NCBI GenBank assembly: GCA_965655095.1
Contig: OZ296648.1
Span: 50,592,001 to 50,656,000, forward strand
DNA length: 64,000 nt
DNA from: Haplodiscus bocki
Taxonomy: Eukaryota
Direction: 5' to 3'
Part shown: in pieces, positions 1-64,000 of the stretch
How positions within the stretch are numbered: position 1 is the stretch's first letter
How the letters are laid out: every line of letters starts with the position of its first letter
Notes under the pieces: model-generated
What the model was told of the DNA's origin: nothing
Databases searched by the model: none
What the model saw: only the letters and a program-made list of their open reading frames with translations
Translations under genes and position numbers: made by a program

Positions 1-3000
1 CAACTTTCATTGGAGCATTGGATGAGAAAGTCAGTATTTTCCACCCTGCATGAAAGTCTTGACGGTCCGAAACTTCCGAAAGGGTCTGCTAGTTTAGATA
101 AATTCCGAAATTCACATTCAATTATCTCGGTAACTACAGGTTTGATTTCTCTCAACAGCGTGATAATCTCAAAACGTATACTTAGAAAATAGATTTCGAT
201 TGAGCATCATTGAATAAGTCCACTTCATCAAAAACCGGATAATAACAATTATTGACGGTGGTTTTATTACTGGTTTCTCACGGTATTCAAAAACATATTT
301 TTCCAGAACTACAGGCTTGATGTCTTCACCACGCTCTCACTCGAACAATTTTTATTTTTGGAAGAAATTGCGACTGAAATGTCCTTCAAGGTGTTCATTA
401 AATCAGAATTCTCATAATGTGAAAGGTGCAAAGGAGCTATTAGCTTTGATTCATCTTGAGATACAAAATCAGTTTTTCTCCTGAATAGCCATTATAAAAA
501 CTTTTTTTCAAAGTCTCAGTGGACAGACTTTTAATTTGCTTAGGAACTTTTTGTTTTAAAAAGCAATGATTTGATTCCTTGAGCAGGAACCTTGTTCTCT
601 TGAAAAAGAGAACGAAAGGTTGCTTTTTTTGACTTTTCCACTTTGTGTTAACTCATGGTTCTCATTAGCCGCTGACTAATGTGCGCGCATTTTTCAGCGA
701 AGAAATTCTAGTGTTCTGAAAACTACATATCTATGAATGTTTCCGCGGTTTGGAAGCAACAAGCAACAGATTCGAATCCTTCTTTCGGCCTGAATTTTAC
801 CATTTTTAGATAGTCAAAAAGGCAATCTTTCTTTTCGCCAAAAAACTAAAGTTTTACAACAGAATGCAGCAATTTTCGATCATTGGGCTCACTGTTGTCG
901 GAAAAAGTTTCCAGTTCTTATGTCATTTGAAGCAAATAGTTTTTTTGCGTTTTTTTCCAAAAAAGTGGGCAAAAATCGATTTTTCAAAGAAACCGTATGA
1001 AGTTGAAAATTTGTAAATCTGCTGAAAAGTAAAGTTGTAGGTGGTAATAGGTAATTTTTTTGAATTTCTTGTTGCCAGTTTTTCCAATACGCTTGTTTCT
1101 AGTGGGTCAAAACAATTTGACTTCAAAAAAATTGGTAGTCGAACTTGTAGTTTTCTAATCCTCAGACTGAAGAAAGCCAGAAAACGCATTCAGTTCCGAA
1201 ATTCTTCTTTGTTGCTACAATTTCTTGCCCATAGGTGCCACGCTCTTTTCCTTCATCGTTGTGTCAATCAGAACGCTTGCACTTGCTAAGCATATTCCTT
1301 CAATATGGTGGTCCAGTGCCTTGTGACCAGATGGTACTAAATTTCCTAAGGTCCTATCAATATTGATCTACTTCGAATTTGAAATTTTCATCCCAGCAAA
1401 TACAGAATTGATTTATTCAATCATGGTCTGAACAGAAAAGATCATTTACAAGATAGGGCGTAAGTGCAAGTCAAACTGATTGTTTTGAAGTATGTGTCAA
1501 GTTCCTGTTCGTCCAGAGTTTGACGAAAAAGTTCTGAGACAAGTTTCCCTCGATATTCAATCTCTAACAACTCAGAAACTACAGTTTTGATTTCTCTCAA
1601 TGGGGACTCAATCGAAAAGTTTTTCATGTAGACGAGCATTCAGTTACAAAGTGGCTGAGTTTCAATCTTGAACCACAGTCATGATAAACCGAAAAATCCC
1701 TAAGTGCTACTGATAATGTGTCTTCTTGAGAAAAGGATTTACGTCTCTCGAAAAGAACAGGTTTAAGTTCTGCCTTTGGGGTGTCAACGTAAGACTTTAT
1801 ACTTTCATTATAGCATTGGATGAGAAAGTCATTGGTTTTCCACCCTGCATGAAAATCCTGACGTTCCGAAATTTCCGAAAGGTTTCTTCTAGTTTTGATG
1901 AATTTCGAAATTCACATTCAATTATCTCGGTATTTGCAGGTTTGATTTCTCTCAACAGCGTGATAGTCTCAAAACGTATACTTAGAAAATAGATTTCGAT
2001 TGAGCATCATTGAATAAGTCCACTTCATCAAAATCCGGATAATAACAATTATTGACGGTGGTTTCATCACTGGTTTCTGACGGTATTCAAAAACATTGTT
2101 CCAGAACTACAGGCTTGATGTCTTCACCACGCTCTCACTCGAACAATTTTTACTTTGGAAAGCAATCTCGACTGAAAGTTTCTTGGAGTTGTTCCCTAAA
2201 TCAGAATTCTGATAAAGTGAATAGTGCAAAGGAGCTATTAGTTTTGATTCATCTGGAGATACAAATTCTCTTTTTGTCCTCAATGGCCAGCACAAATTCT
2301 TTCTTCAAAGTTTCTTTGGACAGACACTTATTTTGCTGTGGAACTTTAGTTTTTAAAAGCAATGACTTGGTTAGTTGAGCTGGGACCTTCATATTTCGAA
2401 AAAGAGAACAAACTCTTCTTTTTTTGACGTTCCTACTATTTGCTATCTCATGGTTCGCGATAGCCGCTGATTAATGTGGGCGCATTTCTCGACGAAGAAA
2501 TTTTAGTGCTTCGAAAATTAGATATGCATCAACGGTTCCGGGGTTTGGAAGCAACAAGCAGCAGATTCAAATCCTGCTATGGGCCTGAATTTGTCCATTT
2601 TTAGATACTCGTTAACGCATCCTTTTTTTAACCAAAAAACTAATATTTTCTGAACAAAAGTCAACGCTTTTTGATCATTGGGTTCCATTTTGTCGGAAAA
2701 AGCTTCCAGTTGCTACTGCATTTGAGGCAAATAGGTTTTTTGCAGATTTTTTCAAAAAAGTGTGCAAAAATCATTTTTCCAAAGAACACTTATGAAGTTG
2801 AATGTTCGTAAAACTGCTGAAAATAAGAAATGTAGGTGGTAATAAGTAATTTTTTTGAATTTCTGATAGCCGGTTTTTCCAATACCTTTGTTCCTACTGT
2901 GTCAAAACACTTTGACTGCAAAAAAATTGGTAGTGGAGCATATAATATATAATCCTCTGATCCTCAGACTGAAGAAAACCAGAAAGCGCATTCAGTTTTG

Positions 3001-6000
3001 AACTTCTTCTTTGTTGCTACTATTACTTCTCCGAAATTCCAAAGCTCTTTTTTTCATCTATGTCTCAATCCCAACGCTTGCACTTGCTACGCGTACTTCT
3101 TCAATATGATGGTCCACTGCCTTTTGACCAGATAGTACTAATTTTCCTAAAGTGCTATCATTATTGATCCACTTCGAATTTGAATATTTCATCTCAGCAA
3201 CTCCAGAATTGATTTATTCTATCATGGTCTGAACAGAAAAATTCGTATACGTAAATACGCATCAATTCAAGAAAATTTTTGTTTTGAAGCATGTGTCAAG
3301 TTCCTGTTTTTCCAGAGTTTGAGGAAAAGGTACTGAGACAAGTTTTCCTCGTTTTTCAATCAAACAACACAGAAACTACAGGTTTGATTTCTTTCAATGG
3401 GGACTCAATCGAAACTTTTTATGTAAACGAGCATTCAGTTACAAAGTGGCTGAGTTTCAATCTTGAACCACAGTCATGATAAACCGAAAAATCCCTAAGT
3501 GCTACTGATAATGTGTCTTCTTGAGAAAAGGATTTACGTTTCTCGATAAGTACTGGTTTAATTTCTGTCGTTGGGGTCTCAACGTAAGACTTTCTACTTT
3601 CATTGCAGTTATTGGATGAGAAAATCATTGATTTTCCACCCCGAGTGAAAATTTTGTCGGTCCAAAGTCTCCGAAAATTTCTGCTGGTTTTGATAAATCT
3701 CGAAAATCACATTCAATTATCGCGGTACCTACAGGTTTGATTTCTCTCAACAGCGTGATAATCTCAAAACGTATACTTAGAAAATAGATTTCGATTGAGC
3801 ATCATTGAATAAGTCCACTTCATCAAAATCCGGATAATAACAATTATTGACGGTGGTTTCATCACTGGTTTCTGACGGTATTCAAAAACATATTATTCCA
3901 GAACTACAGGCCTGATGTCTTCACCAAGCTCTCACTCGAACAATTTTTACTTTGGGAAGAAATTTCGACTGAAATGTCCTTCAAGGTGTTCATTAAATCA
4001 GAATTCTCATAATGTGAAAGGTGCAAAGGAGCTATTAGCTTTGATTCATCTTGAGATACAAAATCAGTTTTTCTCCGGAATAGCCAGCATAAAAACTTTT
4101 TTTCAAAGTCTCAGTGGACAGACATTTAATTTGCTTAGGAAATTTTGTTTTAAAAAGCAATGATTTGATTCCTTGAGCAGGAACCTTGTTCTCTTCAAAA
4201 AGAGAACAAAAGGTTGCTTTTTTTGACGTTTCTACTTTGTGTTAACTAATGGTTCTCAACAGCCGCTGACTAATGTGCGCGCATTTTTCAGCGAAGAAAC
4301 ACTAGTGTTCTGAAAACTACATATCTATGAATTTTTCCGCGGTTTGGAAGCAACAACCAACAGATTCGAATCCTTCTTTCGGCCTTAATTTTACCATTTT
4401 TAGATAGTCAAAAAGGCAATCTTTCTTTTCGCCAAAAAACTAAAGTTTTACAACAGAATGCAGCAATTTCCGATCATTGGGCTCACTGTTGTCGGAAAAA
4501 GTTTCCAGTTCTTATGTCATTTGAAGCAAATAGTTTTTTTGCGTTTTTTTCCCAAAAAGTGGGCAAAAATCGATTTTTCAAAGAAAGCGTATGAAGTTGA
4601 AAATTTGTAAATCTGCTGAAAAGTATAGTTGTAGGTGGCAATAAGTATTTTTTCTGAATTTCTGGTTGCCAGCTTTTCCATTACGCTTGTTTCTAGTGGG
4701 TCAAAACAATTTGACTTTTTGACTTCAAAAAAATTGGTCGTCGAACTTGTAGTTTTCTAATCCTTAGACTGAAGAAAACCAGAAAGCGCATTCATTTCTG
4801 AAATTCTTCTTCGTTGCTACAATTTCTTACCCATAAGTCCCACGCTCTTTTCCTTCATCGTTGTCTCAATCAGAACGCTTGCACTTGCTAAGCATATTTC
4901 TTCAATATGGTGGTCCAGTGCCTTGTGACCAGATAGTACTAAATTTCCTAAGGTCCTATCAATATTGATCTAATTCGAATTTGAAATTTTCATCCCAGCA
5001 AATACAGAATTCATTTATTCAATCATGGTCTGAACAGAAAAGATCATTTACAAGATAGGGCGTAAGTGCAAGTCAAACTGATTGTTTTGAAGTATGTGTC
5101 AAGTTACTGTTCGTCCAGAGTTTGACGAAAAAGTTCTGAGACCAGTTTCCCTCGATATTCAATCTCTAACAACTCAGAAACTACAGTTTTGATTTCTTTC
5201 AATGGGGACTCAATCGAAAAGTTTTTTATGTAGACGAGCATTCAGTTACAAAGTGGCTGAGTTTCAATCTTGAACCACAGTCATGATAAACCGAAAAATC
5301 CCTAAGTGCTACTGATAATGTGTCTTCTTGAGAAAAAGATTTACTTCTCTCGAAAAAAACAGGTTTAAGTTCTGCCATTGGGGTCTCAAAGTAAGACTTT
5401 ATACTTTCATTATAGCATTGGATGAGAAAGTCATTGGTTTTCCACCCTGCATGAAAATCCTGACGTTCCGAAATTTCCGAAAGGTTCTGCTAGTTTTGAT
5501 AAATTTCGAAATTCACATTCAATTATCTCGGTAACTGCAGGTTTGATTTCTCTCAACAGCGTGATAGTCTCAAAACGTATACTTAGAAAATAGATTTCGA
5601 TTGAGCATCATTGAATAAGTCCACTTCATCAAAATCCGGATAATAACAAATATTGACGGTGGTTTCATCACTGGTTTCTGACGGTATTCAAAAACATTGT
5701 TCCAGAACTACAGGCTTGATGTCTTCAACACGCTCTCACTCGAACAATTTTTACTTTTGGAAGAAATTTCATCTGAAATGTCCTTCAAGGTGTCCATTAA
5801 ATCAGAATTCTGATAATGTGAATGGTGCAAAGGAGCTATTAGTTTTGATTCATCTGGAGATACAAATTCTCTTTTTGTCCTCAATGGCCAGCATAAATTC
5901 TTTCTTCAAAGTTTCTTTGGACAGACACTTATTTTGCTGTGGAACTTTAGTTTTTAAAAGCAATGACTTGGTTAGTTGAACTGGGACCTTCATTTTCGAA

Positions 6001-9000
6001 AACGAGAACAAACTCTTCTTTTTTTGACGTTCCTACTATTTGCTATCTCATGGTTCGCGATAGCCGCTGATTAATGTGGGCGCATTTCTCGACGAAGAAA
6101 TTTTAGTGCTTTGAAAATTAGATATGCATCAACGGTCCGGGGTTTGGAAGCAACAAGCAGCAGATTCAAATCCTGCTATGGGCCTGAATTTGTCCATTTT
6201 TAGATACTCGTTAACGCATTCTTTTTTTAACCAAAAAACTAATATTTTCTGAACAAACTTCAGCGCTTTTTGATCATTGGGTTCCATTTTGTCGGAAAAA
6301 GTTTCCAGTTGCTACTGCATTTGAGGCAATTAGGTTTTTCGCAATTTTTTTCAAAAAAGTGTGCAAAAATCATTTTTCCAAAGAACCCGTATGAAGTTGA
6401 AAGTTCGTAAAACTGCTGAAAATAAGAAATGTAGGTGGTAATAATTGATTTTTTTGAATTTCTGGTAGCCGGTTTTTCCAATACCTTTGTTCCTACTGTC
6501 TCAAAACACCCTGACTGCGAAAAAACTGGTAGTGGAGCATATAATCCTCTGATCCTCAGACTGAAGAAAACCAGAAAGCGCATTCAGTTTTGAACTTCTC
6601 CTTTGTTGCTACTATTACTTCTCCGAAGTTCCAAAGCTCTTTTTTTCATCTATGTCTCAATCCCAACGATTGCACTTGCTACGCGTACTTCTTCAATATG
6701 ATGGTCCACTGCCTTTTGACCAGATAGTACTAATTTTCCTAAAGTGCTATCATTATTGATCCACTTCGAATTTGAATATTTCATCTCAGCAACTCCAGAA
6801 ACGATTTATTCTATCATGGTTTGAACAGAAAAATTCCTATACGTAAATACGCATCAATTCAAGAAAAATTTTTGTTTTGAAGCATGTGTCAAGTTCCTGT
6901 TTTTCCAGAGTTTGAGGAAAAGGTACTGAGACAAGTTTTCCTCGTTTTTCAATCAAACAACACAGAAACTACAGGTTTGATTTCTTTCAATGGGGACTTA
7001 ATCGAAAACGTTTTTATTGTAGACGAACATTCAGTTACAAAGTGGCTGAGTTGCATTCTCGAACCACATTCATAAGAAACCGAAAAACCCTTAAGTGCTA
7101 CTGATAATGTGTCTTCTTGAGAAAAGGATTTACGTCTCTCGATAAGAACAGGTTTAATTTCTGCCATTGGGGTCTCAACGTAAGACTTTATACTTTCATT
7201 AGAGCATTGGATGAGAAAGTCATTGGTTTTCCACCCTGCATGAAAATCCTGACGTTCCGAAATTTCCGAAAGGTTCTGCTAGTTTTGATAAATTTCGAAA
7301 TTCACATTCAATTATCTCGGTAACTGCAGTTTTGATTTCTCTCAACAGCGTGATAATCTCAAAACGTATACTTGGAAAATAGATTTCGATTGAGCATCAT
7401 TTAATTAGTCCACTTCATCAAAATCCGGATAATAACAATTTTTGACGTTGGTTTTCTCACTGGTTTCTCACGGTATTCAAAAACATATTATTCCAGAACT
7501 ACAGGCTTGATGTCTTCACCACGCTCTCACTCGAACAATTTTTACTTTTGGAAGAAATTTCGACTGAAATGTCCTTCAAGGTGTTCATTAAATCAGAATT
7601 CTCATAATGTGAAAGGTGCAAAGGAGCTATTAGCTTTGATTCATCTTGAGATACAAAATCATTTTTTCTCCTGAATAGCCAGCATAAAAACTTTTTTTCA
7701 AAGTCTCAATGGACAGACATTTATTTTGCCTAGGAACCTTTTGTTTTAAAAAGCAATGATTTGATTCCTTGAGCAGGAACCTTGTTCTCTTGAAAAACAG
7801 AACAAAAGGTTGCTTTTTTTTGACGTTTCTACTTTGCGTTAACTCATGGTTCTCAATAGCCGCTGACTAATGTGTGCGCATTTTTCAGCGAAAAAACACT
7901 AGTGTTCTGAAAACTATATATCTATGATTGTTTCCGCGGTTTGGGATCAACAAGCAACAGATTCGAATCCTTCTTTCGGCCTTAATTTTACCATTTTTAG
8001 ATAGTCAAAACGGCAATCTTTCTTTTCGCCAAAAAACTAAAGTTTTACAACAGAATGCATCAATTTTCGATCATTGGGCTCACTGTTGTCAGGTAAACTT
8101 TCCAGTTCTTATGTCATTTGAAGCAAATAGTTTTTTTGCGTTTTTTTCCAAAAAAGTGGGCAAAAATCAATTTTTCAAAGAAACCGTATGAAGTTGAAAA
8201 TTTGTAAATCTGCTGAAAAGTATAGTTGTAGGTGGTAATAAGTAATTTTTTTGAATTTCTGGTTGCCAGCTTTTCCAATACGTTTGTTTCTAGTGGGTCA
8301 AAACGATTTGACTTCAAAAAAATTGGTAGTCGAACTTGTAGTTTTCTAATCCTCAGACTGAAGAAAACCAGAAAGCGCATTCATTTCTGAAATTCTTCTT
8401 CGTTGCTACAATTTCTTTCCCATAGGTGCCACGCTCTTTTCCTTCATCGTTGTGTCAATCAGAACGCTTGCACTTGCTAAGCATATTTCTTCAATATGGT
8501 GGTCCAGTGCCTTGTGACCAGATAGTACTAAATTTCCTAAGGTCCTATCAATATTGATCTAATTCGAATTTGAAATTTTCATCCCAGCAAATACAGAATT
8601 CATTTATTCAATCATGGTCTGAACAGAAAAGATCATTTACAAGATAGGGCGTAAGTGCAAGTCAAACTGATTGTTTTGAAGTATGTGTCAAGTTCCTGTT
8701 CGTCCAGAGTTTGACGAAAAAGTTCTGAGACCAGTTTCCCTCGATATTCAATCTCTAACAACTCAGAAACTACAGTTTTGATTTCTTTCAATGGGGACTC
8801 AATCGAAAAGTTTTATATGTAGACGAGCATTCAGTTACAAAGTGGCTGAGTTTCAATCTTGAACCACAGTCATGATAAACCGAAAAATCCCTAAGTGCTA
8901 CTGATAATGTGTCTTCTTGAGAAAAGGATTTACGTCTCTCGAAAAGAACAGGTTTAAGTTCTGCCATTGGGGTCTCAACGTAAGACTTTATACTTTCATT

Positions 9001-12000
9001 ATAGCATTGGATGAGAAAGTCATTGGTTTTCCACCCTGCATGAAAATCCTGACGTTCCGAAATTTCCGAAAGGTTCTGCTAGTTTTGATAAATTTCGAAA
9101 TTCACATTCCATTATCTCGGTAACTGCAGGTTTGATTTCTCTTAACGTCGTGATATTCTCAAAACGTATACTTAGAAAATAGATTTCGATTGAGCATCAT
9201 TTAATTAGTCCACTTCATCAAAATCCGGATAATAACAATTTTTGACGGTGGTTTTCTCACTGGTTTCTCACGGTATTCAAAAACATATTATTCCAGAACT
9301 ACAGGCTTGATGTCTTCACCACGCTCTCACTCGAACAATTTTTACTTTTGGAAGAAATTTCGACTGAAATGTCCTTCAAGGTGTTCATTAAATCAGAATT
9401 CTCATAATGTGAAAGGTGCAAAGGAGCTATTAGCTTTGATTCACCTTGAGATACAAAATCATTTTTTCTCCTGAATAGCCAGCATAAAAACTTTTTTTCA
9501 AAGTCTCAATGGACAGACATTTAATTTGCCTAGGAACTTTTTGTTTTAAAAAGCAATGATTTGATTCCTTGAGCAGGAACCTTGTTCTCTTGAAAAAGAG
9601 AACAAAAGGTTGCTTTTTTTGACGTTTCTACTTTGCGTTAACTCATGGTTCTCAATAGCCGCTGACTAATGTGTGCGCATTTTTCAGCGAACAAACACTA
9701 GTGTTCTGAAAACTATATATCTATGATTGTTTCCGCGGTTTGGGAGCAACAAGCAACAGATTCGAATCCTTCTTTCGGCCTTAATTTTACCATTTTTAGA
9801 TAGTCAAAAAGGCAATCTTTCTTTTCGCCAAAAAACTAAAGTTTTACAACAGAATGCATCAATTTTCGATCATTGGGCTCACTGTTGTCAGAAAAACTTT
9901 CCAGTTCTTATGTCATTTGAAGCAAATAGTTTTTTTGCGTTTTTTTCCAAAAAAGTGGGCAAAAATCAATTTTTCAAAGAAACCGTATGAAGTTGAAAAA
10001 TTGTAAATCTGCTGAAAAGTATAGTTGTAGGTGGTAATAAGTAATTTTTTTGAATTTCTGGTTGCCAGCTTTTCCAATACGTTTGTTTCTAGTTGGTCAA
10101 AACGATTTGACTTCAAAAAAATTGGTAGTCGAACTTGTAGTTTTCTAATCCTCAGACTGAAGAAAACCAGAAAGCGCATTCATTTCTGAAATTCTTCTTC
10201 GTTGCTACAATTTCTTTCCCATAGGTGCCACGCTCTTTTCCTTCATCGTTGTGTCAATCAGAACGCTTGCACTTGCTAAGCATATTTCTTCAATATGGTG
10301 GTCCAGTGCCTTGTGACCAGATAGTACTAAATTTCCTAAGGTCCTATCAATATTGATCTACTTCGAATATGAAATTTTCATCCCAGCAATTACAGAATTG
10401 ATTTATTCAATCATGGTCTGAACAGAAAAGATCATTTACAAGATAGGGCGTAAGTGCAAGTCAAACTGATTGTTTTGAAGTATGTGTCAAGTTCCTGTTC
10501 GTCCAGAGTTTGACGAAAAAGTTCTGAGACAGTTTCCCTCGATATTCAATCTCTAACAACTCAGAAACTACAGTTTTGATTTCTTTCAATGGGGACTCAA
10601 TCGAAAAGTTTTTTATGTAGACGAGCATTCAGTTACAAAGTGGCTGAGTTTCAATCTTGAACCACAGTCATGATAAACCGAAAAATCCCTAAGTGCTACT
10701 GATAATGTGTCTTCTTGAGAAAAGGATTTACGTCTCTCGAAAAGAACAGGTTTAAGTTCTAACATTGGGGTCTCAACGTAAGACTTTATACTTTCATTAT
10801 AGCATTCGATGAGAAAGTCATTGGTTTTTCACCCTGCATGAAAATCCTGACGTTCCGAATTTTCCGAAAGGTTCTGCTAGTTTTGATAAATTTCGAAATT
10901 CACATTCCATTATCTCGGTAACTGCAGGTTTGATTTCTCTTAACAGCGTGATATTCTCAAAACGTATACTTAGAAAACAGATTTCGATTGAGCATCTTTG
11001 AGTTAGACCACTTCATCCAAACCCGGATAATAAAAAATATTGACGGTGGTTTCATCAATGGTTTCTGACGGTATTCAAAAACATATTTTTCCAGAACTAC
11101 AGGCTTGATGTCTTCACCACGCTCTCATTCGAACAATTTTTACTTTTGGAAGAAATTTCGGCTGAAATGTCCTTCAAGGTGTTCGTTAAATCAGAATTCT
11201 GATAATGTGAATGGTGCAAAGGAGCTATTAGTTTTGATTCATCTGGAGATACAAATTCTCTTTTTGTCCTCAATGGCCAGCATAAATTCTTTCTTCAAAG
11301 TTTCTTTAGACAGACACCTATTTTGCTGTGGAACTTTAGTTTTTAAAAGCAATGACTTGGTTAGTTGAACTGGGACCTTCATTTTCGAAAACGAGAACAA
11401 ACTCTTCTTTTTTTGACGTTCCTACTATTTGCTATCTCATGGTTCGCGATAGTCGCTGATTAATGTGGGCGCATTTCTCGACAAAGAAATTTTAGTGCTT
11501 TGAAAAGTAGATATGCATCAACGGTTCCGGGGTTTGGAAGCAACAAGCAGCAGATTCAAATCCTGCTATGGGCCTCAATTTGTCCATTTTTAGATACTCG
11601 TTAACGCATTCTTTTTTTAACCAAAAAACTAACATTTTCTGAACAAAATTCCGCGCTTTTTGATCATTGGGTTCCATTTTGTCGGAAAAAGTTTCCAGTT
11701 GCTACTGCATTTGAGGCAAATAGGTTTTTCGCAATTTTTTTCAAAAAAGTGTGCAAAAATCAATTTTCCAAAGAACCCGTATGAAGTTGAAAGTTCGCAA
11801 AACTGCTGAAAATAAGAAATGTAGGTGGTAATAAGTAATTTTTTTGAATTTCTGATAACCAGTTTTTCCAATACCTTTGTTCCTACTGTCTCAAAACACC
11901 CTGACTTCGAAAAAACTGGTAGTGGAGCATATAATCCTCTGATCCTCAGACTGAAGAAAACCAGAAAGCGCATTCAGTTTTGAACTTCTTCTTTGTTGCT

Positions 12001-15000
12001 ACTATTACTTCTCCGAAGTTCCAAAGCTCTTTTTTTCATCTGTGTCTCAATCCCAACGCTTGCACTTGCTACGCGTACTTCTTCAATATGATGGTCCACT
12101 GCCTTTTGACCAGATAGTACTAATTTTCCTAAAGTGCTATCATTATTGATCCACTTCGAATTTGAATATTTCATCTCAGCAACTCCAGAAACGATTTATT
12201 CTATCGTGGTCTGAACAGAAAAATTCCTATACGTAAATACGCATCAATTCAAGAAAAATTTTTGTTTCGAAGCATGTGTCAAGTTCCTGTTTTTCCAGAG
12301 TTTGAGGAAAAGGTACTGAGACAAGTTTTCCTCGTTTTTCATACAAACAACACAGAAACTACAGGTTTGATTTCTTTCAATGGGGACTCAATCGAAAATT
12401 TTTATGTAAACGAGCATTCAGTTACAAAGTGGCTGAGTTTCAATCTTGAACCACAGTCATGATAAACCGAAAAATCCCTAAGTGCTACTGATAATGTGTC
12501 TTCTTGAGAAAAGGATTTACGTCTCTCGAAAAGAACAGGTTTAAGTTCTGCCATTGGGGTCTCAACGTAAGACTTTTTACTTTCATTATAGCATTGGATG
12601 AGAAAGTCATTGGTTTTCCACCCTGCATGAAAATCCTGACGTTCCGAAATTTCCGAAAGGTTCTGCTAGTTTTGATAAATTTCGAAATTCACATTCCATT
12701 ATCTCGGTAACTGCAGGTTTGATTTCTCTTAACGTCGTGATATTCTCAAAACGTATACTTAGAAAATAGATTTCGATTGAGCATCATTTAATTAGTCCAC
12801 TTCATCAAAATCCGGATAATAACAATTTTTGACGGTGGTTTTCTCACTGGTTTCTCACGGTATTCAAAAACATATTATTCCAGAACTACAGGCTTGATGT
12901 CTTCACCACGCTCTCACTCGAACAATTTTTACTTTTGGAAGAAATTTCGACTGAAATGTCCTTCAAGGTGTTCATTAAATCAGAATTCTCATAATGTGAA
13001 AGGTGCAAAGGAGCTATTAGCTTTGATTCATCTTGAGATACAAAATCATTTTTTCTCCTGAATAGCCAGCATAAAAACTTTTTTTCAAAGTCTCAATGGA
13101 CAGACATTTAATTTGCCTAGGAACTTTTTGTTTTAAAAAGCAATGATTTGATTCCTTGAGCAGGAACCTTGTTCTCTTGAAAAACAGAACAAAAGGTTGC
13201 TTTTTTTTGACGTTTCTACTTTGCGTTAACTCATGGTTCTCAATAGCCGCTGACTAATGTGTGCGCATTTTTCAGCGAAAAAACACTAGTGTTCTGAAAA
13301 CTATATATCTATGATTGTTTCCGCGGTTTGGGAGCAACAAGCAACAGATTCGAATCCTTCTTTCGGCCTTAATTTTACCATTTTTAGATAGTCAAAAAGG
13401 CAATCTTTCTTTTCGCCAAAAAACTAAAGTTTTACAACAGAATGCATCAATTTTCGATCATTGGGCTCACTGTTGTCAGGAAAACTTTCCAGTTCTTATG
13501 TCATTTGAAGCAAATAGTTTTTTTGCGTTTTTTTCCAAAAAAGTGGGCAAAAATCAATTTTTCAAAGAAACCGTATGAAGTTGAAAATTTGTAAATCTGC
13601 TGAAAAGTATAGTTGTAGGTGGTAATAAGTAATTTTTTTGAATTTCTGGTTGCCAGCTTTTCCAATACGTTTGTTTCTAGTGGGTCAAAACGATTTGACT
13701 TCAAAAAAATTGGTAGTCGAACTTGTAGTTTTCTAATCCTCAGACTGAAGAAAACCAGAAAGCGCATTCATTTCTGAAATTCTTCTTCGTTGCTACAATT
13801 TCTTTCCCATAGGTGCCACGCTCTTTTCCTTCATCGTTGTGTCAATCAGAACGCTTGCACTTGCTAAGCATATTTCTTCAATATGGTGGTCCAGTGCCTT
13901 GTGACCAGATAGTACTAAATTTCCTAAGGTCCTATCAATATTGATCTACTTCGAATTTGAAATTTTCATCCCAGCAATTACAGAATTGATTTATTCAATC
14001 ATGGTCTGAACAGAAAAGATCATTTACAAGATAGGGCGTAAGTGCAAGTCAAACTGATTGTTTTGAAGTATGTGTCAAGTTCCTGTTCGTCCAGAGTTTG
14101 ACGAAAAAGTTCTGAGACAGTTTCCCTCGATATTCAATCTCTAACAACTCAGAAACTACAGTTTTGATTTCTTTCAATGGGGACTCAATCGAAAATTTTT
14201 ATGTAGACGAGCATTCAGTTACAAAGTGGCTGAGTTTCAATCTTGAACCACAGTCATGATAAACCGAAAAATCCCTAAGTGCTACTGATAATGTGTCTTC
14301 TTGAGAAAAGGATTTACGTCTCTCGAAAAGAACAGGTTTAAGTTCTAACATTGGGGTCTCAACGTAAGACTTTATACTTTCATTATAGCATTCGATGAGA
14401 AAGTCATTGGTTTTCCACCCTGCATGAAAATCCTGACGTTCCGAAATTTCCGAAAGGTTCTGCTAGTTTTGATAAATTTCGAAATTCACATTCCATTATC
14501 TCGGTAACTGCAGGTTTGATTTCTCTTAACAGCGTGATATTCTCAAAACGTATACTTAGAAAATAGATTTCGATTGAGCATCTTTGAGTTAGACCATTTC
14601 ATCCAAACCCGGATAATAAAAAATATTGACGGTGGTTTCATCAATGGTTTCTGACGGTATTCAAAAACATATTTTTCCAGAACTACAGGCTTGATGTCTT
14701 CACCACGCTCTCATTCGAACAATTTTTACTTTTGGAAGAAATTTCGGCTGAAATGTCCTTCAAGGTGTTCGTTAAATCAGAATTCTGATAATGTGAATGG
14801 TGCAAAGGAGCTATTAGTTTTGATTCATCTGTAGATACAAATTCTCTTTTTGTCCTCAATGGCCAGCATAAATTCTTTCTTCAAAGTTTCTTTAGACAGA
14901 CACCTATTTTGCTGTGGAACTTTAGTTTTTAAAAGCAATGACTTGGTTAGTTGAACTGGGACCTTCATTTTCGAAAACGAGAACAAACTCTTCTTTTTTT

Positions 15001-18000
15001 GACGTTCCTACTATTTGCTATCTCATGGTTCGCGATAGTCGCTGATTAATGTGGGCGCATTTCTCGACGAAGAAATTTTAGTGCTTTGAAAATTAGATAT
15101 GCATCAACGGTTTCGGGGTTTGGAAGCAACAAGCAGCAGATTCAAATCCTGCTATGGGCCTCAATTTGTCCATTTTTAGACACTCGTTAACGCATTCTTT
15201 TTTTGAACAAAAAACTAATATTTTCTGAACAAAATTCCGCGCTTTTTGATCATTGGGTTCCATTTTGTCGGAAAAAGTTTCCAGTTGCTACTGCATTTGA
15301 GGCAAATAGGTTTTTCGCAATTTTTTTCAAAAAAGTGTGCAAAAATCAATTTTCCAAAGAACCCGTATGAAGTTGAAAGTTCGCAAAACTGCTGAAAAAA
15401 AGAAATGTAGGTGGTAATAAGTAATTTTTTTGAATTTCTGGTAACCGGTTTTTCCAATACCTTTGTTCCTACTGTCTCAAAACACCCTGACTGCGAAAAA
15501 ACTGGTAGTGGAGCATATAATCCTCTGATCCTCAGACTGAAGAAAACCAGAAAGCGCATTCAGTTTTGAACTTCTTCTTTGTTGCTACTATTACTTCTCC
15601 GAAGTTCCAAAGCTCTTTTTTTCATCTATGTCTCAATCCCAACGCTTGCACTTGCTACGCGTACTTCTTCAATATGATGGTCCACTGCCTTTTGACCAGA
15701 TAATACTAATTTTCCTAAAGTGCTATCATTATTGATCCACTTCGAATTTGAATATTTCATCTCAGCATTTCCAGAAACGATTTATTCTATCATGGTCTGA
15801 ACAGAAAAATTCCTATACGTAAATACGCATCAATTCAAGAAAAATTTTTGTTTCGAAGCATGTGTCAAGTTCCTGTTTTTCCAGAGTTTGAGGAAAAGGT
15901 ACTGAGACAAGTTTTCCTCGTTTTTCAATCAAACAACACAGAAACTACAGGTTTGATTTCTTTCAATGGGGACTTAATCGAAAACGTTTTTATTGTAGAC
16001 GAACATTCAGTTACAAAGTGGCTGAGTTGCATTCTCGAACCACATTCATAAGAAACCGAAAAATCCCTAAGTGCTACTGATAATGTGTCTTCTTGAGAGA
16101 AGGATTTACGTCTCTCGAAAAGAACAGGTTTAAGTTCTGCCATTGGGGTCTCAACGTAAGACTTTTTACTTTCATTATAGCATTGGATGAGAAAGTCATT
16201 GGCTTTCCACCCTGCATGAAAATCCTGACCTTCCAAAATTTCCGAAAGGTTCTGCTACTTTTGATAAATTTCGAAATTCACATTCAATTATCTCGGTAAC
16301 TGCAGGTTTGATTTCTCTCAACAGCGTGATAATCTCAAAACGTATACTTAGAAAATAGATTTCGATTGAGCATCTTTGAGTTAGACCATTTCATCAAAAT
16401 CCGGATAATAACAAATATTGACGGTGGTTTCATCACTGGTTTCTGACGGTATTCAAAAACATATTATTCCAGAACTACAGGCTTGATGTCTTCACCACGC
16501 TCTCATTCGAACAATTTTTACTTTTGGAAGAAATTTCGGCTGAAATGTCCTTCAAGGTGTTCATTAAATCAGAATTCTGATAATGTGAATGGTGCAAAGG
16601 AGCTATTAGTTTTGATTCATCTGGAGATACAAATTCTCTTTTTGTCCTCAATGGCCAGCATAAATTCTTTCTTCAAAGTTTCTTTGGACAGACACTTATT
16701 TTGCTGTGGAACTTTAGTTTTTAAAAGCAATGACTTGGTTAGTTGAGCTGGGACCTTCATATTTCGAAAAAGAGAACAAACTCTTCTTTTTTTGACGTTC
16801 CTACTATTTGCTATCTCATGGTTCGCGATAGCCGCTGATTAATGTGGGCGCATTTCTCGACAAAGAAATTTTAGTGCTTTGAAAATTAGATATGCATCAA
16901 CGGTTCCGGGGTTTGGAAGCAACAAGCAGCAGATTCAAATCCTGCTATGGACCTCAATTTGTCCATTTTTAGATACTCGTTAACGCATTCTTTTTTTAAC
17001 CAAAAAACTAATATTTTCTGCACAAAACTCAGCGCTTTTTGATCATTGGGTTCCATTTTGTCGGAAAAAGTTTCCAGTTGCTACTGCATTTGAGGCAAAT
17101 AGGTTTTTCGCAATTTTTTCAAAAAAAGTGTGCAAAAATCATTTTTCCAAAGAACCCGTATGAAGTTGAAAGTTCGTAAAACTGCTGAAAATAAGAAATG
17201 TAGGTGGTATAAGTAATTTTTTTGAATTTCTGGTAGCCGGTTTTTCCAATACCTTTGTTCCTACTGTCTCAAAACACCCTGACTGCGAAAAAACTGGTAG
17301 TAGAGCATATAATCCTCTGATCCTCAGACTGAAGAAAACCAGAAAGCGCATTCAGTTTTGAACTTCTTCTTTGTTGCTACTATTACTTCTCCGAAGTTCC
17401 AAAGCTCTTTTTTTCATCTATGTCTCAATCCCAACGCTTGCACTTGCTACGCGTACTTCTTCAATATGATGGTCCACTGCCTTTTGACCAGATAGTACTA
17501 ATTTTCCTAAAGTGCTATCATTATTGATCCACTTCGAATTTGAATATTTCATCTCAGCATTTCCAGAAACGATTTATTCTATCATGGTCTGAACAGAAAA
17601 ATTCCTATACGTAAATACGCATCAATTCAAGAAAAATTTTTTTTTCGAAGCATGTGTCAAGTTCCTGTTTTTCCAGAGTTTGAGGAAAAGGTACTGAGAC
17701 AAGTTTTCCTCGTTTTTCATACAAACAACACAGAAACTACAGGTTTGATTTCTTTCAATGGGGACTCAATCGAAAATTTTTATGTAAACGAGCATTCAGT
17801 TACAAAGTGGCTGAGTTTCAATCTTGAACCACAGTCATGATAAACCGAAAAATCCCTAAGTGCTACTGATAATGTGTCTTCTTGAGAGAAGGATTTACGT
17901 CTCTCGAAAAGAACAGGTTTAAGTTCTGCCATTGGGGTCTCAACGTAAGACTTTTTACTTTCATTATAGCATTGGATGAGAAAGTCATTGGTTTTCCACC

Positions 18001-20700
18001 CTGCATGAAAATCCTGACGTTCCGAAATTTCCGAAAGGTTCTGCTAGTTTTGATAAATTTCGAAATTCACATCCAATTATCTCGGTAACTGCAGGTTTGA
18101 TTTCTCTCAACAGCGTGATAATCTCAAAACGTATACTTAGAAAATAGATTTCGATTGAGCATCTTTGAGTTAGACCATTTCATCAAAATCCGGATAATAA
18201 CAAATATTGACGGTGGTTTCATCACTGGTTTCTGACGGTATTCAAAAACATATTATTCCAGAACTACAGGCTTGATGTCTTCACCACGCTCTCATTCGAA
18301 CAATTTTTACTTTTGGAAGAAATTTCGGCTGAAATGTCCTTCAAGGTGTTCATTAAATCAGAATTCTGATAATGTGAATGGTGCAAAGGAGCTATTAGTT
18401 TTGATTCATCTGGAGATACAAATTCTCTTTTTGTCCTCAATGGCCAGCATAAATTCTTTCTTCAAAGTTTCTTTGGACAGACACTTATTTTGCTGTGGAA
18501 CTTTAGTTTTTAAAAGCAATGACTTGGTTAGTTGAGCTGGGACCTTCATATTTCGAAAAAGAGAACAAACTCTTCTTTTTTGACGTTCCTACTATTTGCT
18601 ATCTCATGGTTCGCGATAGCCGCTGATTAATGTGGGCGCATTTCTCGACGAAGAAATTTTAGTGCTTTGAAAATTAGATATGCATCAACGGTTCCGGTGT
18701 TTGGAAGCAACAAGCAGCAGTTTCGAATCCTGCTATGGGCCTCAATTTGTCCATTTTTAGATACTCGTTAACGCATTCTTTTTTTGAACAAAAAACTAAT
18801 ATTTTCTGCACAAAATTCAGCGCTTTTTGATCATTGGGTTCCATTTTGTCGGAAAAAGTTTCCAGTTGCTACTGCATTTGAGGCAAATAGGTTTTTCGCA
18901 ATTTTTTTCAAAAAAAGTGTGCAAAAACCATTTTTCCAAAGAACCCGTATGAAGTTGAAAGTTCGTAAAACTGCTGAAAATAAGAAATGTAGGTGGTAAT
19001 AAGTAATTTTTTTGAATTTCTGGTAACCGGTTTTTCCAATACCTTTGTTCCTACTGTCCCAAAACACCCTGACTGCGAAAAAACTGGTAGTGGAGCATAT
19101 AATCCTCTGATCCTCAGACTGAAGAAAACCAGAAAGCGCATTCAGTTTTGAACTTCTCCTTTGTTGCTACTATTACTTCTCCGAAGTTCCAAAGCTCTTT
19201 TTTTCATCTATGTCTCAATCCCAACGCTTGCACTTGCTACGCGTATTTCTTCAATATGATGGTCCACTGCCTTTTGACCAGATAGTACTAATTTTCCTAA
19301 AGTGCTATCATTATTGATCCACTTCGAATTTGAATATTTCATCTCAGCATTTCCAGAAACGATTTATTCTATCATGGTCTGAACAGAAAAATTCCTATAC
19401 GTAAATACGCATCAATTCAAGAAAAATTTTTGTTTCGAAGCATGTGTCAAGTTCCTGTTCGTCCAGAGTTTGACGAAAAAGTTCTGAGACAGTTTCCCTC
19501 GATATTCAATCTCTAACAACTCAGAAACTACAGTTTTGATTTCTTTCAATGGGGACTCAATCGAAAATTTTTATGTAAACGAGCATTCAGTTACAAAGTG
19601 GCTGAGTTTCAATCTTGAACCACAGTCATGATAAACCGAAAAATCCCTAAGTGCTACTGATAATGTGTCTTCTTGAGAAAAGGATTTACGTCTCTCGAAA
19701 AGAACAGGTTTAAGTTCTGCCATTGGGGTCTCAACGTAAGACTTTATACTTTCATTAGAGCATTGGATGAGAAAGTCATTGGTTTTCCACCCTGCATGAA
19801 AATCCTGACGTTCCGAAATTTCCGAAAGGTTCTGCTAGTTTTGATAAATTTCGAACTTCACATTCAATTATCTCGGTAACTGCAGTTTTGATTTCTCTCA
19901 ACAGCGTGATAATCTCAAAACGTATACTTGGAAAATAGATTTCGATTGAGCATCATTTAATTAGTCCACTTCATCAAAATCCGGATAATAACAATTATTA
20001 ACGGTGGTTTTCTCACTGGTTTCTCACGGTATTCAAAAACATATTATTCCAGAACTACAGGCTTGATGTCTTCACCACGCTCTCACTCGAACATTTTTTA
20101 CTTTTGGAAGAAATTTCGACTGAAATGTCCTTCAAGGTGTTCATTAAATCAGAATTCTCATAATGTGAAAGGTGCAAAGGAGCTATTAGCTTTGATTCAT
20201 CTTGAGATACAAAATCAGTTTTTCTCCTGAATAGCCAGCATAAAAACTTTTTTTCAAAGTCTCACTGGACAGACATTTAACTTGCTGAGGAACTTTTTGT
20301 TTTAAAAAGTAATGATTTGATTCCTTGAGCAGGAACCTTGTTCTCTTGAAAAAGAGAACAAAAGGTTGCTTTTTTTTGACGTTTCTACTTTGCGTTAACT
20401 CATGGTTCTCAATAGCCGCTGACTAATGTGTGCGCATTTTTCAGCGAAGAAACACTAGTGTTCTGAAAGCTATATATCTATGATTGTTTTCGCGGTTTGG
20501 GAGCAACAAGCAACAGATTCGAATCCTTCTTTCGGCCTTAAGTTTACCATTTTTAGATAGTCAAAAAGGCAATCTTTCTTTTTGCCAAAAAACTAAAGTT
20601 TTACAACAGAATGCAGCAATTTTCGATCATTGGCCTCACTGTTGTCAGAAAAACTTTCCAGTTCTTATGTCATTTGAAGCAAATAGTTTTTTTGCGTTTT
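1..20700. repeat. A/B subfamily domain: two 1.8 kb variants in the order A B A B A A B A B B B A
   Basis: A carries gctgactaatgtg(c/t)gcgcatttttcagcg and gctacaatttctt. B carries gctgattaatgtgggcgcatttctcgac and gctactattacttctccgaa. The right boundary is approximate. Confidence 0.88.
133..1932. repeat. Representative 1800 bp unit made of ~10 diverged ~180 bp sub-monomers
   Basis: Clear core copies: actacaggtttgatttctc (133), actacaggcttgatgtctt (308), aatacagaattgatttatt (1399), actacagttttgatttctc (1578), agaacaggtttaagttctg (1754) and tttgcaggtttgatttctc (1933), with adjacent spacings of 175-179 bp. More degenerate copies lie near 485, 666, 844, 1026 and 1213. Confidence 0.8.
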
Positions 20701-23700
20701 TTTCCAAAAAAGTGGGCAAAAATCGTATTTTCAAAGAACCCGTATGAAGTTGAAAGTTTGTAAACCTGCTGAAAATTATAGTTGTAGGTGGTAATAAATA
20801 ATTCTTTTGATATTCTGGTTGCCCGTTTCTCCAATACTCTTGTTTTTGGTAGGTCAAAACAATATGACTTCAAAAAAACTGGCAGTCGAACATGTAGTTC
20901 TCTAAACCTTAGACTGAAGAAAACCAGAAGGCGCATTCAATTCTGAAATTCTTCTTTGTTGCAACAATTTCATACCCATAGGTACAACGCTCTTTTTCTT
21001 CATCGTTGTCTCAATCAGAGCGCCTGCACTTGCTAAGCATATTTTTTCCAAATGGTGGTCCAGTGCCTTGTGACCAGATAGTACTAAATTTCCTAAGATC
21101 CTATCAATATTGATCTACTTCGAATTTGAAATTTTCATCCCAGCAAATACAGAATTGATATATTCCATCATGGTCTGAACAGAAAAACTCATATACGTGA
21201 AAAGGCGTTAAGTCCAGTCAAAATGATTGTTTTGAAATACATGTCAAGTTCCTGTTCGTCCAGAGTTTGAGAAAAAATTCTGAGACCAGTTTCCTTCGAT
21301 TTTCAATCTCGAACAACTCAGAAACTACAGGTTTGATCTCTTACACTGAGGACCTAATTGAAAACTTTTTTCTTGGAGAGGACCTTTCGGTTAAAATTGG
21401 CTGAGTTCCATGCTTGAATCACATTCATGAGAAACCGAAAAATCCCAAAAAGCTACAGATAAAATGTCTTCTTGAGAAAAGGATTTACGTTTCTCGATAA
21501 GTACAGTTTTAATTTCTGTCATTGGGGCCTCAACGTAAGGCTTTCTACCTTCATTGGAGCATTGGATGAGAAAGTTATTCTTTTCCACCCTGCAAGAAAG
21601 TCTTGACTGTCCGAAATTTCCGAAAGGTTCTGCTAGTTTAGATGAATTTCGAAATTCACACTCAATTATTTCCGCAACTACAGGTTTGATTTCTCTCAAC
21701 AGCGTGATAACCTCAAAACGTATACTTAGAAAAAAGATTTCCATTGAGCATCATTGAGTAGTCCACTTAATCAAAATCCGGATAATAACAATTATTGACG
21801 GTGGTTTTGTCACTGGTTTCTCACGGTATTCAAAAACATATTATTCCAGAACTACAGGCTTGATGCCTTCACCACGCTCTCACTCGAACAATTTTTACAT
21901 TTGGAAGAAATTTTGACTGAAATGTCCAAGAAGGTGTTCATTAAATCAGACTTCTGATAATGTGAAAGGTGCGAAGGAGCTATTAGTTTTGATTCATCTT
22001 GAGATACAAAAATATTTTTTATCCTGAATTGCCAGCATAAAAACATTTTTTCAAAGTCTCACTGGACAGACATTTAATTTGCTGAGGAACTTCTTGTTTT
22101 AGAAAGCAATGATTTGATTCCTTGAGCAGGAACCGTGTTCTCTGGAAAAAGAGAACAAATGGTTGCTTTTTTTGACGTTTCTACTTTGTGTTAACTCATG
22201 GTTCTCAATAGCCGCTGACTAATGTGCGCGCATTTTTCAGCGAAGAAATTCTAGTGTTCTGAAAATTACTTATCTATGAATGTTTCCGCGGTTTGGAAGC
22301 AACAAGCAACAGATTCGAATCCTGCTTTCGGCCTTAGTTTTTCCATTTTTAGATAGTCAATAAGGCATTCTTTCTTTTCGCCAAAAAACCAAAGTTTTAC
22401 AACAAAATTAGCAATTTTCGGTCATTGGGCTCACTTTTGTCGGAAAAAGTTTCCAGTTCTTATCGCATTTGAAGCAATTAGTATTTTTTGCGTTTTTTTC
22501 CAAAAAAGTGGGCAAAAATCGTATTTTCAAAGATCCCGTATGAAGTTGAAAGTTTGTGAATCTGCTGAAAAGTATAGTTGTAGGCGGTAATAAATAATTT
22601 TTTTGATTTTCTGGTTGCCCGTTTCTCCAATACCCTTGTTTCTGGTAGGTCAAAACAATTTGACTTCAAAAAAACTGGTAGTCGAACATGTAGTTCTCTA
22701 ATCCTCAGACTGAAGAAAACCGCAAAGCGCATTCAATTCTGAAATTCTTCTTTGTTGCTACAATTTCTTACCCATAGGTGCAACGCTCTTTTCCTTCATC
22801 GTTGTCTCAATCAGAGCGCCTGCACTTGCTAAGCATATTTTTTCAAAATGGTGGTCCAGTGCCTTGTGACCAGATAGTACTAAATTTCCTAAGATCCTAT
22901 CAATATTGATCTACTTCGAATTTGAAATTTTCATCCCAGCAAATACAAAATTGATATATTCCATCATGGTCTGAACAGAAAAACTCATATACGTGAAAAG
23001 GCGTTAGCTCCAGTCGAAATGATTGTTTTGAAATATATGTCAAGTTCCTGTTCGTCCAGAGTTTGAGAAAAAGTTCTGAGACCAGTTTCCTTCGATTTTC
23101 AATCTCGAACAACTCAGAAACTACAGGTTTGATCTCTTACACTGAGGACCTAATTGAAAACTTTTTTCTTGGAGAGGACCTTTCGGTTAAAATTGGCTGA
23201 GTTCCATGCTTGCATCACAATCATGAGAAACCGGAAAATCCCAAAAAGCTACTGATAATATGTCTTCTTGAGAAAAGGATTTACGTTTCTCGATAAGTAC
23301 AGGTTTAATTTCTGTCATTGGGGTCTCAACTTAAGGCTTTCTACCTTCATTGGAGCATTGGATGAGAAAGTCATTCTTTTCCACCCTGCAAGAAAGCCTT
23401 GACGGTCCGAAATTTCCGAAAGGTTCTGCTAGTTTAGATAAATTTCGAAATTCACATTCAATTATTTCCGCAACTACAGGTTTGATTTCTCTCAACAGCG
23501 TGATAACCTCAAAAGGTATACTTAGAAAAAAGATTTCGATTGAGCATCACTGAGTTAGTCCACTTAACCAAAATCCAGATAATAACAATTATTGACGGTG
23601 GTTTTGTCACTGGTTTCTCACGGTATTCAAAAACATATTATTCCAGAATTTCAGGCTTGATGTCCTCACCACGCTCTCACTCGAACAATTTTTACTTTTG

Positions 23701-25805
23701 GAGAAAATTTCGACTGAAATGTCTTTCAAGGTGTTCATTAAATCAGAGTTCTCATAATGTGAAGGGTGCAAAGGAGCTATTAGTTTTGATTCATCTTGAG
23801 ATACAAAATCAGTTTTTCTCCTGAATAGCCAGCATAAAAACTTTTTTTCAAAGTCTCACTGGACAGACATTTAATTTGCTGAGGAACTTTTTGTTTTAAA
23901 AAGTAATGATTTGATTCCTTGAGCAGGAACCTTGTTCTCTGGAAAAAGAGAACAAATGGTTGCTTTTTTTGACGTTTATACTTTGTGTTAACACATGGTT
24001 CTCAATAGCAGCTGACTAATGTGCGCGCATTTTTCAGCGAAGAAATTCTAGTGTTCTGAAAATTACATATCTATGAATGTTTCCGCGGTTTGGAGGCAAC
24101 AAGCAACAGATTCGAATCCTGCTTTCGGCCTTAGTTTTTCCATTTTTAGATAGTCAATAAGGCATTCTTTCTTTTCGCCAAAAAACTAAAGTTTTACAAC
24201 AAAATTCAGCAATTTTCGATCATTGGGCTCACTTTTGTCGGCAAAAGTTTCCAGTTCTTATCGCATTTGAAGCAATTAGTTTTTTTTGCGTTTTTTTCCA
24301 AAAAGTGGGCAAAAATCGTATTTTCAAAGAACTCGTATGAAGTTGAAAGTTTGTAAATCTGCTGAAAAGTATAGTTGTAGGTGGCAATAATTATTTTTTT
24401 TGATATTCTGTTTGCCCGTTTCTCCAATACCCTTGTTTCTGGTAGGTCAAAACAATTTGACTTCAAAAAAACTGGTAGTCGAACATGTAGTTCTCTAATC
24501 CTCAGACTGAAGAAAACCAGAAAGCGCATTCAATTCTGAAATTCTTCTTTGTTGCTACTATTACTTCTCCGAAGTTCCAAAGCTCTTTTTTTCATCTATG
24601 TCTCAATCCCAACGCTTGCACTTGCTACGCGTACTTCTTCAATATGATGGTCCACTGCCTTGTGACCAGATAGTACTAAATTTCCTAAGATCCTATCAAT
24701 ATTGATCTACTTCGAATTTGAAATTTTCATCCCAGCAAATACAGAATTGATATATTCCATCATGGTCTGAACAGAAAAACTCATATACGTGAAAAGGCGT
24801 TAGTTCCAGTCGAAATGATTGTTTTGAAATATATGTCAAGTTCCTGTTCGTCCAGAGTTTGAGAAAAAATTCTGAGACCAGTTTCCTTCGATTTTCAATC
24901 TCGAACAACTCAGAAACTACAGGTTTGATCTCTTACACTGAGGACCTAATTGAAAACTTTTTTCTGGGAGAAGACCTTTCGGTTAAAATTGGCTGAGTTC
25001 CATGCTTGCATCACAATCATGAGAAACCGGAAAATCCCAAAAAGCTACTGATAATATGTCTTCTTGAAAAAAAAGATTTACGTTTCTCGATAAGTACAGG
25101 TTTAATTTCTGTCAATGGGGTCTCAATGTAAAGCTTTCAACCTTCATTGGAGCATTGGATGAGAAAGTCATTCTTTTCCACCCTGCAAGAAAGTCTTGAC
25201 GGTCCGAAATTTCCGGAAGGTTCTGCTAGTTTAGATAAATTTCGAAAGTCACATTCAATTATTTCCGCAACTACAGGTTTGATTTCTCTCAACAGCGTGA
25301 TAACCTCAAAACGTATACTTAGAAAAAAGATTTCGATTGAGCATCATTGAGTAGTCCACTTAATCAGAATCCGGATAATAACAATTATTGACGGTGGTTT
25401 TGTCACTGGTTTCTCACGGTATTCAAAAACATAATATTCCAGAACTACAGGCTTGATGCCTTCACCACGCTCTCACTCGAACAATTTTTACATTTGGAAG
25501 AAATTTCGACTGAAATGTCCTTCAAGGTGTTCATTAAATCAGAATTCTCATAAAGTGAAAGGTGCAAAGGAGCTATTAGCTTTGATTCATCTTGAGATAC
25601 AAAATCAGTTTTTCTCCTGAATAGCCAGCATAAAAACTTTTTTTCAAAGTCTCACTGGACAGACATTTAACTTGCTGAGGAACTTTTTGTTTTAAAAAGT
25701 AATGATTTGATTCCTTGAGCAGGAACCTTGTTCTCTGGAAAAAGAGAACAAATGGTTGCTTTTTTTGACGTTTCTACTTTGTGTTAACTCATGGTTCTCA
25801 ATAGC
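20700..25805. repeat. A' subfamily domain (~3 units)
   Basis: A-like units with the diagnostic gatctcttacactgaggacctaattgaaaac near 21335, 23131 and 24927, and with aaaactcatatacgtgaaaaggcgtta. Confidence 0.82.
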
Positions 25806-26850
25806 CGCTGGTTAATGTGGGCGCATTTCTCGACGAAGAAATTTTAGTGTTTTGAAAATTACTTATGTATGAATGGTTCCGCGGTTTGGATGCAACAAGC
25901 AGCTGATTCAAATCCTGCTATGGGCCTGAATTTGTCCATTTATAGATACTCGTTAACGCATTTTTTTTTAACCAAAAAACCATTATTTTCTCAACAAAAT
26001 TCAGCGCTTTTTGATCATTGGGATCCATTTTGTCGGAAAAATTTCCAATTGCTACTGCATTTGAGGTAAAATGGTTTTCCGCAATTTTTTTTCAAAAATG
26101 TGTGAAAAATCATTTTTCCAAAGAACCCGTATGAAGTTGAAAGTTTGTAAATCTGCTGAAAAGTGTAATTGTAGGTGTTAAAAACTATTTTTTTTAGTTT
26201 TTGTTTGTCCGTTTTTCCAATACCCCCGTTTCTACTGGGTCAAAACAATTTGACTACGAAAAAACTGGTAGTGGAGCATATAGTCCTCTGATCCTCAGAC
26301 TGAAGAAAACCAGAAAGTGCATTCAGTTTTGAAATTCCTCTTTGTTGCTACTATTTCTTCTCCAAAGTTCCAAAGCTCTTTTTTCTCATCTATGTCTCAA
26401 TCCCAACGCTTGCACTTGCTACGCGTACTTCTTCAATATGGTGGTCCACTGCTTTTTGACCAGATAGTACTAATTTTCCTAAAGTGCTATCATTATTGAT
26501 CCACTTCGAATTTGAATATTTCATCTCAGCAACTCCAGAAACGATTTATTCTATCATGGTCTGAACAGAAAAATTCCTATACGTAAAAGCGAATCAATTC
26601 ACGAAAAAGTTTTGTTTTGAAGCATGTGTCAAGTTCCTGTTTTTCCAGCTTTGAGGAAAAGGTACTGAGACAAGTTTTCCTCGTTTTCAATCAAACAACA
26701 CAGAAATTACAGGTTTGGTTTTTTCCATTGGGGACTGAATCAAAAAAAAATTTTGCAGAGGAGCATTCGGTTACAAACTGGCTGAGTTTCACTCTTGAAC
26801 CACATCCATGAGAAACCGAAAAATCCCAAAGTGCTACTGATAATGTTTCT
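25806..26850. repeat. B-like (B') partial unit bridging the A' and C domains
   Basis: The sequence switches to B-type gttaatgtgggcgcatttctcgacg at ~25810 and grades into C-type (gaaacgaaattacg...) by ~26850. Confidence 0.75.
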
Positions 26851-29800
26851 TCTTGAGAAACGAAATTACGGTCCTCGATAACTACAGGTTTAATTTCTGT
26901 CATAGGGAATCTGTACGGAAAAATTTTCACTTTCCTTGGAGAATTGGTTGAAAAAATCATTGATTTTTCATCCCTCTATCACATTCCAGACATTCCGAAT
27001 TTTCCGACAGGTTCAACTTTTTGTGATAAAGCCTGATATTCACATTCAGTTATCTCGTTAACGATCGATTTGATTTCTTCATTAGCAAGCCCATCCTAAA
27101 ATGTATTTTAAGAAAAAAGATTTCGATTGAAACTCATTGAGTTAAATCTGTTCAACAAAATCCAGATAATAACAAAAAGCGAAGGTGGTTCTATCATTGA
27201 TTTATCGCGGCTTTCAAAATAATACTTCTCCGTAACTACAGGTTTGATACCCTCATCAAGCCTTCATTGGAGCCCTTTTTACTTTTGGAAGAGAGTTCGA
27301 TGGAAATGTCATTTAGGATGTTCTTTGAATCAGAATCTTGAGAGTCTGATCGGTGCAAAAGGAACTGTTGGGTCTGATCCATCTTGAGATACGAGTTGCT
27401 TTTTCTCCATAACGGCCAGTTTAAATTCATTCTTCACAGTCTCCATTGACAGATAATTAATTTGCTGAGGAATTCCGGTTTTAAAAAGCAGTGACTTAGT
27501 TGCTTGACCGGGAATCCTGATAGTTGGAAAAAGACAACGAATTGCTATTTTTTCTGACGTTCTTCTTTTCATTCCTTTTCTTCAACTCATGGTTCTCTAA
27601 TTTCGCTGACTAGTGAGCGCGCAATTTTCGGCGAATGAATTTCAGTGCTTTGAAAAGTACATATACATCAACGTTTCCGCGGTTTGGAAGCAACACGCAG
27701 CAGATTCGAATCCGGCTTTCGGCTTAAGTTTTTCCAATTTTAGATACTGGTTTACGGATTCTTCTATTTTTAAACGAAAAACAGATGTTTTCTCAACAAA
27801 AGTCAGCGATTTCCGATCAATGGGCTCTATTTTGTCGGAAAAATTCCAGTTTCTAGGGTAATTGGAGCAAGTAGGTTTTTGGCAATTTTTTCACAAAAGT
27901 GTTTTTCCAAGGGATACGTATGAAGTTGAAAGTTTGTAAATCTGCTGAAAAGTATAATTGTGGTGTTAATAACTAATTTTTTTCAATTTCTGGTTGTCAG
28001 TTTTTACAGTACCCTTGTTTCTACTGTGTCAAAACAATTTGACTTCAGAAAAACTGGTAGAGGAAGATAAAGTTCTTGGTCTTTGGAGTGAAGAAAGCTA
28101 GAAAACGCATTCAGTCTCGAAACTCTTCTTGGTTGCTAGTATTTCTTCTCCAAAAGTCCAACACCCTTTTCTTTCCTCTATGTCTCAACCCGGCGGTTTG
28201 TATGTATTAAGCGTATTCCTTCAAAAACGGTGGTTCAGTGCCTTGTGAACGGATAGTACTAATTTTCAGAAGCTGCAATCATTATTGAGCTGTCGCGTAT
28301 TCGAAATCTTCGTCTCAGCAACTATTGGTTTGATTTTTTCCATCAATGTCTGAACGGTAAAAGTCACCTAGGTAAAAGGAGATAAAAACCAGAGAAAGAA
28401 CTTTTTGCAACATGTATCAAGTTCCTGTTTGTCCAGAGTTTAACAAAAAGGTACTTAGACAAGATTGTCTCGGTTTGCAAACTCCAACAACTCAAAAACT
28501 ATAAATTGGCTTTCTTGCAATTGGGACTATTTGACAACATTTTTCCTCGAGGGGCGCATTTCGTAAAAAACTGGCCATTTTTCATGCCTGCATCACATAC
28601 AGAAGAAATCGAAAAAACCTAAAGAGCTACTGATAATGTGTCTTCTTGAGAAACGAAATTACGTTCCTCGATAACTACAGGTTTAATTTCTGTCATCCAG
28701 AATCTCTATGGAATGTTTTTCGCTTTCAATGGAGCACTGGTTGGAAAAGTCCTGGATTTTCATCCTTGTATCAGAATCCTGATAGCCCGAGATTTCCGAA
28801 AGGTTCAACTAGTTTTGATAAAGCTTGATATCCACATTCAGTTATCTCGTTAACGATCGATTTGATTTCTTCATTAGCGTGCCAATCCTAAAATGTATAT
28901 TTACAGAAAAGATTTCGATTGAAACTCCTTGAGTTAAATCTGTTCAACATAATCCAGATAATAACAAAAACCGAAAGGGGTTCTATCATTGATTTCTCGC
29001 GGTATTCAATATAATACTTTTCCGTAACTACAGGTTTGATGCCATCATCAAGCCTTCACTGGAGCCCTTTTTACTTTTTGGAAGAGAGTTCGATGGAAAT
29101 GTCATTTAAGATGTTCTTTAAATCAGAATATTGGGAATCTTATTGGTGCAAAAGGAACTGTTGGTTCCGATCCATCTTGAGATACAAGTTGCCTTTTCTC
29201 CATAACGGCCAGTTTAAAATCATTCTTCACAGTCTCGATTGACAGATAAGTAGTTTGCTGAGGAATTCCGGTTTTACAAAGCATTGACTTCGTTACTTGA
29301 CCAGGAATCCTGATATTTTGAAAAAGACAACGATTTGCTATTTTTATGACGTTCTCCTTTTCCTCCCTTTCCTTCAACTCATGGTTCTTTATTTTCGCTG
29401 ACTAATGAGCGCGCATTTTTCGGCGAATAACGTTCAGTGCTTTGAAAAGTACATATGCATGAACGTTTCCGCGGTTTAGAAGCAACAAGCAGCAGATTCG
29501 AATCCTGCTTTCGGCTTAAGTTTTTCCAATTTTAGATACTGGTTAACGGACTCTTCTTTTTTTAAACGAAAATCAGATGTTTTCTCAACAAAAGTCAGCG
29601 ATTTCCAATCAATGGGCTCTATTTTGTCGGAAACGTTTCCCGATTTCTACAGTAATTGAAGCAAGTAGGTTTCTCGCATTTTTTTTCACAAAAGTGTGCA
29701 AAAAGTGATTTTCCAAGGGATACGTATGAAGTTGAATGTTTGTAAATCTGCTGAAAAGTACAATTGTAGGTGTTAATAACTAGTTTTTTTGATTTTCTGG

Positions 29801-32800
29801 TTGTCGGTTTTTCCAGTACCCTTGTTTCTATTTTTTCAAAACAATTTGACTTCAGAAAAACTGGTAGAGGAAGATAAAGTTCTTCATCTTTGGAGTGAAG
29901 AAAGCTAGAAAACGCATTCAGTCTCGAAACTCTTCTTGGTTGCTAGTATTTCTTCCCCAAAAGTCCAACACCCTTTTCTTTACTCTATGTCTTAACCCGG
30001 CGGTTTGTATGTATTAAGCGTACTCCTTCAAAAACGGTGGTTCAGTGCCTTGTGAACGGATAGTACTAATTTTCCGAAGCTGCAATCATTATTGAGCTGT
30101 CGCGTATTCGAAATCTTCGTCTCAGCAACTATTGGTTTGATTTTTTCCATCAATGTCTGAACGGTAAAAGTCACCTACGTAAAAGGAGATAAAAACCAGA
30201 GAAAGAACTTTTTGCAACATGTATCAAGTTCCTGTTTGTCCAGAGTTTAACAAAAAGGTACTTAGACAAGATTGTCTCGGTTTGCAAACTCCAACAACTC
30301 AAAAACTATAAATTGGCTTTCTTGCAATTGGGACTATTTGACAACATTTTTCCTCGAGGGGCGCATTTCGTAAAAAACTGGCCATTTTTCATGCCTGCAT
30401 CACATACAGAAGAAATCGAAAAAACCTAAAGAGCTACTGATAATGTGTCTTCTTGAGAAACGAAATTACGTTCCTCGATAACTACAGGTTTAATTTCTGT
30501 CATCCAGAATCTCTATGGAATGTTTTTCGCTTTCAATGGAGCACTGGTTGGAAAAGTCCTGGATTTTCATCCTTGTATCAGAATCCTGATAGCCCGAGAT
30601 TTCCGAAAGGTTCAACTAGTTTTGATAAAGCTTGATATCCACATTCAGTTATCTCGTTAACGATCGATTTGATTTCTTCATTAGCGTGCCAATCCTAAAA
30701 TGTATATTTACAGAAAAGATTTCGATTGAAACTCCTTGAGTTAAATCTGTTCAACATAATCCAGATAATAACAAAAACCGAAAGGGGTTCTATCATTGAT
30801 TTCTCGCGGTATTCAATATAATACTTTTCCGTAACTACAGGTTTGATGCCATCATCAAGCCTTCACTGGAGCCCTTTTTACTTTTTGGAAGAGAGTTCGA
30901 TGGAAATGTCATTTAAGATGTTCTTTAAATCAGAATATTGGGAATCTTATTGGTGCAAAAGGAACTGTTGGTTCCGATCCATCTTGAGATACAAGTTGCC
31001 TTTTCTCCATAACGGCCAGTTTAAAATCATTCTTCACAGTCTCGATTGACAGATAAGTAGTTTGCTGAGGAATTCCGGTTTTACAAAGCATTGACTTTGT
31101 TACTTGACCAGGAATCCTGATATTTTGAAAAAGACAACGATTTGCTATTTTTTATGACGTTCTCCTTTTCCTCCCTTTCCTTCAACTCATGGTTCTTTAT
31201 TTTCGCTGACTAATGAGCGCGCATTTTTCGGCGAATAACATTCAGTGCTTTGAAAAGTACATATGCATGAACGTTTCCGCGGTTTAGAAGCAACAAGCAG
31301 CAGATTCGAATCCTGCTTTCGGCTTAAGTTTTTCCAATTTTAGATACTGGTTAACGGACTCTTCTTTTTTTAAACGAAAATCAGATGTTTTCTCAACAAA
31401 AGTCAGCGATTTCCAATCAATGGGCTCTATTTTGTCGGAAACGTTTCCCGATTTCTACAGTAATTGAAGCAAGTAGGTTTCTCGCATTTTTTTTCACAAA
31501 AGTGTGCAAAAAGTGATTTTCCAAGGGATACGTATGAAGTTGAATGTTTGTAAATCTGCTGAAAAGTACAATTGTAGGTGTTAATAACTAGTTTTTTTGA
31601 TTTTCTGGTTGTCGGTTTTTCCAGTACCCTTGTTTCTATTTTTTCAAAACAATTTGACTTCAGAAAAACTGGTAGAGGAAGATAAAGTTCTTCATCTTTG
31701 GAGTGAAGAAAGCTAGAAAACGCATTCAGTCTCGAAACTCTTCTTGGTTGCTAGTATTTCTTCTCCAAAAGTCCAACACCCTTTTCTTTCCTCTATGTCT
31801 CAACCCGGCGGTTTGTATGTATTAAGCGTACTCCTTCAAAAACGGTGGTTCAGAGCCTTGTGAACGGATAGTACTAATTTGCCGAAGCTGCAATCATTAT
31901 TGAGCAGTCTCGTATTCGAAATCTTCGTCTCAGCAACTATTGGTTTGATTTTTTCCATCGAGGTCTGAACGGTAAAAATCACCTACTTAAACGGAGATAA
32001 AAACCAGAGAAAGAACTTTTTGCAACATGTATCAAGTTCCTGTTTGTCCAGAGTTTAACAAAAAGGTACTTAGACAAGATTGTCTCGGTTTGCAAACTCC
32101 AACAACTCAAAAACTATAAATTGGCTTTCTTGCAATTGGGACTAATTGAAAACATTTTTCTTCGAGGGGCGCATTCCGTAAAAAACTGGCCATTTTTCAT
32201 GCCTGCATCAGATACCTGAGAAATCGAAAAAACCTAAAGAGCTACTGACAATGTGTCTTCTTGAGAAACGAAATTACGTTCCTCGATAACTACAGGTTTA
32301 ATTTCTGTCATCCGGAATCTCTATGGAATGTTTTTCACTGTCAATGGAGCACCGGTTGGAAAAGTCATCGATTTTCATCCTTGTATCAAAATCCTGATAG
32401 TCCGAGTTTTCTGAAATGTTCAACTAGTTTTGATAAAGCTTGATATCCACATTCAATTTTCTCGGTAACGAACGTTTTGATTTTTTCACTGGTGTAGCAA
32501 TCTTAAAATGTATATTTATAGAAGAGGTTTTGATTGAAACTCCTTGGAACAGCAAAATCCAGATAATAACAAAAAACGAACGTGGTTCTAACATTGATTT
32601 ATAGCGGTATCCAAAATAATACTTCTCCGTAACTACCGGTTTGATACCCTCATCAAGCCTTCATTGGAACTATTTTTACTTTTGGAAGAGAGTTCGATGG
32701 AAAGGTCATTTAGGATGTTCTTTGAATCAGAATCTTGAGAGTCTGACTGGTGCAAAGGGAACTGTTAGTTCTGATCCATCTTTAGATACAAGTTGCCTTT

Positions 32801-35800
32801 TCTCCATAACGGCCAGTTTAAATTCATTCTTCACAGTCTTCATTGACAGATAATTAATTTGCTGAGGAATTCCGGTTTTAAAAAGCATTGACTTTGTTAC
32901 TTGACCGGGAATCGTGATAGTTGGAAAAAGACAACGAATTGCTATTTTTTCTGACGTTCTTCTTTTCCTTCCTTTACTTCAGCTCATGGTTCTCTTTTTT
33001 AGCTGACTAATGAGCGCGCATTTTTCGGCGAATAACATTCAGTGCTTTGAAAAGTACATATGCATGAACGTTTCCGCGGTTTAGAAGCAACAAGCAGCAG
33101 ATTCGAATCCTGCTTTCGGCTTAAGTTTTTCCAATTTTAGATACTGGTTAACGGACTCTTCTTTTTTTAAACGAAAATCAGATGTTTTCTCAACAAAAGT
33201 CAGCGATTTCCAATCAATGGGCTCTATTTTGTCGGAAACGTTTCCCGATTTCTACAGTAATTGAAGCAAGTAGGTTTCTCGCATTTTTTTTCACAAAAGT
33301 GTGCAAAAAGTGATTTTCCAAGGGATACGTATGAAGTTGAATGTTTGTAAATCTGCTGAAAAGTACAATTGTAGGTGTTAATAACTAGTTTTTTTGATTT
33401 TCTGGTTGTCAGTTTTTACAGTACCCTTGTTTCTACTGAGTCAAAACAATTTGACTTCAGAAAAACTGGTAGAGGAAGATAAAGTTCTTGATCTTTGGAG
33501 TGAAGAAAGCTAGAAAACGCATTCAGTCTCGAAACTCTTCTTGGTTGCTAGTATTTCTTCTCCAAAAGTCCGACACTCTTTTCTTTCCTCTATGTCTCAA
33601 TCAGGTGGTTGGTACTTATTATGCGTATTCCTTCAAAAACGGTGGTTCAGAGCCTTGTGAACGGATAGTACTAATTTGCCGAAGCTGCAATCATTAATGA
33701 GCTGTCTCGTATTCGAAATTTTCGTCTCAGCAACTATTGGTTTGATTTTTTCCATCAAGGTCTGAAGTGTAAAAGTCACCTACGTAAAAGGGAGCAAAAA
33801 CCAAAGAAAGAACTTTTTGCAACATGTATCAAGTTTCTGTTTGTCCAGATTTTGAGAAAAAGGTACTTAGACATGATTGTCCCGGTTTGCAAACTCCAAC
33901 AACTCAAAAACTATAAATTTGTTTTCTTGCAATTGGGACTCAATTGAAAACAATTTTCTTCGAGGGGCGCAATGGGTGAAAAACTGGCCATTTTTCATGC
34001 TTGCATCACATACATGAGGAATCGAGAAAAAACCTAAAAAGCTACTGATAATGTGACTTCTTGAGAGACGAAATTACGTTGCTCGATAACTACAGGTTTA
34101 ATTTCTGTCATCCGGAATCTCTATGGAATGTTTTTCACTTTCAATGGAGCACTGGTTGGAAAAGTCATCGATTTCCATCCTTGTATCAAAATCCTGATAG
34201 TCCGAGATTTCCGAAATGTTCAACTAGTTTTGATAAAGCTTGATATCCACATTCAATTTTCTCGGTAACGAACGTTTTGATTTTTTCACTGGTGTAGCAA
34301 TCTTAAAATGTATATTTATAGAAGGGGTTTTGATTGAAACTCCTTGGAACATCAAAATCCAGATAATAACAAAAAACTAACGTGGTTCTAACATTGATTT
34401 ATCGCGGTGTCCAAAATAATACTTCTCCGTAACTACCGGTTTGATACCCTCATCAAGCCTTCATTGGAACTATTTTTACTTTTGGAAGAGAGTTCGATGG
34501 AAAGGTCAATTAGGATGTTCTTTGAATCAGAATCTTGAGAGTCTGATTGTTGCAAAAGGAACTGTTGGTTCTGATCCATCTTGAGAAACAAGTTGCCTTT
34601 TCTCCATAACGGCCAGTTTAAATTCATTCTTCACAGTCTCCATTGACAGATAATTAATTTGCTTAGGAATTCCGGTTTTAAAAAGCATTGACTTTGTTAC
34701 TTGACCGGGAATCGTGATAGTTGGAAAAAGACAACGAATTGCTATTTTTTCTGACGTTCTTCTTTTCCTTCCTTTTCTTCAACTCATGGTTCTCTAATTT
34801 CGCTGACTAGTGAGCGCGCAATTTTCGGCGAATGAATTTCAGTGCTTTGAAAAGTACATATACATGAACGTTTCCGCGGTTTGGAAGCAACACGCAGCAG
34901 ATTCGAATCCGGCTTCCGGCTTACGTTTTTCCAATTTTAGATACTGGTTTACGGATTCTTCTATTTTTAAACGAAAAACAGATGTTTTCTCAACAAAAGT
35001 CAGCGATTTCCGATCAATGGGCTCTATTTTGTCGGAAAAATTTCCAGTTTTTAGGGTAATTGGAGCAAGTAGGTTTTTGGCATTTTTTTCACAAAAGTGG
35101 GCAAAAAGTGATTTTCCAAGGGATACGTATGAAGTTGAAAGTTTGTAAATCTGCTGAAAAGTATAATTGTAGGTGTTAATAACTAATTTTTTTGATTTTC
35201 TGGCTGTCAGTTTTTACAGTACCCTTGTTTCTACTGTGTAAAAACACTTTGACTTCAGAAAAACTGGTAGAGGAAGATAAAGTTCTTGATCTTTGGAGTG
35301 AAGAAAGCTAGAAAACGCATTCAGTCTCGAAACTCTTCTTGGTTGCTAGTATTTCTTCTCCAAAAGTCCGACACTCTTTTCTTTCCTCTATGTCTCAATC
35401 AGGTGGTTGGTACTTATTATGCGTATTCCTTCAAAAACGGTGGTTCAGAGCCTTGTGAACGGATAGTACTAATTTGCCGAAGCTGCAATCATTAATGAGC
35501 TGTCTCGTATTCGAAATTTTCGTCTCAGCAACTATTGGTTTGATTTTTTCCATCAAGGTCTGAAGTGTAAAAGTCACCTACGTAAAAGGGAGCAAAAACC
35601 AAAGAAAGAACTTTTTGCAACATGTATCAAGTTTCTGTTTGTCCAGATTTTGAGAAAAAGGTACTTAGACATGATTGTCCCGGTTTGCAAACTCCAACAA
35701 CTCAAAAACTATAAATTTGTTTTCTTGCAATTGGGACTCAATTGAAAACAATTTTCTTCGAGGGGCGCAATGGGTGAAAAACTGGCCATTTTTCATGCTT

Positions 35801-38480
35801 GCATCACATACATGAGGAATCGAGAAAAACCTAAAAAGCTACTGATAATGTGACTTCTTGAGAGACGAAATTACGTTGCTCGATAACTACAGGTTTAATT
35901 TCTGTCATCCGGAATCTCTATGGAATGTTTTTCACTTTCAATGGAGCACTGGTTGGAAAAGTCATCGATTTCCATCCTTGTATCAAAATCCTGATAGTCC
36001 GAGATTTCCGAAATGTTCAACTAGTTTTGATAAAGCTTGATATCCACATTCAATTTTCTCGGTAACGAACGTTTTGATTTTTTCACTGGTGTAGCAATCT
36101 TAAAATGTATATTTATAGAAGGGGTTTTGATTGAAACTCCTTGGAACATCAAAATCCAGATAATAACAAAAAACTAACGTGGTTCTAACATTGATTTATC
36201 GCGGTGTCCAAAATAATACTTCTCCGTAACTACCGGTTTGATACCCTCATCAAGCCTTCATTGGAACTATTTTTACTTTTGGAAGAGAGTTCGATGGAAA
36301 GGTCAATTAGGATGTTCTTTGAATCAGAATCTTGAGAGTCTGATTGTTGCAAAAGGAACTGTTGGTTCTGATCCATCTTGAGAAACAAGTTGCCTTTTCT
36401 CCATAACGGCCAGTTTAAATTCATTCTTCACAGTCTCCATTGACAGATAATTAATTTGCTGAGGAATTCCGGTTTTAAAAAGCATTGACTTTGTTACTTG
36501 ACCGGGAATCGTGATAGTTGGAAAAAGACAACGAATTGCTATTTTTTCTGACGTTCTTCTTTTCCTTCCTTTTCTTCAACTCATGGTTCTCTAATTTCGC
36601 TGACTAGTGAGCGCGCAATTTTCGGCGAATGAATTTCAGTGCTTTGAAAAGTACATATACATGAACGTTTCCGCGGTTTGGAAGCAACACGCAGCAGATT
36701 CGAATCCGGCTTCCGGCTTAAGTTTTTCCAATTTTAGATACTGGTTAACGGACTCTTCTTTTTTTAAACGAAAATCAGATGTTTTCTCAACAAAAGTCAG
36801 CGATTTCCGATCAATGGGCTCTATTTTGTCGGAAAAATTTCCAGTTTCTAGGGTAATTGGAGCAAGTAGGTTTTTGGCATTTTTTTCACAAAAGTGGGCA
36901 AAAAGTGATTTTCCAAGGGATACGTATGAAGTTGAAAGTTTGTAAATCTGCTGAAAAGTATAATTGTAGGTGTTAATAACTAATTTTTTTCAATTTCTGG
37001 TTGTCAGTTTTTACAGTACCCTTGTTTCTACTGTGTCAAAAAAATTTGACTTCAGAAAAACTGGTAGAGGAAGATAAAGTTCTTGATCTTTGGAGTGAAG
37101 AAAGCTAGAAAACGCATTCAGTCTCGAAACTCTTCTTGGTTGCTAGTATTTCTTCTCCAAAAGTCCAACACCCTTTTCTTTCCTCTATGTCTCAACCCGG
37201 CGGTTTGTATGTATTAAGCGTATTCCTTCAAAAACGGTGGTTCAGTGCCTTGTGAACGGCTAGTACTAATTTGCCGAAGCTGCAATCATTATTGAGCTGT
37301 CTCGTATTCGAAATCTTCGTCTCAGCAACTATTGGTTTGATCTTTTCCATCAAGGTCTGAAGTGTAAAAGTCACCTACGTAAAAGGGAGCAAAAACCAGA
37401 GAAAGAACTTTTTGCAACATGAATCAAGTTCCTGTTTGTCCAGAGTTTAACAAAAAGGTACTTAGACAAGATTGTCTCGGTTTGCAAACTCCAACATCTC
37501 AAAAACTATAAATTGGCTTTCTTGCAATTGGGACTATTTGAAAACATTTTTCTTCGAGGGGCGCACTTCGTAAAAAATTGGCCATTTTTCATGCCTGCAT
37601 CACATACATGAGAAATCGAAAAAACCTAAAGAGCTACTGATAATGTGTCTTCTTGAGAAACGAAATTACGTTCCTCGATAACTACAGGTTTAATTTCTGT
37701 CATCCAGAATCTCTATGGAATGTTTTTCGCTTTCAATGGAGCACTGGTTGGAAAAGTCCTCGATTTTCATCCTTGTATCAGAATCCTGATAGCCCCAGAT
37801 TTCCGAAAGGTTCAACTTGTTTTGATAAAGCTTGATATCCACATTCAGTTATCTCGTTAACGATCGATTTGATTTCTTCATTAGCGTGCCAATCCTAAAA
37901 TGTATATTTACAGAAAAGATTTCGATTGAAACTCCTTGAGTTAAATCTGTTCAACATAATCCAGATAATAACAAAAACCGAAAGGGGTTCTATCATTGAT
38001 TTCTCGCGGTATTCAAAATAATACTTTTCCGTAACTACAGGTTTGATACCATCATCAAGCCCTCACTGGAGCCCTTTTTACTTTTGGAAGAAAGTTCGAT
38101 GGAAATGTCATTTAGGATGTTCTTTAAATCAGAATCTTGAGAATCTTATTGGTGCAAAAGGAACTGTTGGCTCCGATCCATCTGGAGATACAAGTTGCCT
38201 TTTCTCCATAACGGCCAGTTTAAAATCATTCTTCACAGTCTCGATTGACAGATAAGTAGTTTGCTGAGGAATTCTGGTTTTACAAAGCATTGACTTTGTT
38301 ACTTGACCGGGAATCCTGATAGTTGGAAAAAGACAACGATTTGCTATTTTTTATGACGTTCTCCTTTTCCTCCCTTTCCTTCAACTCATGGTTCTTTATT
38401 ATTGCTGACTAATGAGCGCGCATTTTTCGGCGAATAACATTCAGTGCTTTGAAAAGTACATATGCATGAACGTTTCCGCG
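26850..38480. repeat. C subfamily domain 1 (~6.5 units)
   Basis: C diagnostics: gagttcgatggaaa, cataacggccagtttaaa, aaaagacaacga, gagtgaagaaagctagaaaacgc, tcgaggggcgc. Near-identical neighbours lie at offsets 1807 (28646/30453) and 1797 (34061/35858). Confidence 0.88.
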
Positions 38481-41250
38481 GTTTGGAAGCAACAACCAAC
38501 AGATTCGAATCCTACTTTAGGCCTTAGTTTTTCCATTTTTAGATAGTCAATAAGGCATTATTTCTTTTCGCCAAAAAACTAAAGTTTTACAACAAAATTC
38601 AGCAATTTTCGATCATTGGGCTCACTTTTGTCGGCAAAAGTTTCCAGTTCTTATCGCATTTGAAGCAATTAGTTTTTTTTGCGTTTTTTTCCAAAAAGTG
38701 GGCAAAAATCGTAATTTCAAAGAACCCGTATGAAGTTGAAAGTTTGTAAATCTGCTGAAAAGTATAGTTGTAGGTGGTAATAATTAATTTTTTTGAAATT
38801 CTGTTTGCCCGTTTCTCCAATACCCTTGTTTCTGGTAGGTCAAAACAATTTGACTTCAAAAAAACTGGTAGTCGAACATGTAGTTCTCTAATCCTCAGAC
38901 TGAAGAAAACCAGAAAGCGCATTCAATTTTGAAAGTCTTCTTTGTTGCTACAATTTCCTACCCATAGGTGCAAAGCTCTTTTCCTTCATCGTTGTCTCAA
39001 TCAGAGCGCTTGCACTTGCTTAGCATATTTTTTCAAAATGGTGGTCCAGTGCCTTGTGACCAGATAGTACTAAATTTCCTAAGATCTTATCAATATTGAT
39101 CTACTTCGAATTTGAAATTTTCATCCCAGCAAATACAGAATTGATATATTCCATCATGGTCTGAACAGAAAAACTCATATACGTGAAAAGGCGTTAGTTC
39201 CAGTCAAAATGATTGTTTTGAAATATAAGTCAAGTTCCTGTTCGTCCAGAGTTTGAGAAAAAGTTCTGAGACCAGTTTCCTTCGATTTTCAATCTCGAAC
39301 AACTCAGAAACTACAGGTTTGATCTCTTACACTGAGGACCTAATTGAAAACTTTTTTCTTGGAGAGGATATTTCGGTTAAAATTGGCTGAGTTCCATGCT
39401 TGCATCACAGTCATGAGAAACCGAAAAATCCCAAAAAGCTACTGATAATAAAACTTTTTGAAAAAAGGATTCACGTTTCTCGATAAGTAGAGGTTTAATT
39501 TCTGTCATTGGGGTCTCAATGTAAGGCTTTCTACCTTCATTGGAGCATTGGATGAGAAAGTCATTCTTTTCCACCCTGCAAGAAAGTCCTGACGGTCCGA
39601 AATTTCCGGAAGGTTCTGCTAGTTTAGATAAACTTCGAAATTCACATCCATTTATTTCCGCAACTACAGGTTTGATTTCTCTCAACAGCGTGATAACCTC
39701 AAAACGTATACTTAGAAAAAAGATTTCGATTGAGCATCATTGAGTAGTCCACTTAATTAAAATCCGGATAATAACAATTATTGACGGTGGTTTTGTCACT
39801 GGTTTCTCACGGTATTCAAAAACATATTATTCCAGAACTACAGGCTTGATGCCTTCACCACGCTCTCACTCGAACAATTTTTACTTTTGGAGGAAATTTC
39901 GACTGAACTGTCTTTCAACGTGTTCATTAAATCAGAATTCTCATAATGTGAGAGGTGCAAAGGAGCTATTAGTTTTGATTCATCTTGAGATACAAAATCA
40001 TTTTTTCTCCTGAATTGCCAGCATAAAAACTTTTTTTCAAAGTCTCACTGGACACACATTTAATTTGCTGAGGAACTTTTTGTTTTAGAAAGTAATGATT
40101 TGATTCCTTGAGCAGGAACCTTGTTCTCTGGAAAAAGAGAACAAATGGTTGCTTTTTTTGACGTTTCTACTTTGTGTTAACTCATTGTTCTCAATAGCCG
40201 CTGGTTAATGTGGGCGCATTTCTCGGCGAAGAAATTTTAGTGTTTTGAAAATTACTTATGTATGAATGGTTCCGCGGTTTGGAAGCAACAAGCAGCTGAT
40301 TCAAATCCTGCTATGGGCCTGAATTTGTCCATTTATAGATACTCGTTAACGCATTCTTTTTTTAACCAAAAAACCATTATTTTCTCAACAAAATTCAGCG
40401 CTTTTTGATCATTGGGATCCATTTTGTCGGAAAAATTTCCAGTTGCTATTGCATTTGAGGTAAAATGGTTTTCCGCAAATTTTTTTCAAAAATGTGTGAA
40501 AAATCATTTTTCCAAAGAACCCGTATGAAGTTGAAAGTTTGTAAATCTGCTGAAAAGTGTAATTGTAGGTGTTAAAAACTATTTTTTTTTGAATTTTTGT
40601 TTGTCAGTTTTTCCAATACCCCCGTTTCTACTGGGTCAAAACAATTTGACTTCGAAAAAACTGGTAGTGGAGCATATAGTCCTCTGATCCTCAGACTGAA
40701 GAAAACCAGAAAGCGCATTCAGTTTTGAAATTCCTCTTTGTTGCTACTATTTCTTCTCCAAAATTCCAAAGCTCTTTTTTTTTCATCTATATCTCAATCC
40801 CAACGCTTGCACTTGCTACGCGTACTTCTTCAATATGGTGGTTCACTGCTTTTTGACCGGATAATACTAATTTTCCTAAAGTGCCATCTTTATTGATCTA
40901 TTTCGAAATTGAATATTTCATCTCAGGAAACCAGAAATGATTTATTCCACCATGGTCTGAACAGAAAAATTCATATACGTAAAAGCGAATCAATTCACGG
41001 AAAAGTTTTGTTTTGAAGCATGTGTCAAGTTCCTGTTTTTCCAGCTTTGAGGAAAAGGTACTGAGACAAGTTTTCCTCGTTTTCAATCAAACAACACAGA
41101 AATTACAGGTTTGGTTTTTTCCATTGGGGACTGAATCAAAAAAAAATTTTGCAGAGGAGCATTCGGTTACAAACTGGCTGAATTTCATTCTTGAACCACA
41201 TTCATGAGAAACCGAAAAATCCCAAAGTGCTACTGATAATGTTTCTTCTT
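38480..41250. repeat. A'/B' cassette embedded between C domains (second copy of ~24.1-26.85 kb)
   Basis: It matches the first copy at offset 14393-14396 (24206/38599, 25147/39540, 26617/41013), including the same A'-to-B' junction gccgctggttaatgtgggcgc at 25807 and 40200. Confidence 0.88.
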
Positions 41251-44200
41251 GAGAAACGAAATTACGGTCCTCGATAACTACAGGTTTAATTTCTGTCATA
41301 GGGAATCTGTACGGAATAATTTTCACTTTCCTTGGATCATTGGTTGAAAAAATCATTGATTTTTCATCCTTCTATCACATTCCTGACATTCCGAATTTTC
41401 CGACAGATTCAACTTTTTTTGATAAAGCCTGATATTCACATTCAGTTATCTCGTTAACGATCGATTTGATTTCTTTATTAGCGTGCCAATCCTAAAATGT
41501 ATTTTAAGAAAAAAGATTTCGATTGAAACTCATTGAGTTAAATCTGTTCAACAAAATCCAGATAATAACAAAAAGCGAAGGTAGTTCTATCATTGATTTA
41601 TCGCGGTTTTCAAAATAATACTTCTCCGTAACTACAGGTTTGATACCCTCATCAAGCCTTCATTGGAGCCCTTTTTACTTTTGGTAGAGAGTTCGATGGA
41701 AATGTCTTTTAGGATGTTCTTTAAATCAGAATCTTGAGAGTCTGATCGGTGCAAAAGGAACTGTTGGGTCTGATCCATCTTGAGATACGAGTTGCTTTTT
41801 CTCCATAACGGCCAGTTTAAATTCATTCTTCACAGTCTCCATTGACAGATAATTAATTTGCTGAGGAATTCCGGTTTTAAAAAGCAGTGACTTAGTTGCT
41901 TGACCCGGAATCCTGATAGTTGGAAAAAGACAACGAATTGCTATTTTTTCTGACGTTCTTCTTTTCCTTCCTTTTCTTCAACTCATGGTTCTCTAATTTC
42001 GCTGACTAGTAAGCGCGCAATTTTCGGCGAATGAATTTCAGTGCTTTGAAAAATACATATACATGAACGTTTCCGCGGTTTGGAAGCAACACGCAGCAGA
42101 TTCGAATCCGGCTTCCGGCTTAAGTTTTTCCAATTTTAGATACTGGTTTACGGATTCTTCTATTTTTAAACGAAAAACAGATGTTTTCTCAACAAAAGTC
42201 AGCGATTTCCGATCAATGGGCTCTATTTTGTCGGAAAAATTTCCAGTTTCTAGGGTAATTGGAGCAAGTAGGTTTTTGGCATTTTTTTCACAAAAGTGGG
42301 CAAAAAGTGATTTTCCAAGGGATACGTATGAAGTTGAAAGTTTGTAAATCTGCTGAAAAGTATAATTGTAGGTGTTAATAACTATTTTTTTTCAATATCT
42401 GGTTGTCAGTTTTTACAGTACCCTTGTTTCTACTGTGTCAAAACAATTTGCCTGCAGAAAAACTGGTAGAGGAACATAAAGCTCTTGATCTTCAGAGTGA
42501 GGGAACCTAGAAAATGCATTCAGTCTCGAAATTCTTCTTGGTTGCTAGTATTTCTTCTCCAAAAGTCCAACACTCTTTTCTTTCCTCTATGTTTCAATCA
42601 GGTGGTTGGTACTATTTAAGCGTACTCCTTCAAAAACGGTGGATCAGAGCCTTGTGAACGGATAGTACTAATTTGCCGAAGCTGCAATCATTATTGAGCT
42701 GTCTCGTATTCGAAATCTTCCTCTCAGCAACTATTGGTTTGATTTTTTCCATCAAGGTCTCAACGGTAAAAATCACCTACTTAAAAGGACATAAAAACCA
42801 GAGAAAAAGTTTTTGCAACATGAGTCAAGTTCCTGTTTGTCCAGAGTTTGAGAAAAAGGTACTTAGACATGATTGTCTCGGTTTGCAAACTCCAACAACT
42901 CAAAAACTATAAATGTGTTTCCTTGCAATTGGGACTAATTGAAAACATTTTTCTTCGAGGGGCGCAGTTCGCAAAAAACTGGCCATTTTTCATGCCTGCA
43001 TCAGATACATGAGAAATCGAAAAAACCTAAAGAGCTACTGACAAGGTGTCTTCTTGAGAAACGAAATTACGTTCCTCGATAACTACAGGTTTAATTTGTC
43101 ATCCGGAATCTCTATGGAATGTTTTTCACTTTCAATGGAGCACCGGTTGGAAAAGTCATCGATTTTCATCCTTGTATCAAAATCCTGATAGTCCGCGTTT
43201 TCTGAAATGTTCAACTAGTTTTGATAAAGCTTGATATCCACATTCAATTTTCTCGGTAACGAACGATTTGATTTTTTCAGTGGCGTAGCATTCGTAAATT
43301 GTTTATTCAAAGAAAAGATTTTGATTGAAACTCCCTGAAACATCAAAATCCAGATAATAACAATAAACGAAGGTGGTTCCATCATTGATTTATCGCGATA
43401 TTCAGAATAATACTTCTCCGTAACTACAGGTTTGATACCCTCATCAAGCCTTCATTGGAACCATTTTTACTTTTTGGAGAGAGTTCGATGGAAATGTCAT
43501 TTAAGCTGTTCTTTAAATCAGAATCTTGAGAGTCTGACTGGTGCAAAAGGAGCTGTTAGTTCTGATCCATCTTTAGATACAAGTTGCCTTTTTTCCATAA
43601 CGGCCAGTTTAAATTCATTCTTCACAGTCTCGATTGACAGATAATTATTTTTGCTGAGGAATTCCGGTTTTAAAAAGCCTTGACTTTGTTACTTGACCCG
43701 AAATCCTGATAATTGGAAAAAGACAACGAATTGCTATTTTTTCTGACGTTCTTCTTTTCCTTCCTTTCCTTCAGCTCATGGTTCTCTTTTTTCGCTGACT
43801 AATGAGCGCGCATTTTTCGGCGAGTAAACTTCAGTGCTTTGAAAAATACATATACATGAACGTTTCCGCGGTTTGGAAGCAACACGCAGCAGATTCGAAT
43901 CCGGCTTCCGGCTTAAGTTTTTCCAATTTTAGATACTGGTTAACGGACTCTTTTTTTTAAACGAAAATCAGATGTTTTCTCAACAAAAGTCAGCGATTTC
44001 CGATCAGTGGGCTCTATTTTGTCGGAAAAGTTTCCGGTTTCTACAGTAATTGAATCGAGTAGGTTTTTCGCATTTTTTTTCACAAAAGTGGGCAAAAATT
44101 GATTTTCCAAGGGATACGTATGAAGATGAAAGTTTGTAAATCTGCTGAAAAGTATATTTGTAGGTCTTAATAACTAATTTTTTTGAATTTTTGTTTGTCA

Positions 44201-47200
44201 GTTTTTCCATTACGTTTATTTCTACTGTGTCAAAACAGTTCGTCTCCAGAAAAACTGGTAAAGGAACATAAAGTCCTTGATCTTCAGAGTGAAGAAAGCT
44301 AGAAAACGCATTCAGTCTCGAAATTCTTCTTGGTTACTAGTATTTCTTCTCCAAAAGTCCAACACTCTTTTCTGTCCTCTATGTCTCAATCAGGTGGTTG
44401 GTACTTTTTAAGCGTAATCCTTCAAAAACGGTGGTTCAGAGCCTTGTGAACGGATAGTACTAATTTTCCGAAGCTGCAATCATTATTGAGCTGTCTCGTA
44501 TTCGAAATCTTCGTCTCAGCAACTATTGGTTTGATTCTTTCCATCAATGTCTGAAGTGTAAAAGTCACCTACGTAAAAGGGACCAAAAACCAAAGAAAGA
44601 ACTTTTTGCAACATGTATCAAGTTCCTGTTTGTCCAGATTTTGAGAAAAAGGTACTTAGACATGATTGTTCCGGTTTGCAAACTCAAACAACTCAAAAAC
44701 TAAAACTTTGATTTCTTCCAATTGGGACACAATTGAAAACATTTTTCTTCGAGGGGCGCAATTGGTGAAAAAAAGGCCATTTTTCATGCCTGCATCACAT
44801 ACATGAGAAATCGAAAAAACCTAAAGAGCTACTGACAATGTGTCTTCTTGGGAAACGAAATTACGTTCCTCAATAACTACAGGTTCAATTTCTGTCATCC
44901 GGAATCTCTATGGAATGTTTTTCACTTTCAATGGAGCACTGGTTGGAAAAGTCATCGATTTCCATCCTTGTATCAAAATCCTGATAGTCCGAGATTTCCG
45001 AAATGTTCAACTAGTTTTGGTAAAGCTTGATATCCACATTCAATTTTCTCGGTAACGAACGTTTTGATTTTTTCATTGGTGTAGCAATCTTAAAACGTAT
45101 ATTTATAGAAGGGGTTTTGATTGAAACTCCTTGGAACATCAAAATCCAGATAATAACAAAAAACTAACGTGGTTCTAACATTGATTTATCGCGGTGTCCA
45201 AAATAATACTTCTCCGTAACTAACGGTTTGATACCCTCATCAAGCCTTTATTGGAACCATTTTTACTTTCGGAAGAGAATTCGATGGAAATGTCATTTAG
45301 GATGTTCTTTGAATCAGAATCTTGAGAGTCTGATCGGTGCAAAAGGAACTGTTGGTTCTGATCCATCTTGAGAAACAAGTTGCCTTTTCTCCATAACGGC
45401 CAGTTTAAATTCATTCTTCACAGTCTCCATTGACAGATGATTAATTTGCTGAGGAACTCCGGTTTTAAAAAGCAGTGACTTTGTTGCTTGACCGGGAATC
45501 CTGATAGTTGGAAAAAGACAACGAATTGCTATTTTTTCTGACGTTCTGCTTTTCCTTCCTTTTCTTCAACTCATGGTTCTCTAATTTCGCTGACTAGTGA
45601 GCGCGCAATTTTCGGCGAATGAATTTCAGTGCTTTGAAAAGTACATATACATGAACGTTTCCGCGGTTTGGAAGCAACACGCAGCAGATTCGAATCCTGC
45701 TTTCGGCTTAAGTTTTTCCATTTTTAGATACTGGTTAACGCACTCTTTTTTTTAAACGAAAATCAGATGTTTTCTCAACAAAAGTCAGCGATATCCAATC
45801 AGTGGGCTCTATTTTGTCGGAAAAGTTTCCGGTTTCTACAGTAATTGAATCGAGTAGGTTTTTCGCATTTTTTTTCACAAAAGTGGGCAAAAAGTGATTT
45901 TCCAAGGGATATGTATGAAATTGAAAGTATGTAAATCTGCTGAAAAGTATAAATGTAGGTCTTAATAACTAATTTTTTTGAATTTTTGGTTGTCAGTTTT
46001 CCAAGTACGTTTGTTTCTACTGTGTCAAAACAATTTGTCTCCAGAAAAACTGGTAAAGGAACATAAAGTCCTTGATCTTCAGAGTGAAGAAAGCTAGAAA
46101 ACGCATTCAGTCTCGAAATTCTTCTTGGTTAATAGTATATCTTCTCCAAAAGTCCAACACTCTTTTCTATCCTCTATGTCTCAATCAGGTGGTTGGTACT
46201 TATTAAGCGTACTCCTTCAAAAACGGTGGTTCAGAGCCTTGTGAACGGCTAGTAATAATTTGCGAGGCTGCAATCATTATTGAGCTGTCTCGTATTCGAA
46301 ATCTTCGTCTCAGCAACTATTGGTTTGATTTTTTCCATCAAGGTCTGAAGTGTAAAAGTCACCTACGTAAAAGGGAGCAAAAACCAAAGAAAGAACTTTT
46401 TGCAACTTGTATCAAGTTCCTGTTTGTCCAGATTTTGAGAAAAAGGTACTTAGACATGATTGTCCCGGTTTGCAAACTCCAACAACTCAAAAACTATAAA
46501 CTTGTTTTCTTGCAATTGGGACTCAATTGAAAACATTTTTCTTCGAGGGGCGCATTTGGTGAAAAACTGGCCATTTTTGATGCTTGCATCACATACATGA
46601 GGAATCGAGAAAAAACCTAAAAAGCTACTGGTAATGTGACTTCTTGAGAGACGAAATTACGTTGCTCGATAACTACGGGTTTAAATTCTGTCATCTGGAA
46701 TCTCTATAGAATGTTTTTCACTTTCAATGGAGCACTGGTTGGAAAAGTCTTCGATTTTCATCCTTGTATCAAAATCCTGATAGTACGAGTTTTCCGAAAG
46801 GTTCAACTATTTTTGATAAAGCTTGATATCCACATTCAATTTTCTCGGTAACGAACGATTTGATTTTTTCACTGGCGTAGCAATCTTGAAATGTATACAG
46901 AAATGATGTTGATTGAAACTCCTTGAAACATCAAAATCCGGATAATAACAAAAAGCGAAGGTGGTTCTATCATTGATTTATCGCGGTATTCAAAATAAAA
47001 CTTTTGTGTAACTACAGGTTTGATACCCTCATCAAGCCTTCATTGGAACCATTTTTACTTTTGGAAGAGAGTTCGATAGAATTTTCATTTTAGATATTCT
47101 TTAAATCAGAATCTTGAGAGTTTGATTGGCGCAAAAGGAACTGTTGGTTCTGATCCATCTTGAGAAACAAGTTGCATTTTCTCAATAACGGCCAGTTTAA

Positions 47201-50200
47201 ATTCATTCTTCACAGTCTCCATTGACAGATAATTAATTTGCTGAGGAATTCCGGTTTTAAAAAACATTGACTTTGTTACTTGACCGGGAATCCTGATAGT
47301 TGGAAAAAGACAACGAATTGCAATTTTTTTGACGTTCTCCTTTTCCTTCCTTCCCTTCAACTCATGGTTCTTTAATTTCGCTGACTAATGAGCGCGCATT
47401 TTTCGGCGAATAAAGTTCAGTGCTTTGAAAAGTACATACGCATGAAAGTTTCCGCGGTTTACAAGCAACAAGCAGCAGATTCGAGTCCTGCTTTCGGCTT
47501 AAGTTTTTCCATTTTTAGATACTGGTTAACGGATTCTTCTTTTTTTTTAAACGAAAAACAGATGTTTTCTCAACAAAAGTCAGCGATTTCCAATCAATGG
47601 GCTCTGTTTTGTCCGAAAAATTTCCAGTTTCTACAGTAATTGAATCGAGTAGGTTTTTCGCGTTTTTTTTCACAAAAGTGGGCAAAAAGTGATTTTCCAA
47701 GGGATACGTATGAAGTTGAAAATATGTAAATCTGCTGAAAAGTATAATTGTAGGTCTTAATAACTAATTTTTTTGCATTTTTGGTTGCCAGTTTTTCCAG
47801 TACGTTTGTTTCTACTGTGTCAAAACAATTTGTCTCCAGAAAAACTGGTAAAGGAACATAAAGTCCTTGATCTTCAGAGTGAAGAAAGCTAGAAAACGCA
47901 TTCAGTCTCGAAATTCTTCTTGGTTACTAGTATATCTTCTCCAAAAGTCCAACACTCTTTTCTTTCCTCTATGTCTCAATCAGGTGGTTGGTACTTATTA
48001 AGCGTACTCCTTCAAAAACGGTGGTTCAGAGCCTTGTGAACGGCTAGTACTAATTTGCCGAAGCTGCAATCATTATTGAGCTGTCTCGTATTCGAAATCT
48101 TCGTCTCAGCAACTATTGGTTTGATCTTTTCCATCAAGGTCTGAAGTGTAAAAGTCACCTACGTAAAAGGGAGCAAAAACCAAAGAAAGAACTTTTTGCA
48201 ACATGTATCAAGTACCTGTTTGTCCAGATTTTGAGAAAAAGGTACTTAGACATGATTGTCCCGGTTTGCAAACTCCAACAACTCAAAAACTATAAATTTG
48301 TTTTCTTGCATTTGGGACTCAATTGACAACATTTTTCTTCGAGGGGCGCATTTGGTGAAAAACTGGCCATTTTTGATGCTTGCATCACATACATGTGGAA
48401 TCGAGAAAAAACCTAAGAAGCTACTGGTAATGTGACTTCTTGAGAGACGAAATTACGTTGCTCGATAACTACGGGTTTAAATTCTGTCATCTGGAATCTC
48501 TATAGAATGTTTTTCACTTTCAATGGAGCACTGGTTGGAAAAGTCTTCGATTTTCATCCTTGTATCAAAATCCTGATAGTACGAGTTTTCCGAAAGGTTC
48601 AACTATTTTTGATAAAGCTTGATATCCACATTCAATTTTCTCGGTAACGAACGATTTGATTTTTTCACTGGCGTAGCAATCTTGAAATGTATACAGAAAT
48701 GATGTTGATTGAAACTCCTTGAAACATCAAAATCCGGATAATAACAAAAAGCGAAGGTGGTTCTATCATTGATTTATCGCGGTATTCAAAATAAAACTTT
48801 TGTGTAACTACAGGTTTGATACCCTCATCAAGCCTTCATTGGAACCATTTTTACTTTTGGAAGAGAGTTCGATAGAATTTTCATTTTAGATGTTCTTTAA
48901 ATCAGAATCTTGAGAGTTTGATTGGCGCAAAAGGAACTTTTGGTTCTGATCCATCTTGAGAAACAAGTTGCCTTTTCTCAATAACGGCCAGTTTAAATTC
49001 ATTCTTCACAGTCTCCATTGACAGATAATTAATTTGCTGAGGAATTCCGGTTTTAAAAAACATTGACTTTGTTACTTGACCGGGAATCCTGATAGTTGGA
49101 AAAAGACAACGAATTGCAATTTTTTTGACGTTCTTCTTTTCCTTCCTTTCCTTCAACTCATGGTTCTTTATTTTCGCTGACTAATGAGCGCGCATTTTTC
49201 GGCGACTAAATTTCAGTGCTTTGAAAAGTACATACGCATGAAAGTTTCCGCGGTTTACAAGCAACAAGCAGCAGATTCGAGTCCTGCTTTCGGCTTAAGT
49301 TTTTCCATTTTTAGATACTGGATAACGGATTCTTCTTTTTTTTAAACGAAAAACAGATGTTTTCTCAACAAAAGTCAGCGATTTCCAATCAATGGGCTCT
49401 GTTTTGTCCGAAAAATTTCCAGTTTCTACAGTAATTGAATCGAATAGGATTTTCGCATTTTTTTTTTCACAAAAGTGGGCAAAAAGTGATTTTCCACGGG
49501 ATACGTATGAAGTTGAAAGTATGTAAATCTGATGAAAAGTACAAATGTATGTGTTAATAACTAGTTTTTTTGAATTTCTGGTGGTCAGTTTTTCCAGTAC
49601 CTTCGTTTCTACTGTGTGAAAACAATTTGACTCCAGAAAAACTGGTAAAGGAACATAAAGTCCTTGATCTTCAGAGTGAAGAAAGCTAGAAAACGCATTC
49701 AGTCTCGAAATTCTTCTTGGTTACTAGTATATCTTCTCCAAAAGTCCAACACTCTTTTCTTTCCTCTATGTCTCAATCAGGTGGTTGGTACTTATTAAGC
49801 GTACTCCTTCAAAAACGGTGGTTCAGAGCCCTGTGAACGGCTAGTACTAATTTGCCGAAGCTGCAATCATTATTGAGCTGTCTCGTATTCGAAATCTTCG
49901 TCTCAGCAACTATTGGTTTGATTTTTTCCATCAAGGTCTAAAGTGTAAAAGTCACCTACGTAAAAGGGAGCAAAAACCAAAGAAAGAACATTTTGCAACA
50001 TGTATCAAGTTCCTGTTTGTCCAGATTTTGAGAAAAAGGTACTTAGACATGATTGTCCCGGTTTGCAAATTCCAACAACTCAAAAACTATAAATTTGTTT
50101 TCTTGCAATTGGGACTCAATTGAGAACATTTTTCTTCGAGGGGCGCATTTGGTGAAAAAGTGGCCATTTTTGATGCTTGCATCACATACATGAGGAATCG

Positions 50201-52400
50201 AGAAAAAACCTAAAAAGCTACTGGTAATGTGACTTCTTGAGAGACGAAATTACGTTGCTCGATAACTACGGGTTTAAATTCTGTCATCTGGAATCTTTAT
50301 AGAATGTTTTTCACTTTCAATGGAGCACTGGTCGGAAAAGTCTTCGATTTTCATCCTTGTATCAAAATCCTGATAGTACGAGTTTTCCGAAAGGTTCAAC
50401 TATTTTTGATAAAGCTTGATATCCACATTCAATTTTCTCGGTAACGAACGATTTGATTTTTTCACTGGCGTAGCAATCTTAAAATGTATAGAGAAATGAT
50501 GTTGATTGAAACTCCTTGAAACATCAAAATCCGGATAATAACAAAAAGCGAAGGTGGTTCTATCATTGATTTATCGCGGTATTCAAAATAAAAATTCTGT
50601 GTAACTACAGGTTTGATACCCTCATCAAGCCTTCATTGGAACCATTTTTACTTTTGGAAGAGAGTTCGATAGAATTTTCATTTTAGATGTTCTTTAAATC
50701 AGAATCTTGAGAGTTTGATTGGCGCAAAAGGAACTTTTGGTTCTGATCCATCTTGAGAAACAAGTTGCCTTTTCTCAATAACGGCCAGTTTAAATTCATT
50801 CTTCACAGTCTCCATTGACAGATAATTAATTTGCTGAGGAATTCCGGTTTTAAAAAACATTGACTTTGTTACTTGACCGGGAATCCTGATAGTTGGAAAA
50901 AGACAACGAATTGCAATTTTTTTGACGTTCTTCTTTTCCTTCCTTTCCTTCAACTCATGGTACTTTATTTTCGCTGACTAATGAGCGCGCATTTTTCGGC
51001 GACTAAATTTCAGTGCTTTGAAAAGTACATACGCATGAAAGTTTCCGCGGTTTACAAGCAACAAGCAGCAGATTCGAGTCCTGCTTTCGGCTTAAGTTTT
51101 TCCATTTTTAGATACTGGATAACGGATTCTTCTTTTTTTTAAACGAAAAACAGATGTTTTCTCAACAAAAGTCAGCGATTTCCAATCAATGGGCTCTGTT
51201 TTGTCCGAAACATTTCCAGTTTCTACAGTAATTTAATCAAGTAGGTTTTTCGAATTTTTTTTTCACAAAAGTGGGCAAAAAGTGATTTTCCACGGGATAC
51301 GTATGAAGTTGAAAGTATGTAAATCTGATGAAAAGTACAAATGTATGTGTTAATAACTAATTTTTTGAATTTCTGGTGGTCAGTTTTTCCAGTACCTTCG
51401 TTTCTACTGTGTGAAAACAATTTGACTCCAGAAAAACTGGTAGAGGAACATAAAGTCCTTGATCTTCAGAGTGAAGAAAGCTAGAAAACGCATTCAGTCT
51501 CGAAATTCTTCTTGGTTACTAGTATTTCTTCTCCAAAAGTCCAACACTTTTTTCTGTCCTCTATGTCTCAATCAGGCGGTTTGTACTTATTAAGCGTATT
51601 CCTTCAAAAATGGTGGTTCAGTGCCTTGTGAACGGATATTACTACTTTTCCGAAGCTCCAATCAATATTGAGCTGTCTCGTATTCGAAATCTTCGTCTCA
51701 GCAACTATTGGTTTGATTTTTTCCATCAAGGTCTGAACGGTAAAAGCCACCTACGTAAAAGGAGATAAAAACCAGAGAAAGAACTTTTTTCAACAAGTAT
51801 CAATTTCCTGTTTGACCAGAGTTTGAGAAAAAGGTACTTAAACAAGATTCTCTGGGTTTGCAAACTCAAACAACTCAAAAACTAAAACTTTGATTTCTTC
51901 CAATTGGGACACAATTGAAAACATTTTTCTTCGAGGGGCGCAATTGTTGAAAAAGTGGCCATTTTTCATGCCTGCATCACATACATGAGAAATCGAAAAA
52001 ACCTAAAGAGCTACTGACAATGTGTCTTCTTGGGAAACGAAATTACGTTCCTCAATAACTACAGGTTCAATTTCTGTCATCCGGAATCTCTATAGAATGT
52101 TTTTCACTTTCAATGGAGCACTGGTTGGAAAAGTCTTCGATTTTCATCCTTGTATCAAAATCCTGATAGTACGAGTTTTCCGAAAGTTTCAACTAGTTTC
52201 GATAAAGCTTGATATTCACATTCAATTTTCTTGGTAACGAACGGTTTGATTTCTTCATTGGCGTAGCAATGTTAAAATGTATATTTAGAGAAAAGATGTT
52301 GACTGAAACTCCTTGAGTAAAATCTGTTCATCAAAATCCAGATAACAACAAAAAGCGAAGGTGGTTCTATCATTGATTTAACGCGGTATTCAAAATATTA
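41250..52400. repeat. C subfamily domain 2 (~6 units)
   Basis: The same C diagnostics are present. Units at ~46.5-51.5 kb share private variants (ggtttacaagc, gattcgagtcc, gagttcgatagaattttc) at ~1797 bp spacing. Confidence 0.87.
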
Positions 52401-55400
52401 CTTCTCCGTAACTACAGGTTTGTTATACTCATCAAGCTTTCATTCGGACAATATTTACTTGTGGAAAATATTTCGATTGAAAAATCACTTGAAGTGAAGT
52501 GTCCCTAAATCAGAATTTTGAGAATCTGATTGGTGTAAAGGGGGCTATTAGTTTTGATTCATCTTGAGATACAAATTACCTTTTCCCCAGAGCGGTCAGC
52601 ATAAATTCTTTCTTCAGAGTTTCACTTGACAGATAATTAGTTTGCTGAGGCTTTTTAGTCTTGAAAAGCATTGATTTTACTCCTTGACCGGGTATGTTGA
52701 TAGTTGAAAAAAGACTACTTTTTCTGACGTTCTTCCTTTCCTTCAACTCATGGTTCTCAATTACCGATGACTAATGCGCGTGCAACTTGTGGAGAGGAAG
52801 TTTTAGTGCCTCGAAAATTACATAAGTATTAAAGTCTCCGAGGTTATGAAGCAACAAGCAGCAGGTTCGAATCCTGCATTCGGCCTTACTTTTTACAGTT
52901 TTAGACGCTGGTGAACGCCTTCTCTTTTTTAAACGAAAAAAAAACAATGTTTTCCCGACAAAATTCAATGCCTTTCAATCATTGGATTCAATGTCGTCGT
53001 GAAAATTTCCCTGTTTCTACCATAATTGAAGCAAACAGGTTTTCCGCCATCTTTTCCGGAAAAGCGGATAAAAATCGATTCTCCAAAAAGGCCGTAAGAA
53101 GTTGAAAAATTGTATATCTGCTAAAAAATATGGTTGAACGTGTAAATAGTCCATTTTGTTTTCAATTTTTGTTAAAAGTTTTTCCACTATCCTTGTTTCT
53201 CCAGGATAGTGGACCAATTTATTTCGAAGAAACTGCTATTTGAACATGTAGTTCTCTGATCCTCAGATTGAGAAAAGCAGGAAAGTGCATTTAGTTTTGA
53301 ACTTCCTCTTTGTTGCTACTCTTTTTTCTCTAAAAGTCCAAGGCTCATTTCTTTCATCTACTTCTCAGTAACAAGGTTTGTTCTTGTTAGGAGTACTCCT
53401 TCAAAAAATGGTGGTCCAGTGTTTTTTTACCGGATGGTACTAAACTTCCAAAGTGCTATCATTTTTTATCTATCTCGAATTCGAACTTTTCGTCTCACCA
53501 ACTGCAGAATTGATTTATTCCATCATGGTCTGAACAGAAAAGTTCTTATACGTAAAGGGGGATAAGTTTCAGACAACCATTTGTTTTGAAGCTTTGAAGC
53601 ATGATTCAAGTTCCTGTTTGTCCAGAGTTTGGAGAATTGGTACTGAGATAAGATTTTCTCGATTGTCAATCTCAAACAGCTCAGAAACTGCAGGTTTGAC
53701 TTCTTCCATTTGGGACTCAATCGAAAATTTTTTTCTTCGAGAGGTGTATTTGGTGAAAAACTGGCCAATTTTCATAGTTGCATCACATTCATGAAAAACC
53801 GAAAACTCCTAGAGTGCTACTAATAATGTGTCTTCTCAAGAAATGAAAATACGTTCCTCCATAAATACAGCTTTAAATACAGTCATCGGGAATCTCTAAG
53901 GAAAATTTTACACATTCAAGGGAACATTGGCTGAAAAAGTTAAAGATTTTCATCCTTGTATCAAAATCCTGCATTTCCGAAAATCTGAAAGGTTCCACTA
54001 TTTTTGGTACAACTCGATATTCACATTCATTTATTTCGGGAAATACTTGTTTGATTTCGTTCATCAGCGTGGCAATCCGAAAACGTGTACTTAGAGAAAG
54101 CACTTCAATTGAAACTCATTGGAATCGTTCTTTGCTCCAAAATCCAGATAATAACAAAATTCGAAGATTATTTTATTATCGATTTCTCACGGTTTTCAAA
54201 AGCATATTTATCCGAAACCACAGACTTGATTTCATTATCAAGTTTCCATTCGAGCATTTTTTGTTTGTGGAATAAACTTCGATTGAAATGTTGTTTAAGG
54301 TGTTTTTCAAATCAGAATTTTGACAATCTGAATGCTGCAAAACGAGTTATCTTTTCTGATTCATCTTGAGATACAAATTCTTTTCTTCTCCTGAACAGCC
54401 AGCTTCAGTTTCTTCACCAAGATCTCAAAACAAAAACCTTTAAAGGCCGAGGAACTATAGTTTTGAAAAACATTGATTTCGGTCCAATCGTTCGAATTTT
54501 GAATATTCGAAAGAGCCAAAGAACTGCTATACTATTTGATGTTCCTCGTTATCTTGAATTGTTGATTTCCATAACCGCTGAGACGGGTGCGCGCATTTTG
54601 CAGAGAAGAACCGCTGGTGCAGTGAAGAACGCATATGTATGGGCGTCAACGCAGAAAGGAGGCAACAAGAAGCAGATTATATTTCTGCTGTCGACCTTAA
54701 ATTAACAACTTTTAGATACTCGTTAACGCATTCTTTTCTAATACCAAAAAACAAAGGCTTTCTCGAAGAAATTCAACGTCTTTCAAACATTGGGCTCCAT
54801 TTCATCGGAAAACTTATCCTTTTTCCACCGTAATTGAAGCAAATTCTTTTTTTGCCACCTTTATCAGAAAAGCGTGTAAAAATCGAGTTGCCAAAAAAAA
54901 CGTAAGAAGTTGAAAGTCTGTAAATCTGATGATCAATGTAGTTGAAGGTGAAAAAACTGATATTTTCTTCATTGTTGGGTTATCAGTTTTTCCATTATCT
55001 TTGTTTTTCCAGAGTCCAAAAACGTTGTTTCGAAAAAAAACTGCTATTGGAACATGTAGTTCTTTGATGCTCGGGTTGAGAATTACCAGAAAGCGCGTTT
55101 AGTTTTGAGCTGTTTCTTTGTTGCTGCAGATTCTTCTTTGTTTCCGATACCTCTTCTCTCAAAACCAGTGCTCATTTCTTTTATCTATGTCTGAAAAAAC
55201 GGCTTGTACTTGTTAAGAGTATTCAATGAAACAAAGGTGGTCCAGTGCCTAGTGACCAGATAGTACTAGACTTCCCAAAAGTGCTATCATTACTGATCTA
55301 TTTCCTATTCGAACTCTTCGTCTCAGCAACTACAGGTTTCATTTGTTACATCAGAGTCTGAACGGAAAAACGTACACGTGTGGAAAGCAAAATACTTTCA

Positions 55401-58200
55401 ACAAATTTTGTTTCGAGCCATATGTGAAGTTCCTGGTTGTCAAGTGTTTTAGAAAAAGCTACTGAAACAAGTTGTTTTCGACTTCCAAACTGAGACAACT
55501 CAGAAATTACCGTTTTGATTTCTTCCACTCGTGACTCCATGGAAGCCATTCTTCTTGTAGAGGAGCTTTCAGCTGAAAACGTGCAGAAACTCGTGCTTGC
55601 ATCACATACAATCGAATCCGACAAATCATCAAGCGCTACTGATAATATGTCTTCTCGAGAATCGAATATAAAATGCTCGGTAACCACGGGTTTGATTTTT
55701 GTCTTCGGGGTTCCTACGGAACACTTTACAAATTAATTGGAGCATTGAATGGGAAATTTCTGATTTTCATCCCTGCATCAAAGATTTGACAGTCGGAAAG
55801 TTCCCAAATGTTACTTCAGTTTTGATAAATTTCGACATTCACATTCATTTAATTCGGTCAGTAGAGGTTTGATTTCTTTCATCAGTGTCTGAATCGAGAA
55901 AAAGGTACGTAGAAAAAAAGTATCGATTAGAAACTCAATGAATTAGTTATTTGCATCAAAATCAGGATAATAGCATTCATTGTACGTGGTTTTATTTTTG
56001 GTTTCTTTCGCCATTCACAATCGAATTCCTCCGTAACTACAGCTTTGATTTGATCCAAAAAGCTTTGAGTCTGACAATTTTTATTTATGCAAAAAAAACC
56101 GATTGAAATGCAATTAATTGTGTTTTTTGGATCAGATTTATGAGAATCCGAACCGTGCAAGAAGCGCTCATAATTCTGATTCATCTTGGTTTAAAAATTG
56201 TATTTTCCCTTTACTGCCAGCAAAATTTCCTTCATCAGAGTGTCACTTGATAGAAATTTAGTTTGCTGGGAAACTTTCGTTTTAAAAGGCATTGATTTTG
56301 TTCCTTGCTCCTGAAACTTGATAGCTCAAAAATGACAACGATTCGCTATTTCTTCTGACGTTTTTCCTTTTCTTCAACTCATGGTTCTCCATATCTGCTG
56401 ACTAATGCGCAAACATTTTCGGGAGCAGATTTTTGGTGATTTGAATATTACTTACGTACGAACGTCGCTGCGGTTACGAACCAGCAAGTAGCAATTTGGA
56501 ATCCTGTTGTCAGCCCTAATTTTGCCCATTTGTATAGAAATTCGTTTTTAAAATTTTAGAAACCGAAAAATTCGGGTTTTCTCGACAAAACTTGGCGTTT
56601 ACGGATGATTGTTCTCTTTTCGTTTGGAAAAATTGTTCAATTTCTGCAGTAATTGAAGCAAAATGACTTTCCCCGATGCCTCCCAGAAAATTTGGTAAAA
56701 ATGGATTTTCCAAAAAAGCCGTAAGGTGTTGAAAGTTTGTAAATCTGCTCAATATTGTTGTTGAATTTGTAGACAATTGTTTCTTTTCATATTGAGGTTA
56801 TCAGCTTTTCCAATATATTTCATTCCCGGAATCATTAAACGCTGTTTCGAAGAAACTGCTATTAGAACGTGTAGTTCTCTGATCCCCAGATTCAGAAATA
56901 CCAGAAAGCGCATTTAGTTTTGAGCTGCTTCTTTCTTGCAGCAATTTTTTCACTGTTGCTGCTATTTTCTCTCTAAAGTTCAAGGCTCATTTTTTTCATC
57001 TATGTCTCAATAAGAGGGCTTGTACTTGTTAAGAGTACTCCCTCAAAAAATGGTGGTCCAGTGCTTTGTGACCGGATAGTAGTAAATTTGAGAAAATGCT
57101 ATCAATATTGATCTCTCTCGAATTCGATCTCTTCGTCTCAGCAATAACACGATTGATTTTCTCCATCATGGTCTGCACGGAAAAATCCACAAGCGCTGAG
57201 GGGGATATTTTTCAGGAAAAATTTGTTTTGAAAAAAATTTATGTGTTAACAAGTTCCTGAGTTTGAGAAAAACATACTCAGTCAAGATTCTCTCGATTTT
57301 CAATCTCGCACAACTCAGAAACTACAGGTTTGATCTCTTACACTGAGGACCTAATTGAAAACTTTTTTCTTGGAGAGGACCTTTCGGTTAAAGTTGGCTG
57401 AGTTCCATGCTTGCATCACATTCATGAGAATCCGAAAAATCATAAAGTGCTACTCATAATGTGTCTTCTTGAGAAAAGATTTTATGTTTCTCGCTAACTA
57501 CAGGTTTAATTTGTGACATCGGGGTCTCAAAGAAAAGCTTTATTTTTTATTCGGAGCATGAGATGAAATATTCATTGATTTTTATCCCTGCGTCAAACTC
57601 CTGGCAGTCCCAAACTTCCGAAATGTTCTACTCGTTTTGATATGTCTCGATACTCACATTCAATTATCTCGACAACTATAGGTTTAATTCCTTTCATCAG
57701 CGTGGCAATCGAGAAATTATACTAAGAGATGATATCAACTGAAACTCGTTGAGTTAGCTCTTTGCTTCAAAACCCGGGTAAAAACAAAGTTCGATGTTGG
57801 TTTTCTCGTTGATTTCTCAAGTTATTCAGGATCATACTAATCTGTAACTACATGCTTGCTTTCTTTATCAAGCTCTCGATCGAACAAATTCTCCTTGTGA
57901 AAGAGAATTCGATTGAAAAGTCAATTAAAGTGATCTTTAAATCAAAAATCTGATAATCTGAATGCTGCCAAATGAGCTATTGTTTCTGATTCATCTTGCG
58001 ATACAAATTCTTTTCTTTTCCTGAATGGCCAGCATCAATTCCTTCAGAAAAGGTATCATAAAAGACCTTTGACTGCCGAGGAAAGGTTGTTTTTACAAAG
58101 ACTGATTTCGTTCTTGCATTCGAATTTTGATTTTTTGAAAAAACCAGAGATTTGCTATTGTTTCTGGTGTTCCTCGTATACTTGACTCATTGTTCTCCGT
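52400..58200. repeat. Three strongly diverged singleton ~1.81-1.82 kb units (transition layer)
   Basis: The landmarks stay collinear (52766, 54577, 56397, 58205; spacings 1811, 1820, 1808), but no near-identical full-length copy of these units exists elsewhere in the window. Confidence 0.85.
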
Positions 58201-61200
58201 AACCACTGACACAGATGCGTGCATTTTGGAAAGAAGAACCGTTGGTGCCCTGAAGAAGAACACATGTAAGGGCGTCACCGTCGTCCGGAGGCAAGAAGTA
58301 CCAGGTTCGATTGGTGCCGGCGGCCCTATTTTTTACTTGTTTTTAGATACTCGTTGACGCATTCTTAAGTACTAATACCTATGAAAACAGGCTTTTTTCA
58401 ACAAAACTTAGAGTTATGGATAAAAACGTTCCAGTTCACTCAACAAAATCATCCAGTTTCCGCAGCAATTTCAGCAATATGAATTTTCTCGGTCTTTTTT
58501 GGATGAGCTGCGAACTAAAAAGAAGTTTCGGAAATCACCAAAACAATTTGAAAATTTTTAAAACTTTCAGAAAAATCCATTACAGACGTAAACATTTGAC
58601 TTTTATTCAATCTTTGGGCAACAGTTTTTTCGACTGCCGTTGTTTTTCCAGGTTGAAAAACAGTTTATTTCGAAAATTGGGAAATACCGCTACTAAACAG
58701 GTAGTTCCCTGATCCCCGGATTGAGGGAACGCGAAAACGCACTAATCGTATTGAGCTTCGTTTGTGTTGCAATATTTTCTCCTATAACAATTCAAGGCTC
58801 AGGCCTTTCATCTAGATACCAATCAGAAGCCTCATAGTTGTGCAGTAGTTCACCATCAGAACATCAGTGGTCTTGTGTCTTCTCCTACAATCCAGTTAGT
58901 GCGAAAGATCCTGGAAGTATTGATTTGAATCGATATTCAAATGTTTTCTCAGAAACTACACGTTTGATTTCTTCCATTATGGTTTCAAGAGGAAAATATT
59001 TCTTGTAGACGACAAACCGTTCAAAAAGTCATGGAGTTTTGTGCTTGCATCAGATTAATGATAATCCGAACGCTCCAAAAAGTGCTACTATTAACGTGTT
59101 TTTCGAGAAATTAAATCATGTTTCTCGACACCTACCGGTTCGGTTTCTGTCAACGGGGTCTCAACGGTAAACTTTACACTTTCATTGGGGCATTGAATGA
59201 GAAAGTCATTCATTTGCATCCCTGCAACAAAACTGTGACAGTCCGAAAATTCCCGAAAATCCCTTTAGTTGTGATATATCTCAATATTCATTATCAATCA
59301 TCTCGGTAGCTACAGGTTTGAATTTCCTCATCAGTGTCTCAGTCAATAAATTTACATTCAGATAAAAAGTCGTTTCATAAGTTTTTCGGTTACTTTTTTT
59401 CAAAAAAAACGGATAAAAAAGATGGTGCTTTTATCATAGAATTCTCTCGGTATTCACAATCATACTTTTTTGTAATTACAGGCTTGACTGCTTCCATCAA
59501 GATTTGAGTCGAACAATTTCTGTTTGTGGAAAAAATTTCGATTGAAATGTCCTTAAAGGTATTCTTCAAATCAAAATTCTGATAATCTGAATGCTGCAAA
59601 ATGAGCTATCGTTTCTGATTCACCTTCAGATACAAATTGTTCCCTTCTCCTGAACGGCCGGCATGAAGTCCGTCATCAAGGTCCCAAAACAACGACATTT
59701 AATTGCCGAGGAATGATAGTTTTGAGAAACATCGATTTAGTCCTTGCATTGGAATTTTAATTTTTCGAAAAAACCAGAGGTTTGCTAATAGTTTTTGGTG
59801 TTCTTCGTATACTTGAATCATTGTTCTCCGTAACCGCTGACACAGATGCGTGCCTTTTGGAAAGAAGAACCGTTAGTGCCCTGAAGAAGAACACATGTAA
59901 GGGCGTCACCGTCGTCCGGAGGCAAGAAGTACCAGGTTCGATTGGTGCCGGCGGCCCTATTTTTTACTTGTTTTTAGATACTCGTTGACGCCTTCTTAAG
60001 TACTAATACCTATGAAAACAGGCTTTTTTCAACAAAAGTTAGAGTTATGGATAAAAACGTTCCAGTTCACTCGACAAAATCATCCAGTTTCCGCAGCAAT
60101 TTCAGCAATATGAATTTTCTCGGTCTTTTTTGGATGAGCTGCGAACTAAAAAGAAGTTTCGGAAATCACCAAAACAATTTGAAAATTTTTAAAACTTTCA
60201 GAAAAATCCATTACAGACGTAAACATTTGACTTTTATTCAATCTTTGGGCAACAGTTTTTTCGACTGCCGTTGTTTTTCCAGGTTGAAAAACAGTTTATT
60301 TCGAAAATTGGGAAATACCGCTACTAAACAGGTAGTTCCCTGATCCCCGGATTGAGGGAACGCGAAAACGCACTAATCGTATTGAGCTTCGTTTGTGTTG
60401 CAATATTTTCTCCTATAACAATTCAAGGCTCAGGCCTTTCATCTAGATATCAATCAGAAGCCTCATAGTTGTGCAGTAGTTCACCATCAGAACATCAGTG
60501 GTCTTGTGTCTTCTCCTACAATCCAGTTAGTGCGAAAGATCCTGGAAGTATTGATTTGAATCGATATTCAAATGTTTTCTCAGAAACTACACGTTTGATT
60601 TCTTCCATTATGGTTTCAAGAGGAAAATATTTCTTGTAGACGACAAACCGTTCAAAAAGTCATGGAGTTTTGTGCTTGCATCAGATTAATGATAATCCGA
60701 ACGCTCCAAAAAGTGCTACTATTAACGTGTTTTTCGAGAAATTAAATCATGTTTCTCGACACCTACCGGTTCGGTTTCTGTCAACGGGGTCTCAACGGTA
60801 AACTTTACACTTTCATTGGGGCATTGAATGAGAAAGTCATTCATTTGCATCCCTGCAACAAAACTGTGACAGTCCGAAAATTCCCGAAAATCCCTTTAGT
60901 TGTGATATATCTCAATATTCATTATCAATCATCTCGGTAGCTACAGGTTTGAATTTCCTCATCAGTGTCTCAGTCAATAAATTTACATTCAGATAAAAAG
61001 TCGTTTCATAAGTTTTTCGGTTACTTTTTTCAAAAAAAAACGGATAAAAAAGATGGTGCTTTTATCATAGAATTCTCTCGGTATTCACAATCATACTTTT
61101 TTGTAATTACAGGCTTGACTGCTTCCATCAAGATTTGAGTCGAACAATTTCTGTTTGTGGAAAAAATTTCGATTGAAGTGTCCTTAAAGGTATTCTTCAA

Positions 61201-64000
61201 ATCAAAATTCTGATAATCTGAATGCTGCAAAATGAGCTATCGTTTCTGATTCACCTTCAGATACAAATTGTTCCCTTCTCCTGAACGGCCGGCATGAAGT
61301 CCGTCATCAAGGTCCCAAAACAACGACATTTAATTGCCGAGGAATGATAGTTTTGAGAAACATCGATTTAGTCCTTGCATTGGAATTTTAATTTTTCGAA
61401 AAAACCAGAGGTTTGCTAATAGTTTTTGGTGTTCTTCGTATACTTGAATCATTGTTCTCCGTAACCGCTGACACAGATGCGTGCCTTTTGGAAAGAAGAA
61501 CCGTTGGTGCCCTGAAGAAGAACACATGTAAGGGCGTCACCGTCGTCCGGAGGCAAGAAGTACCAGGTTCGATTGGTGCCGGCGGCCCTATTTTTTACTT
61601 GTTTTTAGATACTCGTTGACGCCTTCTTAAGTACTAATACCTATGAAAACAGGCTTTTTTCAACAAAACTTAGAGTTATGGATAAAAACGTTCCAGTTCA
61701 CTCGACAAAATCATCCAGTTTCCGCAGCAATTTCAGCAATATGAATTTTCTCGGTCTTTTTTGGATGAGCTGCGAACTAAAAAGAAGTTTCGGAAATCAC
61801 CAAAACAATTTGAAAATTTTTAAAACTTTCAGAAAAATCCATTACAGACGTAAACATTTGACTTTTATTCAATCTTTGGGCAACAGTTTTTTCGACTGCC
61901 GTTGTTTTTCCAGGTTGAAAAACAGTTTATTTCGAAAATTGGGAAATACCGCTACTAAACAGGTAGTTCCCTGATCCCCGGATTGAGGGAACGCGAAAAC
62001 GCACTAATCGTATTGAGCTTCGTTTGTGTTGCAATATTTTCTCCTATAACAATTCAAGGCTCAGGCCTTTCATCTAGATATCAATCAGAAGCCTCATAGT
62101 TGTGCAGTAGTTCACCATCAGAACATCAGTGGTCTTGTGTCTTCTCCTACAATCCAGTTAGTGCGAAAGATCCTGGAAGTATTGATTTGAATCGATATTC
62201 AAATGTTTTCTCAGAAACTACACGTTTGATTTCGTCCATTATGGTTTCAAGAGGAAAATATTTCTTGTAGACGACAAACCGTTCAAAAAGTCATGGAGTT
62301 TTGTGCTTGCATCAGATTAATGATAATCCGAACGCTCCAAAAAGTGCTACTATTAACGTGTTTTTCGAGAAATGAAATCATGTTTCTCGACACCTACCGG
62401 TTCGGTTTCTGTCAACGGGGTCTCAACGGTAAACTTTACACTTTCATTGGGGCATTGAATGAGAAAGTCATTCATTTGCATCCCTGCAACAAAACTGTGA
62501 CAGTCCGAAAATTCCCGAAAATCCCTTTAGTTGTGATATATCTCAATATTCATTATCAATCATCTCGGTAGCTACAGGTTTGAATTTCCTCATCAGTGTC
62601 TCAGTCAATAAATTTACATTCAGATAAAAAGTCGTTTCATAAGTTTTTCGGTTACTTTTTTCAAAAAAAACGGATAAAAAAGATGGTGCTTTTATCATAG
62701 AATTCTCTCGGTATTCACAATCATACTTTTTTGTAATTACAGGCTTGACTGCTTCCATCAAGATTTGAGTCGAACAATTTCTGTTTGTGGAAAAAATTTC
62801 GATTGAAGTGTCCTTAAAGGTACTCTTCAAATCAAAATTCTGATAATCTGAATGCTGCAAAATGAGCTATCGTTTCTGATTCACCTTCAGATACAAATTG
62901 TTCCCTTCTCCTGAACGGCCGGCATGAAGTCCGTCATCAAGGTCCCAAAACAACGACATTTAATTGCCGAGGAATGATAGTTTTGAGAAACATCGATTTA
63001 GTCCTTGCATCGGAATTTTAATTTTTCGAAAAAACCAGAGGTTTGCTAATAGTTTTTGGTGTTCTTCGTATACTTGAATCATTGTTCTCCGTAACCGCTG
63101 ACACAGATGCGTGCCTTTTGTATAAAAGAACCGTTGGTGTATTGAAGAAAAGCACATGTAAGGGCGTCACCGTCGACAGGAGGCAAGAAGTCCCAGGTTC
63201 GAAATGTGCCGTCAGCCCTATTTCTTGTACTTGTTCTTAGATACTCGTTGACGCATTCTTAAGTACTAATACCTATGAAAACAGGCTTTTTTCAACAAAA
63301 CTTAGAGTTATGGATAAAAACGTTCCAGTTCACTCGACAAAATCATCCAGTTTCCGCAGCAATTTCAGCAATATGAATTTTCTCGGTCTTTTTTGGATGA
63401 ACTGCGAACTAAAAAGAAGTTTCGGAAATCACCAAAACAATTTGAAAATTTTCAAAACTTTCAGAAAAATCCATTACAGACGTAAACATTTGACTTTTAT
63501 TCAATCTTTGGGCAACAGTTTTTTCGACTGCCGTTGTTTTTCCAGGTTGAAAAACAGTTTATTTCGAAAATTGGGAAATACCGCTACTAAACAGTTAGTT
63601 CCCTGATCCCCGGATTGAGGGAACGCGAAAACGCACTAATCGTATTGAGCTTCGTTTGTGTTGCAATATTTTCTCCTATAACAATTCAAGGCTCAGGCCT
63701 TTCATCTAGATATCAATCAGAAGCCTCATACTTGTGCAAGAGTTCACCATCAGAACATCAGTGGTCTTGTGTCTTCTCCTACAATCCAGTTAGTGCAAAA
63801 GATCCTGGAAGTATTGATTTGAATCGATATTCAAATGTTTTCTCAGAAACTACACGTTTGATTTCTTCCATTATGGTTTCAAGAGGAAAATATTTCTTGT
63901 AGACGACAAACCGTTCCAAAAGTCATGGAGTTTTGTGCTTGCATCAGATTAATGATAATCCGAACGCTCCAAAAGGTGATACTTTTAACGTGTTTTTCGA
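58200..64000. repeat. D subfamily: homogeneous 1631 bp tandem repeat (~3.5 copies), ~9 sub-monomers per unit
   Basis: Near-identical copies, for example at 58416/60047/61678/63310 and 59118/60749. The unit is collinear with the 1.8 kb unit except for one ~182 bp gap. Confidence 0.95.

What the first reader, a model, noticed from the sequence alone, without database searches (positions are those of the whole stretch)
1..58200. The 1.8 kb unit is a hidden ~10 x 180 bp higher-order repeat
Seen: the core aactacaggtttgatttct recurs inside each unit at 175-179 bp steps (1399, 1578, 1754, 1933, then ~2107), and upstream context also aligns. aggagctattagctttgattcatcttgaga (~432) resembles aagtgctactgataatgtgtcttcttgaga (~1702) and aagtgctatcattattgatccacttcga (~3150), each about 50-55 bp before a core. 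The mean unit length of 1798 divided by 10 is about 180 bp. Known: satellites with mononucleosome-sized monomers are typical of centromeric and pericentromeric DNA (primate 171 bp alpha satellite with its higher-order repeats, Arabidopsis 178 bp repeat). No sequence homology to those families is claimed. Inference: an old ~180 bp satellite was frozen into a decamer that then became the amplification unit. Half of the sub-monomers are only weakly recognisable by eye.
Basis: partly seen in the sequence, partly recalled or inferred. Interest (0 to 1): 0.75.

Follow-up and report, generated by a model that had tools for sequence, protein, structure and literature searches.

The report
Transposon-derived satellite with 177-bp sub-repeats
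The 1.8-kb repeat does contain old ~177-base sub-repeats, but only eight (six whole, two partial) plus about 0.5 kb of unrelated sequence, because the unit is a re-copied inner piece of a common rolling-circle jumping element; this is a known way for satellite DNA to arise.

Summary
The core motif recurs 103 times, all on the + strand, against 0.08 expected by chance. Self-similarity peaks at lag 177 (z 5.5), with harmonics at 354, 530 and 707.

The unit is not 10 x 180 bp. A monomer profile finds 7-8 adjacent sub-repeats in every unit across the window, never 10. About 480-500 bp of each unit shows no monomer signal above shuffled controls.

The reason is that the unit is positions ~92-1853 of a dispersed ~2.9-kb non-coding element found on all large chromosomes. 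That element has the hallmarks of Helentron-type non-autonomous elements (HINE/DINE-1-like):
- 11-12-nt subterminal inverted repeats
- a palindrome near the 3' end
- no target-site duplication, and mostly T-ending 5' flanks
- about 13 internal ~177-bp slots

Each satellite slot is closest to the same-numbered slot of the element. The unit joins slot 7 to the element's left arm at a 5-bp microhomology (GACTT). A copy on another chromosome shows an in-register 7-slot expansion inside intact element ends.

So this is a transposon-derived macrosatellite at least 175 kb long, a new member of a known kind. Nothing tested bears on a centromere role. Earlier notes of this scan report similar ~172-177-bp hidden repeats elsewhere in this genome.

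The parts
1..64000 (+). Tandem array of ~1.8-kb units. The last three full units are 1631 bp. The array continues outside the window, at least over C1:50502456-50677835.
1797..3591 (+). Example unit (unit 2, subfamily B), used for the slot coordinates below.
1813..1985 (+). Slot m4: whole ~177-bp monomer.
   Evidence: nhmmer E 2.5e-31. Closest to element slot 4.
1995..2160 (+). Slot m5: whole monomer.
   Evidence: E 4.8e-22. Closest to element slot 5.
2168..2333 (+). Slot m6: whole monomer, the 'sixth' one not used to build the first profile.
   Evidence: E 1e-6 to 4e-10 with the 5-monomer profile. E 9.6e-24 with the rich profile.
2344..2471 (+). Slot m7: partial monomer (profile positions 3-129), cut inside its core motif.
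   Evidence: E 1.1e-10. Every unit in which this slot is fully detected ends at profile position ~117-130.
2464..2475 (+). Unit junction. Element position ~1853 (slot m7) is joined to element position ~92 (left arm) at a shared GACTT-like 5-mer, at window 2468|2469.
   Evidence: Alignment of five satellite subfamilies with seven element copies. End-to-end colinear alignment.
2469..2972 (+). Non-periodic segment derived from the element's left arm (element positions ~92-575). It has no monomer homology.
   Evidence: Colinear with the left arm of dispersed copies. Rich-profile scores are at most 4.4 bits, equal to the shuffled maximum.
2540..2587 (+). Decayed tRNA-like 3' half (T-arm and acceptor-like) inside the left-arm segment. 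It is clearer in the dispersed copy at L015:4313-4355.
   Evidence: Read from the sequence. ARAGORN and Rfam find no tRNA, so this is a resemblance only.
2973..3087 (+). Slot m0: partial or degenerate monomer (profile positions 58-173).
   Evidence: E 2.7e-06 in this unit. E down to 3.5e-10 in other subfamilies and 1e-8 to 3e-14 in element copies, with a profile that excluded m0.
3128..3250 (+). Slot m1: monomer (its 5' third is weakly matched in this unit).
   Evidence: E 5.1e-19.
3266..3419 (+). Slot m2: whole monomer.
   Evidence: E 9.9e-20.
3431..3602 (+). Slot m3: whole monomer, running over the nominal unit boundary.
   Evidence: E 1.4e-27.
58729..63991 (+). 1631-bp variant units with one monomer slot fewer (7 hits instead of 8). 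The ~519-bp non-monomer gap is kept.

Best explanation
The array is a non-coding macrosatellite at least 175 kb long. Its 1.8-kb unit is an internal fragment of a dispersed ~2.9-kb non-autonomous rolling-circle element of the Helentron/HINE type.

The element consists of:
- a ~575-bp left arm
- about 13 ancient, strongly diverged ~177-bp monomer slots, all in one orientation
- a ~70-bp right end

Inferred history: in one copy on this chromosome, a tandem duplication joined slot m7 (element position ~1853) to the left arm (position ~92) at a 5-bp microhomology. The resulting unit holds ~0.5 kb of left arm, partial m0, m1-m6 and two thirds of m7. Unequal crossing-over and block re-duplication then amplified and diversified it into subfamilies that are 72-99% identical. 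Occasional in-register exchange between monomers gave the 1631-bp variant.

Shown: the 177-bp periodicity is inherited from the element. It covers about 73% of the unit. The unit is not a decamer.

No function is indicated; I read it as selfish or neutral repeat DNA.
For: Periodicity and slot count:
- The 177-bp period is real.
- There are 7-8 profile hits per unit and none in a ~0.5-kb gap.

The dispersed element:
- Ten dispersed copies on C1, C2, C3, C5, C6, C8, C9 and C12 are ~74-77% identical to the reference copy, and nine of them share sharp ends ~2.83-2.95 kb apart.
- The 3' half is found on C1-C12, ending at the same terminus.
- The rotated satellite consensus aligns end to end with element positions 92-1853 (67.5% identity, E 5e-148).
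- The element carries 10-13 detectable monomers in register.
- All eight satellite slots are most similar to the same-numbered element slot: 61-65%, against 43-59% for other slots.

The junction:
- It shows GACTT microhomology and is shared by all subfamilies compared.

Element hallmarks:
- An 11-12-nt 5' subterminal repeat, TATTTTCCGTC, is complementary to GACGGAAAATA near the 3' end.
- A palindrome (CGCAGT-gcg-ACTGCG) lies ~9 nt from the 3' terminus.
- Flanks share no duplication, and most 5' flanks end in T.
- These match the published HINE description (PMC4067079; PMC7492417).

Supporting context:
- A complete copy on C3 has slots m1-m7 expanded in register (1221-bp period) between intact element ends.
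- The genome holds at least 147 Helitron_like_N matches, many in long open frames.
- No coding signal: the longest ORF in the first 6 kb (about three units) is 108 aa, and eight ORFs gave no Pfam hit at E up to 1.
Against: - The edges of the C1 array could not be fetched. It is therefore not shown that the array sits between the termini of one element copy.
- No autonomous partner sharing these termini was identified, and no empty site was examined. The Helentron/HINE assignment rests on structural hallmarks only.
- The subterminal repeat is decayed in several copies: 6-9 nt of perfect match in six of the ten.
- The amplification mechanism (unequal crossing-over) is inferred, not shown.
- The left arm could be monomer-derived beyond detection. 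Weak ungapped diagonals at consensus columns 908-1036 scored 44-48, against a null maximum of 53.
Confidence: 0.85

Rival explanations
1. The unit is a pure higher-order repeat of ten ~180-bp monomers of an old free satellite, with half of the monomers merely too diverged to recognise.
For: - 1797/10 is about 180.
- Real 177-bp periodicity with harmonics up to 707.
- Weak ungapped diagonals at columns 908-1036.
Against: - The period is 177, so ten monomers would need 1770 bp with no spare sequence.
- The ~0.5-kb gap gives no hit above the shuffled level with a profile of 12 slots from 12 sequences.
- That gap is colinear with the non-repetitive left arm of a mobile element, directly downstream of its subterminal repeat.
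- No unit in the window has more than 8 hits.
Confidence: 0.04
2. Reverse direction. This array, or one like it, is the source, and the mobile element captured a stretch of it.
For: - Helitron-type elements are known to capture host sequence, including tandem repeats (review PMC12628747).
- The ultimate origin of the element's 13 slots is unknown and may well be an older satellite.
Against: - The element runs from m7 straight into m8-m12 and never shows the m7|left-arm junction.
- The satellite unit contains part of the element's left arm, and its m7 is cut in the core motif.
- Capture from this array would therefore give a different structure.
Confidence: 0.04
3. Same origin from the element, but amplification ran by rolling-circle replication of an excised circle (element-encoded or eccDNA) that was then reintegrated, and not by stepwise unequal crossing-over.
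For: - A circle closed at the GACTT microhomology would have exactly this unit.
- Tandem arrays of truncated Helitrons are attributed to rolling-circle amplification in plants (Xiong et al. 2016, as described in PMC12628747).
- The genome is rich in rolling-circle elements, and earlier notes report head-to-tail chains of them.
Against: - The unit lacks the element's 5' terminus, where Rep would nick, and also its 3' palindrome.
- The published model gives arrays with many 5' ends, which is not seen here.
- The array has deep subfamily structure (67-99% identity), which fits long in-place turnover. That does not exclude a rolling-circle start.
Confidence: 0.2
4. The array is this chromosome's centromeric satellite and binds the centromeric histone.
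For: - Large size (at least 175 kb), nucleosome-length monomers and an interior position at ~50.6 Mb of a 198-Mb chromosome.
- DINE-1-like elements are enriched in drosophilid centromeres and heterochromatin (PMC4067079).
Against: - No chromatin or read data could be obtained.
- Earlier notes list many arrays with ~172-177-bp monomers at several places, including others on this same chromosome.
- Monomers within a unit are only 40-53% alike.
Confidence: 0.1
5. The units are tandemly duplicated protein-coding genes or pseudogenes with a 59-residue repeat (177 = 3 x 59).
For: 177 is divisible by 3. Short minus-strand frames contain recurring 'EIKP'-like strings.
Against: - Stops occur in all six frames of every unit examined, and the longest ORF in the first 6 kb is 108 aa.
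- No Pfam match for eight ORFs at E up to 1.
- Slot spacings of 174-179 are not multiples of 3.
- The parent is a non-coding element.
Confidence: 0.01

Closest known systems
HINE / DINE-1-like non-autonomous Helentrons with central tandem repeats (Thomas et al. 2014, PMC4067079)
   Same: - Subterminal inverted repeats of 11-12 nt, set a few nt in from the 5' end.
- A 3' subterminal repeat followed by a short palindrome close to the 3' terminus.
- No target-site duplication.
- A non-coding element with a central array of tandem repeats in fixed orientation.
   Different: - The central array is long (~13 slots, ~2.2 kb) and very old (slots ~45-55% alike), where published HINEs carry short homogeneous runs.
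- No autonomous partner was linked.
- The rolling-circle elements noted earlier in this genome reportedly carry a GIY-YIG nuclease instead of the Helentron AP endonuclease (earlier notes, untested here).
Cg_HINE elements carrying Cg170-type satellite-like repeats in the Pacific oyster (PMC7492417; review PMC12628747)
   Same: - Monomers of ~170 bp ride inside Helentron-type elements and also occur as expanded arrays.
- Element structure is a left flank, tandem repeats and a ~60-bp right flank with a subterminal repeat and palindrome.
- TT or T-rich insertion sites.
   Different: - In the oyster, the expanded arrays consist of the monomer itself.
- Here the amplified unit is a 1.8-kb composite of eight fixed slots plus 0.5 kb of the left flank, joined out of register.
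Primate alpha-satellite higher-order repeats
   Same: - Nucleosome-length monomers (171 vs 177 bp).
- Diverged monomers in a fixed order form a multi-monomer unit that is homogenised as a whole.
- In-register loss of one monomer gives a variant unit (1631 bp).
   Different: - About 27% of this unit is not monomer-derived.
- The slot order was set in a mobile element, not in the array.
- Slots are far more diverged: 40-53%, against ~60-80% for alpha monomers (the latter from my general knowledge).
- There is no evidence of centromere function.
Tandem arrays of truncated Helitrons in plant genomes (Xiong, Dooner & Du 2016, as summarised in PMC12628747)
   Same: Tandem repetition of a truncated rolling-circle element fragment lacking the 3' terminator.
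   Different: The plant arrays keep the element's 5' end in every unit. This unit lacks the first ~91 bp, including the subterminal repeat.

Membership tests
   Lag 177 at z 5.5, with harmonics. The profile peak exceeds all 200 shuffles.
   7-8 hits per unit in all full-length blocks of the window. A ~0.5-kb gap scores at the shuffled level.
   Units are 72-99% identical to each other. Slots within a unit are 38-53% identical.
HINE (non-autonomous Helentron) | Subterminal inverted repeats of ~11-15 nt, the 5' one a few nt from the terminus | tested here: met
   TATTTTCCGTC and its complement GACGGAAAATA. Perfect over 11-12 nt in 3 of 10 copies and decayed in the others.
HINE (non-autonomous Helentron) | Short palindrome between the 3' subterminal repeat and the 3' terminus | tested here: met
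   A CGCAGT-gcg-ACTGCG-type stem-loop folds in about half of the copies, and the motif is visibly conserved in most. It lies ~9 nt from the end.
HINE (non-autonomous Helentron) | No target-site duplication; insertion in T-rich or TT sites | tested here: inconclusive
   The ten flank pairs share no duplication. 5' flanks mostly end in T, and six of ten 3' flanks start with T. No empty sites were examined.
HINE (non-autonomous Helentron) | No coding capacity; central tandem repeats in one orientation | tested here: met
   10-13 monomer hits per copy. Both-strand scans of the window and of the left arms gave no significant minus-strand hit. The copies themselves were scanned on the element's strand only. 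No ORF with a Pfam hit in the homologous satellite unit.
HINE (non-autonomous Helentron) | An autonomous Helentron with the same termini in the same genome | not tested
   Rolling-circle Rep domains are abundant (147 matches), but their termini were not compared.
Centromeric satellite | Occupancy by the centromeric histone; one such domain per chromosome | not testable with these tools
   No chromatin data.

The most novel reading that the evidence does not exclude
One ancient Helentron-type family, with ~13 fixed nucleosome-length slots, is the common seed of many or most of the 'hidden' ~172-177-bp higher-order satellites that this scan has noted across this (reportedly coral) genome. Arrays arise repeatedly from dispersed copies, both in register (C3, 7 slots) and out of register (this array). 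Some of them may have been recruited as centromeres.
Probability: 0.25. Interest if true: 0.55.

Novelty: new member of a known kind. Interest (0 to 1): 0.3.

Why it matters
It corrects a tempting reading. A kilobase unit with a nucleosome-length sub-period looks like an alpha-satellite-style higher-order repeat, but here the sub-period and slot order were inherited from a mobile element, and a quarter of the unit is not repeat-derived.

It adds a clean case, with a mapped breakpoint and microhomology, to the growing evidence that Helitron/Helentron-type elements seed satellite DNA. That evidence so far comes mainly from Drosophila and bivalves. This case is in what earlier notes call a coral genome.

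Practically, similar 'hidden HOR' findings in this genome should first be checked against this element family before they are read as centromere candidates.

Tried and rejected
- Tandem Repeats Finder found nothing. Its longest period is 500, and the monomers are too diverged.
- ARAGORN and Rfam did not support the tRNA-like look of part of the left arm. The only Rfam hit was a chance-level miRNA match at E 0.88.
- Pfam on eight ORFs of the unit gave no hits, so the coding reading was rejected.
- A search with the element's 3' half did not list a copy next to the C1 array among the 40 scored hits. This is uninformative, because thousands of candidates were not scored.
- I first took consensus column ~675 for the element's terminus, because dispersed hits stopped there. 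That was rejected: the flanks added to the query also matched, and the true ends lie ~91 bp upstream and ~1040 bp downstream.
- The iterative profile search was kept honest by quoting E-values from before a segment was included.
- The organism was not identified. 'Coral' comes from earlier notes only.


Full report
**1. What is in the window**

The whole window is one head-to-tail array on the + strand. BLAST of one unit against the window gives 30 full units between 3 and 53908, each 1789-1808 bp. More diverged and rearranged units follow to 64000, the last three full ones 1631 bp long.

Units fall into subfamilies that are 93-99% identical within and only 72-88% identical between. GC is an even 35-38%. 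The window is C1:50592001-50656000 of a 1.5-Gb assembly. Matches to the unit run at least from C1:50502456 to 50677835, so the array is at least 175 kb long, and the upstream units are only 66-74% identical to the query.

**2. The observation**

With up to 3 mismatches it occurs 103 times, all on the + strand, against 0.08 expected, with 3-5 per unit at 174-179-bp steps.

Base-identity autocorrelation over 1-58200 peaks at lag 177 (0.296 against a median of 0.270, z 5.5), with smaller peaks at 352-355 and 529. The 30 units are copies of each other, so I repeated the test on a weighted profile of the aligned units. Peaks at 177-178, 352-355, 530-531 and 706-707 remain. The 177 peak (1.149) exceeds the maximum of 200 column shuffles (1.140). 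The sub-periodicity is therefore more than chance, and the period is 177, not 180.

**3. How many monomers**

It gives only marginal hits for two more, both partial.
- A richer profile, built from 12 slots of the satellite and of dispersed relatives and excluding the slot under test, confirms a partial slot m0. E reaches 3.5e-10 in satellite units and 1e-8 to 3e-14 in dispersed copies.
- Over the whole window this profile gives 263 hits, none on the minus strand. They fall in 37 blocks; every full-length block has 7-8 hits and none has more, and gaps between blocks are 487-687 bp.
- The gap scores at most 4.4 bits, the same as the best of 20 shuffles.
- Ungapped profile diagonals at consensus columns 908-1036 scored 44-48, which lies inside the null range (maximum 53).

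So each unit holds six whole slots, two partial slots and about 0.5 kb with no detectable monomer ancestry. It is not ten monomers.

**4. Why: the unit is a piece of a mobile element**

The genome search with the unit also hit short dispersed copies on other chromosomes. Using one of them with flanks as query showed that the homology runs past the satellite unit on both sides.

Ten copies on C1, C2, C3, C5, C6, C8, C9 and C12 are ~74-77% identical to the reference copy. Nine of them share sharp boundaries about 2.83-2.95 kb apart. The 3' half alone is found on C1-C12 and always stops at the same terminus.

The satellite consensus, rotated to start at column 675, aligns end to end with positions 92-1853 of the copy on C12 (67.5% identity, E 5e-148).

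The element consists of a ~575-bp left arm, then 10-13 detectable ~177-bp monomers in one orientation (slots m0-m12), then a ~70-bp right end.

In a joint alignment the satellite's monomers fall in the same columns as the element's slots m0-m7. Every satellite slot is most similar to the same-numbered element slot: 61-65%, against 43-59% for any other slot. Slots within one satellite unit are only 38-53% alike. The slot order and the divergence between slots therefore predate both the spread of the element and the birth of the array.

**5. The junction**

In all five subfamilies compared, slot m7 is cut inside its core motif (...AACCGCT|GACTT...) and joined to the left arm at ...GCGCA|GACTT.ATGCGCGC.... 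The two parents share GACTT at the join. In unit 2 this is window 2468|2469.

In most units m7 ends at profile position ~117-130; in the largest subfamily (window ~28-50 kb) the detected match stops earlier, at ~81-88. The left-arm segment follows directly in the units checked. This points to a single founding duplication.

The element itself runs from m7 straight into m8. The array therefore derives from the element, not the reverse.

**6. What kind of element**

The 5' end carries TATTTTCCGTC a few nt from the boundary. Its complement GACGGAAAATA lies ~27-37 nt from the 3' terminus and is followed by a palindrome (CGCAGT-gcg-ACTGCG) and a short tail ending ...CTCTTGTT.

The perfect inverted match is 11-12 nt in three copies and decayed in the others. 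Flanks share no duplication, and most 5' flanks end in T.

These are the published hallmarks of Helentron-associated non-autonomous elements (HINE, DINE-1-like): subterminal inverted repeats, a 3' palindrome, a T-rich target, no target-site duplication and often central tandem repeats (PMC4067079; PMC7492417).

The genome has at least 147 matches to the Helitron Rep domain, many in long open frames. I did not link a particular autonomous element to these termini, and I examined no empty sites. The family assignment is therefore structural.

**7. A second, cleaner expansion elsewhere**

On C3 (L016, C3:97.455-97.463 Mb) a copy keeps its 5' part and its 3' half, including the palindrome and terminus. 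Between them, element positions ~717 to ~1938 (seven slots, m1-m7) are repeated at least five times with a 1221-bp period. That is an in-register seven-monomer higher-order repeat growing inside the element.

The C1 array in the window is the out-of-register counterpart, which is why it carries 0.5 kb of arm sequence. The 1631-bp units at the right end of the window have one slot fewer and keep the ~519-bp gap.

**8. Mechanism: shown and inferred**

Shown:
- the origin of the unit from element positions 92-1853
- slot orthology between the satellite and the element
- a junction with microhomology, shared by all subfamilies compared
- absence of coding signal: stops in all frames, a longest ORF of 108 aa in the first 6 kb, and no Pfam hit for eight ORFs

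Inferred:
- a microhomology-mediated tandem duplication in one resident copy
- amplification and turnover by unequal crossing-over and block duplication
- as an alternative start, rolling-circle copying of a circle closed at the microhomology

The published rolling-circle model for truncated Helitron arrays keeps the 5' end in each unit (summarised in PMC12628747). That is not the case here.

**9. What is known**

Satellites arising by expansion of the internal repeats of Helitron/Helentron elements are established in Drosophila and bivalves (PMC7492417; PMC12628747). I found no paper describing this for cnidarians in the two searches made, but those searches were narrow.

I did not verify the organism. 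'Coral' comes from earlier notes of this scan. Those notes also report several other ~172-177-bp hidden higher-order arrays, and Helentron-type elements with other cargo, in this genome. I did not test whether those arrays use the same slots.

**10. Verdict**

- This is a new member of a known kind, of modest interest.
- Not done: the array edges, reads, the autonomous partner, empty sites and any chromatin test.

Noticed in passing
L015:4313-4355 (element left arm); decayed counterpart at window 2540-2587 and at the same phase in other units: A stretch reading like a tRNA T-arm plus 3' acceptor and CCA (GGCGGGTTCGAATCCCGC TGTCGGC CA) sits in the element's left arm. ARAGORN and Rfam call no tRNA there. 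Earlier notes (s1-354056, s1-382578) describe Helentron-type elements with tRNA-derived cargo in this genome, so this may be a remnant of the same habit.
   Followed up: partly
L016 = G000:C3:97452000-97461999 (array continues to ~97462946): A complete copy of the same element has slots m1-m7 repeated at least five times in register (1221-bp period) between intact 5' and 3' element parts. This is a small seven-monomer higher-order repeat growing inside a transposon.
   Followed up: partly
window 25136-53908: Above the 1.8-kb level there is a roughly 14.4-kb super-repeat. Units 15-21 (one C-type, then six D-type) match units 23-29 one to one at 90-96% identity. Units 22 and 30, which close the two blocks, are only 75% alike.
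   Followed up: no
window 1-19744: Subfamilies A and B (84% alike) partly alternate (A B A B A A B A B B B). Same-type units 3.6 kb apart are about 95% identical, which suggests a former dimeric 3.6-kb repeat later broken up by exchanges.
   Followed up: no
G000, genome-wide: At least 147 matches to the Helitron Rep domain, many in uninterrupted frames of 1,600-2,780 codons. They are often clustered in runs ~15-17 kb apart (for example C3:133.75-134.31 Mb, C9:18.63-18.98 Mb, C23). The genome carries many apparently intact rolling-circle elements in arrays.
   Followed up: no

What the first reader, a model, noticed from the sequence alone, without database searches (positions are those of the whole stretch)
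58860..59070. 10-mer to 9-mer switch: the 1631 bp unit lacks one sub-monomer in register
Seen: the distance from gtggtc to gtagacga is 320 bp in an A unit (1308 to 1628) but 138 bp in D (58867 to 59005), a 182 bp difference. D reads like the first sub-monomer up to attatggtttcaagaggaaaa (compare atcatggtctgaacagaaaa at ~1421), then continues like the next one (tcttgtagacga...gagttttgtgcttgcatca). 1631/9 is about 181. Inference: out-of-register recombination between adjacent sub-monomers, or duplication of one, changed the repeat order while keeping the ~180 bp phase. The direction of change is unknown. This is independent support that the sub-monomer structure is real.
Basis: partly seen in the sequence, partly recalled or inferred. 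Interest (0 to 1): 0.7.

Follow-up and report, generated by a model that had tools for sequence, protein, structure and literature searches.

The report
Satellite repeat variant missing one sub-unit
At the right end of a long non-coding satellite array, the 1.8-kb repeat unit gives way to a 1.63-kb version that has lost exactly one ~177-bp sub-repeat, leaving a fused sub-repeat; this is the same routine change long known from human centromere repeats.

Summary
The window is one head-to-tail, non-coding satellite. It holds 32 units of about 1797 bp (1 to ~58156), then at least 3.6 near-identical 1631-bp units (58157 to 64000).

All of the length deficit lies between two anchor sub-repeats. That interval is 513-540 bp in every long unit and 342 bp in the short unit. 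The rest of the unit has the same length in both.

The short unit has one 165-bp junction monomer, J (58893-59057, repeated every 1631 bp), where the long units have two monomers, M1 and M2. J resembles M1 on its left and M2 on its right.

Identity patterns favour a deletion (the long form is older) over a duplication. Trees cannot settle the direction.

Two corrections. Only 7 of the supposed 10 sub-monomers are detectably related; about 570 bp of each unit shows no monomer homology. The true period is about 177 bp, and the short-unit block starts mid-unit at about 58157, not at 58867.

This is an ordinary structural variant of a higher-order repeat with a hybrid monomer, as known from alpha satellite, in a new organism. 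Earlier notes of this scan report similar higher-order satellites elsewhere in this genome.

The parts
1..58156 (+). Array of 32 and a fraction long (~1790-1826 bp) satellite units in several families. Units u29-u32 (51613-58156) are old singletons.
   Evidence: BLAST of unit 1308-3104 against the window, all hits on the plus strand. Unit lengths and clusters. No ORF of 120 aa or more, no Rfam match, no tRNA.
58157..64000 (+). Block of 1631-bp units (D), at least 3.6 copies, 98-99.7% identical to each other. It starts mid-unit and runs off the window end.
   Evidence: 58157-58866 is 98.7% identical to 61419-62128, while 57053-58156 is only about 70-81% identical. Ungapped identity at offset 1631 is 97-100% from 58200 on.
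58893..59057 (+). Junction (hybrid) monomer J, copy 1, 165 bp. It stands where the long units have M1 plus M2.
   Evidence: nhmmer monomer map: D has 6 hits per unit against 7 in the long units. Log-odds and HMMER segment scores.
58948..58998 (+). Interval that holds the M1-to-M2 switch. It is the conserved monomer core. Best point estimate is after 58990-58995.
   Evidence: Single-gap alignment optima at 58945-52 and 58995-98. Log-odds change point. In the core J is 71% identical to both M1 and M2, so the break cannot be resolved further.
60524..60688 (+). J copy 2, identical to copy 1.
   Evidence: 0 mismatches. Error-free short-read unitigs 60374-60671 and 60374-60686 bridge the break.
62155..62319 (+). 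J copy 3, 1 mismatch to copies 1 and 2.
63787..63951 (+). J copy 4. The end coordinate is inferred from the 165-bp length.
   Evidence: nhmmer hit 63792-63904 with implied start 63787.
1328..1504 (+). Monomer M1 in the reference long unit u01.
   Evidence: nhmmer implied starts 1328 and 1505. The M1 class is a 100/100 clade.
1505..1680 (+). Monomer M2 in the reference long unit u01.
   Evidence: nhmmer implied starts 1505 and 1681. The M2 class is a 100/100 clade.
57185..57363 (+). The 179 bp of the neighbouring long unit u32 (3' part of its M1 plus 5' part of its M2) that have no counterpart in D.
   Evidence: Best single-gap alignment, score 118, the highest of the 32 references. The same gap, 57186-57363, appears in the pairwise alignment.
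2386..2962 (+). Stretch of about 577 bp in unit u01 with no detectable homology to the monomers. It is present in every unit; in D copy 2 it is 61387-61977.
   Evidence: No monomer-HMM hit above shuffled controls. Only weak in-register hits at unit offset 1080 in u30 and u32. Profiles M7-M9 hit only themselves.

Best explanation
The window is a non-coding higher-order satellite. An old monomer of about 177 bp was multiplied and its copies diverged to about 35-60% identity. A block of about 1.8 kb then became the repeating unit; it holds seven recognisable monomers, M0 to M6, plus about 570 bp of unassigned sequence. In one lineage of units a stretch one monomer period long (~177-179 bp) was lost. 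It ran from inside M1 to the matching position inside M2, so the 5' part of M1 became fused in register to the 3' part of M2, giving monomer J. The 1631-bp unit that resulted was later amplified into its own young, nearly identical block, which now abuts the old units at about 58157. Shown here: the single localised gap, its length of one period, the M1-left and M2-right make-up of J, and the amplification. Inferred: the direction (deletion) and the mechanism. The mechanism was a misalignment by one monomer guided by the conserved core, by unequal sister-chromatid or intrastrand exchange or by replication slippage. Today's M1 and M2 share in-register exact matches of only 5-7 bp, so a short-homology route is at least as likely as classical homologous crossover.
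For: Periods of 1797 and 1631 bp. Monomer homology at offsets that are multiples of about 177 bp, from a single-sequence seed with E from 1.7e-8 to 0.023 and from cross-hits between positional profiles. Seven monomer hits per long unit against six per D unit. The deficit is confined to the M0-M3 interval, 519 against 342 bp. Single-gap length of 173-188 bp against all 32 references. Positional clades at 100% support that include every D monomer except J. Log-odds change point of 118.6 bits, p 0.0006 to 0.011. Diagnostic sites run mostly M1-type on the left and all M2-type on the right, p 0.017. HMMER: left part M1 30.8 bits, right part M2 9.2 bits with no M1 hit. Segment identities that fit a hybrid formed after M1 and M2 had diverged. 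The junction is present in error-free short-read unitigs.
Against: The 5' third of J is not uniquely M1-like. Class M4 scores 8.7 bits better in one profile test and 5 bits worse in HMMER. Segment trees have no power. The AU test does not reject M1 and M2 as sister classes (p 0.39), so tree topology alone does not exclude a duplication origin. No long-form parent with D-like M1 and M2 is in the window; the nearest long unit is only about 70% identical in that region. The sequencing runs come from one study and may include the individual that was assembled, so they are not independent support.
Confidence: 0.8

Rival explanations
1. The short unit is ancestral. The long unit arose by duplication of a J-like monomer, whose two daughters became M1 and M2.
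For: Deep branching among monomer classes is unresolved, and M1 plus M2 as one clade is not rejected (p-AU 0.39). With J included, M1+M2+J form one side of a branch at 77/85 support. D_M0 is sister to all other M0 copies.
Against: J would then resemble both daughters along its whole length. Instead J-right to M1-right is 37%, about the same as M1 to M2 at 35%, and J-left to M2-left is 34%, below M1 to M2 at 41%. The M1-like and M2-like signal is spatially split (p 0.0006-0.011). M1 and M2 sit on long separate stems of 0.36 and 0.28. All 32 long units, which differ from each other by up to 35%, carry both monomers. D_M6 is nested inside the long-unit M6 copies at 99/100.
Confidence: 0.1
2. J is simply the M2 orthologue, or simply the M1 orthologue, with a fast-evolving end. 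A whole monomer was removed at monomer borders and there is no hybrid.
For: In the full-length tree J is a weak sister of M2 (83/60). Whether a junction counts as hybrid depends on the monomer phase chosen (PMC9549924).
Against: Pure M1 or pure M2 is about 118 bits worse than the hybrid. The left part of J aligns to M2 only over the conserved core, profile positions 66-101, but to M1 over positions 18-112. Breakpoints at the monomer border lie outside the 3-point score interval for nearly all references.
Confidence: 0.07
3. The 1631-bp unit is an assembly artefact, a collapse or mis-join in a hard repeat.
For: Satellite arrays are error-prone, and only contigs, not raw reads, were available.
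Against: There are three complete copies with an identical junction. Error-free unitigs from three runs bridge the junction, and another bridges the left edge of the block at 58157. D-type unitigs carry several times the word depth of the flank.
Confidence: 0.03

Closest known systems
Structural variants of alpha-satellite higher-order repeats with hybrid monomers (primates)
   Same: The variant differs from the main unit by one whole monomer. The junction is a fusion of part of one monomer to part of its neighbour, with monomer length roughly kept. The variant unit is then amplified locally. This pattern is described in PMC9549924 (section 2.5.2) and PMC9248890.
   Different: This is an unrelated sequence in a non-primate animal (earlier notes of this scan say coral; not verified here). 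The monomers are far more diverged, at 35-60% identity against 60-80% within an alpha-satellite HOR. About a third of the unit has no recognisable monomer structure. No link to a centromere is shown.
Regimented higher-order satellite arrays found across eukaryotes
   Same: Monomers of about nucleosome length, kilobase-scale periodic units, and young homogeneous blocks next to old diverged ones (bioRxiv 10.64898/2026.09.17.752431).
   Different: That survey scores HORs from monomers at least 96% alike. The monomers here are too diverged for such detection, and the periodicity is visible only with profile searches.
Other higher-order satellites noted by this scan in the same genome (s1-354055, s1-381257, s1-381258)
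   Same: Monomers of about 172-180 bp hidden under units of 8 to 17 monomers.
   Different: Those lie at other loci.

Membership tests
Higher-order repeat (HOR) satellite | Tandem monomers of about nucleosome length that are homologous to each other. | tested here: met
   Single-seed nhmmer hits at offsets of 176, 353, 530, 707 and 883 bp. This holds for 7 monomers only; 1080-1650 of the unit is not detectably related.
Higher-order repeat (HOR) satellite | Multi-monomer units are much more alike than the monomers within a unit, and monomers cluster by position. | tested here: met
   Units are 64-99.7% identical, while monomers within a unit are about 35-62% identical. All seven positional classes are clades at 100% support.
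HOR structural variant with hybrid monomer | The length difference is a whole number of monomers at a single site. | tested here: met
   The M0-to-M3 interval is 519 bp (median) in the long units and 342 bp in D, while the rest of the unit is equal. The gap is 173-188 bp against all 32 references.
HOR structural variant with hybrid monomer | The junction monomer is a prefix of one class joined to a suffix of the adjacent class, in register. | tested here: met
   The prefix assignment is weaker than the suffix assignment (M1 against M4 is ambiguous).
HOR structural variant with hybrid monomer | The variant derives from the longer canonical unit (direction of change). | tested here: inconclusive
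   Segment identities favour deletion. Tree tests cannot reject the alternative.
Centromeric satellite | Association with centromeric histone or the kinetochore, or position at the primary constriction. | not testable with these tools
   No chromatin or cytological data were available.
Primate alpha satellite | Sequence homology to the 171-bp alpha monomer. | not tested
   No comparison was run. The resemblance is in layout only.

The most novel reading that the evidence does not exclude
The deletion kept the monomer register although M1 and M2 share only 5-7 bp exact matches and about 35-62% identity. That could mean the register is imposed by something other than sequence homology. For example, phased nucleosomes or a bound protein on the conserved core (around TTGATTT) could set where breaks and rejoining occur, or selection could remove out-of-phase variants.
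Probability: 0.1. Interest if true: 0.55.

Novelty: new member of a known kind. Interest (0 to 1): 0.28.

Why it matters
The variant gives a second, independent line of support that the cryptic ~177-bp sub-structure of this 1.8-kb satellite is real. It also shows that the step known from primate centromere repeats, loss of one monomer followed by local amplification, operates in a distant animal with much more diverged monomers. Beyond that it is an expected feature of satellite evolution. It says nothing about function.

Tried and rejected
- Tandem Repeats Finder found nothing: the period is above 500 bp and the monomers are too diverged.
- There are no ORFs of 120 aa or more, no Rfam families and no tRNAs, so the unit is not a gene cluster.
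- Trees built on thirds of the monomer had no power to place the parts of J.
- AU tests could not separate the deletion and duplication topologies.
- Global alignments with cheap gaps broke the one gap into many pieces and were uninformative. Anchor spacing and a single-gap alignment replaced them.
- Searches for monomer homology in unit positions 1080-1650 failed.
- A look-up of look-alike stretches in the scan's notes returned nothing.
- The runs gave contig word depths only, so copy number is only a rough hint: D-type unitigs carry about 4-10 times the depth of the flank.
- I found no paper on satellites of this organism group with this structure.
- A repeat scan within one D unit showed nothing notable.

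Full report
**What is in the window.** The whole 64-kb window is one head-to-tail, AT-rich (64%) tandem array on one strand.
- It has no ORF of 120 aa or more, no Rfam family and no tRNA.
- K-mer spacing is about 1797 bp from the start to ~57000 and 1631 bp from ~58000 to the end.
- The long units fall into several families that are 64-99% identical. The last four (u29-u32, 51613-58156) are old singletons.

gtggtc starts at 1308 and gtagacga at 1628. The same motifs start at 58867 and 59005. That gives 320 against 138 bp.

**Sub-monomers.**
- Autocorrelation shows a weak 177-bp period: 0.30 against a background of 0.27.
- A single 177-bp seed from the unit consensus finds relatives at offsets of 176, 353, 530, 707 and 883 bp, with E from 1.7e-8 to 0.023. 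Positional profiles cross-hit each other only at multiples of about 177 bp.
- An iterated HMM finds seven monomers per long unit. These are M0, which is weak, and M1 to M6.
- Unit positions 1080-1650 (about 570 bp) give nothing above shuffled controls. The only exceptions are two weak in-register hits at offset 1080.
- So the sub-monomer structure is real, but '10-mer' is shown for only seven positions. The period is about 177 bp rather than 180-182.

**The gap.**
- The short unit has six monomer hits where the long units have seven.
- The M0-to-M3 interval is 513-540 bp (median 519) in all 32 long units and 342 bp in D. The M3-to-next-M0 interval is 1272-1290 bp in the long units and 1289-1290 bp in D. 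The whole deficit of about 177 bp is therefore at one site.
- A dynamic-programming alignment that allows one large gap gives 173-188 bp (mode 177-180) against each of the 32 references. The optima are at D 58945-58952 or 58995-58998.

**The junction monomer J (58893-59057).**
- In a tree of 76 monomers every positional class is a clade at 100% support, and each contains its D orthologue. J alone has no well-supported placement; it is a weak sister of M2 at 83/60.
- Profile log-odds for M1 against M2 accumulate to +59 bits up to 58995 and -60 bits after it. The hybrid is about 118 bits better than either pure assignment. Permutation p is 0.0006 for columns and 0.007-0.011 for blocks.
- Sites where M1 and M2 are both conserved but differ run mostly M1-type on the left and all M2-type on the right, p 0.017.
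- HMMER gives the left part as M1 30.8, M4 25.9 and M2 20.5 bits. It gives the right part as M2 9.2 and M3 6.8 bits, with no hit for M1.
- As a control, D's M3 to M6 match their own class in all three segments by wide margins.
- Segment identities:

| Segment | J to M1 | J to M2 | M1 to M2 |
|---|---|---|---|
| 5' part | 51% | 34% | 41% |
| Conserved core, 58948-58995 | 71% | 71% | 62% |
| 3' part | 37% | 57.5% | 35% |

- The switch therefore lies in the conserved core, 58948-58998.
- The 5' third of J is only loosely assigned: M4 scores slightly better than M1 in one test. M1 is preferred because of its position between M0 and M3.
- J is 165 bp long rather than 177, mainly because of a separate 9-bp gap near 58904.

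**Direction of change.**
- If J were ancestral to M1 and M2, it should resemble both along its whole length. It does not.
- All 32 long units, some 35% diverged from each other, carry both monomers. D_M6 is nested inside the long-unit M6 copies.
- However, the deep branches among monomer classes are unresolved. M1 plus M2 as sisters is not rejected (p 0.39).
- I favour deletion at roughly 8 to 1.

**Mechanism (inferred).** The cause was a misalignment by one monomer, guided by the conserved core. In-register exact matches between today's M1 and M2 are only 5-7 bp. Slippage or short-homology joining is therefore as plausible as classical unequal crossover.

**The short-unit block.**
- 58157-58866 is 98.7% identical to the matching part of a later D copy. 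57053-58156 is only about 70-81% identical. Identity at offset 1631 is 97-100% from 58200 onward.
- The D block therefore starts mid-unit at about 58157 and runs off the window end. No close long-form parent is present in the window.
- The J copies differ by 0-1 bases.

**Reads.** Only contigs of four runs (two samples, one study) were served.
- Error-free unitigs 60374-60671 and 60374-60686 bridge the junction. Unitig 57501-58253 bridges the left edge of the block.
- D-type unitigs have several times the word depth of flank unitigs.
- This argues against an assembly artefact and hints at a small block of the order of 5-20 copies. The depth figures are not copy numbers, and the runs may not be independent of the assembly.

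**Comparison with what is known.**
- Whole-monomer in/dels in higher-order repeats, and hybrid monomers that keep the monomer length, are described for human alpha satellite (PMC9549924, PMC9248890).
- Regimented higher-order repeats are reported as common across eukaryotes (bioRxiv 10.64898/2026.09.17.752431).
- Earlier notes of this scan describe other 172-180-bp higher-order satellites in the same genome, said there to be a coral. I did not verify the organism or the relationship between those families and this one.

**Verdict.** It is a new example of a known kind of change and of modest interest.

Noticed in passing
window 2386-2962 (unit u01); the same part of every unit, e.g. 61387-61977 in D copy 2: About 570-590 bp of each unit has no detectable homology to the 177-bp monomers. 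It could be about three monomers degraded beyond recognition or a foreign insert that became part of the unit.
   Followed up: partly
window ~24000-27900 and ~38400-42300: A segmental duplication eight units apart (offset 14,393-14,396 bp), 84-98% identical in 500-bp bins. Units u14 and u15 match u22 and u23 at 96-97%.
   Followed up: partly
window 51613-58156 (units u29-u32): Four consecutive singleton units are only 64-82% identical to any other unit. They form an old, non-homogenised zone between the C-type block and the young D block.
   Followed up: partly
window 58157: Sharp left edge of the D block in mid-unit (unit position ~1105). Identity to the next copy jumps from about 61-82% to 97-100%. 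A single-copy-depth unitig spans the edge.
   Followed up: yes
window 1-21000: Two unit families (clusters 3 and 4, 84% alike) alternate irregularly. This gives k-mer periods of 3.6, 5.4 and 7.2 kb, a further level of repeat order above the 1.8-kb unit.
   Followed up: no
window 1505-1545 and the same part of M2 in all long units: The first ~40 positions of monomer class M2 do not match the monomer HMM in any family, unlike all other classes. This is a class-specific replaced or fast-evolving segment.
   Followed up: no
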